Assembly: GCA_958009085.1 (NCBI GenBank) | Contig: OY253672.1 | Coordinates: forward strand, 248,001-312,000 | Direction of reading: 5' to 3' | Source of the DNA: Protoeuglena noctilucae | Lineage: Eukaryota | DNA: 64,000 nt | In this document: in pieces, positions 1-64,000 of the stretch | Layout: each line of letters begins with the position of its first letter | Position numbering within the stretch: the stretch's first letter is position 1 | The notes under the pieces: generated by a model | What the model was told of the DNA's origin: nothing | Seen by the model: only the letters and a program-made list of their open reading frames with translations | The model's database searches: none | Position numbers and translations under genes: made by a program

Positions 1-3000
1 ACGCTGCCAGGGCAGCTCCTGGGGCGTCTTCGCTGCGCACTGCTGCGCCCCTCGCGCGGGGCTGGCTGCTGGGCCTGCGGTCTCAGCCGCTGCCGTTGTC
101 GTGGCTGGCCAACGGCGTCACGCGCACCTCTATGCGATGCCTCGCTGGCAAGGCGGACGGTCGTCCCCGGCACGTGAAGCCCGAGCTGCCGCCGGACTTC
201 AGGCGAGTCAACCGAGTCGTTCCCGAGCCGTTCCGCCCCGCGCCTTCAGTGCTGTGGTGGCGACACCAGTGCAGTGGGGCCACGCCAGCCGCATCGACCT
301 GCCCGCTCGCTCTGCCTTGCAGCATGACAGAGGTGACGGCCAGCGGGTGCTGCGAGGGGTGCGGGGTGACGTTGCAGAGGGAGGACCCCGACAAGCCCGG
401 TTTCTTCCGGGTCCCCGAGAAACTGATCGAGGAGATTCTGGCAAATCGGCGGGCGGCAGCAGAGGGGCCTGAAAGTGAGGCCTGGGGTCTGCGCACGAGC
501 GCGAGAGTAGCAGCTTGGGTCTTGGTGTGACTGGACCAAGTGCATGGCCCGCGCAGGCATGGCGGCGAGGATTCGCGAGGCACAGGAGGCTGAGGATATG
601 GAGGGCGAGGGAGACGAGGAGGAGTTGGGGGAGTTGATGGGCGCTGATGGCTTGGACGACGCGGGGCGAGCGGGGGCCGGGGGCATGCCTTGGGAGGAAG
701 GGGGCGACGAGGGGCTGATTTCCATGGTGGTGGACGACCCGGAACTCGAAGCGCGGCTGGGAGGGGGGCGGAGGGACCGGGGCGGGTACGTGCGGGACGA
801 GGAGATTATGGAGATGCTGGAGGGCGAGCGGCGAGGGGTCACCGGGGCAGAGGTGGGTTGGGCCGTGTCGGGAATCTGATGAAAAGGTCTGCGAGTGTTT
901 GGTTCGAATATGCATGGCCTGTGTGCGTCGCTGCAGGCGCTAGCTCTGGAGGGCAACTACGCGGGGGAGGGCGTGGACGTCGTGGATGCGTTTGGGGCCA
1001 TGGCGGAGAGCTGGCTGGACGGGGGCCAGGGGAAGCGGCCAGCTATGCGGGACCAGGACATGGCCGGCCGGCCCAAGGTCCTCTGCGCGCGGTGCTTCAG
1101 GCGAGGGGCATGGTGGCGGGCATGGGTCCGCTGGGGGCGGGCGAGGTGATGCTGAGCGATTCAACAGTCGAGGGGTGCTATGACTCTCAGAGCCACGCCT
1201 TGCGGCAGAAGTGCCGTCCCCCGGGGCAGCTGACACCCCGGGGTTTCCATCGTTGCAGTGCATATGGCACGTGGCCCGCCCCCGCTAGGTCTCCCCACCC
1301 GAAGGCAAAGGGGTCGCCCACCCCGGGTTCTTGCACCCCTAGCCCCCTCGCTGCGCCCTAGGGCAGAATCGCCGTCCCAGAGTGGGACGATGCAGCCACG
1401 GGGGCGGGCGAGGGTGTGGGGGCACGCGACGCGACGCCCTTTGCCTATGCGCAGCCTGATCAACTACGGGCGCGTCAAGTCGGCGGAGGCAGAGGCACTG
1501 CTGCCCGAGTTCGACCTGCGCCGGCGGGTGGGGCGCAAGCTCGAGTCCCTCCGCGGGCGCAAGGGCGTCGTGGCGGTGGTGGTGGACGTGGCGGACTTTG
1601 ACGGCTCCCTGCCCCGATGGGCCCTGCAGCAGCTGCTGCCGCGCGACGCGGAGGGGCGCGCGTGCACCACGCCCGGCGTGCGGCTGGTGGTGCTCGCCAA
1701 CAAGGTGGACCTGCTGCCTCGATACGTCTCCGCCGATCGCCTCGAGATGTGGGTCCGGAGGCGCGCGCGGCAGGCGAGGAGCGTGGCGGGTGGGGAGCCC
1801 GCACGGTCAGCTGCGTCAGGCCCGTGACCACCCTCGCGCCCTCCCCCGTGCCCAGGGTGGCCTGCCCCGCCCTGACGCGGTGGTGCTCACGTCCGCGCGC
1901 ACGGGGTTCGGCATCGCCAGGGCCGTGGAGGAGATGGAGGTGCTGGCGGGGGACCGTGGCCAGGTTTTTGTGGTGGGGGCCCAGAACGCGGGCAAGTCAT
2001 CCGTCATCAACGCTATGGCACAGGTGGGGGAGGTGGCCGCCTCAGGCAGACGCTCTCTGCGACGCAGTGTGGCCACTCTTTGTCCGCGTGTGCCCCCGCC
2101 CGCAGCTCCAGGGCCACCCCCGCCCCCGCATCACCACGGCTGCGCTTCCCGGCACGACCCTGGGCGTGATTGAGGTGGACGGCCTGCTCCCCGGTAAGGC
2201 GCGCCTGTTCGACACCCCCGGCGTGCCGCACAATTACCAGCTGTCGAGCCGCTTGGGGAAGGAGGAGCTGGACCTGGCCATGCCCTCCAAGACGCTCCGG
2301 CCCCGCACCTACCGCATCGGGGCAGGCAGGAGCGTCAGCATCGGGGGCCTCGCCCGCCTCGACGTCATGGGCCTCTCGGGGGAGACGCTCTACATGACGG
2401 GTGGGGCCTGGGGATGGCTGGGGATGAGGGTGGGCCTGCACCCGCCACGGCTCATGTTCGTCATGGTCTGACGCCGGGCTCTCCGCCCCCGCAGTGTGGG
2501 CCTCCCCGTTGCTGGTACTGCACATGGGCGTGACCAGCAAGGCGGAGGAGGTGCGCGAACGGCACTTGTGCGGCAACCTCCGGCCGCCCTTAACTCGAGA
2601 GCGTACCGACGACATCGGACCCCTCGTGCCCACCGGTGAGCCGCTTCACCTGCCGCAAGGATGGCGTCGCATTTGCACATGCCTGTCCCCTGACGCCAGC
2701 CCTCCCCCCCGGCAGACGTGGTGGTCGAGGGCACCGAGTGGCTGCAGTCCACGGTGGACGTCCACGTGGCGGGCCTGGGCTGGGTGGGGGTGGGCATCAA
2801 GGGCCGCGCGGACTTGCGCGTCTGGGCGCCCCGCGGCGTGGCCATCACCACGCGGGACGCCCTGGTCCCCGACTATTCGGACCAGTTCGAGCGCGCCGGG
2901 TTCTCCGAGAACGCTGCGCAGCTTAAGTACGAGGTGCGGATGCCAGGTGGCGGACAGGGGAGGTGGCAGCGATCACTCTGGAACGGCCCCAGTCAAGGGT

Positions 3001-3273
3001 GTGTCTGAGGCTCTCATTCGACGAAGCGATCGTGTGGTGTTCACATCCATGCATGTTTGATGCCCGCAGGTCGCAGGACAGCCCGCGCCGGGGAAGGCCC
3101 GGGCGGGCAGGGACGCCAAGCGACCCGCCAAGGGCCGGGCGGGTGGGGCGAGGGACAGGGCGCCCTCCTCTGACCGCGACAAGGGCACGCGCGGGGGAAA
3201 GAGCCACGGGCAGGGTTCGCCGCAAGCTGAGGGGCGTAGCAACGGCCGTACTCAGGGCCAGATGGGGGCATGA
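1..3273 (+). CDS. Circularly permuted GTPase of the YqeH/NOA1/BPG2 family (organellar ribosome biogenesis); multi-exon, 5' end probably upstream of the window
   Basis: Zn-ribbon halves CEGCGVTLQ and CARCF; VVDVADFDGS, NKVDLLP (G4), VVGAQNAGKSS (G1), PGTTLG (G2), FDTPG (G3) in permuted order; SIGGLARLD and VAGLGW C-terminal motifs; stop TGA 3271-3273. Confidence 0.88.
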
Positions 3274-3352
3274 ACAAGGGCCGGTGGGGCAGCGGGCGCT
3301 TGAATGGGATGCCCACGATCAGAGCCACGACGCTACAAGAGCCATTGGCATT

Positions 3353-4732
3353 CTATGACCCCCGCTTGACACCCCACACGAGCGCCCAGTCCCCCTCCCG
3401 CTCGACCCTCACATCCGTGAGGTGCTCGCTGTATTCCCGCACGATCCCGTCCACCTGCGCCTCGACGATCCCCGACACGGCCACGCGGGCGCCGACCGCC
3501 GCGTAGCCCACCAGGCGATCTCGCAGGTCCAGAAGCGGGCCCTGCAGTATGTTGGCCACCACGATGTCGAACCTCTCGCCCGCGAGGGGCGTCGCGTCCT
3601 CGGCGCTGGGCCCGCACACCACGCACGCAAAGCGGCCGTCCACGCCGTTGGTCTGGGCGTTGCGCGCCGCCACCCGCACCGCCAGCGGGTCCGTGTCGGT
3701 GCCGCGCGCCTCCGCCGCGCCCATCAGGATCGCCGCGATGGCCAGCACGCCCGACCCCGCCCCGTAGTCCAGCACTCGGTCGCCGGCCCTCACGTTCCGC
3801 TTGAGCCATGACAGGCACAGGCGCGTCGTGGGGTGCTCCCCGGTGCCGAACGCCAGACCCGGCTCCAAGATGATGTGCAGGGCGGGAGCGGAGGGGTCGA
3901 GCGGGGGCGGCTGCGGAGGCCAGAGGGGGACTGCTCGAGCGTGGGTCTCGCGTGGCAGGCTCGGGGCAGGCACGTGGCGGCCCGTGCTTCTCGCCTCGCT
4001 GCCCTGGGGCACCACCCAGACGCCCTCGCAGGCGAGCACCGGGCGGAAGGCCTCGCGAACGGCCCGGGCCCAGTCCCCGACCAGCACCTTCCCCCTGGCG
4101 AAAGGCAGCGGCCGGCCCACTGCCTGCGAGGCCATCCGGACCGCCGCCTCGGCGTCCGCAGACGCCTCCAGGAACGCCACGACGTCGCAGGTGCGCCACA
4201 GCGCCTTCCCCGCCACATGCGCGTCAAAGATCTTCTCGCGCTCCTGTCCGTCCGGGCGGTGCTCTTCGATCAGCACGCTCACCCCCATCTCCATCTGAGT
4301 CTCGCACGACGTGAGGGTGATGTCATCGGCACCGGCGCAGGCGCAAGAGTGTTGTTCCAGGCCCAGGCGTAGCTTGCCACTGGCCAGCCTCACCAGGGCC
4401 TCCGAGATGAGCTCCGCCTCTTCGCCAGAAGCCGCGGGGATTGTGATCTTCACGCTCGCGACCTCGTCCGGGGACGCAAGAGGGTCGCCGACCGCCGCGG
4501 CGCGGCAGGGACGAGGCGGGGAGGGGCGCCCGTGTGCGCCCCAGCTGCCAGGAGCCTTTTTCCCGGACCCAAGGCGCCGAGCAGGGGCCCCAGCGAGTAT
4601 CTCACCGGCAATCGTCATCCGGCGGGGGTCGGCGGGGCGGGGGACCGGCTGGCGCGCGGCGGAAACGGTCCGCGCGGCCGCCGCAGCTCGCAGCGTCGCC
4701 TGCATCGCGCGGGCCCACGTGCGCGCAGCCAT
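3353..4732 (-). CDS. prmA: Ribosomal protein L11 methyltransferase (PrmA family) with organellar transit peptide
   Basis: LEPGLAFGTGEHPTT, VLDYGAGSGVLAIAA, GTDTDP, FDIVVANIL, SGI motifs; probable in-frame introns 4295-4393 and 3911-3994. Confidence 0.93.
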   Translation of the reverse strand: MAARTWARAMQATLRAAAAARTVSAARQPVPRPADPRRMTIAGEILAGAPARRLGSGKKAPGSWGAHGRPSPPRPCRAAAVGDPLASPDEVASVKITIPAASGEEAELISEALVRLASGKLRLGLEQHSCACAGADDITLTSCETQMEMGVSVLIEEHRPDGQEREKIFDAHVAGKALWRTCDVVAFLEASADAEAAVRMASQAVGRPLPFARGKVLVGDWARAVREAFRPVLACEGVWVVPQGSEARSTGRHVPAPSLPRETHARAVPLWPPQPPPLDPSAPALHIILEPGLAFGTGEHPTTRLCLSWLKRNVRAGDRVLDYGAGSGVLAIAAILMGAAEARGTDTDPLAVRVAARNAQTNGVDGRFACVVCGPSAEDATPLAGERFDIVVANILQGPLLDLRDRLVGYAAVGARVAVSGIVEAQVDGIVREYSEHLTDVRVEREGDWALVWGVKRGS

Positions 4733-4741
4733 CGTAGGTAT

Positions 4742-5207
4742 CTAACGCTCCAGAGCGCGCTGGTACGTGTTGTAGTTGAGGAGCTTCTCAATCAAGTCGA
4801 CTGCGTGGGGAGAGGACGGAGCGGCGTCAAGACGCATCGCCTCGGACCCTGCAGGACGCGCGACGACGGCCTGATCCGGCACATATTACTCACCATGGGT
4901 CAGTAGCATCCGACGGCAGCAGTAACGAACCAAGTGGAGCATGTCCAGCGCTTCCCTGGGGCCACCGGTGAAGGGGCTCGGTGGACAGCGCGGAGCTGAA
5001 GGCAAACATCGCCCCATCAGGTACACAGTAATGCAGCGATTCAAGTAGCATACCATCCTGTGCTCGCCAGCATCAAACCAAGCTTCCGCGGGACGCCGTG
5101 TCCTGCGCTCACTTCTCAGTGTAGCCGCTCTCGAGTAGCGACATGTAGTCGTCCCACTTGTCTCCAATGACCTTCCCGCAGGTAAAGCAGCGGACGGGGA
5201 TGATCAT
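4742..5207 (-). CDS. RPB10: DNA-directed RNA polymerases I/II/III subunit RPABC5
   Basis: Three exons give [18 protein letters not shown]...YTEK / [20 protein letters not shown] / [19 protein letters not shown], the RPB10 signature. Confidence 0.97.
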
Positions 5208-5539
5208 CGCGGCCAGTGGCCCCAGGGGCACGTCCGACAGATAATCTAGGCACGCCTCCGGCCACGGGTCGGGTTGCAGGCCGACGGACCAAGTCGTGGG
5301 GACTTCTGCGCACTGTCGGGGAGCCCTGGCGGACTCAGGCTCCTCGGCAAAGTTGCCAGACTTCATGGATCTGGCAAGCCCTGAAGCCAAATCAGCTCGC
5401 ATCGCCCACGCAGAGGGATCGCATTGATCGCGTCGTCGTCGTCGTCGCTTGGTTGCAGCGGTGCATCCATCGGCGTTGCTACACCCCTCCTCGTCCACAC
5501 CCCGTTTCCACGAAGCGCGTGGGGCCCCGGTCGCCAAGG

Positions 5540-6736
5540 ATGGCTGCAGCAGGAGTCGGGATGGGGACTACGCTAGCTCTGCACACGTGTACTCCGCTCT
5601 CAGGTGGTGGCAGACGTCGTTGAGGAAACCCCGCACAATACTAGCCGAGCTGTGATCTGTCGAGCTGCTCGATTGCGCTCAAGTTGTTTTTCCATGCCAC
5701 GATCGTATCGAGAGGACACGTTCCATGCCTGCTGGCCCGCGGCAGGGTCAGAACGGGGCCCGCACATCGCGTCCTCGCAGGACGAGGCCTCGGCTGGAGG
5801 CCTGGGCTGTGGCAGGGGCATGCACAGCGCGCGTCGTGCAGGTGTGGACTCTGCGATGTTCAATGCATGCCGCCACACCACCTGAGCCATCGATCGCAGC
5901 GGAAGTCCGCCCGACTGTTGCAGGCGCACCGTCCCGCGCGCGTCGTGGGTCGAGAACTCGGCCGAGGTGGAAGTTCCTGCGCCGGTTGAGCTATGCTATG
6001 AGATGTGGAGCGACCGCGCACGCATCCCGTCCTGGATGCCATGGATACATGCTGTGGAGGTGAGGAGACCCCTGATGGCGACTCGATTGCCATCGCCCAG
6101 CGCCGATGGAGTGCCCTCTAGTGTCATGCTGGCACCACTTTGTCATCCCTGTCATCGCATGACCCAGGACGTGCCTGCGTCCTCCCCTCTCATGCGCAGG
6201 TGCAGGAGCGCGACGAGAAGCTCTCCAAGTGGATTCTGCGCACCAGCGCCTTCAATCGCGACTGGGAGTTCTCGTGGCTGGCGCAGAACCTCGCGCCCGT
6301 GCCCCTGCAGAAGATCCACTGGCGCTCCGTGCCGGGGTCCGTGGGGGGGTCGCTAGGCTCGGGGATCGAGGTGCCCAACCGCGGGCAGATCCGGTTCGCC
6401 AAGCTTGGGGCGGAGAAGGTGCGTTGCGTTTGCATGGCCGTCGCACGGAGAGCGCCACTGGGCGAGCCGACTGGCAGAATTGCATGGCATCAGAAACACA
6501 ACTGCAGCTGGCGGGACTCGAACCGAGCTGTTTGCCAGTCCGTCACCCGCCCACGTCGCCCTTGCCGTGCGCAGACGCGCGTGACGTTAACCATCAGCTA
6601 CGAGGTGCCCTCCGTGCTCGTGCCCATCGGATCGGGGCTGTCGCCGTTCGTGGAGAGCATCCTCACGAAGGACATGGGGCGGTTCAGAGCGGAGGCCGAG
6701 AAGGAGCTTGCCCACCGGCAGAAGGCCGCGGCATGA
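5540..6736 (+). CDS. SRPBCC/polyketide cyclase-dehydrase family protein, probably plastid-targeted
   Basis: [70 protein letters not shown]; start codon and first exon are inferred. Confidence 0.8.
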
Positions 6737-6836
6737 TGTTCCGCTTTTCAGGGCGACGACCAAGGCAGCAGTCCGACAGTCTCCCGCTATGACGTCCAGC
6801 GGCACGGCGAGTAGCCCCTGGGCAGCCAGCCATGCG

Positions 6837-8065
<1,229 letters not shown>

Positions 8066-8340
8066 GAGCTGCTTTTCGCCCGCAACCCCACGCGTCGCGG
8101 GGGCCCGGCAGGGCAGCTACTGCGCGTCTGGAGAGAAGCCGCGCAAGCGAGACTCAATCTCAGCAGGCATCGGCCTGATGTAGCGCTGCAGGGATTGGCG
8201 GACGGCAATGCCTATTGATGGGATAGATGCCACGCACCAGGAGGCCTGCGACACACCTGGCAGTGGCACGACAAGTCCCCTGAGTCCGGCGTCGGGCCCT
8301 GCATTGGGTCCTTCGCGGCATTCGCGACGCCAGGCAGTAC

Positions 8341-9523
8341 ATGGCTTGCGGCCATGTCCGTGATACGATGCGTATAACCGACCACGCTGTGCTTCGCCTG
8401 ATCTCCCAGTACGTGCCGCCCAAATGCCTGGCAGTGCTGTCCTGCACGTGCCGTGACGCACGTTTGGCGATCGCAGAGTGTCGACGGGACATCTCCTTCG
8501 GAAGAGAGCGCCTGCCTATCGTCTGTGACAGGTGACAAGCATGACGCACCCCTCACACTCACTCAGTCTCGACTCGTGGAGAGAGGGTCTCCCTCCTGTC
8601 CTACCCAGTGACCCATGCCGGCTACCCTTCCCGTTCGTGTACACGCCCGTCTGCGTCACCCGCCGGGGCGCGCCTGTCCACCGGCACTTCCGCGGGGTGG
8701 TGGACGAGCGCTCCTGCTCGTGCCAGGCATGCCTTCCCAACGACACGGGGCCATCTTGCCTGTGCCTTGCGGGGCAGCCCGGCTCCCTCTTCACGGGCCC
8801 CGGCCGGATGGACGTGCACGCATGCGCGCAGAGGGGGGGCGTCCTCTGGCAGTGCTCTGAGGCCTGCAGCTGCGGGGATGAGTGCTGGGCGCGCCTGACG
8901 AGACGCGGCCTGTGCGTGCCCGTGGTGCTGCGGCATGGCCCCGCGGGGTGGGCGTGCTACGCGGCATCGCCCGTCCGCCGGGGCACGTTTCTGGCAGAGT
9001 ACGCGGGCGTGGTGCTGACGTCCGCGGAGGCCGACGCGGCGCTGCGTGCGTACGACGCGGAGGGGACCGGGCACGCGCTGCTGGTGGTACGGGAGGCGAT
9101 GCTGGATGGCATAGTGGCCAGGCGAGTCATGCGGGGTGCGGGTGATGCAGGCAGTCACTTGCTAGCCAGAGCGTCACGGTCACCGATCCGCGTGCCCGCC
9201 TCAGGACGAACGTGGACGCGACGCGCCAGGGGAACGTCGCACGCTTCTTCAACCACCGCTGCGGGGCACCCGGCACCGAGCACGGCCCCAACACGGCCCT
9301 GCTGACGGTGCGCACGCGGGGCCTCCCCTTGCCGAGCGTGGGCCTCTTCGCCGCCAGGGACATCGAGGAGGGAGAGGAGCTCTGCATCTCGTACGGAGAG
9401 CCGCCCGATCTGGGGAGCGTGACGGTGGGCGAGGACGGCGTGCCGCGGGGCCCCGGGGGCGTGCGCATGGAGCGCTGCCTGTGCCGCAGCCCAGCGTGCG
9501 GGGGGTGGCTGCCGTGCCGGTGA
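8341..9523 (+). CDS. Pre-SET/SET/post-SET histone lysine methyltransferase, SUVR3-like
   Basis: DISFGRERLPI, Cys-rich pre-SET, GTFLAEYAG, DATRQGNVARFFNHRC, EELCISYG, post-SET CLCRSPACGGWLP; start is either 8341 or 8368. Confidence 0.88.
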
Positions 9524-9579
9524 CTGCGGGTCGGTCGGAGCGAGCGGCGTCCCTGAGAGGGCAAAGAGCGATGCCCCCG

Positions 9580-10855
9580 CTACGATGGCAGGGTCTTGCT
9601 GTAGCATCCGTTGGGCCCGGTCGGCGGCGTCTCCTTGGCCGCCGCCTCGGTCACGCGCGCCCGCAGGTCCGCGATGAAGCTCCCCGCGCAGAGCGTCGGC
9701 AGGTGGTACAGATACAAGTGCTTTCCGTCGAACTTCTCGTCGAAGATCTCGAGGGGTGCGGGCAGATTGAACGGGGCCTTGACGAGGTCGATCGTGCTGC
9801 ACTGCCCGAGGGCAATGTCCACGTTCCCGTGCACGCGGGCCGCGCGGTCGCCGTTGAAGCGCTGCGAGGCGTGGACGTTGCTGTGAGCGGACAGCAACCC
9901 AGGGGCATCCTGAGGCAGACACATGCTCCCCCGTCTCTCATCACGCGCGCCGTGCCGCACCTGGAACTCGTCATCGCCCCTGGGGTACGACCCCACGAGG
10001 AGGAACGTGGAGTGCGTCGCGCAGTATTGCTCCAGAACATCCACGACCGTCCTCCATGGGAGGTGCTGGAGGGCGTCCCGGGAGAGGATGAGGTCGTGGG
10101 CGCCCCCGGGGATGGCGCGGGAAACGTCCGAAACGTGGAACTGCGCCCGTGGGGCCAGGTGGCGCAGGGAGACGCGGTCCCTCTCGACGACGGAGGCGAC
10201 GACGTCCACGCCCGTGTACCGGAAGCACGGGATGTCGGCCATGAGGTCCTCCAGCAGCAGGGTGGTCCACACCACAGCCCCGCAGGGCGCGTCGAGCATG
10301 CTCGTGACCCCGTACTTGTACACGACCAGGGGCAGGATTTGCCGCGTCACGACCGTGGAGCTCGGCTCGCTGCCCTGGCCAGACCCTCCGCCCCACTCAG
10401 CCCCCCACTGCGGCGTGCCAATGACGAGGCTGCATCATCACGTATCAGCGGGGCATGCACGGCGAGGGTCGAGCACCTCGCCACGACCGCAAGCTCACCG
10501 ACCCCTTCTGATAAATGTCCGTGAAGCGCTTCTGGATGTCCGTGGGCGCTTTGTCCGCCTCGGTGACGGCCCCTTGAGGGGCGCTGGCCACCGCTGGTGA
10601 CTCCTGGCGCAGGAGGCAGACGAGCGGCCCGATGGGACCGGCACGGTCGAGGCGAAAGGGGGCAGGGACCAGCACGGGCACTGGGCGCGCGGGGCTGCCT
10701 CCAGCCCTGCCGTCAGTGGCGGGGGCGGTGGGGGCCACACGGCTCCGCAGGTACAGCAGCAGCACACAGACGAGGGCCACGCCCGCGAGCGAGACGTGGA
10801 TCATGTTCCGCGACGCTGGAAAGCGGGACCGCCCCGGCCCCTCCGCCTTGCCCAT
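9580..10855 (-). CDS. Class I SAM-dependent methyltransferase-like protein with N-terminal signal anchor
   Basis: Hydrophobic VSLAGVALVCVLLLYL; FTDIYQKG..W..GSGQGS; SMLDAPCG..W; YTGVDVV; DLILSRDALQHL. Confidence 0.75.
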
Positions 10856-11043
10856 CGCCGCACGTGGGGCCCTGCCCCGACCCTCGGGATTCGCACGGGG
10901 TGTGGGGGCCCCCTTTCAAGCCTGGAGCCCGGCGAGGAGGGACCAGAGAGGCGTGATTGCGCGGGGAGGACCCCGGGAGGGTCGGCCGCGGCGCTAGGGC
11001 TGCCAGCAAGCCCACCTCGTCAGTCAGCGTTTCATGCCCGAAG

Positions 11044-13607
11044 TCAGACCAGCACCCGGGTGCGGAACATGAAGAAGAGGACATGATCTCCGACTTCCCT
11101 CGCCTCCACTGTGCAATCGACCCAGGGAACCGCCCTCTGCGGGGAAGGCGAGAACGGTGGGGGCGGTCGGGTGCAGTGCACGCCACGCAACCACAACCGG
11201 TCACGGCGTCACCAACACGACACTCACCTGACCCGAGTCTTTCGAGACTTCCACGACCTCGCGGCCCTCGAGGCGGCACCGGGCACCCCCGGCCACGTGA
11301 CGCAGCAGCGTCACCCACCCACCCCCGACCCCCCGGGTGCCGGGGAGGCCCAGGAGCAGCTCCCGGGCGGCGCTCCTCGTGACGCGGACAGCGAGTTCCC
11401 CCGTCGCGTCCCGCAGCGCGAGCACGAACAGCACCTCCTCGTCTTCTCCCTCCGCCCAACGCAGGCCGGTGTCGTACACCCTGCCGCTGACGGCCGCCGG
11501 CGCCCTGGCGCCCCTCTGCCGCTTCCTGGGACCCTCGGCGTCGGCTTCGTCGGGCAGAAAGGCCGTCAGACCCGTCGGCCACCCCACCACGCGGAACGCC
11601 CGTCCACCCCCACCGGCACACGCGTCTCGCACGGCGCGGACCGTGTCGACGGGCACCCCGCGGTCGTCAGGGATGGCGCGGAAGCCGGCGTCGACGAGCT
11701 GGCGATGCGACGCGGGGGGCAGTCCCCATAGCCCATGCGGGTGCGTGTCCCGGTCCTTCCACGTGACGCGCCCCACCGAAGCGGGTCGGTCCGGCAGGGA
11801 CACGAGGGGCCGGGGGGCCCACTGCGCGGGGAGAGAGTCAGGCAGCTCGCGGCAGGGCAGACGCGCAAGGGTGTCACATGGACGCTGTTGCCAGTCTCGT
11901 TGCAATGGAAAGCGCTACTTGCCTCCGTCAGCCTCTTGCCCTCCTCGTGCGCCAGCGCGGCCGCCTCCGACGTCGGGTTCACTCCCACGTCCGTGCGGAC
12001 CCTGGAAGTCCCCTCCCAGAACACCAGGCCGGCGCGGTGCGCCTCCCGCACGCACCCCATTCGCAACAGTTCCACCCACTTGCCGCAGCGCAGGTCGCGC
12101 AGAGGCCACCACGCCCGGTCAAACGAGGTCCCGACTGGAGCCGCACTGCGCCCCCCCGAGGACCCCCCTTCCCCCGCTTGCTGCCCTGCCCCCGCACTGC
12201 CGGTGCGGCCATCGTTGGAGACGAGCGGCACGATCGAGCCGTACGTCGGAATGGACGGCATGAACTCCCACGCTCCACTGCGCGTTCCCAGGGGCAGCGA
12301 GTCAGGTATGCCAGACAGAGAGACACGACCCCCTGTACCGCCCCTCTCCGGGGCAGTGCCTTCCCCACTCTCCACGCGCCCGTCGTCCGCATCCGCTCCC
12401 CGCGCCTCCTTGTCGGGCGCAAGCTCCGGAGGCGGCACGTCGCTGCCGTCCCACACGTAGAACACGGGGCGGGACGCCGGCCGGCGGTGCACGGCGACGA
12501 CCTGCGACCATCCCGAAGCAGCTGCCTGTGCTTGCCTTCCGGCCCCTGAGTGCGCACCCACCCGCACCTGGCACCAGCCCTCCTTGCTTGCGCCCTCCCA
12601 CCTGCACGTGCACGTTCAGGGCCGCCCCCTGTCCCGTGTCGCAGAGTCGCTGCACCCCTGCCGGGGCCACGGGCTCCGCGCCGTGGGCAGCCGCCCGCTC
12701 CTCCCACACGAGCCTCTCCTCCGCCCAGAACTCCCGCATGGCCTCCACGCGCCTGCGGTCCTCCTCCTCAAAGGTGTGGTCCCGCCCGCTGGACTGCAGG
12801 GGGTCCAGGGATGCCCCGGGGGTGCCGTCGAAGAACAGCCAGGCCAAACGAGACCCTCGAGGTCCAGACAGACCTACGCGGCCGGAGTATTCGCCCAGGG
12901 GCCCACCGCGGGCTTCATGGGCGGCGGCCCTGGCCGGCACAGCCTCGGCGAGGACACGGTGGAGGCGGACCACTTGGCCGACGTGGATGAGGTCGTCGCT
13001 GCGGACCGAGGAGGCAAGGTCGCAAGTCAGGAGAGGCGAGGCGAGGCCGCTGCTTGTCATGGCGCAGCAGGGGGGGAGGAGCAGCAGGGGGGGCACACAC
13101 CGTGGGAGATGGGCCGGGTCGGCCGCGAATATGTTGATGGACATCGCGGGCGGCGCACGTTCCTCCCCCACCGGCGAGTACTGCAGTGGCGCGCCCGGCT
13201 CGCGGCAGAAGGAGCTGTCCGTGATCATCAGGTTCACGTACCAGTCCCTGCGGCGTTGGAGGGGTCCGCGCGCTCGAGCGTCCGAAATTGCATGCGAGCA
13301 AGAGTGCGGCGGTCAAGCGTCCTCACGCCGTGCCTTTTGGACTGGGATATCTTGCTCGCGGAGACCACGACGCCATACACGTTGACGGTCCTCTTTCGAT
13401 CCCCCGGAATGCCCTGCACAGCAGTCCAGTGGGTCGCGGGGCCCTCCGTTGCATCACACATGCCAAGAAGATGCGGAGTCGGCGCCGCGATTCGCCGCGT
13501 GCAGAGCGCGCGGGGCTGTCCGCGCCAGCGCTCACTTCGGGGGGCAAGATGGCATGGTGCACCTCGCGCAGGGTGCTATACACGAAGCGCTCCTGTTGCG
13601 GCGGCAT
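11044..13607 (-). CDS. POT1: Protection of telomeres 1 (multi-OB-fold ssDNA-binding protein)
   Basis: Spliced N-terminus MPPQQERFVYSTLREV..VNVYGVVV..DWYVNLMITDSS..SINIFA..HLP..GQVVRLHRV..WLFFDG..VEAMREFW (OB1); FYVWDGSD and GKWVELLRM (OB2); FVLALRDATGELAV (C-terminal OB). Confidence 0.8.
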
Positions 13608-14141
13608 CGGGACAGATCTTGCACAGGTAGCGGAGCGGGCGAGCCAATGATGCCCTGCCCACGGTTCGAACGCTGACACGATGTCTGCTCAATGCCTTCG
13701 CTGAACCCGCGTCGCTTCCCCAGAGTCCACGAGCGCCCTGCGGAGCGCCAGTTCGACCAGGTGCGACCAGGTCGTGGGTCTGTTGCAGCCCATCGTCCCG
13801 CGCGACCGTCGTACGCCTCTTCGTGCGCTGGCGTTTCGCCTGCGCCCTTACTCAGCAGCGCGGGGGTGTAGCAGGGCGTGGTCAGTGTCCAGAGCCCCCC
13901 TTTGCTCCATGGAACTCGCCGCGCTGACCGGGCCACCGAGCGCGGCGTTTCGCTGGCGGCCCGACCTCCTCTCGTCGGTCCAGCTGCGAATTCTCCACCT
14001 CGAGCTTACTAGGGTGTGAGAATTCGTCCGTTCGAAAGATTGGGCTCACCAATCGCCCGCCTTTCGCTCTGTCGAGTGGCCAAGCATCAGCTAGCTGGTT
14101 GGTTGTGGCTGACTGCCCTCCATGGCCCGCTGCGGTGACTG

Positions 14142-17100
14142 ATGAGGTGCCCGAGCCCTTTCCCCGCTCTCATCGGGCTGGTCGTTCTGTCGAGCGCGGC
14201 GGGGGCGCTCCGCGTGGGCTCCGGCGGGCTGGGGGGGTTGTTCTCGTACGGCGCCCTGGGCGGGAGCATCTACGAGCAGTGCAAGGCGAGCGGGGCGCTT
14301 CGGCGCTCCCGGAGGGACCTAGTTATCAGTAGATAGCGGCTGACCGTGATTTATGAGCCTCTGGCAACGCCGCTGGGCTAGGGGGTGCAGGCCCCGACAG
14401 AGCCCCGACCGCTGCTGCCCGGACCTCGCTTGCGCAGAATACCGTGGACAGCGAGGGGACGGTGTGCGCGCACGGGGGAGTCCTGCACGCCGAGAATTCC
14501 ACGGCGTCGCAGAGCTGTCACTACTGCGACTGCGAGGGGGGCTGGGGAGGCATCGAGTGCCGGCTGTGCTCGAACGTGGACGTATGCCAGCCCCGCGTGA
14601 CGGATGACGGCGTCGTGGTGCCCCCGATCGGGTGCTCGAGCGACCATATCGACCCGCTCGACGAGGAGTTCGAGTGGCACGGGGGCAAGACGTTCGACTG
14701 CGCCTGTGGAGGGGATGACCCTTCCACCCAGTGGGTGTGCGACCAGAGCAAGGGGTACAACTACCAGGTGCACGTGGTGAAGAGCGACGCAGGGGACCTC
14801 ACCATGACCGGTGAGCAGGGGCGCCACCGGTGCGGTGCCGTCGTGAGGGGCTGCGGCACGGTGGTGGTCTGCAATCCCTCCCGCCATGCGCCGTGCGTCG
14901 CAGTCAGGGAGCGGGCGCCAGTGCCGAGCATGGACACCGACCCGGTCCTCTTCGCATTTGTGTACGCGCAAGTGTGGGACGCCGAATTCACGGGCTGCTC
15001 CGTGTTACGGGGGCCGTGCCCCGAGGAGATCCAGGGCGCCCCCTCCTGTGTCACATACAAGTGTCACACCGGGCAGGTCACATGCCCTCCCCAAGGAGTC
15101 ACGAAGGTAAAGCTGCGTGAATGTGGTTTTGGGTGAATGTACCCAGCGATATTCTTTCCTACTTCACAGCGTGGACGACCCTCCTGCCGCACCGCAGTGC
15201 CCCGGCTGGAGTACCGTCCCGCCCTACTGCGATATCGCGCCTGAACGGGACAAAGCCTACTACCAACACAACTGCAACCCCCTGACGCTCCCGTCGAGCG
15301 GGGTGCCGTCCGAGCTCGTGTGCTCCTCTGTTCGCGACCCTGCCACGGGCCAGTTCCAGTGCTACCTAAAGCAAGAGGGGGCTTTCCTGGCGGCCTTGGG
15401 CATGCGGTGCTCATCCGGACAATGCCTCTATTCGACCATAAAGCCCCCAGCGCCGACCCCTCCCCCTGACAAGCCTACGTGGGTCAACCCCTTCCCTGAA
15501 ACGTCGGCCATTGCCGGCCTCGTGGCCTCGCTTGCCGCGACACTCGCGGCCGTGGCGTTCGCGTTTGGGTTTCACAGCGACCTGAAGATGTCGGGGAGAC
15601 GCGCCAATGGAGGGGGGGACAGCGGCGGGGGTGTGAGCAGCACTGGGGAGGTCAGTGATGGGAGTGATGAAGACGGGGCTGGGGGCGCCAGTCGTGGTTC
15701 CGAGGCAACAAGGCTGCTTCATGGGGCAGGGAGGTCGCGGATGTCCGCTGCCAGCTCAACAGCCCGGATGCAAGTTGGGAGGGCAGCTGCCCGAGAGGAA
15801 GGCGCGGCGTTTGTGTTTGAGAAGGGCGCAGAGACGGTGCACGGAGTGCGCGAGGACAGGAGCTCGCGGTCCGCTGCTCCTGCGACTGCGTGGCCTGGGA
15901 GCGGGGTGGCTCGCGTCACTGGGGACGTGGAAAGGAGTCGCGTTGGTTCATCAGGGCTTGGGGAACGGGCGCCGACAGCCCTTACCTTTTTGGATATCAC
16001 CTTGGCTGTCTTCACCATCACGGGCAAGCCGCAGATGGTTTTGCGGGGCGTTAGTGGGGTCGTGGGGTCACGGAGCCTTTTGGGTGCGGGTTACCCTCGT
16101 CAAGACACCAGAGCTGCAGCTGTTGGGTGAGATATTACCCGACGGACAAGCGGGGTCTAGGGTGCTTGTTCTTGGAGCGCCAAAAACGAGCAGGAACTGT
16201 TGTGTTGCGCTTCGTGCTTTCAGGTCGGCACTCTCAGGAGCCTCCGGGGCAGAGCCGGGTTCCCTGACGGCTCTCATGGGACCCTCGGGGTCAGGCAAGT
16301 CTTCTCTCTTGGATGTTCTATCTGGGCGAAGATGGGGGGGAATTGTGGGGGGCCAAGTGGCGCTGAACGGGCGTGTGGTGGATGCGGGGACTCTGCGCAG
16401 GGCCGTGGGCTACGTTACTCAGGACGACGTGCTGCCCGCCAGCAACACCGTCTTTGAGCACCTCCTGTTCCACGCCAATCTCCGCATCGCGCCCTCTCCT
16501 GGAGAAGGGCCAGGCGCCTTGGCTCGCCGGCGGCATGACCGCGTGTGGGAAGTCTTGACGGCGCTGGGCCTGGATCGCGTGGCGCACTCCGTCATCGGCG
16601 GTACGCTCGTGCGTGGCATATCCGGGGGCGAGAAGCGCCGGGTGTCCATTGCCGTGGAGTTGCTTTCCTCAGCACAGGTGCTGCTGCTGGACGAGCCCAC
16701 GACTGGCCTCGACAGCACCAACGCAGCGCACGTGGTGGACATCCTCAGGAAGGGTGAGAATACGGCTTGTTGGATCCCGTAGTCCCCCTGTATGGAAATG
16801 ATCGTGCCTGCGCAAAGTCACCGACCACTTAGTGTGTCGCAGTGTCGGCGTCAGGCGTCCCTGTGCTGCTTTCCATCCACCAGCCAAAGCCGGAAGTGCT
16901 CCGCATGCTCGACAACCTCATTCTCCTATCGTCCCGCGGCCAATGCATCTACAGCGGGTCGCTGGCCGCGGCGCACGCGCTCTTTGACACGATGGGGATT
17001 ACGCAGCCCCCAGGTGGGGACATGACGTTGGCGGATGTGTTGCTGGATGCGGCCATCAAGCTTCCATTGGAAACCGTCGAAGAGATGGTCGCCGAGTACC

Positions 17101-20100
17101 ATTTGTCGGCTGCAAGGCAAGTGAATGAGGGATTGTGAGCATGTGCCCATACCCATCGGTGCGCTTGCTTTCGCGAACATACGATATTAGCGCCGGCGAT
17201 TTTGCGCCGCAGCCTGGCAGTCCGGACCGTCCACGCCCGGTCCCGACTGCACCCTGCGTCGGCCCCAGAATTTTGGCACCCGCCTGTCGGTGTTCAGCTC
17301 CAGCAGCTGATGGCGCGGTCGGGTGAGAGGCAGGCGCCGCTGACCGTTGACAGTCGGACGCTTGAAAACCGCGGATGGGCAAAGGACCTTTACCCAAGCT
17401 CTTGCGATGCAGTGCGTGAGTTCTACCGCCACCCTCTGTCGCTGGTGGTCAACGTCGGCTCGGCGCTTGTGGTGGCCGTGGTGCTCGGCACCGTCTTCTA
17501 TCGTACGGGCAGTGACACGGCAGGCATCCAGAGCAGACTCGGGGTGCTTTTCTTCATGCTCTTGTACCTGAGGCGAGCTGCAGCCTTCCGTCATCGCTGA
17601 TTCTTTCCACGCGTCCAACGCCCACGTATCCAGTGTTCCTTTCTCCCGCAGCATGATGGCCCTGGCGGCCTTGCCGTTGTGGCACGACAGTCTCCTCCTC
17701 GTCCTCCGAGAGGCGGCAGACCATGCGTACGGCCTCGCTGCGTTCATGGTGGCTTACCTTGCCACAAGCGTCGTGCTGCTCAGGCAAGATTTAGTGGTCA
17801 AGTAGAACAAAAGACTCCAATGACGTATTCTCTTGCAACCATCTGATGCGCCTCTTTGCCTGCAGGCTCCTCCCCCCAGTCCTTTTCGCTGCCATCTCCT
17901 ACCCCTTGATTGGCCTGCACCCGGGCAGCGCTTGGGCCGTTCTCGCGTTTGCCGGGACCCTCACCCTCGGCAACGTAGCGTCGACGGGCCTCAGCATGCT
18001 CATCGGTGCCGTCACGCGGTCCCACATGGCCGCAACGTCCTTGGGCAGCGCCGCCATGATGGCTTTCATGGTTTTCGGAGGCTTCCTCATGAGCAAGGCC
18101 AGTGTCCCCAAGTGGTGTGCGTGGATCTCCAACCTGAGTTTCTTCAACTTCGCATACGAGGCCCTCGCCATCTCCGAGTTCCACCGCTCGCCTCTCCAGG
18201 TGTGTACTCACGACATGCGTCGCGCAGAGCGCGTGGCCGTTGCGTCTCTGCAACTTCCATGCAACCGCTTTCACAACTGCAGTTCGTTTTTAACACCCCC
18301 TTGCCGGACTCGACGCTGCCCCCGCTGCACGTCACGGGTGACGCAGTGTTGCGGGAGTTTGGATTCGAGCCCGCCAACCTTGGCCACGACTTGCTTTGGC
18401 TGGCTGCGCTGGCCTCCGCGACTCTCGGCCTCACATACCTCGCCCTCCGGCTTTCTACGATGGGCATCCGCACAGTCTTGTTGTGCTCCCTGCACGCCCG
18501 CCGCCTGGCCCATCTGCATGCGTCGGCAATCGCGGAGATGCCGCAGCGCGAAGCGCCTGCCGTGTCTGCGGGTAGAGGCGACGGGTGGGGCTCCCTGGGA
18601 GCGAGCCAGGCGTCTTCGAGCAACTCGCTCGCGAGTCCTCGCGGACGAGTCGACCTTCACGCCAGCCTCGTTGCGTTACAGAGGCGGTCAGCAGACTCGC
18701 GGAGCGAGCGGACCGCAGCACGACAGCCGCCCGTCATTTCGCTTCCGTCACCGGGGCTTTCGGAGACGGACCGCCTCGCCCTGGCGTCAGTCTTTTCCGC
18801 GCATGGGTCCGGACTGGTCCTGTCCTGGTCGGACATTCAGTACGCCTTCAACATGCCGGATGGAGAGCGGCGGGAGATCCTCCAAGGGGTGTCTGGCCTG
18901 GCAGTGCCGGCACTGGAAGATGGGGGCGAGGTGGGCTCTGGTGATGACGAGCGTTCAGTGCTGGAGGCGCAGGAGCGTGCGGAGTACAAGCAGGGCTGTC
19001 TGCTGGGGGTGCTCGGGCCGAGCGGCGCAGGGAAGACGACTCTCCTGGACGTTCTCGGCGGACGTCTTGCAACGGGACGGGGCCGGTTGCTCCAGGGCGA
19101 CATTCGCGTGTCCGGGGCTTTGGTAGGTCCTCACGACCTTCACCGGCTGGTCAAGTTTGTGCCCCAAGAGGACATGCTGCCCGCAGCGAGCACTGTCCGT
19201 GAGCACCTGCTCTTCCACGCGCGCCTCCGCATGCCGCGGCAGGGCTTGGCATGTGCCGATTTCGAGTCATTGTGCGAGGGGCGCGTCAGGGCTTTGATGG
19301 ACGTGCTGGGACTCGCGAAGGTTGCGGACAGCGTGATTGGGGACCAGTACCTCCGCGGTATCTCTGGTGGGGAGAAGCGTCGCGTGTCGCTGGCGATGGA
19401 GCTTGTAAGCTCACGGGGGCTGCTGCTGCTCGACGAGCCCACGACAGGTCTTGACAGCACCAATGCGGCGAGTGTCGTCACGCTTCTCCACCACCTCACT
19501 GCAGCAGGAACGACCGTGCTGCTTTCCATCCACCAGCCGCGCTCCGACGTGCTTGGGATGCTCGACCGCATGGTCGTCCTGTCCCCGCGAGGACAGATGG
19601 TGTTTTCCGGCCCGATGGCCCACGCGGAGCCGTTCTTTACCAGCGCGGGCTACCCTTGCCCTCCCGGTGTGCACGTGGCTGACTATGCCCTGTCCTTGGT
19701 AATGAGCCTGTCGCCCCTGGAGGCGGGCCGACTCGCGGCGCGATTTGCGGCCTCGGCCACCCTCGCTGCTGACATGGCCGAGGCTGCGACGGGGAATGAG
19801 GAGGAGCTCCTGCCAGCCCAGGGTGTCAGCAGGTGCGTTGTTTCCAGCTCTGGCGGGAAATGCTCGACAATGCCATGTTGTACAAAATAACTGGGCTGGC
19901 CCTTGCCTCCTGCAGCCGACGCAAGAGCACCGAGGGGTACGGACGGGTGACGGCTAGCGTGTCCATCGAGCACTTCAGCGATGTGGAGACGGGATCCCAT
20001 CTGCGAGCCCCTCTCTGTCCGGGCGAAGGCGACTCCTCAAGCTTGCCGATGCCTCCGTCCAGACCCTCCTTGGCTGCGTCTAAGCGGCCGTTGGTAGACC

Positions 20101-21280
20101 GTGCGAGGTCAAGGCGGGCCTGGGAGGCAACAGCTTGGGAGCAGTTCTGGGCTCTTCTCAGCAGGTCAGCTCGTGATTGAGAGGAGGTGGCGAACAGGTT
20201 GTTGGCAAGTGCCAGGTCCCTGAGACGAGTGCTTCTTTTCTCCATCCAGATCTGCACGTCAGACGGTGCGCCACCCGGTCTACTTCTTGATGAACGCTGC
20301 GTTTGCCGTCCTCGTGGCCGTCGTCATCGGATCAGTCTACCGCCGCTCGGGCCACGACACCCCTGGCATCCAGAACCGCTTTGGCGCCGTCTTCTTCATG
20401 CTCGCGTACATGTCCGTCATGTCCCTGAGCTCCCTGCCGCTCTGGGAGGACCAGCGGGTTGTCTTCGTTCACGAGTACTCCCTGGGCACCTATTCGGCGG
20501 CTGCGGCGTTCGCCACCACGGTCGTGATGGACTTCGTTCCGCTGCGCCTTCTTCCGCCGCTGGCGTTCGTGGGCATCGCGTACCCCATGATTGGACTTCG
20601 TGCCGGACTGTGGCACCGCCTCTCTGCGCTGCTCGACCTCTCCGTTGCGCACCTTGCCGCGTCAGCTACGAGTATGCTCATCGGAGCCGCCATCGATGTC
20701 CTGGGTGCGTGGTCGTCGTGCTGCTGGTGTTTCTCTGTCACGCTGCTGCTGTGTGTCTGCGCAGACTTGTGCTAGGTACAGTGCCAAAGCTTGACCATCT
20801 CTGGACCCGCCGCAGCGACGGCCAACATGGTGGGGACGGTGGCGGTACTGGTGATGGTCATGCTCGGCGGCTTTTTGTTGAGCTTGAGGAGCATGGGGCC
20901 GGTGGTGAGAGTCATAGCCGCACTCTCCCCGATTCGCTGGGCGTGCGAGGCGCTGCTGGACGTTGAGTTCCATGGCATCCCAAAAGGAGGCTTCTCTTAC
21001 TCTGCCCATGCTGCTCCGGGTGAGCTTGGGCGGCTCTGAGCCGGCCGCAAGGTGTTACTCTGTGGTAGCCGTTTTGGGCTCACCCGTGGAACCTCGCGCT
21101 TCTGCAGGGATTCCACCGGAGGATGTGCCGCACGTGGACGTGTCGGGCGACGAGGTTATGAACACGTTTGGTTTCACGCCAGGCTCGCTGCCGCGGAACA
21201 CGGCCATGCTGGGGCTGCAAGTCGCTGTTTTTGTTGCTCTCACTTATGTCGCCGTCAAGCGCCTGGTGCAGAGGCACTAG
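14142..21280 (+). CDS. Full-size ABCG-type transporter with signal peptide and Cys-rich/EGF-like ectodomain (ADP1-like), two NBD-TMD units
   Basis: Signal peptide; CDCEGGWGGIECRLC EGF-like motif; TM helix; NBD1 GPSGSGKS/ISGGEKRR/LLLDEPTTGLD; TMD1; NBD2 GPSGAGKT/ISGGEKRR/LLLDEPTTGLD; TMD2; stop 21278-21280. Confidence 0.88.
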
Positions 21281-21447
21281 CGCGTCGTCTTTCTTCACAC
21301 GGACCTAGCCCTAGCAATACCCTGCTGCCGGACCGATTGGTTGAAATGACATGCATCATGATCGAGAAAAAACAAGTTCCTTCCTGCAGCATGCCCATCG
21401 CTTTGGACATGTGGCCAATGAATCCCCTCTCGCGCCTGTCACCAGCG

Positions 21448-22327
21448 TCAGCCGCTGGGATGGATGAGGCCCTTCCCCGCCATCCACGGCACCTCAGCAG
21501 CGAGCCACGGTCCCAGACCTAGGCACAGAACGTGTGCGAGGCCGAAGCGGGGGCTGTTGCGTGTCCAGAGAGGCCTGAAGTGCATATCGACGCATATCTT
21601 GCCTCCGCGGTACATCTTGGGCGTCAACCCTTCCAGCTCCGGGAGCTCTGCAGAAAAAGCAGGGCCAGCAACCGTGACACCCTTGGCCCCACTGGTGCAT
21701 CCACACGCCACCCCATACCGCGCGGGGGCGCGGGGGCGCTCAGACAGCCGTGGGCCCAGACACCGCTGACAAGGCTCCCCGGTGCGCGGTGCCATGACAT
21801 CATGGGCACGCACCAATCTCCGGGGCCGCGTGTGGGTACGCTGCTGGGAGGGTCGTCCGCCACGCAAACTCGTACCGCTGCATGTCGTGCTGCACCCAGC
21901 ACCGCCCCTGCCATTGGACACCATTGGAGGTGGGCGGGTCCACCTGCAAGCACGGCACCTCGTCCTGGGGCTAGCCTCCAGCTCAGGGGTCGTCGCAGCA
22001 AACCCTGCCGGCCAGGTCCCTCACCGAGAACCAGTCAGTGTCGCGGGCCTTCATGTCCGCAATATAAGCTATGAGGGCCCCGAGCTCCTCCTTGAGCCGC
22101 TCTGCAAGTCAAAGAGCCACTTCGGCGAGCCCAGTGCGTGGTAATAGGTGAATAAAGCCAAGGCCCCTCCAAAAACAGTTGAGCTCTTCGAGCTCTGGAC
22201 AGTCTGCCTCGCCTGTCCATTTTCCACCGTCAGAGGGAGAGGCGTCCACCGTCAGGGCCGGGATTCGGCGCAGCGCCGAGGAGGTCGAGGGAACGATGAG
22301 GCGGTCGCTTTCGCCCTCGTCCCCCAT
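21448..22327 (-). CDS. UFC1: Ubiquitin-fold modifier-conjugating enzyme 1
   Basis: [90 protein letters not shown]. Confidence 0.95.
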
Positions 22328-22755
22328 CGATGCGCGCCGATGATGGCCCTGCTCGTGTTCCTGGAAACTCTCTTATCGCTAAGGGCGTGGATCTGCCCCG
22401 CAACGGTGCCCAGAAAGACCAAATCATACGTTGCGAGCCAGTCAGCGACGCACTGGCAGGTCTGGCAGCGGCTGAACAAGGGTGGGGGCGTACCTTCGTG
22501 CCCCGCTCATATGGGAGTGCATGGCGTCGGTGAGGCGGCCCGGCGTCGCCCTATCAACACGCTAAGTGGTCGAGTCATCGCCACGCTGTGTCCCAGAGCG
22601 AAATCCCGCATGCCAGGGTCGCCGACACATCCGGGTGAATGTTCGAAGCCAAGCGCTGTTTTGGTTGAAGCCGCGCGACCACAGGGCGCCGCCTGGTGCG
22701 AGAGGGTGCGCCGCATCTTGAAGGGCCCCCGGTGTGAGTGCGGGGCTGGGACGGA

Positions 22756-25700
22756 ATGGCAGAGGACGACGTTTTCCTGGCCCTCTATGGCGGCACGTCC
22801 GACGCATCTCGGCCGGGAGGCTTATCCGGCGCCGCAGCTCCCGGGCGGGCATCGGTGAGGGTGGCGCCGCGAAGACCCAGCGGAGCGACCGATCCCGCGA
22901 CCAGCGGGCTGCGTCGGGTCTCACAGTCACAATCTGCACTCGTAGTCGCGGCCAGTAGACTGCTGGAGATGCTGCGGCCAGCCCACGGGCTGCTTTCGTT
23001 CTCCATTTCCACCCCGGGCACCCCCGCCGCCGCCTTCGCTGCAGACCGCGACGGGTGGGAATGCCTCCCCATTCAACGCCTCTGAAGTACCGGGGATCGG
23101 CCCCATCGCTCCCGACCTGAGCGGGCGTCCATGGGACGGGCGCGGCCCCTTTTCAGGTGGGGAGGCAGCAGATCCGACGGTGCGCGGAGACTGCCCGGCC
23201 TCTGCGTGCAAGCCGTCGATTGATTGTCTCTCGCTGTGGCCATGGGCGCTTTGAGTGGATGCCATCGCCCTTTCAGAGCGGCTGCGGTTCTCCGCGCAGG
23301 GGGCCCTGGCCAACATGTGCCTGAGGACGGGCCATCGCCTTTCCGCACGCCTCAACCGCCTCGAAGCGACTACGGGCGTCCCGCCCCGCCGACTCCCGTG
23401 TCGAGCATGAAGGTGGGAACGGGGTCCACCCACAGCGCGTGCAGGGCGCGGAGCCCTCCCCGGCCTGCCTGCCAGGACCGCATCCCCTTCTCCGCAGAGC
23501 GACGACGACTTTCACGTCACAATGGACCCCGTCTCCGGTATCGCGCCCCCCGTCGGCTCGTTTCCTCGGGGGGGCCCGGGGGCTGGGCACGGGCCACAGG
23601 ACATGGGCCAGCGGCACGCCCAGAGCAGCAACATGGGGGCGCCCGGCGGCCCCCCAGCGCATGGGTGGGGCAGGGGCAGGCACGGTGGTCCAGGCCCGGG
23701 GGGCATGGGGGGTGGGTACGGCGGAGGAGGGTACGGCGGAGGGCGGGGCCGGGGTCGTTACGGGCTGGCGGGTCCGGAGCGCGAGCTGCAGAATGCGCGC
23801 CCGGCGGACCGCGACCGCCAACGCCACCGCTTCGTGCGGACGGACGACAAGGGCGGGGTGCGGCCGGTCGTGGAGGGTGTGGCGCCTGGGATGGAGGAGG
23901 TGGCGAAATGGCCGCAGGTGTGGCGCAGATGCATGCGCTGCGTGCGTGCGTGAGCGATGCGGAGGCGGTGAGGGAGAGGGCGGGCTGGGCGGGTGACGTC
24001 GGCCCCGTTGCTTGCGCAGGACGCCGGCCCGCAGGACTGGATCAAGATCCCTTGGCACTTCAAGGTGGATCCCCCCGAGTACAAGTCCTTCATGGACCTG
24101 GGCTTCGGAGACATCTTCGAGTTGGACATGGACCGCGTCATCCCTCAGCACCGGCTGTGGGACCAGGTCGGGGCCAACCCCTCCGACTTCTTCAACTTCG
24201 GGCTCAACCGGCACTCCTGGCTCGAGTACTGCGCCAGGATCCGCCTGTACCGCAAGACCTACCACCTCGACCGCGCCATCCGCATCGTGGACACGGGGCG
24301 CGAGCAGACCAAGGCGAGCAGGCCAGGGTCGTGCACCTCCCCGGCACTGGCGGCATGGCGCAGCTCATCCGTGAACCCTGCCGTGCCCCCAGGACCAGCC
24401 CCCGGAGCTCGAGTCAGGTGTGGTGGACCCCGCGTGGCTGCCCATGGAGCAGGTGCTGGTGGGCACCGACAGCGACCGGTGCGAGCAGCGGCAGGCGCGC
24501 CCACCGCGGCAGATGGACAACGCCGACCTCGTCGTCACCCTCGCCCAGGTGGGCGTCTGCCGGGGGGCGCCCCCGCCTTTGTGTCTGGGTCACCTCCAAG
24601 TCATCTTGTTGCTGGCGTCTCTCGCAGGGCAAGGATGTGGAGGAATGCTTCAATCCACTGCTAGACCCGCCCCAGGAGGCGGCGCAAGGGCAGGGCGGCG
24701 CGGGGGGTGACCCGGGCAACGCTGACGGCGCTGCTGGGGCCGCCCCTCTGGGTGCCGCCGCGTCGCCTGTCCCCGCCCCGCCCAAGCCGCCCCCCCCGCC
24801 CCCTGGAGCGTCCCGCAGCCGGGCGAAGCCGGGGCCGATGGGTGGGGCGCCAGGCGGGGTCGCCGGAATGGGGCCCTCGCCGATGATGATGGGGGTGGGG
24901 ATGATGCCCGGCATGGGGCCCCCGGGCATGGGGATGCAGCCCCCGCCGCCCCCGCCGAGGCCGCGGCCGCCGGGGGCCTCCGAGGGGGAGCCGGGTGCGG
25001 GCGCGGCGCCGAGGGACGCGGGAGAGGCGGGGGCGAGTGAACGTGGGGGCGCGGGGGCGGAGGCGGGGGTGGCTGCTGGGGGCGTGGATCTGCAGGCGCT
25101 GATGGAGCAGGCGATGGGCGCCCAGAGGCAGGGCCCGGAGATGCGCGCGGCGCTGCTGAAGCAGCTCGGCTCCATGTCCGGCATGGACCCAGAGGTGGTG
25201 CAGCGCATGATGCGGATGCTGCAGGCGATGGACGAAGGTGAGCGGGGAGGGGGAGGCGTGGCTTGGATTGGCCTCGCTCTCGGCTCGGCAATCTCCCGGC
25301 TTCTGCCCCCTCGCAGACGAGGCGCGGCGGGCCAGGGACGACCGGGACGCTCGCCGCCCGCGCCGCCGCTCGCGGACCCGCTCCCGGTCGCGGTCTCCAA
25401 GCCCGGACGGCGGGCGTCGTGGGCGGGGGAGTGCGCCCGGGAGGGCACCGGAGTGGGAGCGCCGGGACTGGGGTGGCCACCGCGGCGAGTTCCGGGATCG
25501 GGAGGGCGACCGCGACCGGGACCGAGACCGTGATCGGGACCGGGACAGGGACCGAGATCGGGACCGAGACCGGGATAGGTGGAGGGAACGGGACAGGCAC
25601 AGCATGGAGAGGGGTAGGGACAGGGACCGAGATCGGGACAGGGACGCAGACAGTCGGGGCCGGGGGAGGGCGCCAGACGGGAGGTACGGTGGATGGCGGG

Positions 25701-25780
25701 AAGGGCGTCGGGACTCGTCGCCGCACCGGGGAAGGTCGCGGTCACCGCCGCGAGGGACCGGCGACCGCAGGTACCGCTAG
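22756..25780 (+). CDS. FIP1: Pre-mRNA 3'-end processing factor FIP1-like
   Basis: Acidic N-terminus MAEDDVFLALYG; SDDDFHVTMD; Fip1 motif IFELDMD..W...GANPSDFFNFGLNRHSWLEYC; Pro-rich region; RS/RD-rich C-terminus. Confidence 0.85.
25497..25650 (+). repeat. Coding hexamer repeat (GACCGN / GACAGG) encoding an Arg-Asp dipeptide tract in FIP1
   Basis: gaccgcgaccgggaccgagaccgtgatcgggaccgggacagggaccgagatcgg... Confidence 0.9.
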
Positions 25781-25898
25781 GGTGGATTGCAGTGGCAGCG
25801 GTAGCAGCGGCATCAGCGTCGGGTTTTGAATTGCAGCTGTCACGGGCTATCACCTTCTCCTTCAGAACTTTGCCCTGCCAGCCCTACCTCCCGTCGTC

Positions 25899-27535
25899 TC
25901 ACCGCCCCTCCGCCCCCCGCAAGGCCTGCAGCGACTCCTCTCCGTCGCGAAAGGACGTCCACAGCCTGACCTCCTTGCCCAGGGCAACGCCCGCGGCCTG
26001 CATGCAGCGGGGACCGCACGTCGCCCCGCCCCTAAGGACGACTGGACCACCGCCCTCGCGCTCCCGCATCGCCCCCCGCTGCCCCGCACCTGCGTGACCG
26101 CCCCCAGCGCCGCCAGCCGCGAGTCCCCGAACCGCGCCGCCACGATCCGCTCCGCGTCGCCCATGAAGTCGAAGGGCAGCGACGACCGCGCCCGGTGCGG
26201 CGACAGCACCACGTCCTCGGCGTGGGGGGCACTCTCGTCGGGGAGCACCCCCTGCCCGCACCCCTCCACGGCCCCCGCGCACGCGCGGTACGCGTCGCGG
26301 CACGCCCCGACGATGTCCTGCTGCAGCGACAGCAGCGTCACGCTGACCCACCCGTTGTGCATGGCCCACGCGTCGGACGCCGGCGTCTCGTCAAAAACCA
26401 GCTTCCCGTAGCGCTTCCGGAACACGCGCGGGGCCCCGCCGGCCCCCGCCACCCCGGACGACGCCCGCGCCCCTTCCTGCGCGCTCCCCCGCCCCGACTC
26501 GCCCCCCTCGGGCGTCGGCGGCGCCCCGCCCCCCTGGTACAGGTCCACCTCCTTCTCCAGGGCCTCCTCGGACGAGGCAAGGGCTTGGGCCTCCGCGCCC
26601 TGCACCTCGCTCCAGTGGATCATGAGCGTGCTCAGACCCTGATACGTCACGAACAGGCCCTGCGCATGGGGCGGGCACGCGTCGGCGCAGACGCAGTCGG
26701 CCTCGGCTCGCGCTCTCTCCTGCGGCGCGCCCGCACCTTGGTGTCCTCGAGGCTGCGCATCGGGAAGTTCACGTTGATGACCGTTCCGCGCAGGCTCTGG
26801 AGGGCTGCGGCCTGCTCGTAGGGGCGGAGGCCGGGCAGCGGCAGCAGGCCCAGGACGGCACGGATGAGAGCCGCCGCGATGGTCGCCGCGTGGCGGTAGT
26901 CGGGCGGGCCCCGGTAGTTGTCGAGGGAGAGGGCCAGCGCAGGGATCCCCAGCATCGCCCCCTCTCGCGCCGCCCCGACCGTCCCGCTGTACACCACGTG
27001 CATGCCGCAGTTGTCGCCTCGGTTGATTCCGCTCACGATGAGGTCGAACGTCCGGCCCCCAAAGAGGTTGCTGCGCGCCAGTGGCAGTTTGGCACTTTCC
27101 GCAGCCTGCCCTGGCCGCAAAGTGGCTTGCCAGCGACGACACAGCACCCCACCTGTTCAGTGCAAGCATGGCGGAGTCTGCCGGCGACCCGTCAGTGGTA
27201 AAGGCGCCGCCATCGACCGCTCCTTCGACGTTCCAGGGCTTAACCGTCAGCGGCAGCCCGAGCGTGATCTTGCTACTCTGCGCGCTCCTCTCCCCGTCCG
27301 GAGCCGACACGTAGATGTCGCAGAAGTCCATCGCCGACACAACGGCCACGAGCTGCCTCAGGCCCGGAGCCTGAGGGCCAAACGAGGGCGATTCGGCCTC
27401 GGGCAACTCGGCCTCGCATGCAGACATGCCCGGGCGCCCGGCGGCTGCCTAGCACCGCTGACGCACCTCAATGCCGTCATCATTGGTAACGAGGATGCAG
27501 GGGCGGATCGCGGGTCTTGCGGCGCCTGGCGCCAT
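25899..27535 (-). CDS. surE: SurE-family 5'/3'-nucleotidase/phosphatase
   Basis: ILVTNDDGI, VSAPDGERSAQS, DGSPADS, DLIVSGINRGDNCGMHVVYSGTVGAAREG, INVNFP, SDAWAMHNGWVSVT. Confidence 0.92.
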
Positions 27536-28370
27536 CGTGTTGATGCGGGGAAGGGCTACGGGAGGGCGGGCAACGCAGCGGCAGGGAGTCTCCAGGAGCA
27601 GACCCCTGTATATCCCAGCGAGCAGAGGACGGAGTCTCGGGCCCCAAAATTACGCGCAACACAAGGTGTCGTGCCTGGGAAGCACTTGTGACCAGGCCGA
27701 TGGCTACAGCCTCCTTACTGGCACACAGAGGATGCAAAGACAACGCTGGTTCGCAGGCTAGGATCGAATAGCGCGTCCAGGCCAAGAAAAGCTCTCGCTC
27801 CGGCACGCGGCGCCAGAATGCGCCATGGTGCGCAAGAGAGGCCGCCCTCAGATTGCGCGTCTCTTCGGATGTCATGCCAGTCAGCGTGTGGCACCGGGTG
27901 TCCGTTCTCTGTTGAGGGCCACCATTGTTGCAAGGGCCCACCATTTGCCGCTCTGTGCTGGCCCCTTGCCTGCAATTGCATGTACCCCTGCCAGGGACTG
28001 CGAGCAGATTAGCGCTTGGTCCTGTCTGACAAGGCTCGTTCCGCGCGTGACGATCGCCACTCCGTCGCGCTCGCTGTCCAGGAGCGGGCGCCCCCGCGAG
28101 CCGGCAGCCCGCCGCTGCGGAACCAAGGCGCGTTACAGGCTGGCTTTCATCGTCAGCGCATCTTCATATCACATCAAACAGATTCGTCTCTTGTCTTGTG
28201 GCCCCTGCCCATCAGCTCGTCGCGTGGAGCTTCTCGTTGGCGGCACACGCTGGGTCCTCTCTTTGCTCCGTCTTGCCCCCCACCAGAGCCATGCAGGCGG
28301 CGATGTAATCTTGTGCTTATCTGCGACCGCTCGCAGCTTGGGGGACTCTTCCTGGGGTCCTGGGGGTGTC

Positions 28371-29883
28371 ATGGCGGATGCGGCGGGGCAGGCGGAGGTG
28401 GAATTCGAGGACCTCGGCCACGGGGCGCCCTTCCTGGCGCATATGGCGGCTGGGGCACTCGCAGGCGAGATCTGATGCGATGGTGGGGCGATTCGGGAAG
28501 CCGTGGGATGAGGGGGCTGTGGGTCCCAAGCTCTGCTCATCTCTCTTTTCTCCCAGGTGTCACTGAGCACTGCGTGATGTTCCCCGTGGACACGATTAAG
28601 ACGCGGCGGCAGGTGGCATCGGCGTCGGGGCCCAGCCCGTTCAGCGCCCCCAGCACCAGCGGTCGGCACGAGGGGCAGGCGCATGGGCTGTGCCGGACTC
28701 CAGCCCCCACGTCAGCCGCGATGCGGTGAGGGCGGCGCGCGCGGTATCACGCGAACTTTTCCGAAAGAGACTGGCCTAGATGAGCTCATTGACGCCGCAG
28801 AAGATCTGACATTGCCGTGCCGCTACGCTACGCCCTTCCCAGGTCCGTGGGGCAGGGGGCAAGCGTGCGGCCGCCCGTGCTGGTGCTGCCCAGGAAGGTG
28901 GGCTACCTCCCCCACGCCAGTCTGCTCGGCGTCATCAACAGCCAGGGCTGGCGGGGAGTTCTGCGCCTGTACAAGGGGGTGGGGGCGGCTGCGGCGGGGG
29001 CGGGGCCAGCCCACGCCGTCTACTTCTCCGTCTACGAGGCCGTCAAGGCGAGGGGCGCTCGTCAGCATGCGATGAGTGATGATTGATCTTGGCCTCATCA
29101 CACCGCCCCTGCGCTGTCGCAGGCGGGCATTGTGGGCGAGGACGGGGACGAGGCGCCCCAGCCGCACCCCGTGGGGACGATCGCGGCGAGCGCGTGTGCC
29201 ACGGTCATCAGCGATGGTCTCATGACGCCCGCAGACGTGATCAAGCAGCGGCTGCAGGTGGGTCGACCGTACACATTTGCCGTGGATGGCAGCCACGTGG
29301 CCTTCGCTCCTCCGCGGTGGTTAACGACGGTGCCCGTGCCCTCTGCAGGTGTGCAACAGTCCGTACAAGGGCGTGGTGGACTGCGCCGTCAAGCTCCTAC
29401 GGTACGAGGGCCCCTCGGCCTTCTACCGGTCCTACTCCACCACGCTGCTCATGAACCTGCCCTTCGCGGCCGTCAACTTCGGGGTCTACGACCTGTGCAA
29501 GAGCACGGTCATGGCCACCACCGACGCCCCACCCGTCGCGGTGCACCTCGTGTCGGGGGCCGTGGCAGGGGGGTGCGCGGCCGCTGCCACGACGCCCATG
29601 GACGTCATCAAGGCGAGCAAAGGGCCGTGCTGCGGTGGGCGGATCCCCGGGGGCCGAGCGCCGCCTCTTCCACGAGATTGCGCCGCCACCGTGGCCCTGC
29701 CCGCAGACGCGTCTGCAGACGGAGGCGGTGGAGCGCAAGCCCATGGCGGTGCTGCGGTCCCTCTTACGCCAGGGCGGGGCCCGCGCCCTCTTCCTGGGCG
29801 TGGGGCCCCGCGTGTGGTTCCACGTCCCCGCCGTGGCCATCTGCTGGGCCACGTACGAGGCCTGCAAGTCCCTGCTCCTCTGA
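28371..29883 (+). CDS. Mitochondrial carrier, mitoferrin-like
   Basis: [92 protein letters not shown]. Confidence 0.92.
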
Positions 29884-30071
29884 CGCAGCCGATACGTCGG
29901 GCCGACAGGGCGCGCCCGTTGCGTGGACATGCAACCATCTGACTCGATGCATGGTTCTGCCTGTCCGTCCCTGGGGCACCGCCCTCTGCGTCTCTGACCT
30001 TGCATCCACTTTCCCGCACTGCGCCCGGTGCGCTTCTCCCGCCATGCAATTCAAACAAATTCCCCTCCGTG

Positions 30072-32119
30072 TCATTCTCGCCCATCGCCTCGCCCCCACC
30101 TCTCCCAGTACTGCCCCATCTCTTCGTCCGTGAGCAGCGCCTCGTCCAGCGCTGCCACGATGGCCGCCTCGTCCATGCCCTGCCCGATGAAGATGACCTC
30201 CTGCCGCCTGTCACCGACCCGAGAATCCCCCGCGTCAAAGTCTGCGCCGGGGGGCGGCTGTTGGCGTCCAACGCCACAGATCCACACATGCTCTGCACGG
30301 CCTGGCCCCTCCCTGGACCCTGCTCACCTCGGAGGATGGCCTCCCGGTCCCCGTGCCCCTTGGGCCACTCGTCCGCCGGCACCTCGCTCCACCAGTCGCC
30401 CTCCTCCCTCACTTCGAAGTGCTGCCCCGCATGCGACCAGTAGTAGGCCAGGCGGTGGCTGGAGGACATCCACACGAACCCCTTGGACCGTATCACCTTC
30501 CTGCGCCCAGGCTGAACGCGTTGGACGGGTCGGGCACGGCGCTGCGCCGTGGGCTCCCTGCCATCGCACGCACGCTGGTCGCACCTGAGGGGCGTGTCTG
30601 TCCCTGACGGGGCACCCCTGGGGATCTCAGAGGAAGCGGACGTCGACGCCGCGGCGGGAATCCACTTCAGGACGGTCGCCCTCAGACGCTGCGGGCACGA
30701 TAGAGGAACACCGCTCCAGCCACCTACTACCCGCCAGCTCACGTCACCGCCGTGTGTGCAAAGAGCTGCTCGTCTCGCCTGGGGATGGAATGGCCGCCGC
30801 CGGCAGTAAACGAATGTCGTGATGCCGTACTTGGAGCTGGCGGTGGTGTCCTGCCGTGACCGCTGGGCTTGGCAGTCCGGCCCGTGGGCGTGGTCACGCG
30901 TGCAGGGCTGCGGTTGGTCCCCTCGTCCACTGCTCGACCCGGGCAGCGCCCCGATGCTGTGGTGCATGGCGGCCTCCAAAGCCCCCCTGCTTGGGCAGAA
31001 GAGGGAGAGGAACTTTTGCGAGGCAGTCGCAGGGGCTGAGGGCCCCAAGTGCCATCGACCATTACCTGTGCGTGCCCTCGATGGTCAGCCGCGCCATAAG
31101 GCTCTGTTCCCGCGTGCCCAGGACGGTCGGGACGTCCACGGCCCCCCACTTGGCCAGCACCACGCGCGCGAGGGGGTTCAGGGACGCCACGACCTGGCCC
31201 AGGGAAGCGGCCTTGCCCTCCGGCAGCAGGTCGGCCTTGTTGACCACGACCACGTCCGCGCACTCAACCTGCTCCACCAGGAGGTCCACCACGGGGCGCA
31301 GGCCGCCCCCGTCCCCCAGGTCGGGGCGGGTAGCCAGGGGCAGCCGCGAGGCAAAGTCCTTGGCGAACGTGGAGCCGTCCACGACCGTCACGAGGTTGGC
31401 GAGGGCCACCCTGCCCGCCACGGCCCGCCGCGCCGCATCCGGGGACTGGCGCGCGTCCTGGAAAAGGTCGCGGATGTTGCGGGGCTCGGCCACGCCCGAG
31501 TTCTCCAGGACGATGGCGTCGAAAGGCTTCCCGCGGCGGTCGGAGAGCGTCAGCATCTGGCGGAAGGAGTCGAAGAGCTCGTCCTGGATGCTGCAGCAGG
31601 CGCACCCGTTGGACAGCTCGAGCGTATCAGCGAGGTCGGACGTCGACCGCACTGAGGGGTCTTCCTGCCCCGAGCCCCGCGTGATGCCGGCCGCGCTCTG
31701 GGAGCGGATGAGCTTCGCGTCGATATTGATCTGGGCGACGTCGTTCACGATGCAACCGATCGAGCGGTCGGCGTTCTGCGGGCGAGGTGGGCGATGCGTC
31801 TGTCCTCGTCGGCCTGCAGGAGGTCGATGCGTGGGCAATATCCATTGCGCTACGTCACCTGCAGGAGGTGCCTCAACAAGGTCGTCTTCCCCGCCCCGAG
31901 GAACCCCGACAGCATCACGACAGGCACGGGGGCCTGGTCCCCGGCCCCCACCTCCGGCACCGTCATCGTCATCGCGTTTGCCTTCCCTTCCATGCCTCCC
32001 CTTCCGAGCCTCCATGCAAGTCGCCGCGCGGCAAGGCCTGGTGAGGCGGGGATGGTGCAGCGCACCAGCTGTGCCACTGCCAGCCCATGTTTCCTCCCAA
32101 GTTGAGCGCCCGCAGCCAT
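30072..32119 (-). CDS. CobW/COG0523 (G3E) metallochaperone GTPase with CobW_C domain
   Basis: VVMLSGFLGAGKTT, IVNDVAQINID, ELSNGCACC (CxCC), ENSGVAEP, EQVECADVVVVNKAD, RRPFHPQR, IRSKGFVW, GDRRQEVIFIG; start uncertain (31993-32119). Confidence 0.9.
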
Positions 32120-32328
32120 CAGCTGTCCAGTTCCCCATCTCTGATCGAGCACAAGAGCTGGCTGGCCGATCCATCAGCGCCACTGCGCGCAGCATCAAGC
32201 TGCGTGGCGGAGCTGCAGCTAGGATCGGTGCCTTTGCTGCGGTGGTGGGTCTGGCCTGTCGCCGCTTCGCAGGAGCTGGAGGGCTTTGGGCTGGGCCCCG
32301 TCTCAGCGCAGGAGGAGGAGCAGGCACG

Positions 32329-35300
32329 ATGGATATCAGGAATTTCTTCAACAAACCGTCAGGAGGAAAGGCTGGAGCGTCGCTGGAGCAGAAGTCGGCT
32401 TCAAACACGGATGGGGAGAAGAAGCCGCAGGTTGGTAGGCCAGCATTGGGGCCCACCTCGGGATGCGCCCTCTGTGCACGCCGCGTGCCCAGGACGCACC
32501 ATCTGCACTCGGCACGTCTGCGCAGGCCGCCGGACCAAAAGTACCAGCAACCGAAGTGAAGGCGGAGGCGAAAACCGGGGCGTCGCCCGTCGGCGGGCAC
32601 GCGCAAAAGCCATCGTCCACGTCCCAGACCCGTGCCGCCCCGGCCGGCGCCGATTCGCAGGTGGGGCGCCGCCTTCTTGTCCAAGCAACCTGTCGATATG
32701 ATTGCGGTGCATTTCGTGTGCGAACGCGCCTCTTGTCGGGCGACTGGGCACGCCTGGGAGTGTCGATGTCCGCGTCTCTGTTTGACCCCTTGGGCAGAAA
32801 CCGACGAAGCCTCGGAAGACCTTCGTGGTTTTGGAGGACTCGGATGACTCGGATGATGTGATGGAGGTGGTGCCCAAGGCCTCTGGGAAGCGGCAGGCTC
32901 AGGGGTCGAGCGCTGCACCGAAGAAGGGGACCCCTCAAGTGAGAGTCTGCCCTACCCCGAGGGGACCCCGAGCTGCTTGGCAGGTGCTGGCATCGGCCGC
33001 AAGCAGGGCGACGGCATGATGCAGCGACCTCGGCTACCTCGCCTTGGTGCTGCAGAAGAAGCGCCAGGTCGGCATGGACGAGGACGACTCGGACTGGGAG
33101 GCGCCTGGGGGCGAGGGCGCAGACTCAGAAGACGAGGGGCTCGCGGGCGGACGGCCCCAGAAGAAAGCGCGAGGCGGCAAGTCGCCCGGGAAGGGCAAGT
33201 CCCCTGGGCTGTCGGCCAGGGGCGCGGGGCCAGGGAAGGGCAAGGTGTCGGCGAAGGAGCTCCGGGAGCAGCTGACGGACACCGTGAACGGGCCGGCCGC
33301 CCTGGAGGCGACGGCGAGGGCCGTGGCGCGCTTGCCCCCCGATGACGAGGCGAGGGCCGGGTGGGAGGGGCACGAGGGCGGGTGCGATGGGCGCCGTCCA
33401 CGCCATGCGCTCGCGCGTCGTTCGCCCGCAGGTGCGGTTCACGCTAGTGGTGAGCGACTTGCCCGGCTGGCAGCCGATGGCCGGGGAGCAGGTGCCGCCG
33501 CGCGCGGGGCAGAAGGAGGCCCCGTCCGGCCACCCCGACTGCCTGAACGGCCTCACCTTCGTCATCAGGTGCGGTGGAGGGATCCTGACATCGCAGCGGC
33601 TGCGACCTGCATGGTGTGCGTCGAGACTCACCGGCGTTTCTTTTGCCCCGCAGTGGAATCCTGGACAGCCTCTACCGCGATCAGGCGGAGGCCCTCATCC
33701 AGTCCCACGGCGGCCGCGTGACCAAGGCCGTGTCGGGCCGCACGAACTTCCTGCTCGTTGGCACGGAGGCGGGCAAGTCCAAGGTCCAGGCGGCCAAGGT
33801 GAGGCGGCAGCTAAGCGACGACAGCACACACAGGGGGGAGCGGACGAGCGGACACGGGGTTTTGGACCTAAGGCATGCGTTACGTGAGCAGCAGCGGGAG
33901 CGGCCGCCCGCCTCTTTTGCAGGACAAGGACGTGCGCCTGATTGACGAGGATGGCCTGTTCAGCCTCATCCAGGCATCGTCGCACCTCGTGGCAAAGGCA
34001 GCACCCCCCGCTGCCCATGGGGGGCGGGCGACGGCAGCCGAGGACCACCGGCGAGTGCATGCGGAGGTGGCTGGCTCTGTGCGTCGCTGCCGTAGGGGCT
34101 GGGGTCGATGGGGCAGCACCCTTACCTCTCCCGCAGTGCCGAGGCGCGTTCCCAGCCGACCCAGTCGCAGCCGCCGGCAGGGCCCAAGGGCACGGGCGGG
34201 GACGAGCTGTGGGTGGAGAAGTGGAAGCCAAAGGTGAGACTCCCAGTGCAGGCGCAGGGGGTGACCACCTGGTGACCGTGTCAGGCCACGTTGCGATGGA
34301 GGTACTCGCCAGGCATGCGCAGCGGAACTTACGAGCACCGTCCCGCGTCCTCCCCGCCTCCCCCGCAGCGCCCCTCGGACCTGGTGGGCAACGCCCTGCA
34401 CGCGCGGACTCTCGAGGTCTTCCTGCGGCAGTGGGACGCGGTGCACCTGCATGGTCGTCCTCCCGCTCCCGTGTCGGGCACGGCCAAGCACCTTGACCTG
34501 ACGAAGAAGGCGGTGCTGCTGTCGGGGTCGCCCGGGGTGGGCAAGACCAGCGCGGCGCGGCTGGTGGCCGAGGCGTGCGGGTTCCGGGTGGTGGAGGTGA
34601 ACGCCAGCGACACGCGCAACCAGTCGGACAAGAGCGCCCAGAAGGGCATCAACAGCAAGCTCTCCAACATCGTCAAGGAGCTCGCCACCAACCGAGGTGA
34701 GGGGAGGGGCGGCGGTGCTGATAAGCGATGCTAGCGCATGAGTGGCAGCCACCGCTATCGTCGACGTCGCTCCCAGCCATCGGGAACAAGCCCGTGTGCC
34801 TGGTGATGGACGAGGTGGACGGCATGAGCGCCGGGGACCGTGGCGGCGTGGCAGATTTGATTAAAACCATCCAGGCGTCCAAGATCCCCATCGTGTGCAT
34901 CTGCAACGACAAGTACGCGCAGAAGCTGCGATCCCTGCGCAACCACACCCTGGAGGTGAGGGGAGGGGCTGGGCCGACGCTAGGGGCCATCGCATGCATC
35001 GCTCACGCGAGGGATGCGCGCTCCTTGTCCCTATGCATGTACCAGTATCGTTTGTCCGTGCGCTGTGCAGTTGGACTTCCGCCGTCCGACCAAGGACCAG
35101 GTGGCCAAGCGGCTGGTGGAGGTGTGCCAGCACGAGGGCCTAACGACCAACCAGGCGGCGCTGATGGCCCTGGCGGAGATGACCAACGGGGACATTCGCA
35201 TGGCGCTGGGGCACCTGCAGATGGTGCGGCTGCGGTCCAACCGGCTCACCTTCGACGACCTCAAGAAGGCGAGGAAGGGCCACCATGCCCAGCGCTGGCC

Positions 35301-36822
35301 CATGGCAGTCTCAGGGATGGGGCACCTGAGACCCGCCCCCCGCCTCTGCATCCCCAGGGTCGCCTGGGCGTGGAGAAGGACGCGGAGATGTCCCCCTTCG
35401 CGGCGGCCAATGAGCTGCTGACGGCGGAGAGGGCCGCGCAGCTGCCCCCCCTGTCGCAGCGCATGGAGTTGGTCTTCCAGGACATGGACCTGGTGCCGCT
35501 GCTCGTGCAGGAGAACTACCTCAACCACAGGCGAGGGAGAGGGCGAGGGAGATGAGGGGCTGCCATGCTGCGTCACGCTTCACGCCCACCCTTGAGCCCA
35601 CGTGCAGGCCCATGGTGGCGGGGAGCGAGATGCAGATGATGATGTGTTTGGCCAAGGCGTCTGATGCTCTGTCTGCGGGGGACATCGTCAACCGCAGCAT
35701 ACGGCAGCACGGCAACTGGGGCCTCATGCCCTTCGCCGGTGAGGGTCGAGGAGGGGTTGGTGGCAGTCCAGATTACTGCGACGCTCTGTCACGTGCCCGC
35801 CTCCACCCATCCCTCTCCCACCCCATGACATTACCCCGCCCCCTTCTCCCCCAGCTGCCCTCGGGAGCGTGACCCCCTGCGCGTACATGCGTGGCCCCCG
35901 CGTCCTCCTGGGCTTGCACCCCGGCGAGGCCAACTTCCCGCGCTTCACGGCGTGGCTCGGCAACAACTCGTCCGCGGGCAAGCAGCGGCGTCTCCTGGAG
36001 GACATCCACACGCGCATGACCGCCTCCTCCCACGTCCACTGCGACAAACGGGCCCTGCGCCTGGGTGAGGGGCAGACCGTGCATGGGAGATGGTCAGAGA
36101 GAATGCCCGGCAGATGCCATGCGAGTGGCATGGCAGCCCCGTCATCCTGGGCATCTACCCATCGCACCGTGGCTGTTCCCTTCTTGCAGACTACCTGCCG
36201 TTCCTGCGCCGTCACTTGGTGTCCCCCCTGGTGTCGCGTGGCCAGGACGGCATCGAGGACGTGGCGCGGGACATGCACGAGTACTGCCTGGTGCGGGAGG
36301 ACTGGGAGACGGTGGGGGACATGACCAAGTTCAAGACCAAGGCTGCGTGGGGGGAGGACCCCCTCAAGGGGGTGGAGGGCAAGACCAAGGCGGCGTTCAC
36401 GAGGCGGTTCAACAAAGAGGGGGTGCGCGCGAGGGTGGGGACGATGGTGGAGGAGGTGAAGCGTGTGAAGGGGAGGCGCGGGGCGAAGGGGGCACAGGAG
36501 GAGCCGCCTCTGACGGAGGACGCGGACCGTGTGGCGGAGGCGGCGATGGAGGAGGAGGAGGAGGAAGAGGAGGAGGAGGAGGTGAGGGGATGGGGTGCAT
36601 GGGTGTGGAGGAGAGGTGAGGGGTATCGGGCACGTGAGGAGTGCTGGGGCGTGGGCATGCATGCATGATGGATGGATGAGGCCGTTGCCTCCGCAGGCGG
36701 GAGGGCCGCCCAAGGGAGTGGCGCTGGTGGCTGCGGAGGGGAAGGGGAAAGGCAAGGGGAAGAGGGCCGGGGGCGCAGCGTCAAGCAAGGCCAAGCCGGC
36801 GAAGAAGGCCAAGAAGGGGTAG
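32329..36822 (+). CDS. RFC1: Replication factor C subunit 1
   Basis: MDIRNFF; BRCT domain (CLNGLTFVISGILDSL..GGRVTKAVSGRTNFL); LWVEKWKP; LLSGSPGVGKT; EVNASDTR; MDEVDGMSAGDRGG; ICICND; RFC1 C-terminal domain. Confidence 0.96.
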
Positions 36823-37094
36823 ACCCTGGCAAGCAACAGGAGAGGCCAGCAGACAGGCATGCGTGCGGATGGGCTGGACCTGGCCGCGCTGGCAGCGGCA
36901 GCGATGTTTCCATGAGCGGACATTTGAACACAAGAGAGAGGCTGCTACTGCTACCAGAAATGGAATGAAGTCCTGTAAATGAGGACATGGACACGACAGC
37001 ACTAAGACTGTGGTGGAGAAGGAATGCTATCCTAGCTCGATGACAGCTGCTCGACTCGCCAAATGAGTCAACACATCCCCACGCTCCATCGCTT

Positions 37095-40000
37095 TCACTT
37101 GGCCACCTGCGCCTGGCCCTGCACCTGCGCTGTGGGGGCGGCGGCGTCGCGTGGCGCCCCGTCTGCCCTCGAGGCCCCCGCCGCCCCACGCTCCGCCTTC
37201 TGCCAGAACACGATGAGCTTGACGTTGCCGTCCCCCTTGTTCCACACCCGCCGCGCCATCCGGCGCTCGTGGCCCCTGCGCGGTGCTCACGGATGGACCA
37301 TCAGATAAAGCTGCAGCTTGATGATGCCGCCTCGCCCGCTGCGCATTGCGACTGCCACGCACCGGGGGTTGATGGTCAGATTGATGGGCTCGTCCGGCTC
37401 CAGCGGCACCTCCAGGTACCCCACCAGTGCCTGGCGCACCGCCCTCGCTCGCAGGCAAAGCTCCCAGTACGACACCTCCTCCATCTCCCTGCGCAGGGCA
37501 CAAGGTGAAGCATCGTTCCCCGGACTGTCGGGCCGATGCATGCCGCACCTCATGTCGACCTGCACTCGCCTGCACAGCAAGCTCGAGTCCACGACGGCGA
37601 GCTCCTCCGATCGGCCGATCTCCCACACGGGCTCCATGAGCTTGGGGTCGACGGCCGCCTGGGCGAGGAGCTTGGCCGAGTAGGCGTTGGTGTTGAACGT
37701 GATGCCCATCGGCAGGCGGCGGGGGTCTGCGGGGAAGCCTGGTCGTGTTACGGACGCGCCACGGACGCGCGATGCGTGCCGAGGACCAGGCGTTACTGCC
37801 ACACAAGTCACCTTCGAATCTCGTCAGCCCCTGGTACGCGACCTTCTCGCAGATGATGTTGATGTCCGGGCGGCTGGCCTCCTCCAGCATCCTCCGGATG
37901 TTGAGCTGCACGGCGAGGATGATGGCGTCTAACCGCAGCATCGACGCCCGGTCCATCTCCTGGCCGTTGCTGAGGTCCATGTCCGGGTCCATCCAAGCAA
38001 AGTCGCAGAAGACCACGGCGGAGCTGAACTGGGTGACGTCGACGCGGGACATGTGGGTGGCGAGCACCGGGTTGCCCACGATGTGCTCCACGGCAATGTT
38101 GCGGATGCGGTACGTCTGCGGGGGTCGAGAGTGGGGGACGCATGTGTCACGCAGTGCACCGGGGCAGCCAGCCAAGGGAGCGCTCCACTGCCTGCGCCTC
38201 ACCTCGGCGGTGCGGCCCAGCGTCTGCGCCTTGGTATGCTCGTTCAAGAAGACCACCGTGGACCTAGCAGGGAGCTTGCCGTGCCCGTCGTCCAGCTCGG
38301 CAATGAGGTCGTTCATGAACGTCTGCTTGCCCCAACCGCACACCAGCACCTTGACGGGGTGGCCCGCCACTGGCCGCCTGCAGGCAAGGCGAGGCGAGGC
38401 CCCAGTCCCGCCAGGTGCGCCTGGCAGGGGGGCAGTCGAGAGCGTCTTGCAAACGCAGCGCCCGATGCGTCATGGCCTCACATGAACTATGTGGGGAAAA
38501 GGAAGAGCCCCGAGCACGAGGCCCCTCCCCCCAGGCTGTCGCGCAGGCGCACGGTCTGCGCCTCGGACGTCGCACGCATCGCCTCGGCCAGGGCGCTCGT
38601 GCTCTTGCGGCCAGTCACGTCCCAGGGGCCCAGGGAGTAGGGCGTGGCTGCCCGCGTCGTGGCGCAGAGGGGCGCCTGACCCTCGCCGCGGACTGCGGGG
38701 GCGAAAAAGGCTCTCTCGTCGGCCCATGCATCTGGCCAGACGCGCATGCGCCATTGCCGCCCACGCACCGATGGCCAAGTCGGCGGCGCCGGGCGGCACC
38801 CAGGACGGGTCGATGGCGACCTTGGCCGGGGCCTGCGGCCTCACTTTCTCGGAGGGCATCCCCGTGGGCCGCATCATGAAGACGTGGTCCCCCGGGGCGA
38901 CCTCGTAGCCGTCCTCGGGGTTGATGCGGCTCTCCCCCGTGAACTCATTGAAGAAGCCCAGCACGACCGCATCGGGGAAGCACAGCACCAACTCCGACCA
39001 CTGCGGGGGTGGGGGCGCAGGGGCTGACGCGCACGGGTGGCGTGGGCGGGTGCAGCACCGTCCGCACGCTCACCCGCATGCCGACCAGCACTCACCCGCA
39101 TGCCGACCAGCTCTGGGAAGCACTCCAGGTGGGCCTTGGAGTGGCTGGCGAAGGACAGGAGCTGCTTGGAGACGGCGGCAACCACCGGCTGGTGCACCAT
39201 GCGGGCCACGCGGCGGGCGTTGAGGCGCACTGGGGACACGAAGGAGGGCACGTCGAGGGTGATAAGGTGAAGACTGGCACAACGCGGCGTTGGTGCCCGA
39301 GCGCAGCGGGAGGGCGCTCGCCTGTCGGGAAGGGCAGGAAGCGTGTGGAGCAGGCGTAGCGGATGACGGCGCGCGTCGACTGGCAGTGGACCTCGCAGAT
39401 CACCGGGCAGCCCTCCGCGCCCCCCGCGCCCCTCCCGCACCTCAGCTCGTCCAGCAGCACGGCCGTGCGCAGGACCATGGCGTCGCTCTCGTGGGACGGC
39501 CGCGTCTGGGAGAGGGGCGATGAATGGCACGGTCAGGGGCCACCGCTAGTGCTGCAAGCAAGCGCCCCACTGTGCTCCGCTACCCTGCTCCGCCAAGGAG
39601 GCTCGCCTGGTCCGCAATGACGATGATGCTGGACGCGTCCTCGGCCGCCACCGATCGCAGGTCGTCGGGGATCTGGGGGTCCCCGCTCCGGAACACGAAC
39701 TCGGACCCGTGTCGTGCCGCTTCGGGGATGATGTTCCTGCGATGCATCAACCAGCGCGTCGTTCGCTCTGGGCCCCGGGTCACGTGGCCACTTCACCCCA
39801 GGCCAGCCCATCCCTCACCTGAAAAGCTCTTCCATCTCCCTCTTGGGCCGGCTGGTGAGCATGACGAAGGTTCTCCCCCCCTCCGGCCGGTACGCCAGGC
39901 ACAGCTCGCTGAGGAGCTTAAACAACACTGCGATATCGAGCTGCGACTGCATCCACCCGAGCACGAGGGTGTGGCCGCGCTCGTACACGCGGCCGCCCTT

Positions 40001-41349
40001 GGCGACGTTCCTCTCCCAGTTCTCCAGCGTCGCCTGCTCCACCAGCGCCAGGATGAGCGCGAAGGACGCCACGCCCACCGTCGCCACGCCGACCGTGAAC
40101 ACCTTGTCCACCCAGCTTGCCACGTAGTCTGGGGGCTCGGTGAAGATGGTCAGCAGGAGCACCTCGTACACCTGGGAGGGGTGGAGAAGGCGCCGGAGAA
40201 AAGATGACGACTTGACCATGGGCACAGGCGAGGCAGGCACATGGGATGCTCTCCCCACCTGATCCAGGAAGGTGTCAGTGCCCTCCTCCCCCGCCGCGGC
40301 TGACGGGGCTCCCAGGTGCGGCAGCAGAGACATCTTGAGCCCGGCGCCAAGCGCGACCAGGAACAGGTTGACGACGGCCACCAAGGCCAGGTCGCTGAAG
40401 GTGCCCTGCCGCCAGATGAAGTACCTGTACAGCGCCTGGTCCACCAGGGAACCCAAGGCCTGCTGCGGCGCCTGCAGGAGCCTGCGTGCGGCAGGCAGGC
40501 CCCTCATGGCATGCATGGCAATCCACCCTCACAGGCCCACGCCAGGCCTCCCAGCTCTCACCTGGCCAGGGCGCCCTCCGCCCCAGGTCGTGCCGACGAC
40601 GCCGGCGCCCCCGTGAGCTTGTACTCGTATAAGGAGTCGTCCTCGCGGCTCGCCCGGGCACGCCGGGGCCGGCCCCCGTCGGGGGCGACACCGTCCGGGT
40701 CAACGCTGCCGGAGCCCGACGAGGAAGAGGAAGAGGACGAGCCGACGTTCACGAGAGCGTCCGAGCCGGTCACGCTGCCCCGGCTGAGGTTGTCGGCCCA
40801 CCCCAGGCTGTCACCCTGGGTGCGGGGGCGGTCGGCGGGGGGCTCGGGCGTGCACAGGGAGAAGCCCATCAGGCCGGGCTCCTTTGGCTCATTGCCGGAC
40901 GCGATCCGGCTCAGGGCGTCGACGGGAGGAGGGCTCTCCTCCCTCTCCCACGCGCTCAGATGCCCGCGGAAGAGCCGGAGGGCCAAGCGACGCCTCCGCG
41001 CCTCCTGCGGGCGCCACAGAGCGGCAGCGTTAGTCGCACTCGGCAATCGGGCCCTAAACAATGGCATTTTGCCTCCATTCGCGTCCGGCACCTCCTCCGC
41101 GGACTCCTCGGAGGCCATGACCTCGTCGTCCTGGGACCGGAGGGCCCGAGGCCTCTCGGGCTCCTCAGGATCCTCCCGCGCTCGCACACGGCAGACCCTC
41201 CTCCGGGTCGGAAGGCGGGGCAGCAGCGGGGCCGCATGCCTCCTCGCCACGCAGCGAGCGCGGCAAGGTCCGGCATGTGTCGCGACGGACATCTCGCGAA
41301 GCACGGGGACCCCTGCGCGGTTGATGTAGCCCGTTCTGGCAATGTACAA
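37095..41349 (-). CDS. CASTOR/POLLUX(DMI1)-like cation channel with RCK domains, probably plastid-targeted
   Basis: Transit peptide; TM helices; VYERGHTLVLGW; VFRSGDP..DDLRSVAAEDASSIIVIA; FPELVG; VKVLVCGW; start uncertain (41292 or 41349). Confidence 0.78.
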
Positions 41350-41670
41350 CGCGCGAGCAATGGTTCGCCTTCCGGGCTGCTCTGCGCGGCCCTAACTACC
41401 CTCTTGCCAGTGTGTCCTGATTTGCTCCAAATCCAGCGCCCCCCCTGGCCGGGAAACCACCCTTGCATCTTTCTAGGTCCTAATCTGGGTTAGCTGCCCT
41501 CGCATCAACGCCAGTTTGGGAGAGCTCACAAGGAGCCAGGGCCTTGCGAAGGACATCGTTCCAGTCTTGCCGCCCGACTTCGCGCCCCTCGCTTATCGAC
41601 GAACGTTCCCTCATCCCAGGCATCAGCAACGGCGGTACGCCTGACGACCCAGGAGGCCAGGAAGGCCCCG

Positions 41671-42303
41671 ATGCAGCCCGCCCCTAACGCCACACCGTCC
41701 AGGGCCGCGTGCAAATGCTCAGCGTCGCCACGTGGAACGTTGTCGATTAGGCGAAGCGCCGGGCAGCAAGGCAAGGCCCCTGACTGCGGAGGCGGCTCGC
41801 ACGTACGGGCTCATGTGTGCGGGAACAGTTGGCTCACTCCTCGCCCGCAGAGGCGCGGCCCCAAGATCACGGCGTCGTCAAAGCCCTGCGCAGCGTTCTC
41901 CTGCGCAATGCGGCCAGTCGCCTGGATCGCGGGCCAGTCTCCTGCCTGCGCTGCCGAGGCGCGGGCCAGTGCAGCTGCGAGCAGTGCAAGGCGAGCCCGC
42001 CGGGTCACCATCGCCTCCTCGCTACCTCGTACTCCAGCGTTCTGTCGTTCTCACCGCGGTCCATCTCGCCACCCGCAGGGTTCAGGGCTGGTGACCCCTC
42101 CGGGAGGGCCCACCGCGTGGATCAAGGGGTCCGTGCTGGGTGCCATGTTCAACAAAGCGCTGGGGGCGTCGGCGAACTACCGGGTCACGAATCGGTGCCC
42201 CAAGTGCCACGGGACGGGCAAGACGCCGTGCAGTGCGTGCGGGGGTCGTGGGCAGCACAACCTGAAGCTCCCAGTGGAGGAGGGCGCCTCCGCTGCCAGG
42301 TAG
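41671..42303 (+). CDS. DnaJ-type Cys-rich zinc-finger protein without J domain (DnaJE1/BSD2-like class)
   Basis: Four CxxCxGxG repeats after splicing: CLRCRGAG, CEQCKGSG, CPKCHGTG, CSACGGRG. Confidence 0.85.
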   Translation: MQPAPNATPSRAACKCSASPRGTLSIRRSAGQQGKAPDCGGGSHVRAHVCGNSWLTPRPQRRGPKITASSKPCAAFSCAMRPVAWIAGQSPACAAEARASAAASSARRARRVTIASSLPRTPAFCRSHRGPSRHPQGSGLVTPPGGPTAWIKGSVLGAMFNKALGASANYRVTNRCPKCHGTGKTPCSACGGRGQHNLKLPVEEGASAAR

Positions 42304-42311
42304 CAGGGGAC

Positions 42312-44200
42312 TCACTGACTCCTCTTATCCTTCGTGTCCATGATCTGAACGGCCGCCTCAAGCAGCGTCCTCTTCTGCCGCCGGAATCGTAGCGCCAGTG
42401 CCGCCCTGTCCGGCAGCGCGTCCTTGACCTGCGGCACACGGGGCGGCTCCTGCATTCCACCACGTCCTGCGTTTGGCCACGCGTGTTGAACACTGTCCGT
42501 TCCGCGCGCATACGCACCGTCGATGCGAGGAGTCGCTCTTCCTTGTCCTGTGGCGCCATGCCTGCCAGCTCCTCCCGGCAGCAGGCGACCAGCACTCGTC
42601 GGAGCGCCCGCTCGCTCTCCGCGCTGCCCTGCGCTCCCACCGCGACGCCTCCCTTCTCGGAAAGGGCGCCGTCGGACGCCAGCACCACCCGGACTGCCCG
42701 CACCGTGTCCTCCGAGAACCCCGCGCGTGACAGGGACGCCCGGGTCAGCGCGTCCGCCAGGCCCATGTCCCGCAGCAGCTGCATCCTGCGGAGCATGTGC
42801 GGCGGGCAGCGTGGCCTTCCCCGCCTTGGCCCCGGCATGCGTCACAACGCGCACAACGTGAGACGCGCACGCACCTGCCCTCCGTGACCGCGGCCCCATG
42901 GCCCCCCAGGCGCCCCGGCAGGTCAGCAAAGGTGTACGTGTCGGACGGGTTGTCGTCCTCGCAGAACCCAAAGTACAGAAGGAGCATGTCGTTTCCCTTG
43001 GCCCCATACTGCAGCGGCGAGGGGCTGTGCGGATGAGAACCCAGGCAAGGCACTCGCACCAGCTGCATAGCGCCTGCCACAGACCACAGTTGCATGCGCC
43101 CTGAGAGCCTCCATGTACCTGGACATGGACCTCATCGCCCGCCTTGTACGCCTGTCCGACCTCCAGTGTGAACTCGTCAGTAAAGTACTGGTAGGCCACC
43201 TCGGAGGCGGCGTCGCTGCGGTGGTTGGCCAGGTCGACCAGGGGGAGCATGGCGTACCACTCGAGCTTCTTGGAGAGCAGCGTGTCGTAGATGAGGTTGA
43301 ACAGCAGGGCCGAGATGAAGCCGTTGAGGCCCTGCTCGGCGGTGCCCAGCCCCGCAACCACGTACACAGCCGCGACGGCCGCCACGGCACCCACGACCGA
43401 CAGCCGCGCCTGCAGGGACCTGCCCGTGTAGGGCCCCGAGAAGAGCCGGCTCTGAACGCACATCATGGCCCAGGCGAACTCGTCCCAGGTGCTGCGGAAC
43501 CCGGGGGACGACGCCCGCACGGCATCGTACGCGGCCCTCCACCGCTCCGCCATGCGCTGGGCCTCGGCCTCCACGTGAGGGTGCCGCAGCAGGCGCAGCT
43601 CCTCCCGGGACCAGACGGCCGGGCAGTCGAGGCGCTGTGGCAGCATCCTTAGGTACGGGGCGTACCGGGAGTCCTTCTTCCCTCGCTCGTGGAGCAGGAG
43701 GAGCGCCATCTTCACCTCTGGGGCCAGCGACGCGTAGGTGGCTGCCGCGACCACCTCGGGGAAAGGGCAGGCGTCGTACGGCACCAGCGACAGCGCCGCG
43801 GAGAAGGGCACGCGGACGACGGCGTCCTCTGCCGGGATGGGCCTCTGGGCCCGCAGACCCCGCAGCTTCCCCGGGAAAAGCCCGACGGTCACCGCGTCGC
43901 CTTTGATGCCCACGCCAGCACACCACTGCGGGGGGGCGCGAGGGAGGCGCCGCTGGGCCATGCACCACCTCTGCGCAGAGCACGCGCCTGGCTCGCGCAG
44001 GACCTGAAACTCACGTCGAGGAAGTCGCGCGATGATGCATCCGCGTTGGCGCTGCATGGCCCGCGCCGCCGATGGGTATCCAGCCGGTACCCGCGGCGCG
44101 TCCGGTAACGGAATGCGACTGAGATCGTTCGCGCCTCCTCACGGCACCACCCAACCCCAGCGATGGCCGGGACGATGCCCAAGCCCGGCATCCGCAACAT
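42312..44200 (-). CDS. Rubisco LSMT-like SET-domain lysine methyltransferase
   Basis: RGLRAQRPI, LLLHER, YAPYLRMLP, FAWAMMCVQSR, MLPLVDLANH, QYGAKGNDMLLLYFGFCEDDNP, ALRFRRQKR. Confidence 0.88.
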
Positions 44201-44617
44201 GGCGGCTGATGCTGACGGCAGGAAGCTCACATCCGCTTACACCGCCCCTTCGTCTTCATATGCGGTGCGACCTGCGGCGTCCAGCCGCGCTGGCAGCGCG
44301 CAGCCCCTTCAAGGCCTGGCGAGCTGTCGCCAGCAGTGTGCGGCACAGCGCTCTCCCAGCTTTACACGCCTCGGCTCGACTTTCCTAGCCTGATTTAGCT
44401 TATACTCTTCCCTAGCGTTAGCCACTGCCTCGTGTGTGTTTTGGGCGGCAGCAACGACGGAGGTGGCACCCATGCGCGCGGGCGGCCAGCCGTAACCCCA
44501 TTCTATGGCATTCTTGCTGGGCTCATGTCTCCGACGTAAGGTGAGGACTTTGAGATGTGAAATCGGCTGCTGGGGCAGCGATAGCGACAGCCTACGGCCT
44601 GCCACCGTCGCCGTGGG

Positions 44618-46901
44618 ATGGACGATGATATGGCTCGCGTCACGCCCTGCTCCGACCCCGCGAGCCCTGTTGAACGCTCTATACATGTTCTTTGCTGTCG
44701 AAATAGCGAGTCGCGACCGTCGCAGACGAGCCCGGAGGTCGCGCCGGAGCCGAAGAAGCCGGCAGTCAGCAGCGATGCGAAGGAAACCTTTAGGCACGAC
44801 GGGAAGCCTCCCCTCGGCTCCCAGCAAACCCCACGCGGCCGGCAGCCTCCAACGGCGCTCTTGATTGCTGGGCCAGGTGGGGCTCTGGGCCCCATGGCGG
44901 GACGAACCGCGGCTGTGCCTGTGCCACCTCGTCATAACCTCCTTCCTGACCACGGCTCTCCTCGCAGAAAATTCCCAGCCAGGACCCAGCTCGGGCCATC
45001 CATCTAGTGGCGCGAGGCGCTCGGTCGACACGGCGGCAGTGCGGCACGGCGCCCCGGCGAGCAAGCTGCTCGAGGCGTGCCGTACGGACTGGCACAAGGA
45101 GCTCCGTCTGAGGTCCTATGGGGAGGGTAAGGACCCTGGTACCCCTGCGCCACGGAGGGTCGTCGACTGGACCGATGGGAGCCCATGGTCTCAAGGTGCG
45201 TGGCGCCCGTCGCGGATGGGCACCCGTGACTGGGACCATGCTTTGCTGAAGAGCCTCCCGGTCCCTCCATCCGCAGCCCGGGCCCCGTCCCACCCGCCCC
45301 GCTCGTTCACGCGCGCTGCCGAGGGCCCCTCCACCCCCCTGTCCCGGACAGGGTCGGCGGCGCAGAGCCAGCACCAAGCGCGCCACCCCAGTCGCCGGAG
45401 CAGGGTGTCCTTTGGGGGCGTGCGGCCGCTCCCCCGCGATGCAGGCGCGGTGGGGTCGGTCGAGGAGCTGGACGTCGCCGTGAGCCGAGCGAGGGACACG
45501 ATGCAGCGCCATCTGGCGGCGGGGGAGGGCAAGAAGACGCCTCCAATTCCGCCCAGCGCGGCAGGCCAGGGAGAGACGCTGTCGCGCGCGTGGGGGTCCT
45601 CCATCACAATTAGCGACCTTCAACGGGCGGTGGACCTGCTGGAGGCAGGGACACTCGACCTCGGGGGACGGACAGTGGTGTGCCTGCGAGAGCAGGCTCT
45701 CAACATCCGCGACAAGACGCGGCCGGTCGTCATCTGCAACGGCACCCTGCGGTGAGGGCCCCGCGTCGGCCAGCAGCTGAGCGAGCCACTGGTGCCCGAC
45801 CGCGCAGCTGCCCCACGATGACCTCGACCACCGCAGGCTCCGGGGCATCGCCGCAAGTGAGGCTGACGGAGCCATCGGGCAGAGAGGGCCTCGGTATGCC
45901 GTCGCGGTCAGCTGTTGCTCCAGCCTCGTCATCGAGGACGTTACCATCGAGAAGACGGCGGGATACGGCCTCCTCATCGAGCGCAGCTGCAACGTGACCC
46001 TCAGCCGCGTGCGCGTCGCGTCATGTGGAGCTCCCGAGGAGGTGAGGGAACACGCGCTCCTTCCTTTGCAACACAGCGCTGCCAGCGCCACCCCACAACG
46101 CCAACCTCTGGTCCCTCCCCGCAGCAGTCGGAAGGGAGGCATGCCTGGGGTGACCATGGCGCCGTTCGCATCAGCGATTCGTGCGGCGTCCGAATGCATG
46201 GCTGCTGGGTGACGGAGACAGCGGGGGGGGCCGAGTCCGTGGCCCTGCAGCTGCTGCCGAGCTGCACGCTGTCCATGGCCGACACCCGCATCGAGGACAG
46301 CGCGGGCGTCGGGGCCTTCGTCGGGGCGGGTGCCGTCCTGGAAGCCTCGTCATCTGTCATGGCAGGCCACGGGCAGTGCGGGGTGATGGTGGCCGGCGGC
46401 ACGCTGCTCCTCAGCCAGGGCAGAGTGGAGCGGAACAAGAGCTTTGGCATCGTGGCCATGGGGCGGGGGTCGTGCGTCAGCGTCCAGGACAGCGCCCTGG
46501 CGGGTCACGCGACTCACGTGGAGGTGGGAGGGGGCGCGGCACGCCTGCAGCGCACGACGCTCGGAGAGGGCGCCGAGGTGGGCGTGCTGGGCCGCAACTG
46601 CTTCCTGCACCTCGCCGACGCCCGGATCGCCGACTGCTCCACGGTGGCGCTCCGGGTCGAGGACAATGCGGCCGTCGTGGGGGAGGGCGTGGCGCTGGAC
46701 GGCCCTTGCTCGGTGGTCTGCGCCACGCAGAGCACCGTGACGCTCGCGCGGGTCACTCTCCGGGCCGGCAGCGCCGAGTGCCACTCCGTCATCAGCCAGG
46801 GGACGGGCTCCCTCGTCAAGCTCGACGACGTGACGTGGCTGGGGGCGGGCGGGCCCGGGGCGATACGCGAGCTGGAAGGGGGTATAGTTCAGGCCAAGTA
46901 G
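44618..46901 (+). CDS. Protein with low-complexity N-terminus and C-terminal right-handed beta-helix (pectin-lyase-like) repeats
   Basis: LDLGGRTV..ICNGTL then repeated beta-helix units (IEDSAGVGAFV, VERNKSFGIVA, IADCSTVAL); start uncertain. Confidence 0.6.
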
Positions 46902-47382
46902 CGGAGACGCGGTTTTTCCTGCTCAAGAGGCGAGGTCTTTGCCGTGCAATGCCTCACTTCACTTCCTCAGTTCACTTCCCTGAGTCTTTCCTGACGTCAA
47001 GTCGACTTTCCCTCACCAGGGCTGGCGCTTTGGCAGCCGCTCTGTGTCGTGCGACCGCGTTGCCATGTGCAGCCTGGCCCCCTTTTTGTTTCGCCGCTTC
47101 CAAGGATTCAATAGGAAGGCGGGTGTCGACAGTTGGCGTCGCTGACGGCGTGCCCGTCCCTCAAAGCTCGAATTTCGACAAACACTTCAGCCGGTTTCTG
47201 ACACATTTTTGCCAGTAAAAAGCGTCTCTCCGACTTCCCACCTCTCGGGACTGGCCGGGTCCAGTCGTCGGTTCCTCGTGTCGATAATCCCTCAGATCGT
47301 CGCGCTGCGGGCATCCTTGGGCCTCTCCGCAGACCGGGGACCTTGCGCTCCGAATCGGGACGTCTGGGGATCGAGTTTCGAT

Positions 47383-50845
<3,463 letters not shown>

Positions 50846-51003
50846 CACCTCTGTCACCACGCGTGCCTTGTATCTACCCACCCGCATTCCTTGCTGCGCG
50901 CCTGGATTGTCAAGGCAGCGGCGCCAGTTCCTGAGAGTTTAGTTTGCGGAACCCCTCTTCTCTCTCTTCAACGGACGTTCGCTTGCCGAGTCTGCCTGCC
51001 CGC

Positions 51004-52335
<1,332 letters not shown>

Positions 52336-52774
52336 CGCTGCGCCACGACTAGCCCCCACCCAGCACGCCAGCAAGACCACGAGCGAAGCCGCCCCTAGTG
52401 TCGCGGAGAATTAGCGTGGAGAATCGACCGCGGGCGAGGAAGAGTTGGTGGGCAAGCAGACCGACGGGGTTTCGCCAGCCGAGTCGGGCCGCCGCTACTA
52501 GTTTCGTTTCGCTGTGCCCGTCCTCGACCGAATGGCCCGCCGGTCACCGAGGCTGGCAGTGGCACCGGGTTCTCGCGCGAGAACCGCGGGCCCTGAGAGG
52601 TTTTGGGGACCCGAGGCCCTCCTGCACTCGCTCGGAAGATACGACCCGCTCAAGGAGGCCGCTGCGGTCCATGTGGCTCCAGCAGCAAGCGCGTCCTCGC
52701 TTTCCAGGACTTTCCGCGAGTGTCTATGGCCGTACCACCCTGCGCGACTCTCGTTTTTTGAGTGGGGTCCACCC

Positions 52775-54118
52775 ATGAGCGTCGCTGCGCAATCCCCTCT
52801 CTGTGGCTCCAAGCGCCTAAGGAACAGCGGGGAACGCGCGTCTTTCGACGCCTCGGAGGAACCGCACTTCGGGAGAAGGTGAGAGGTTGCTCGGAGATGC
52901 CGTCCGTGCACCCATGCTCTCGCCGCCGAGGGCCGGCACGCAGAGCTAGGGTGTGCTTCGGGCGCGGGGTTCCCGTGCCGAGGCGGTGGTTCTTGGCGCA
53001 CGCTCAGCACCACATCTGGTGGAGAATTCGATCTGTGTTCTGATGCCGCTACGACATCGCCAACGAAACGCTGTGGCCCGCGTCGGCGTGCAGGGTTCGA
53101 CAAGCGCGCGGCGTCCAGCCCGCGGCAGGGCCCAGCGGTCACTTCTCAAACCCTTTCGAGCCTCTTGCGGGCCTGTCTGAGACGTTTTCTGCCCTGAAAG
53201 CCCTGTTCCCGACGATGGACGACCAGGTGCGGACAGCACGGGGCAGGCTGCGGGGCTGAGGGTGCGGGGCCCATGGCGCAGATCCCTGACGCGGCGCGTC
53301 GTCCGCTTTTCGCTGCAGGTCGTGTCCAAGGTTCTGGATGAGTGCGGGGAGAACATCGACCAGGCCATCAAGCGCCTGCACGAGCTGCAACTCCAGGATG
53401 CGGGGTCGGCCATGAGGGCGGAGGGGCAGGTCAGCATGCGCTCTGCGGGCGTTTGATTGCGGTGTCGAGGAACCGGCGGTCACCGTGTGCGCGGGAGGGC
53501 CGAGATCTGTGCCTTTGGTCCCCGCAGGCTGGCCCCAAGTCTGATGGGACGCCCGACACAGGCGCCGGGCCCTCCACGCCCCGGGAGGCGGTTCCGGAAG
53601 ATCAGCTCCGCGGCCCGCAGAGCGCCGAGGAGTGGATCGACGCACTGGTGACCGAGATGTCGGCGGCAGCGGACGTGCCGGACGCCCGGCAGCGGGCCGC
53701 GCGGGTGCTGCAGGCCTTCGAGTCTAGCACGCGGTCGCGGGTGGCGGAGGAATCGAGCAAGGAGATCGCCAACCTCCGCCGCGAGCTGTCGGACCAGCTG
53801 AGGGACAATGGCATCCTCAAGCGCGCCGTCACCATCCAAAACCAGCGCATCCAGGCAAGCTGAGCCGGCGTGCTGCTTTCGTGACATCGCCGGTACCGGA
53901 GTGCCGGGCCCGTCTCGAGAGCTCTCGTTGAGCTTCCCCGCATTTGTGCTGCGCAGGAGGCCCAGCACAAGGACCACGAGATGGCGCAGCTGCGGCATTT
54001 GCTGCAGAAGTACCAGGAGAAGCTGCAGACGCTGGAGATGTCCAACTATTCCCTGTCTGTGCACCTCCGCCATGCCTTCTCCCCCGCCCCGGACAGGCGC
54101 CCCCCGGACGTCTTCTGA
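52775..54118 (+). CDS. CUE/UBA-like domain protein of a plant-conserved family
   Basis: MSVAAQSPLCGSKR; LKALFPTMDDQVVSKVLDECGENIDQAIKRL; EWIDALVTEMSAA..DARQRAARVLQAFE; NGILKRAVTIQ; LEMSNYSLSVHL; PPDVF*. Confidence 0.85.
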
Positions 54119-54472
54119 TGTCCCGCAAGGGGCTCGTGCGCGTACGCCATCGCAGCCCGGCTCCTCCCCGCTTGCTTGCACGGCTTCCTAGCTCGTCGCT
54201 GTCACTGGGCTTTGTCCCACGTCCCACGCTGTGCGCTGGCCGCCAGAAAAATGATCTGGCAGCTTTATTTGAAGACCGCCGCCTCCGTGAGACCCGCAAC
54301 CACTTGCGATTGCTTGCTCGGAAAGGCCCGGACGCAGGGCATTGGAACCTGCCGCTCTCCGCGTGCCCCACCGCGAGGCAGTGACCGTGCGCCCGGGCGT
54401 GCTGCCTGAAGCCGAGGTTCTGGACGGATTGAATAGCAGCCGCAATAAGCTTTGGCATCCGCGTGTCTTGCC

Positions 54473-57400
54473 ATGTCGCTGAGGGGCCTGGTCACGGGGA
54501 CGGACGCCTGCACGACCGCCGACGCACCCGGCCCCTCCAATCCTCTCTCGCGCTTGGCCGGTGAGATATAGGACGCCCCTGGCCGGTCTGGCTGAGCGAG
54601 TGGAATGTCCGACCTGGTTGTTTTAGCGCGACGGCCAAGAACACGCGTTTGCCGCACACGCACTCAGATGCGCTGCTCAACTCGGTCGGTAAGGGCGGGA
54701 CCAGCGGCCAGGAACTTCCGCGACATGTGCGTCGTGAGGATGGCGCAAGCGGCTCACAGACGGGGCATGGGCTCCTCGCGCCAGGGCGGGGGCCGCAGGG
54801 ATTCGGGCCAGGGATCTCAGGTCCGTCCAGGGGGCGACGCTCGGCCTCGAGACTGTTCGCGTTGCATTTTTATTAGATCCAGGAAACGGTCGATTCATGG
54901 TGCCTGCCCTGCAGAAGCCGACGTGAGCGAATTTCTCCGCGGGCACGGCCCCGGGTTGGCGGGCGATGCCGCGCAGCGCGCTGCGTTCGAGGGCGCTTTC
55001 CAGGATGCATCCAGCAGCCGTCTTCATCTGCCGATGGCAGCCGACCCGCACCTGCGACTGGAGGCACACCTGGGCACCTTTCTGCGGGGCGGTCCAGTGG
55101 AGCAGGCCGGCCCGCTCCCTCACCCGCTCAACGTGGAGCAGCAGGTGAGGATCAGAATGGTTAGAGTCGTTGCTAACCATTCACGTCCTGCGCATGCGCC
55201 GGGAGCGACTGGCCGCTCTCCTTCGCGACCGCCCCCAGGTGCGCATCCGTGACCGCTGCACCATCCTCGCCAGGCACGTCTTCTCCTCGCGGGAAGCGGA
55301 CGAGAGGGTGTCCGACCTGCTGCGGTTTTTCGGCATCGACGCGGCGCGGCTGCCCATGCGGCTTCAGGCAAGCAGACCCGCGCGAGGCTGGGTGCGTGAT
55401 GCCATGCTGGGAGAACCGGTGGTCCCGAGACAGCAGCCCGCGAGCGGTGGCCGCAGAAGGAGTGGGAAGCCGCGTGGAATGGCGGGAGTCAGATGATGAC
55501 GGAGCCACCAGCGTGGGTTGACGACTTCCAGCGCCGCCTGCACATCAGCGCCAAGCAACCAGCAGCGCAGCAGGTGCGGCTCGGCAGTCGCAGGCGCAGT
55601 CGCAGCGCACGTGGTGGGAGATCGCAACAACAAGCTCAGTGGCTCGTTGCAGGGGCTGGACTGGGCCAGGGAGTTCGGTTCTGCGGCGCCCAGTGCTGCC
55701 ACGGCGGCCCCTGCGTCATGGGGAGAGGAGTTCGCCGCGGACGGTGCCCGGGACAGGCCGGCCGAGGCGTGGGCGCAGGACTTTGGGGAGCAGGAACGGG
55801 CGCGTGGCCGGGACAACCCCCCCAGCGTGGCCGCGTCCTCCGCCGCGCTGGCCCAGGCGCTGCTGTGAGGGCCACAGCTGCACCGCGCTGCCCTCCTGCA
55901 TGTAATATCGCATTGGCATCTCATCGTGCCTCCCCTGCCCTCGTCGCAGGTCCTCCGACGACCCCAAGATGCAGCAGTCGGTCTTTGCGTCGTTTGTGTC
56001 CAAGATGAGCCGAGGGGAGCTGTCCATTGAGGGGAACAGGGTGGTGGAGGGCGCTGTGGCCAGGCAGGGGGACGCGTGGGCGGGGGAGTTCGCTGAGGTA
56101 AGGAGCCCGGCGTTGCTTGCCCAGGCAGCGGCCGGCAGGGAGCGGGCCGGGCGTCACATGCTAACGGCACTGCTCCCGCAGACGCAGCGTTCCGGAGCCG
56201 AGGGTCGCTGGGCGGACTCGTGGCTGCGGGAGTTCGAGGGCGCCCCCCGCGCCCAGGCGGACCTGGGCCAGGCGGAGCTGGGCGTGTCGGGGGCAGACCT
56301 GGCGGCGTGGGTGGAGGACTTCCATCGGGCGGCGACCGAGGCCGGGGCGCCGGGGCAGCTGCAGGAGCTGCAGCGGGTGTGGGCGGAGCAGTTCGGGGGC
56401 GGGATGGCGCACGAGGACCCCTGGGCAGAGGAGTTCATGGCGGCTGGGGCCGGGGGGTACCGCTTCCATCCGGACAACCCCTTCGCCGGGGATACGCAGG
56501 CGCTGGAGCGAGGGCGAGCGCTGTTCGCGGAAGGCCTCCTCAGCGAGGTGGGTGGGATGCGCTGGGCATGCGCGCTGGGGATGCCTGGGCTGCATGGCTC
56601 CCTGCCGCCCCACGTGCCGCGCCTCATCTCTCGCTGCAGGCCGTGCTGGCCTTGGAGGCCGCCGTTCAGCAGGAGCCGGGGAACGCGGAGCGGTGGCGGC
56701 TGCTGGGCGCGGTGAATGCGGAGAACGACGACGACGGCCAGAGCATCGCGGCCATGCGCGAGGCCCTGCGCGCCGACCCGGCCAACCGGGAGGTGCTCAT
56801 GTCCCTGGGCGTGTCGCACACCAACGAGCTGCACGAGAGAGACGCCATTGGCTTCTTGCGCCGGTGGCTCGAGACGCACCCCACGTACAGGCGCGTGGAT
56901 GGAGCAGCGTGCAGCGTGCGAGGGTCGCATGTCCACTGCGCGTCTGTACCTTACGACGACCCGCGTTTCTTCCGCAGTTCCACCTCCCTGCCCACCCACG
57001 CCGACTCTGAGCCTGGGGCCCTCTCCCGGGCAACAGCGGAGGCCTTCGCAGCCCTGGCGCAGGCCCACCCCCACGACCCGGACCTCTTCATAGGTGAGAG
57101 GAGGGAGGATGCGGAATAGCTATGCTCCCAGTGCATGCGCCTGCCTCGTGTCTCATTACACTCGTTACCCCTCCCCCCAGCCACTGGCGTGCTGCACACG
57201 CTGCATCGGGACTATGACTCCTCCGTGGAGGCTTTCCGACGGGCCCTGGACCTGCGGCCCCACGACTATAGCCTGTGGAATAAGCTTGGCGCCACGCAGG
57301 TGCGTGGGTGGGGTACGGCACTCGGGAACGCCACGCATGTCATGTGTGGGGGCGAGAAGGGATGGACAGCATCGTTCGGCGATTTGTTCGCACAGCGGTG

Positions 57401-57968
57401 CTGGGCCACCTGTGCGCAGGCGAACGGGGGCCACAACGAGGAGGCCATCGCTGCGTACCGGGAAGCTCTGCGTCTGAAGCCCAACTACCTGCGTGCGTGG
57501 GTCAACATGGGCATTGCCCACGCCAACCTGGGCAAGTACGTCCAGGCGGCGGAGGTGTACCTGAGGGCCCTGGCCATGAACCCAGGGGCTGACCACGTGT
57601 GGAGTTACCTCCGCAACGCCCTCATCTGCGGGGCGCGGCACCACCTGGCGCCGGTCGCAGAGAAGCGGGACATCCCCGCACTGCAGGTAGGCACGCTCGA
57701 CTGGTGTGGAATGTGAAAGACTTGCTTTCACGTGGTCGGGCTGTGACCGCCGTGCTTGTGTCGCGCGGCTGCATGCGTGCTGCTATGATCCTCCCCGCAG
57801 GCGGCGTTGGCGCAGGAGGCGCAGCGCAGGGCGCAGCTGGCGGGACCCGTGGCTGGGCCGGCCATGCCGACGGAGGTCGCCGCGGATTACGTTTCCGGGT
57901 TCCTCCAGCAGCGAGGGGAGCTGCCTGCCACACAGGCGGGCGAGAGCGCGTTTGTGGGGACGGCATGA
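54473..57968 (+). CDS. PEX5: Peroxisomal targeting signal 1 receptor
   Basis: N-terminal conserved Cys (TDACT..SNPL); at least nine WxxxF motifs; PEX7-binding-like KMQQSVFASFVSKM; TPRs (LGVSHTNE, SLWNKLGATQAN, LKPNYLRAWVNMGI). Confidence 0.95.
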
Positions 57969-58062
57969 GTCAATAGCTAGCTTCGGACCTGAGACCTGTT
58001 CTCGCCACTTTCACGACTGTTTGTTCCAAACGAAGTCTGCCTGGCGCCTTCCATGGCCCTGT

Positions 58063-59973
58063 CTACTCTGCCCTATGCTCCGCGCCTGGACACTCCGTCC
58101 GGATCCTCTGCTTGCGCCTTTCTTCGCGCTCTTGCGGGCGCCCCCGCGACCCCTGGACGCCCCCATGGCTCTCAGCAGCTGAAAGGCGTTCTTCACGCTC
58201 CGCTCCTGCTCGCTCCCTGCTGCTACGCGTGGACCTGGGGGGTAGCACAGTCGACATGCATCGCAAGAGCGCCAGCTGCAGCAGCTAGAGACTGCACTGA
58301 CTGTCGGCACCATGCCTTTGTACCGACGAGACGACATGGCACTCCTCACCGTGGCCGTCCTGTGCGACCCCCAGGGTCCCTGCACCCTTGCAAGGAGCTG
58401 ACGGTTCAGGTGCTGCTTTCGACTCCTGCCCCGTCGCCCCCGGCCGCCCACTCGTGGTGGCAGCCCCTGGTGAAGCATCCTGCTGCCTTTCGCCCCGCTC
58501 CTGCCATGCCGTGCCCCAGGAGTCATCTGCGCCGTACGTATGCCCCCAGTCCGCACCCCACGACCTCTCCCACCCCAAGGGGTCCTCTTCCCAGCCCCCC
58601 TCAGCGTCTGTGCTCCCTTCCACCCGACTGCTCGTCGACTGGCTCCCAGAGTCCACCTCCCCCGTGCTTCTACCGCTCACAATATCGTCCTCCGAATCCC
58701 GCCCGCCCTCGTCTTCCTGCCCCGAAGGCCCCTCGTCCTCCTCAGAAAGCCCCTCGCAGTCGGACACCACCGCCACCGGCCGCGACGCCCTGGCCCTGTG
58801 CGACGCCCCAGCGAAACCCGCCCCCGTCGCAGCACGTGCGACGTCAGACACCGCGGCCTCGCCCTCACCGTCCCCGCCTGCGCCTTGCTCCCCCCCGCGG
58901 CGTGTCCTCTTTGCGCCACGTGTGCCTTTCCCTGCAAGCCCAGTCGCGAGCGCTTGATAAGAAGCGCCAGCTGTGATCATCATGCGAGGAAGTCACGTGA
59001 GCAAAGAGCAAAACCCACCTTTTGGTTTGGTCGCCCTGCACCGTCGCCGGCCCCGTCCCACGTCGATGACTTCAGCATCAAAGACAGAGGCCGCCGGTCG
59101 GCCCCACCGCTCCACCACGCCCCCGGAGCATGCCGCCGCGGGCTCCCCCGCCCGTGCCCTGCAGCCGCCTTTGCTGCCGTCGTCCCTGCGCCACTCCCCA
59201 TCGCCGGGACGCGGCCCATGTGCGGCACAGCGGGCGTGCGCGACGCCCCCGCGGGCTGCCGCTTCGACCCCCTCTCTCGTGGCACTCCACAGGCTGGCAC
59301 CAGTCACGACCCTCTCTGGCCCCGGCTCAGGGGGGCCCCAGCTGGCCTTGCCGCTGTGGACAGGTGCCACCGGTGCCTGGCTGGGTCTCTTGGGCGCACG
59401 CTCTCTGGACTCGACTGCGCAGGCGGAAGGTTGGCAAGGTGCCTGGCTAGGAAGACAGGCGCTGGCAAGGCACGGCCATGAGCCTCACAGCATTGCCGCT
59501 CTCACCTTGGGTGGTGAAGCGCTCCCAGACGTTCCGCACACCGATCTCCACGCCTCCACTCAACGGCTGCCTGCAGAGGGCGGGTGGATGTTTTGGATGA
59601 ACCGTAGGGGCACCTGCGCAGGTGCTGCCGTGCATCTGGCCACACAGCAGGGGCACCTGTTCTTCCCACTGAGTTGCTCGTAGGCCCACTGCAACGCCGA
59701 GAAGGCCTGGTGGGAATCCAGCCCGCTGGACCGCGCTTTGTCCGGGTGCAGCTTCACGACGAGTTGCTGCGGGCCATGCAGCGCAGGTTGCTAAGCCGCG
59801 TGGCGCGGCGCGACCTGCCGTGCGGTTCATGAGACCACAATGTCACTCGCCTTGTATCGCGCGCGGACATCGGTCGCCGTGGCGCCCCGTGCCAATCCGA
59901 GGACCGTGAACGGGTCCTTCCCCGCCTGCAGGACCCGCTGGATTTCACCGGCGAGTCCCACACCGTCGGTCAT
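58063..59973 (-). CDS. J-domain (DnaJ) protein with long low-complexity acidic C-terminus
   Basis: Spliced DPFTVLGLARGATATDVRARYK|QLVVKLHPDK..AFSALQWAYEQL; 3' end uncertain (58011-58285). Confidence 0.78.
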
Positions 59974-60702
59974 CTCTAGCGAGCGTCTTCACCGTCTTCC
60001 CTTTCCAGTCGCCTCGGGGATTCAGCAGGGCAGCGATGGTTCCATGGACCTGTGCGGCAACAGCGATAGCGAGGAGGCTCCATGCATGACTGGATGAGTA
60101 GAGGAAGAATGAAAGAATTTGTGTAAAGCCTGCCAAGCCGTACAGGTGCGAGTTTTGGCGGCTTGAGCGTGCGACAGTCTCTGGCTGTTTAAAAGGCCAA
60201 AGATGAAAGTTTGTTACCCGCGAGCCCCGCGACATGCACGACGCGTGACAGGCACGTCTGTAGCTTGCTGCGAAATAATCTGCATGCGCACCGGCGCTGC
60301 TGCCATGGGTTGTCCCACACGTAGTGGCGGGCCCTGATTTCCGCCCCTAGAGGTGAGCGGGCGAGTGCTTTGACGTGCTTAGCGATCGCAGTACGATGTA
60401 TAGAACATCCTCGTGTAGAGCGCCGTGTGGTTCGCTCCAGCGGCAGTGCGCCACGGTTTCTTCAAAACCGAACGGCCTTGACGCGCGGCTCGCTCCATCG
60501 CTCTCCCTCCCTGGTGTTGCTGAACACGCGCCTCTGTGCCTCGCAGATAAGCAGAGTCGGGCCCGATGACGAAGAAGGGCCCACGCGGCAAGGCGCCGCG
60601 TAATGCGCCAGCAGGGGACGTCTCGAGGCCCTTGCTGCGCAGCAAGGGCGCAACGGTGCGTAATTCGCGGTGGCCGTCCCGCTCAGTGCGTTCTTTGACA
60701 CC

Positions 60703-63700
60703 ATGATCACATGCGCACCCCCCTCCGGCGCCCTCTGTCGCAGAAGGACGATGCCTCAGCCACGCTGCCCCAGTCGACCCTTAAGGGACCCCTTGTCGCT
60801 CCGGGCCCCGATCTGGCTGCCGCGGCGTCGCCCCCGGCGAGGACGGCGAACAAGGCCGAGGATGGGGCCGTGGGCACGGAGCCCATGGACCACGCCCTGC
60901 CTCTGAACCCACGCCTCGCTGGGCCCTTCCCCACGGCCGTCCCTCGCTTGGCGCTCGACATGGCCGACGCGATGACCCCCGAGCTCCGCAGCGACGCTGT
61001 GTCCGTCGAGGGGCACCGCGTGGTGCGCGGGGAAGCGAGGGAGGCACTCCAAGGGGCGGAGGGGCTGGGTGTTGACACAAAGGGTGGCCGTGGCACCAAG
61101 CGCCCAAACGGGGCAGCACTGGAAGTGTCGGGGGCTGAGGGAGGGGCGGGGAAGAGGGCATGGGGGACGCGCGAGGGCAAAGGAGAGGGCGGCTCTGGCG
61201 ACGTCGAGAAGGGCCTGGAAAGAGTGAACGACACCGCAACGGGCGCACCTGCACCGGGTCAAGACGGCACCGTCACAGCTGCAGATGCCTTGCCTGCTTT
61301 GGAATGGGGTGCTGAGGGGAAGGCAGAGTCGGGGGGCGAGGGCGTGGGGAGCGACGAGGGGGAGGCGGGGGACGAGGGCGCGCTGTGGCGTGCGGCCACG
61401 CTGTCTCTGTCGGCACTGGTGGGCGGTGCAGGCGCGGTGGGCGTGAACGAAGCTGCGTGGCAAGGGTGAGCGACCAGCTCCACAGGCTATGTGTCTGCGC
61501 GCGACCTCGGCTGCGGGAGCGCCAGGTCCTGTCCCCGCCCAGTAGCCCTATTGGTTTCTAACTGCTCAAGTTGTCGACCCGCAGGGCTTTGGAGGAGCAG
61601 CGGCGCCGAGTGCGCAGCGTTTGGCGGCGGTGGGAGCTGGGGCGGTCGGGGGGCTTTGGGTGCGTGGCTGCGGAGCCTTTGGGCGGTCTGCGCGGCGAGG
61701 TGCGCGCTCTCATGGAGGCGTACAACCGCATGGTGGCGTCGCGGGAGACGCGGAGTGCGTGGAGGGAGGTGGACGCTGCGTTCATCGCCCCGGAGTGGCT
61801 GGTAGGCCGCACCATCAAGGTCAAGGCGAGGGCTGCAAGAGCAGTCAAACATCACTCATCTCGCTTAGGGTTGCTGAGTGCGTGACAGGTGCATGACAGC
61901 AGCACCCTCCCTCGCCGCAGTTTATGGGGGAAGGAGGTGCTGCGAGCGGGGACGGCCGCAACGCCAACCTTCGCTACTCGTGGTTCGAGGCCAGGGTGGT
62001 GGGGTACGACCCCGCGTGCCTCATGCACACGGTGCTGTACGCGGACGGCACCCTCAGCGTGGCGTGCTTCCTGTTGGACGGCCTGGCCATCCAGCTGCAC
62101 CTGGGGGAGGTGGTGCCGGGTGAGGGAGGGGGACACAGCGTGGCTGGGCTCTGCGTTGGCATACGCATGAGGTTGTGCCATGGCAGTGAGAAGGTCTGGT
62201 GGGTGAAGCAGTCGTCGCCGATGGCATGCAAATGAGTCCTCTCTTGAGCCGCAGAGCCGGACGCCTCGACGCTGCGAGCCTCGGCGGCGCTGCTGCGGCA
62301 CTCCGCGGAGGTGGCGGGGCGGTTCGCTGCGTGGCGTGCAGCAGAGGGGGAGGGCGAGGACTCCGGGGCGTTCCCCAGCGCAGACTTGGACATGCAGGGG
62401 TTCACGGGTGAGGCATGGGTGTCCACACAGCCCTTGGAGGTGGGGCAGCAAACAGAGATACAAGGACATGGCGTGATGGGACAGATGCAGAGACGGGGCT
62501 GCGGTCTCTACGGCACTCGGATGTCGTCCCTTCCTCTGCCTACATCGTCCCTGTGCCGTCCCCACACTCGCTGCACCTTACCGCTGCAGTGCGTCGGCAC
62601 GCCGACTTCGCCACGTCCGTCGCGGCCCTGCGCGTGGCCCTGGGAGAGGTCCAGAGGGGCGCGGAGGGCGACGCGCTGCGGGCAGCGTGGGCAGCGGTGC
62701 TGCATCCCCCAGAGCAGCGGTCGGTGCGGTGCAGCTTCGGGGGGGAAGCGGGGGCCGGGCGCAGGGCGCGGGGTGGCGCGGGGCGTGCGGCGGTGGAGCG
62801 GCAGGTGAAGGAGATGGTGGCGGGGCTGGTGGACGAGGCGGGGGGCGCGAGGGCGGTCGCGGATCTGCAGGCGCGTGCGACGTGGCTGGCGGGCGTGGCA
62901 GGGCAGCTGGACGCGGGCGCGTCGCTGGCGGAGGCGACGTATGCGCCTGAGATAATAGCTAAGGGGCTGGCATGCGCGGAGGAGGTGGTGTGGGCGCGGG
63001 CGGCAGAGGGGGTGCCGTGGGTGGCGGCGCTGGTGGGGACCTGGGAGGACCTGGCCCGGTGGGGCGGGGGGGCGCAGCGGCACGGCCCGGCGGACCGGGT
63101 GGCGGTGCAGGCGTTTGCCGGGGAGGAGTCCGACTGTGCGTGGGTGGCGGCCGTGGCAGTGCGACCCTTCCCCGCGGGTCTCAGGGAGGGCCTGGCGTCG
63201 AGCTTGGCGCCGTCCAGTTTGGGCCGGGTGCGGGAGTATCTGGAGGAGGACGCGCTGCCGGACATGATGCGGCTGCAGGACAACACGGGGTGGTACGTGG
63301 AGGGCACGTCGCAGGGGGAAGCGGTCCGGCGCAGTGACCCGCGGTGGGCGGCGGGGGTGCCGGAGGGGGGGTTGCAGGTGAGACGCGCCGCGAAGAGCAC
63401 TGCGGGTGTTTGTGAGGGACTCTCTTTGAGGGAAGAGCCAGGTGGTCGTGGACTGTTCCTCAGGATTTGTCGGTCATTACGCTTCCATTGCCCTCCCCCC
63501 GTGTCCCTCAGGTGGCCCCCGGTTTCTTCCTAGAGAGCGTCGGGTCGGTGGAGTACTGGGACCTGCGATACCACACGGAGAGGGACGTGTACCCTATAGG
63601 CTACGCCATGCGCACCACAGTCCAGCGGAGCAAGGGCAGGGAGCCTGAAGAGTTCCGCTGCAGCATCCGGGCCTCCCCCACGGGGCCGGAGTTTGTCGTG

Positions 63701-64000
63701 GCAGCAACGGGGCGCGCCAAGGGCCGGGAGTTTGCGGGCGGGAAGGTCACGCTGGCGTGGGCGGCGGCCATGGGCGAGGGACTGTCGCCGGCGCAGAGGC
63801 GCGCGCTGCCCAAGAAGTGCGGGCAGGACATGTTCGGCCTGCGAATCGGTGAGGAAGCGGGGTAGCATGCTTGCTTATGCGTGGATGCCCATGGCAGCAT
63901 GCCTGCGGCAGCTGCGGGCGTGACACTGTTGCTGCTGACACCTGTTGCTGCCAAGCAACTGCGTGACCCAGCGGACGCGTCTCTGTTCCGCAGACGCCGT
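60703..64000 (+). CDS. Chromatin protein with Tudor-like, PWWP-like and FYRN/FYRC domains (ATX/Trithorax-like N-terminal half); runs off the window
   Basis: LVGRTIKVK..WFEARVVGYD..HTVLYADG (Tudor); VVWARAAEGVPWVAALV..VQAF..CAWV (PWWP-like); LESVGSV..YHTERDVYPIGY..FRCSI..PEFVV..AW..GQDMFGL (FYR); start uncertain. Confidence 0.7.

Follow-up and report, generated by a model that had tools for sequence, protein, structure and literature searches.

Abundant GC-AG introns with a near-perfect donor consensus in a GC-rich genomic window of the alga Protoeuglena noctilucae

The stretch of Protoeuglena noctilucae DNA analysed here (contig OY253672.1, positions 248,001 to 312,000; 64 kb in total and hereafter called the window, with position 1 as its first letter) holds genes for a YqeH/NOA1-like GTPase, a PrmA-like protein, a SET-domain protein, a full-size ABCG/PDR transporter, a Fip1-motif protein, a mitochondrial carrier, a CobW/ZigA-like GTPase, an RFC1-like protein, an FtsH11-like protein, a TPR protein and a J-domain protein, with some five introns per gene in our gene-finder models. 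The DNA is rich in G+C (63-71% across 4-kb bins, 66% in intron interiors and 68% as given for the genome) and the best named protein matches are green algae, which places the host, judged from its proteins, in the green lineage. Many of the introns begin with GC rather than GT, and this high GC-AG use, which had been proposed from the letters of the window by an initial annotation, is confirmed here as real.

The most direct evidence comes from RNA contigs of marine metatranscriptomes (X1, X2, X3), a study separate from the DNA runs. Among the joints listed, beyond which 38 further RNA joints exist, 15 introns are spliced out, six of them GC-AG and nine GT-AG. For 22102..22212 (minus strand), X1 and X2 contigs align from 22213 while their loose 30 letters match 22072-22101 exactly, and GC..AG is the sole canonical placement. 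The plus-strand intron 33350..33431 of the RFC1-like gene is seen as a joint from 33347 to 33430 in X1 and X2 that becomes canonical, as GC..AG, only at a shift of +2, and 34051..34136 (plus strand), with donor ccg/GCGAGT (the slash marks the cut), as a joint from 34049 to 34136 in both sets that yields GC..AG at a shift of +1. A second GC-AG intron of the RFC1-like gene, 35269..35357 (plus strand), is supported by the joint from 35266 to 35356 in X1 and X2, and the exon upstream of it ends at position 59 of 59 of the AAA_lid_RFC1 profile. X1 contigs further join 41768 to 41849 and 41988 to 42077 (the latter with just 23 letters on its shorter side), in keeping with plus-strand introns at 41771..41850, whose donor is aag/GCAAGG, and 41991..42078. 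At all six junctions the joint shifts examined leave no possible GT-AG placement, so that these introns are removed from RNA with GC as the sole possible donor; five of them were on the list of the initial annotation, while 34051 was not. The same X1 and X2 contigs confirm eight GT-AG introns on the plus strand of the RFC1-like gene (32431-32525, 32661-32797, 32939-33055, 33569-33653, 33799-33922, 34234-34368, 34697-34776 and 34956-35070). X3 contigs, on the other hand, are unspliced across one GC intron (33037-33505) as well as one GT intron (25849-26290), and represent DNA carry-over, pre-mRNA or retention. As for sequencing error, the assembly was probably built from the best DNA run, which therefore gives no independent exclusion of T/C errors, and the RNA contigs carry no intron bases.

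Continuity with homologues or protein profiles fixes seven more GC donors. In the YqeH/NOA1-like gene (plus strand), the 354-nt intron 1101..1454 leaves P0249 (residues 125 to 126) and P0267 (177 to 178) unbroken over CARCF/SLINYG, and removal of 1774..1855 keeps TIGR03597 unbroken at about 123/123, with P0246, P0252 and P0259 contiguous and P0249 contiguous to within one residue. For four of the seven (17573, 29048, 29613, 48723) in-frame GT and GC alternatives within 60 nt on either side were scored against homologues, and each time the GC donor scored best whereas all GT alternatives aligned worse. The ABCG/PDR intron 17573..17651 (plus strand) scores 166.6 as opposed to 139.8 for the best GT alternative, and each of the five proteins compared (P0124, P0128, P0130, P0136, P0137) aligns contiguously across it. 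In the mitochondrial-carrier gene (plus strand), P0001 shows a 25-residue gap exactly over the 75 nt of 29048..29122, which also contain a stop, and loss of 29613..29706 (131 vs 107.5 for the nearest GT) restores PMDVIK/TRLQ against PLDVVKTRLQ of P0001, the next exon beginning at position 31 of the Mito_carr profile. The FtsH11-like intron 48723..48819 (plus strand) scores 250.8 (best GT 235.6, best other donor 238.6); TIGR01241 reads 185/186 before the cut and 187 after it, and four homologues are contiguous over KNPSQ/FTRLG. In the J-domain gene, reading through 59767..59850 (minus strand) meets two stops; the exon upstream ends with 22 residues, DPF...RARYK, and the next one begins at position 23 of the DnaJ profile.

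Other sites call for more caution. Probable GC-AG introns include 17784..17865 in the ABCG gene (plus strand), where GC is the top of six in-frame donors by a narrow margin (114.4 vs 109.6), and 24314..24392 in the Fip1-motif gene (plus strand), an ab initio call at which the joint itself lies outside the joints listed and an X2 contig piece stops at 24311, the leftmost equivalent cut. The first intron of the carrier gene, 28465..28556 (plus strand), is a weaker, probable case called ab initio, with the best-scoring donor at GC and stops in four of five alternatives. In the PrmA-like gene, an 84-nt GC-AG intron at 3911..3994 (minus strand) is possible, again ab initio; its read-through frame is open, and leaving out its 28 codons improves the fit to Pfam and PDB spacing, albeit not decisively. 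The initial annotation had cautioned that read-through or GT alternatives exist for this site and for 61826, which stands as a gene-finder prediction (61826..61920, plus strand). On the plus strand the gene finder likewise predicts 9122..9204 in the SET-domain gene, 14286..14437 near the 5' end of the ABCG gene, 35531..35607 in the RFC1-like gene, 53855..53956, and 56891..56977 in the TPR gene with an off-consensus GCGCG donor; on the minus strand it predicts 11822..11922, 30689..30778 in the CobW/ZigA-like gene, where profile spacing is not conclusive, 37489..37569, 39230..39321 and 39506..39606. Position 13333 is without support as a GC donor; the frame there can be read on for some 100 nt, up to a good GT donor. 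Altogether, the 28 sites named initially divide into five with an RNA junction, seven with homologue or profile continuity, four weaker ones, eleven gene-finder predictions and one without support. The gene finder adds GC-AG introns absent from that list at 203..322, 17117-17212, 20003-20161 and 55368-55456 (plus strand) and at 12278-12379, 38487-38582 and 43009-43142 (minus strand), several of which have weak donors.

How frequent are GC donors overall? Combining ab initio introns with evidence-only additions, we count 35 GC donors among the 127 introns of this one 64-kb window (28%; 95% CI 20-36%) and 92 GT donors (about 72%), and we infer that a similar share may extend to the genome. This is well over the usual 1% or so, and the proposed rate of roughly one in five is equalled or exceeded whether RNA-supported introns (6 of 15, among the joints listed), ab initio introns (29-30 of 120-125) or the combined set are taken. 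Our gene finder, home-made and self-trained, settles at 23-25% GC whether it starts from a prior of 0.2 or of 0.01, also when seeded with GT donors only, and recovers 10 of 14 RNA joints, although it misses much of the ABCG gene. Decoy runs place 2-7 GG or GA 'introns' away from the loci at which the GC run has GC introns, which suggests 2-7 false calls among the roughly 30 GC introns it reports. Counts that need no annotation agree: AGGCRAG occurs 52 times in the window against 26.4 +/- 4.7 expected, a number reached by none of 100 shuffles, and AGGTRAG 28 times against 11.2 expected.

GC donors are restricted to a strong consensus. The full core AG/GYRAG is present in 29 of 35 GC donors and 18 of 92 GT donors (Fisher p = 6e-11), and mean U1 matches are 5.52 for GC and 4.66 for GT (33 and 92 donors), a contrast that bears out the initial view of GT donors as the more degenerate class and is partly built in, since the rarer donor type must score better to be called. 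Of the 13 GC donors that are independently supported, 12 show the complete core. Judged by RNA alone, the two classes differ little (5 of 6 GC vs 4 of 9 GT), and their U1 match counts are nearly equal. All 28 GC sites of the initial annotation do carry exonic AG directly before GC, and 26 continue as GCGAG or GCAAG (the exceptions being 56891, GCGCG, and 13333, GCACG); exonic AG as a rule for every GC donor holds for these 28 and fails at the RNA-confirmed 34051. GT donors have G at +3 in 88% of cases. Few donors that lack the full core are GC (6 of 80, compared with 29 of 47 that have it), which implies that C at +2 is still costly and that the cost is paid by other positions. Within the core, the fraction C/(C+T) at +2 (29/47 = 0.62) equals that of intron interiors (0.304/(0.304+0.188) = 0.62), and the heptamer excesses, about 26 to 17, give 0.60.

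In all other respects GC introns do not differ from GT introns. Median length is 92 nt in both classes, base composition is nearly equal, and lengths are narrow overall (10th-90th percentile 80-137 nt). None of the 127 introns has a U12-like donor (TATCC at +2 to +7; the U12-type donor is RTATCCTT), so these are ordinary U2-type introns of the major spliceosome, with standard partners presumed on the snRNA side.

Taken together, our data make it very probable that we are looking at U2-type nuclear introns of a GC-rich green-lineage marine alga, roughly a quarter of which have C at +2 through GC bias combined with compensation by the flanks. The universal U1 5' sequence is ACUUACCU and the U6 box ACAGAGA (Rfam models RF00003 and RF00026). 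Genome GC bias would exert a steady pressure from T to C on donor position +2; the resulting C would mismatch standard U1 snRNA and be tolerated only if the rest (exon AG, a purine at +3, A at +4, G at +5) pairs near-perfectly with U1 and U6; and at perfect donors +2 might become nearly neutral and settle at the equilibrium set by intron base composition. The near-perfect flank of GC donors fits compensation of the +2 mismatch with a standard U1. An alternative sees the splicing machinery itself as changed, with a U1 5' end able to pair with C as well as U, or with altered U1C, U5 or U6 contacts, so that C at +2 is no longer a defect. The agreement of full-core donors with neutral intron DNA, as if +2 were unread, would suit it, as would a rate of about 28%, far above the 1% or so of most eukaryotes. 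It is nonetheless unlikely: the scarcity of GC outside the full core argues that the cost persists, GT is kept by 92 donors, and standard U1 splices GC-AG introns of strengthened consensus in animals and plants. Indeed, so strong a need for compensation means that C at +2 is still a mismatch and hence that the machinery looks standard; an Rfam search of the window returned no snRNA genes. The initial interpretation, in which a tolerant or variant spliceosome was invoked alongside perfect flanking pairing, is as a whole partly supported. A related, rather doubtful idea is that +2 is effectively invisible to selection once its five neighbours are perfect, be it because the lineage has altered how it recognises 5' splice sites (U1 5' end, U1C or U6) or because drift or GC-biased conversion overrides a tiny cost; if the latter were true, the GC-AG share would be a direct gauge of GC bias, predictable from intron composition across eukaryotes.

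GC bias with flank compensation also has to be weighed against two explanations that dispense with genuine or ordinary GC introns. That the GC donors are modelling artefacts, with nearby GT sites being real or the segments retained as coding and the GC-AG rate ordinary, might be read from in-frame GT alternatives near many sites, from a GT-only model whose GT introns overlap 23 of the 29 GC loci, from the open frames at 3911-3994 and 13333 and from the unspliced X3 contigs. Yet no GT placement yields the product observed at the six RNA junctions, homologues align worse to the GT alternatives at the four scored sites, stops lie inside 29048-29122 and 59767-59850, and the AGGCRAG excess is independent of gene models; the artefact is largely refuted for 13 introns and very improbable in general. 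Less probable still are mobile 'introner' copies carrying a fixed GCGAG donor, for which the uniform donor and narrow lengths might speak, as might introners with GT and GC donors known from Pelagomonas (bioRxiv 10.1101/2021.10.25.465678). Against them, all-against-all blastn of 125 introns found no repeat families and a single reciprocal 21-nt match (E about 1e-3), between two GT introns; the GC introns share their length and composition with the GT introns, and what is uniform in the GC introns is the U1-complementary core only.

The GC-AG introns of animals and plants, about 1% of the total, carry exon AG followed by GCRAG, with better pairing elsewhere making up for the +2 mismatch; such a strengthened donor consensus has reportedly been described for them. 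Donor architecture is the same here, but the frequency is 20-30 times higher and +3 is mostly G (GCGAG) instead of A. Shares in plants and metazoans are put at 0.3-2% (bioRxiv 10.1101/2024.10.30.620910). Closer in frequency are other algae. Emiliania huxleyi, a haptophyte, has about 55-60% GC donors, credited by the authors to a 65% GC genome (Feldmesser et al. 2014, PMC4028052; PhycoCosm, PMC7779022); it resembles the present case as a high-GC marine alga with GC-AG as a major class, the AG acceptor kept and GT-only gene models wrong. It belongs to a different supergroup, however, whereas our green-lineage window has a share of about 28% instead of 55-65%, a GT majority and GC confined to near-perfect donors. 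Among pelagophytes, 14-17% in Aureococcus anophagefferens and about 14% in Pelagomonas calceolata are attributed to GC content (bioRxiv 10.1101/2024.10.30.620910, 10.1101/2021.10.25.465678), and a lower-GC relative has 0.32% (bioRxiv 10.1101/2024.10.30.620910). The share is of similar order with high GC as the proposed cause in both, and the pelagophyte figures are predictions, as are most of ours; but pelagophytes are stramenopiles with few and partly introner-derived introns per gene, in contrast to about five per gene and no families here. We found no published report of high GC-AG use in green algae, and the Protoeuglena window probably adds a green-lineage case to the GC-rich algae with abundant GC-AG introns.

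With GC donors at about a quarter of introns, genes in this DNA are mis-modelled by standard predictors limited to GT, as had been anticipated. Our own model, when restricted to GT, loses about 208 log units relative to the one that admits GC, recovers 7 rather than 10 of the 14 RNA joints and places a wrong GT donor at all three RNA-confirmed GC introns that it models.

Our findings that 35 of 127 introns carry a GC donor when ab initio and evidence-only introns are combined (27.6%, 95% CI 20-36%), and that GC-AG introns account for 6 of 15 RNA-supported introns among those listed, show that the initial annotation, which put GC-AG usage at about one in five, made a real observation and if anything understated its frequency. 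All 28 donor coordinates it proposed read exonic AG followed by GC, and 26 of them continue as GCGAG or GCAAG, just as it had stated. Its claim that every GC donor is preceded by exonic AG does not hold: an RNA-confirmed donor at 34051, one it had not listed, reads ccg|GCGAGT and exonic AG is therefore not obligatory.

RNA evidence comes from three marine metatranscriptome runs (X1, X2, X3) which, together with one DNA run, were placed on 22100-42099 of the window. RNA contigs show 14 listed intron-like joints and 38 further ones, and our junction figures refer to the joints listed. Slid within their stated ambiguity, these 14 comprise nine GT-AG and five GC-AG introns, the latter at 33350-33431, 34051-34136, 35269-35357, 41771-41850 and 41991-42078, where no shift reaches GT..AG. 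A sixth GC-AG intron emerges from a loose end: in X1 and X2, contig alignment starts at 22213, and the loose 30 letters match 22072-22101 exactly; 22102-22212 is therefore skipped in RNA, and its sole canonical reading is GC..AG on the minus strand. Within the RFC1-like gene, GC-AG introns are three of the 11 RNA-supported introns listed. At 24311, an RNA contig piece ends at the leftmost equivalent cut for intron 24314-24392, a joint absent from those listed. The picture is not wholly clean, as X3 holds unspliced contigs across one GC and one GT intron. The DNA run, with zero differing letters from the window, may be the assembly's own source. At 24939, 24973, 31260, 32122 and 37666, contigs of X1 and X2 continue into letters absent from the window; these loose ends (30 letters each) found no match in it at up to two mismatches and define no junctions. 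Strain variation, paralogues, chimeric contigs or splicing to exons beyond the window could account for them. Between 26304 and 26377, RNA and DNA contigs both break, with loose ends on either side and several DNA contigs overlapping just this ~70 bp, a pattern that probably points to a short repeat, or to a node in the assembly graph, and not to splicing. In the region of the SurE-like gene, one X2 contig (depth 3.8) lacks two letters at 27517, reflecting variation between strains or else an error in the contig.

A self-training gene finder (3-periodic Markov coding models on both strands, explicit intron lengths, donor and acceptor matrices) converged on 120 introns including 30 with GC donors, and with a GC prior of 0.01 and a GT-only donor seed it called 125 introns, 29 of them GC. 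It recovered 10 of the 14 RNA joints and 22 of the 28 proposed sites; three of the six sites missed are RNA-confirmed and two are homology-supported. The finder is imperfect, splitting the ABCG gene into pieces and missing several small genes. When restricted to GT donors, the model scored 208 log units lower, recovered 7 of the 14 RNA joints and chose wrong GT donors at all three RNA-confirmed GC introns that it modelled, in line with the earlier expectation that standard predictors mis-model many of these genes. Decoy donors (GG, GA) yielded 10-20 calls, yet 8 of 10, 11 of 18 and 15 of 20 of these sat on GC-intron loci, so this control is confounded and provides only a rough false-call background of 2-7. 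Counted without a gene model, AGGCRAG has 52 occurrences (shuffles: 26.4 ± 4.7) and AGGTRAG has 28 (shuffles: 11.2 ± 3.9).

Homologues, retrieved with single-exon queries and then aligned back to the window, support individual GC donors. In FtsH11, four homologues span KNPSQ|FTRLG without a gap, and the TIGR01241 profile steps from 185/186 to 187 across 48723-48819. For the mitochondrial carrier, homologue P0001 lacks 25 residues precisely where 29048-29122 lies, a segment with a stop inside, and at 29613-29706 the window's PMDVIK|TRLQ corresponds to PLDVVKTRLQ in the same protein. Homologue coordinates are contiguous across the YqeH/NOA1 introns 1101-1454 (...CARCF|SLINYG...) and 1774-1855, the second with additional profile support, and across ABCG intron 17573-17651. 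The first of these YqeH/NOA1 introns (+ strand) is, at 354 nt, about four times the median length of 92 nt, and a cursory look found no internal feature in it. In the J-domain gene, 59767-59850 comprises 84 nt with two stops; position 23 of the DnaJ profile begins the downstream exon and the upstream exon contributes 22 residues. Scoring all in-frame GT or GC donors within ±60 nt against homologues placed the claimed GC donor on top at 17573, 28465, 29048, 29613 and 48723, and by a small margin at 17784. The read-through frame at 3994 is intact, and Pfam and PDB spacing only leans towards splicing. The GC donor at 13333 is unsupported; past it, the frame stays open as far as a good GT donor further downstream. 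A PDB search with exon 937-1098 gave chance matches only, and no spliced protein of the species itself was found with three exon queries against the protein collection and one against the representatives library, which returned relatives and one read-through fragment only.

By their general properties, the GC-AG introns are ordinary U2-type introns with one base different. Median length is 92 nt in GC and GT introns alike and composition is nearly equal; among 127 introns, none has a U12-type donor and 122 end in a CAG acceptor. An all-against-all blastn of 125 introns produced a single weak 21-nt match and therefore no introner families, elements which in Pelagomonas are described as ending in GT or GC (bioRxiv 10.1101/2021.10.25.465678). 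Predicted GT donors follow (C/A)AG|GTG(A/C)G, and 88% of them have G at +3. The branch-like motif CTRAY lies within -45..-8 in only 15 of the 127 predicted introns, suggesting a branch signal that is degenerate or else of a different kind.

The donor flank is where both classes part. GC donors had been said to be tighter than GT donors, and the full U1-complementary core AG|GYRAG is indeed found in 29 of 35 GC versus 18 of 92 GT donors (p = 6e-11), a contrast partly built in as the model must score the rarer donor type higher. Of the 13 GC donors with independent support, 12 carry this core, and in the RNA-only set the contrast is weak (5/6 GC versus 4/9 GT). Among 33 GC and 92 GT donors, A occupies -2 in 91% versus 67% and +4 in 91% versus 51%. 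The universal U1 5' end is ACUUACCU. Full-core donors have C at +2 in 29 of 47 cases (0.62), C/(C+T) in intron interiors is likewise 0.62, and heptamer excesses give a +2 C share of ~0.60; outside the full core, GC donors are 6 of 80. The most likely mechanism, to our minds, is the compensation already known for GC-AG introns, heightened by GC pressure. Such pressure would turn T at +2 into C, the resulting mismatch with U1 would be tolerated only if all other positions pair, and +2 would then drift to compositional equilibrium. Of the mechanism proposed in the initial annotation, this reading takes up the part on compensation by the flank; a variant U1 would be less likely because compensation is needed. 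A search with Rfam at gathering thresholds had no hits in the window, snRNA genes included. That C:T at +2 of perfect-core donors equals neutral intron C:T is a quantitative regularity testable genome-wide and across species.

The window itself is GC-rich (63-71% G+C per 4-kb bin; 64,000 bases, no N), and in profile and homologue searches its exon translations match ordinary eukaryotic and organelle-targeted families: YqeH/NOA1 GTPase, PrmA, UbiE/COQ5, SurE, mitochondrial carrier, CobW/ZigA GTPase, RFC1, FtsH, the 24-kDa complex-I subunit, a J-domain protein and a full-size ABCG transporter. Green algae provide the best-matching named relatives for the FtsH11-like and ABCG proteins (Pedinophyceae at 69%, Myrmecia and Coccomyxa at 64%, further Haematococcus, Dunaliella, Ostreobium, an Ostreococcus transcriptome and Chloropicon), and from this protein similarity we conclude that the organism belongs to the green lineage; in these searches identity to any named protein was never above 70%. 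Among candidate organisms, Pseudoscourfieldia marina was dismissed, being described as intron-poor and 57% GC, and for Prasinoderma coloniale the published genome paper reports 69.8% GC, with the word splice absent from its main text. Sampled words of one 10-kb stretch were 34-57% present in four marine metatranscriptome runs of one study and 100% present in four runs all labelled with one organism.

High GC-AG usage has precedents. In E. huxleyi, GC is reported at ~55-65% of donors with RT-PCR verification, and the authors connect this with the 65% GC content of the genome and with errors in gene prediction (PMC4028052; PMC7779022). Predictions for Aureococcus and Pelagomonas put the GC-AG share at ~14-17%; a relative with lower GC content has 0.32%, Cyanidioschyzon has 4%, and values for plants and animals are 0.3-2% (bioRxiv 10.1101/2024.10.30.620910). 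In the literature searched, with some queries loose and with subscription journals, supplements and genome-portal notes outside its scope, high GC-AG use was not reported for any green alga. The phenomenon itself is known; the lineage is new to it. Ours would provide a third, unrelated lineage, among the wider kin of green plants, in which GC-AG is a major intron class, and this lends weight to the view that the trait is driven by GC pressure rather than by ancestry. The one eukaryote-like relative found, a metagenome contig (L001; 69.7% GC), carries an FtsH that is 70% identical; the other 79 loci show 48-62% identity to the query. L001 looks intron-poor, with FtsH11 as one uninterrupted 776-aa ORF (9194-11521) and long ORFs for neighbouring genes too, and therefore offers no GT-to-GC comparison of orthologous introns. 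The FtsH11-like gene of the window has at least seven introns, so intron density is sharply unequal in these two similarly GC-rich relatives.

High GC-AG use also carries practical weight for annotation. If GT donors are assumed for the P. noctilucae genome and its metagenomic relatives, about a quarter of exon junctions would be truncated, shifted or split. An example of mis-modelled P. noctilucae proteins in public collections is P0244 (98 aa, 99% identical to 2175-2468, + strand), which reads straight from the exon into the intron after 2399, apparently the product of prokaryote-style gene calling applied to eukaryotic DNA. A single full-size (two-half) ABCG/PDR-type transporter gene of ~7 kb occupies 14100-21300 (+ strand), where homologues of 1,600-1,900 aa align from 14399 to 21274; the gene finder made no calls in 17802-19558 despite this alignment. 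At 16-24 kb, GC content is lower (63-66%), and AT skew is strongly negative (-0.15 at 16-20 kb).

Follow-up and report, generated by a model that had tools for sequence, protein, structure and literature searches.

The locus studied here raises one question: do two genes which lie almost end to end on the minus strand share a single messenger RNA and, if so, how is the second one translated? It is found in a window of 64,000 nucleotides, the whole stretch of DNA that was analysed; all positions refer to it. The upstream gene codes for RPB10, the downstream one for a methyltransferase of the PrmA type. Our best reading is that they would form a bicistron of a kind already published for green algae: the sizes of the frames, the spacer and the leader fit, and the start contexts differ in the expected direction. 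It is probable that one bicistronic mRNA carries RPB10 and PrmA, whatever the route of translation. The complete statement, namely one bicistronic mRNA from which both proteins are made separately, PrmA by way of leaky scanning, is evenly balanced between being right and being wrong.

Structure of the locus

The RPB10 frame ends with GAG CGT TAG (4750–4742) and the PrmA frame opens with ATG GCT GCG at 4732, with a very short spacer in between (Table 1). The initial annotation had placed the TAG 9 nt ahead of the PrmA ATG, and every coordinate was confirmed by a check of the sequence. It had also remarked that both frames are in phase; this is correct, as the spacer is 3 × 3 nt long. Such a layout is a one-in-three chance event and has no weight by itself. 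The genome is compact at this locus: four genes are found in about 4 kb.

Table 1. Features of the RPB10-PrmA locus, in the direction of transcription of both genes. X1, X2 and X4 are RNA runs, X7 is a DNA run.
Feature	Positions	Strand	Evidence and remarks
RNA-silent stretch between the RPB10-PrmA unit and a divergent plus-strand gene	5299..5416	.	no RNA in 3 of 3 RNA runs; X7 depth 286.9
Transcript 5' leader, about 91 nt, 0 ATG	5208..5298	-	contigs begin at 5298 (X1 record 3) and 5296 (X2 record 6)
RPB10 exon 1, start codon 5207–5205, context gcg ATG a	5113..5207	-	Pfam RNA_pol_N; joint 5112>4954/5 in 3 RNA runs
RPB10 intron 1, 157 nt, GT..AG	4956..5112	-	joint in X1, X2, X4; none in X7
RPB10 exon 2	4894..4955	-	Pfam RNA_pol_N, E 8.1e-8; spliced frame intact
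RPB10 intron 2, 93 nt, GT..AG	4801..4893	-	joint 4800>4894 in X1, X2, X4; none in X7
RPB10 exon 3 (59 nt) with stop TAG 4744–4742	4742..4800	-	sequence, spliced frame
Inter-ORF spacer ATACCTACG, 9 nt	4733..4741	-	crossed by X1 record 3, X2 record 6, X4 record 10
PrmA exon 1: start codon 4732–4730, context acg ATG g, presequence-like N-terminus, start of conserved N-terminal domain	4394..4732	-	
PrmA intron 1, 99 nt, GT..AG, in frame, stop-free	4295..4393	-	joint 4394>4294 in X1, X2, X4; none in X7
PrmA exon 2	3995..4294	-	RNA contigs, spliced protein
PrmA intron 2, 84 nt, GC..AG, in frame, stop-free	3911..3994	-	joint 3995>3910 in X1, X2, X4
PrmA exon 3: catalytic methyltransferase domain, stop TAG 3355–3353	3353..3910	-	Pfam PrmA; PDB PrmA
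3' untranslated stretch under RNA contigs	3140..3352	-	contig ends at 3142 (X1 record 1) and 3138 (X4 record 8)

RPB10 is a small zinc-binding subunit common to RNA polymerases I, II and III. Its gene has three exons (5207–4742). The first one matches the Pfam family RNA_pol_N (PF01194) with E 1e-13 over profile positions 1–29 of 58, and the second one matches positions 32–51. After splicing, the frame counts 71 codons and the stop (216 nt), with cysteines at residues 7, 10, 44 and 45 (CxxC ... CC), which we take to be the four zinc ligands. The profile match and the cysteine pattern show that the identity of RPB10 is real. To judge from the ends of the RNA contigs, its transcript probably starts near 5298.

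The PrmA gene extends from 4732 to 3353. Its start agrees with the open reading frame described in the initial annotation, but the uninterrupted frame of 459 codons (4732–3353) hides two introns, both spliced out in RNA. The spliced protein (P0003) has 398 residues. Intron 2 is partly retained in X1, where record 2 (3883–4024, depth 9.2) keeps 3911–3994. The locus is a warning for annotation in two ways: naive gene calling across two in-frame, stop-free introns gives a PrmA protein with 61 false residues, and a gene as small as the upstream RPB10 is easily missed.

The PrmA frame matches Pfam PrmA (PF06325) with E 1.9e-58 and 198.7 bits, against a curated cut-off of 22; the best stretch corresponds to residues 281–455 of the intron-containing frame (P0001). 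It also matches the solved PrmA structures of Thermus (PDB 1ufk/2nxc family) with E 2.8e-25. The motifs GTGEHPTT, DYGxGSG (the glycine motif which binds AdoMet) and ANIL are invariant in our alignment A1. The N-terminal 92 residues include 24 Ala, 13 Arg and 12 Pro. The N-terminus had been described as similar to a transit peptide, and this is borne out by about 90 residues rich in Ala, Arg and Pro, with the first acidic residue at position 35. Homology and this presequence-like region suggest that the enzyme is bound for an organelle.

The only alternative in-frame ATGs of PrmA are found at codons 10 and 39. The conserved N-terminal domain starts at around residue 90, which keeps all candidate starts (codons 1, 10 and 39) no more than 123 nt past the RPB10 stop; therefore the bicistronic reading is independent of which ATG is used. 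GC3 periodicity was too indistinct over the presequence region to help in choosing the start codon. At the other end of the gene, the contig ends at 3142 and 3138 were considered as a poly(A) site and rejected: the X7 contig, from DNA, is broken at 3141 too, which may be an assembly break. TGTAA and AATAAA were not found in the modelled mRNA, although these words may not be the poly(A) signal of the lineage.

RNA evidence across the junction

The RNA evidence consists of assembled contigs from three marine metatranscriptome samples (X1, X2 and X4), all from one study; the DNA run is X7. The counts of RNA runs leave out X5 and X6, which have small shares and belong to a second study. Spliced contigs span the RPB10-PrmA junction in all three RNA runs, bearing in mind that they are contigs and not single molecules: an assembled contig which spans two genes is no proof of a single transcript. 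Record 3 of X1 (955 nt) follows 5298>5112, exon 2, 4800>4394 and 4294>3995. It comprises the 91-base leader, RPB10 as a complete spliced frame, the 9-nt spacer and 639 nt of PrmA. Record 6 of X2 spans 5296>4624, and record 10 of X4 spans 4786–4632.

Both RPB10 introns are spliced out in the three RNA runs and not in the single DNA run. The contigs are RNA-derived, since nine splice joints are found in the RNA runs and none in X7, the bins over the introns have exon-only depth, and the stretch upstream of the leader which is silent in RNA is covered in X7. The depth of the bin 5314–5447 is only the share of plus-strand contigs, which start at 5417 (X1), 5437 (X2) and 5432 (X4). The silent stretch is a probable bidirectional promoter. 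Between the RPB10 and PrmA frames no RNA-silent gap was found in the three RNA runs.

Contig depths on the RPB10 and PrmA sides are similar in X1 (31.5 and 30.6) and in X2 (9.56 and 11.3); in X4 the RPB10 contig has a depth of 3.1 versus 6 and 7.63 for the PrmA contigs. Similar depth on both sides in two of the three RNA runs is a weak hint of one unit.

The initial annotation had proposed one mRNA for both proteins. In its favour, the contigs span the junction in each RNA run and the locus fits the green-algal class of such genes; as contigs are not single molecules, the proposal is unproven. We infer that single molecules carry both frames, and both RPB10 and PrmA may be translated from the shared mRNA.

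A different explanation of the contigs is that two separate mRNAs overlap and were joined by the assembler: RPB10 would have its poly(A) site inside the 5' region of PrmA, and PrmA transcription would start inside the last RPB10 exon. Overlapping transcription is known in very compact eukaryotic genomes, and this one is compact at the locus. Contigs can indeed merge overlapping transcripts, as in record 5 of X2, which fuses the 3' end of PrmA with a convergent transcript of the plus strand. A same-strand gene is found just 100 nt upstream of PrmA in a picoalgal locus (L004); tight spacing is therefore common in such genomes. The deeper PrmA contigs of X4 fit the presence of extra PrmA-only transcripts, and record 10 of this run begins at 4786, within RPB10 exon 3. 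Yet no RNA contig covers the RPB10 introns, so that the PrmA start must either sit in the short last exon or be spliced like RPB10. In X1 and X2 the depth is the same on either side of the junction, and X1, the deepest run, has no loose or extra contig ends there. Furthermore, a silent promoter gap of 118–140 nt is found upstream of RPB10 and none ahead of PrmA. On balance we consider two overlapping mRNAs unlikely. It had been argued that there is no room for a 3' UTR and a promoter between both frames; this is true, but overlapping transcripts are still compatible with such a layout in a compact genome.

Possible routes to translation of the PrmA frame

If RPB10 and PrmA share a bicistronic transcript, one capped nuclear mRNA would start near 5298 on the minus strand and continue past 3353, with two independent frames. 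The first one would give the 71-codon RPB10; the second one, 9 nt after its stop, a PrmA-type lysine methyltransferase of 398 codons. Under leaky scanning the majority of the scanning 40S subunits would initiate at the RPB10 AUG, whose context has G at −3 and A at +4. The remaining, smaller share would bypass this AUG and also four more within RPB10; three of these four are in the RPB10 frame and one is outside it, and three of them have a poor context. This share would initiate at the PrmA AUG, where A at −3 and G at +4 would give the most favourable context of the series. The outcome would be much RPB10 and little PrmA from a single promoter.

The start contexts are gcgAUGa in RPB10 versus acgAUGg in PrmA, although these bases may not reflect the consensus of the organism itself. 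RPB10 also has a purine at −3, and its context is not clearly weak. There are 5 ATGs in the 316 nt ahead of PrmA, while 3.76 are expected (O/E 1.33). In ORF 1, without its own start, there are 4 versus 2.86 expected (O/E 1.4), a number which is reached in 34% of the shuffles. Depletion of ATG ahead of PrmA was not found, counter to the trend of the class; therefore leaky scanning is favoured but not secure.

The same bicistronic mRNA could be used in another way. Ribosomes which began at the RPB10 start, or at one of the three in-frame internal AUGs, would stop at the RPB10 UAG and a part of them would restart 9 nt further on, so that PrmA would be produced mainly by termination-reinitiation. 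We find this doubtful as the main route. The AUGs of ORF 1 are not depleted, contrary to what leaky scanning selects for, and the three internal AUGs in the RPB10 frame lead to the same stop, while the fourth one opens a frame of 3 codons. The spacer is far shorter than the published inter-ORF medians of 40–183 nt in the accessible parts of PMC7896298 and PMC11892635. The latter also associates higher rates of reinitiation with inter-ORF regions of a few bp, and an 80S-mediated, cis-element-independent reinitiation is reported for yeast in the accessible part of PMC11952965. However, the in vivo tests in two green algae given in PMC11892635 speak against reinitiation and for leaky scanning.

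The sequence of the junction has no special fold (z-score −0.18, no better than shuffles), which also counts against reinitiation. A search of Rfam with the region 2500–6500 gave no match; taken together, both results argue against an IRES-like element. In its classic form, reinitiation drops off once the first frame exceeds about 30 codons, and reloading of the initiator tRNA requires a longer spacer. In viral termination-reinitiation (TURBS) a UGGGA is placed some tens of nt upstream of the stop/start site. Such a placement was not found here: the modelled mRNA has a single UGGGA, at position 143, some distance upstream (174 nt) of the PrmA AUG. A natural bicistron in which PrmA is obtained by ribosome restart after a 71-codon frame over a 9-base spacer, and not by leaky scanning, appears improbable. 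If true, it would explain the tolerance of RPB10 for AUGs. It would also tie the output of an enzyme which modifies organelle ribosomes to the translation of a subunit common to three nuclear RNA polymerases.

Programmed read-through goes with a shared frame and with a context or structure past the stop that promotes it. A fusion by read-through of the RPB10 stop had been raised in the initial annotation. As a functional RPB10-PrmA product, with an internal presequence and an enzyme kept outside the organelle, it is very improbable: its only support is the common frame, the bases which follow the UAG (AUA CCU ACG) are not known as a read-through context, the fold is unremarkable, the TAG is unchanged in the RNA contigs, and about one third of the published algal loci are in phase, which is taken as evidence against read-through in the accessible part of PMC7896298.

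Relatives and conservation of the pairing

The nearest named relative is Pedinophyceae sp. YPF-701 (PrmA 43%, FtsH 69%). The closest relative of our PrmA (P0004) has 46% identity over the intron-containing frame and 54% to the spliced protein. When compared with contigs of prokaryote genomes, P0004 gave one bacterial locus with 30% identity, which is uninformative.

A metagenome scan with the PrmA alignment gave at least 80 loci; the contig of P0004 is not among the matches listed. A check of RPB10-prmA synteny had been suggested from the start. When run on these PrmA loci it gave an RPB10-like neighbour in none of 80 among the matches listed (none below E 1.6). At least 10 of the loci are of eukaryote type by best match (L001–L009 and L014), eight of them with at least 1.2 kb upstream. 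The RPB10 pairing is absent, among the matches listed, from these eight loci of other picoalgae. The eukaryote-type loci belong to a different picoalgal group, with 37–38% identity (39% in L014), so the absence tells us no more than that the pairing is not a general one. In Pfam, five long ORFs of L005 had no match; their frames are probably wrong in a DNA with 71% GC.

Comparison with known systems

In compact genomes with overlapping transcription, neighbouring genes are also so close that RNA covers more than one of them. In such cases the shared RNA is not generally regarded as a template for translating the frames further downstream, whereas the layout found here matches that of loci in which both frames are translated.

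The protein coded by ORF 2 can be compared with the PrmA-like protein of Arabidopsis (At5g53920), which methylates the plastid ribosomal protein L11 in vitro, according to the accessible part of PMC3991674. The two proteins share a Pfam family and fall in the N-terminally extended group of the green lineage, and the algal protein keeps GTGEHPTT, DYGxGSG and ANIL. The Arabidopsis gene is not reported as bicistronic in that part of PMC3991674. The algal enzyme may act on organellar L11 after import into the plastid and/or mitochondrion, a reading drawn from its presequence-like N-terminus and this precedent.

A precedent in organization is CDC26-TTM3, a bicistronic transcript of land plants and green algae cited in the accessible part of PMC11892635. 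There too a small regulatory or structural protein lies upstream of an enzyme on one mRNA, and in that case they are independently translated. The proteins are different, and CDC26-TTM3 is deeply conserved, while no conservation of RPB10-PrmA was found among the loci searched here.

The main comparison is with the exclusively bicistronic nuclear genes of Chlamydomonas reinhardtii, Chromochloris zofingiensis and Auxenochlorella protothecoides. They are described in the accessible parts of PMC7896298 and PMC11892635, which agree with the initial annotation that polycistronic nuclear transcripts are documented in green algae; the second source includes in vivo evidence for leaky scanning in two algae. 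The common features are a small conserved ORF 1 followed, after a very short spacer, by a larger ORF 2 on the same strand, and a short leader free of AUGs; the start context of ORF 2 may also be the better one, as in the class. Like several of the published loci (Pol III C11, RPC9, TFB5 and ELF1), ours has a small transcription-machinery subunit as its ORF 1 product. The two products have no evident functional link, as is the case for most published pairs. Besides the inter-ORF values given above, the published medians are 291–357 nt for ORF 1 and 54–83 nt for the 5' UTR. Our locus, with 216 nt in ORF 1, 9 nt in the spacer and about 91 nt in the leader (the latter from contig ends), is small and short like the class.

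There are also differences. The spacer is at the short end of the range. AUGs are not depleted in ORF 1, with O/E 1.4 versus published medians of 0–0.71 (0.48–0.49 upstream of ORF 2), which are a trend of the class and not a strict criterion. RPB10-PrmA is known here from assembled RNA contigs of one study, and its host, a marine green alga, has no close relatives that are annotated.

The combination of RPB10 and PrmA had no match in the supplementary tables of PMC7896298 and PMC11892635: the pairing is not in the published locus lists that we searched, while the bicistronic kind itself is known. Bicistronic nuclear genes are established for chlorophytes, and one further locus leaves the picture unchanged. 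Its marine host is far from the three catalogued species and adds evidence for a habit widespread in green algae. Within the class the locus is an outlier by its spacer and by the five AUGs ahead of ORF 2, with no depletion. These features make it well suited as a natural test: leaky scanning may be the sole route, or reinitiation may also contribute when stop and start nearly touch.

Structure of the junction

The G+C content of the window is 68% and it contains no N bases. On the - strand RPB10 ends in GAG CGT TAG (4750-4742), followed by the nine bases ATACCTACG (4741-4733) and by ATG GCT GCG, which opens PrmA at 4732; the stop codon, 9-nt spacer and start codon described in the initial annotation agree with the sequence. 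The spliced exons upstream give a frame of 71 codons and a TAG stop, in which residues 7, 10, 44 and 45 are cysteines. This gene is identified from its sequence as RPB10. The PrmA frame matches the Pfam PrmA family (E 1.9e-58, 198.7 bits, cut-off 22) and the solved PrmA structures of Thermus thermophilus (E 2.8e-25). The fold of the junction is not unusual (z -0.18) and a search of Rfam gave no match there.

Features of the RPB10-PrmA locus and other genes found in the window
Feature	Position	Strand	Remarks
RPB10 exon 1	5207-5113	-	Pfam RNA_pol_N, E 1e-13
RPB10 intron 1	5112-4956	-	157 nt; spliced out in 3/3 RNA runs
RPB10 exon 2	4955-4894	-	Pfam RNA_pol_N, E 8.1e-8
RPB10 intron 2	4893-4801	-	93 nt; spliced out in 3/3 RNA runs
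RPB10 exon 3	4800-4742	-	completes spliced frame, TAG
PrmA intron 1	4393-4295	-	99 nt, GT..AG; spliced out in 3/3 RNA runs
PrmA intron 2	3994-3911	-	84 nt, GC..AG; spliced out in 3/3 RNA runs
COQ5/UbiE methyltransferase	6840-8037	-	ORF pieces
SurE	26650-27156	-	ORF pieces
Mitochondrial carrier	29455-29880	+	ORF pieces
RFC1	34276-36665	+	ORF pieces
FtsH-type protease	48971-50011	+	ORF pieces
TPR protein	57120-57713	+	ORF pieces

RNA contigs across the junction

RNA contigs that match the stretch come from four marine metatranscriptome runs, all of a single study; it is also matched by DNA runs that bear one organism label. Over positions 2500-6500 we have compared RNA runs X1, X2 and X4, from three samples, with DNA run X7. 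An X1 contig of 955 nt (record 3) starts at 5298, runs through the leader, the whole spliced RPB10 including its stop and the spacer, and continues into PrmA for 639 nt. In X2 the junction is spanned by record 6 (5296 to 4624), which overlaps record 5 (4652 to 2715) by 29 nt, and in X4 by record 10 (4786-4632). The junction is therefore crossed by assembled contigs in all three RNA runs, which represent three samples of one study.

In X1, X2 and X4 the four introns of the locus have all been spliced out; no X7 contig shows their removal. The depth of bins which contain introns equals exactly the contig depth scaled by the fraction of the bin that is exon: the X1 bin 4778-4911, for example, has a depth of 9.63, or 41/134 of 31.5. 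The binned depths demonstrate that RNA, rather than contaminating DNA, is the source of the contigs. Positions 5299-5416 have zero cover in all RNA runs, with a depth of 286.9 in X7. This silent region lies between the RPB10-PrmA unit and a divergent + strand gene (contigs start at 5417-5437) and resembles a bidirectional promoter. PrmA is not preceded by any such gap in the RNA runs.

One bicistronic mRNA probably carries both RPB10 and PrmA. It is unlikely that they are found on separate overlapping transcripts. The depths of RPB10 and PrmA contigs are called equal in X1 (31.5 and 30.6) and X2 (9.56 and 11.3); in X4 the RPB10 contig (3.1) is lower than the PrmA contigs (6 and 7.63). The contigs are assemblies, not single molecules, and X2 record 5 fuses the PrmA 3' end with a convergent + strand transcript (joint 2931>3068, GT..AG on +), so the assembler can join overlapping RNAs. 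RNA and DNA contigs all break near 3140, so the contig ends there are not read as the 3' end of the transcript.

The PrmA protein

Each PrmA intron has a length divisible by three and no stop codon, so that the genomic frame continues through the two, with 459 codons instead of 398. The 459-codon ORF was rejected as an accident of these two introns, which are removed in the RNA: the spliced protein has 398 residues. The database gene call (P0002, 450 aa) includes the false 61 residues. The closest relative, P0004, has 46% identity over the intron-containing ORF and 54% to the spliced protein. An X1 contig of 142 nt (record 2, 3883-4024) keeps the 84-nt GC..AG intron, at a depth of 9.2 compared with about 31 for spliced contigs; it reflects either pre-mRNA or partial retention of the intron. 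Translation of the retained intron would add 28 residues and leave the frame unchanged.

In green-lineage PrmA the conserved N-terminal domain starts at about residue 90 (numbering of the spliced protein), and ahead of it only codons 1, 10 and 39 are in-frame ATGs. Any of these starts is at most 123 nt from the RPB10 stop, therefore the conclusion is independent of the ATG at 4732. Codon-position G+C did not discriminate among them. Among the first 92 residues are 24 Ala, 13 Arg and 12 Pro, and the first acidic one is residue 35, which bears out the transit-peptide-like N-terminus proposed initially: by its composition it is presequence-like, as in homologues with extensions of 60-100 residues.

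Neighbouring genes and organism

The convergent + strand gene in the region 2715-3170 has a GT..AG intron at 2932-3067, and its RNA overlaps the PrmA 3' untranslated region. At 3065-3170 run X7 is split into several short variant contigs, and the RNA contigs stop at 3142 in X1 and at 3138 in X4, which suggests a repeated sequence or allelic variation there. The divergent gene (5417-6418) begins 118-140 nt away from the start of the RPB10 transcript. It has three GT..AG introns (about 5601-5777, 5837-5918 and 6058-6197) and a leader with (GTC)5 at about 5432-5447.

The six further genes recognised in the window are ordinary eukaryotic nuclear genes, seen solely as exon-sized ORF pieces. The best named relatives are green algae: identities in PrmA and FtsH are 43% and 69% for Pedinophyceae sp. 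YPF-701, 37-42% and 63-64% for trebouxiophytes and chlorophyceans, and 63% for FtsH of Prasinoderma coloniale. One further relative has 81% identity in FtsH. The organism is therefore a marine green alga with no annotated close relatives.

Comparison with bicistronic genes of green algae

A full-text literature search found no paper on a bicistronic or polycistronic RPB10 and PrmA pair. The supplementary tables of PMC7896298 and PMC11892635, in the parts covered, contain no RPB10 or PrmA entries, nor the Chromochloris PrmA homologue Cz16g06020 or its numbered neighbours. No RPB10-like sequence was found near PrmA relatives in the 80 metagenome matches listed (tblastn, best E 1.6). Ten of these 80 are eukaryote-type by best hit, eight of them with at least 1.2 kb upstream. 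They are only 37-38% identical to the query (39% in locus L014), so that this absence does not speak for the closest relatives. In one of the eukaryote-type loci, on the contig of a different picoalga (L004, 1121-3745), an LsmAD-domain gene ends 100 nt before a PrmA ORF of 431 codons on the same strand, and so forms a further very close pair.

Bicistronic nuclear genes of green algae are described by Gallaher et al. 2021 (PMC7896298) and Duenas et al. 2025 (PMC11892635; preprint PMC11291117). In Chlamydomonas, Chromochloris and Auxenochlorella they count polycistronic loci by the hundreds and bicistronic loci of high confidence by the dozens, and small transcription-machinery proteins (Pol III C11, RPC9, TFB5, ELF1) are among the ORFs (PMC7896298, PMC11892635). 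The median ORF 1 has 291-357 nt and the median inter-ORF distance is 40-183 nt (PMC7896298, PMC11892635); the preprint also mentions loci of A. protothecoides in which the stop and start codon overlap (PMC11291117). The 5' UTRs are short (54-83 nt), the ORF 1 start context is weak and AUG is depleted ahead of ORF 2, with O/E 0.48-0.49; in vivo evidence supports leaky scanning, against reinitiation and IRES (PMC7896298, PMC11892635).

Our locus fits this class by its ORF 1 of 216 nt, by its leader of about 91 nt without ATG and, at the short end, by its 9-nt spacer; the start contexts (gcgAUGa for ORF 1, acgAUGg for ORF 2) fit in direction, with a purine at -3 in ORF 1 as well. However, AUG ahead of ORF 2 has O/E 1.33, which does not fit. 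In ORF 1 alone the ATG O/E is 1.4, a count reached by 34% of shuffles; beyond its own start RPB10 has three in-frame ATGs and one out of frame.

Given one bicistronic mRNA, the evidence favours leaky scanning as the route to PrmA; for the whole statement, bicistronic mRNA and leaky scanning together, we see about an even chance. The 9-nt spacer and the lack of AUG depletion keep reinitiation alive as an alternative, with a rather low probability. A functional RPB10-PrmA read-through fusion is most improbable. The RPB10-PrmA locus is probably a further example of the bicistronic kind already known in green algae.
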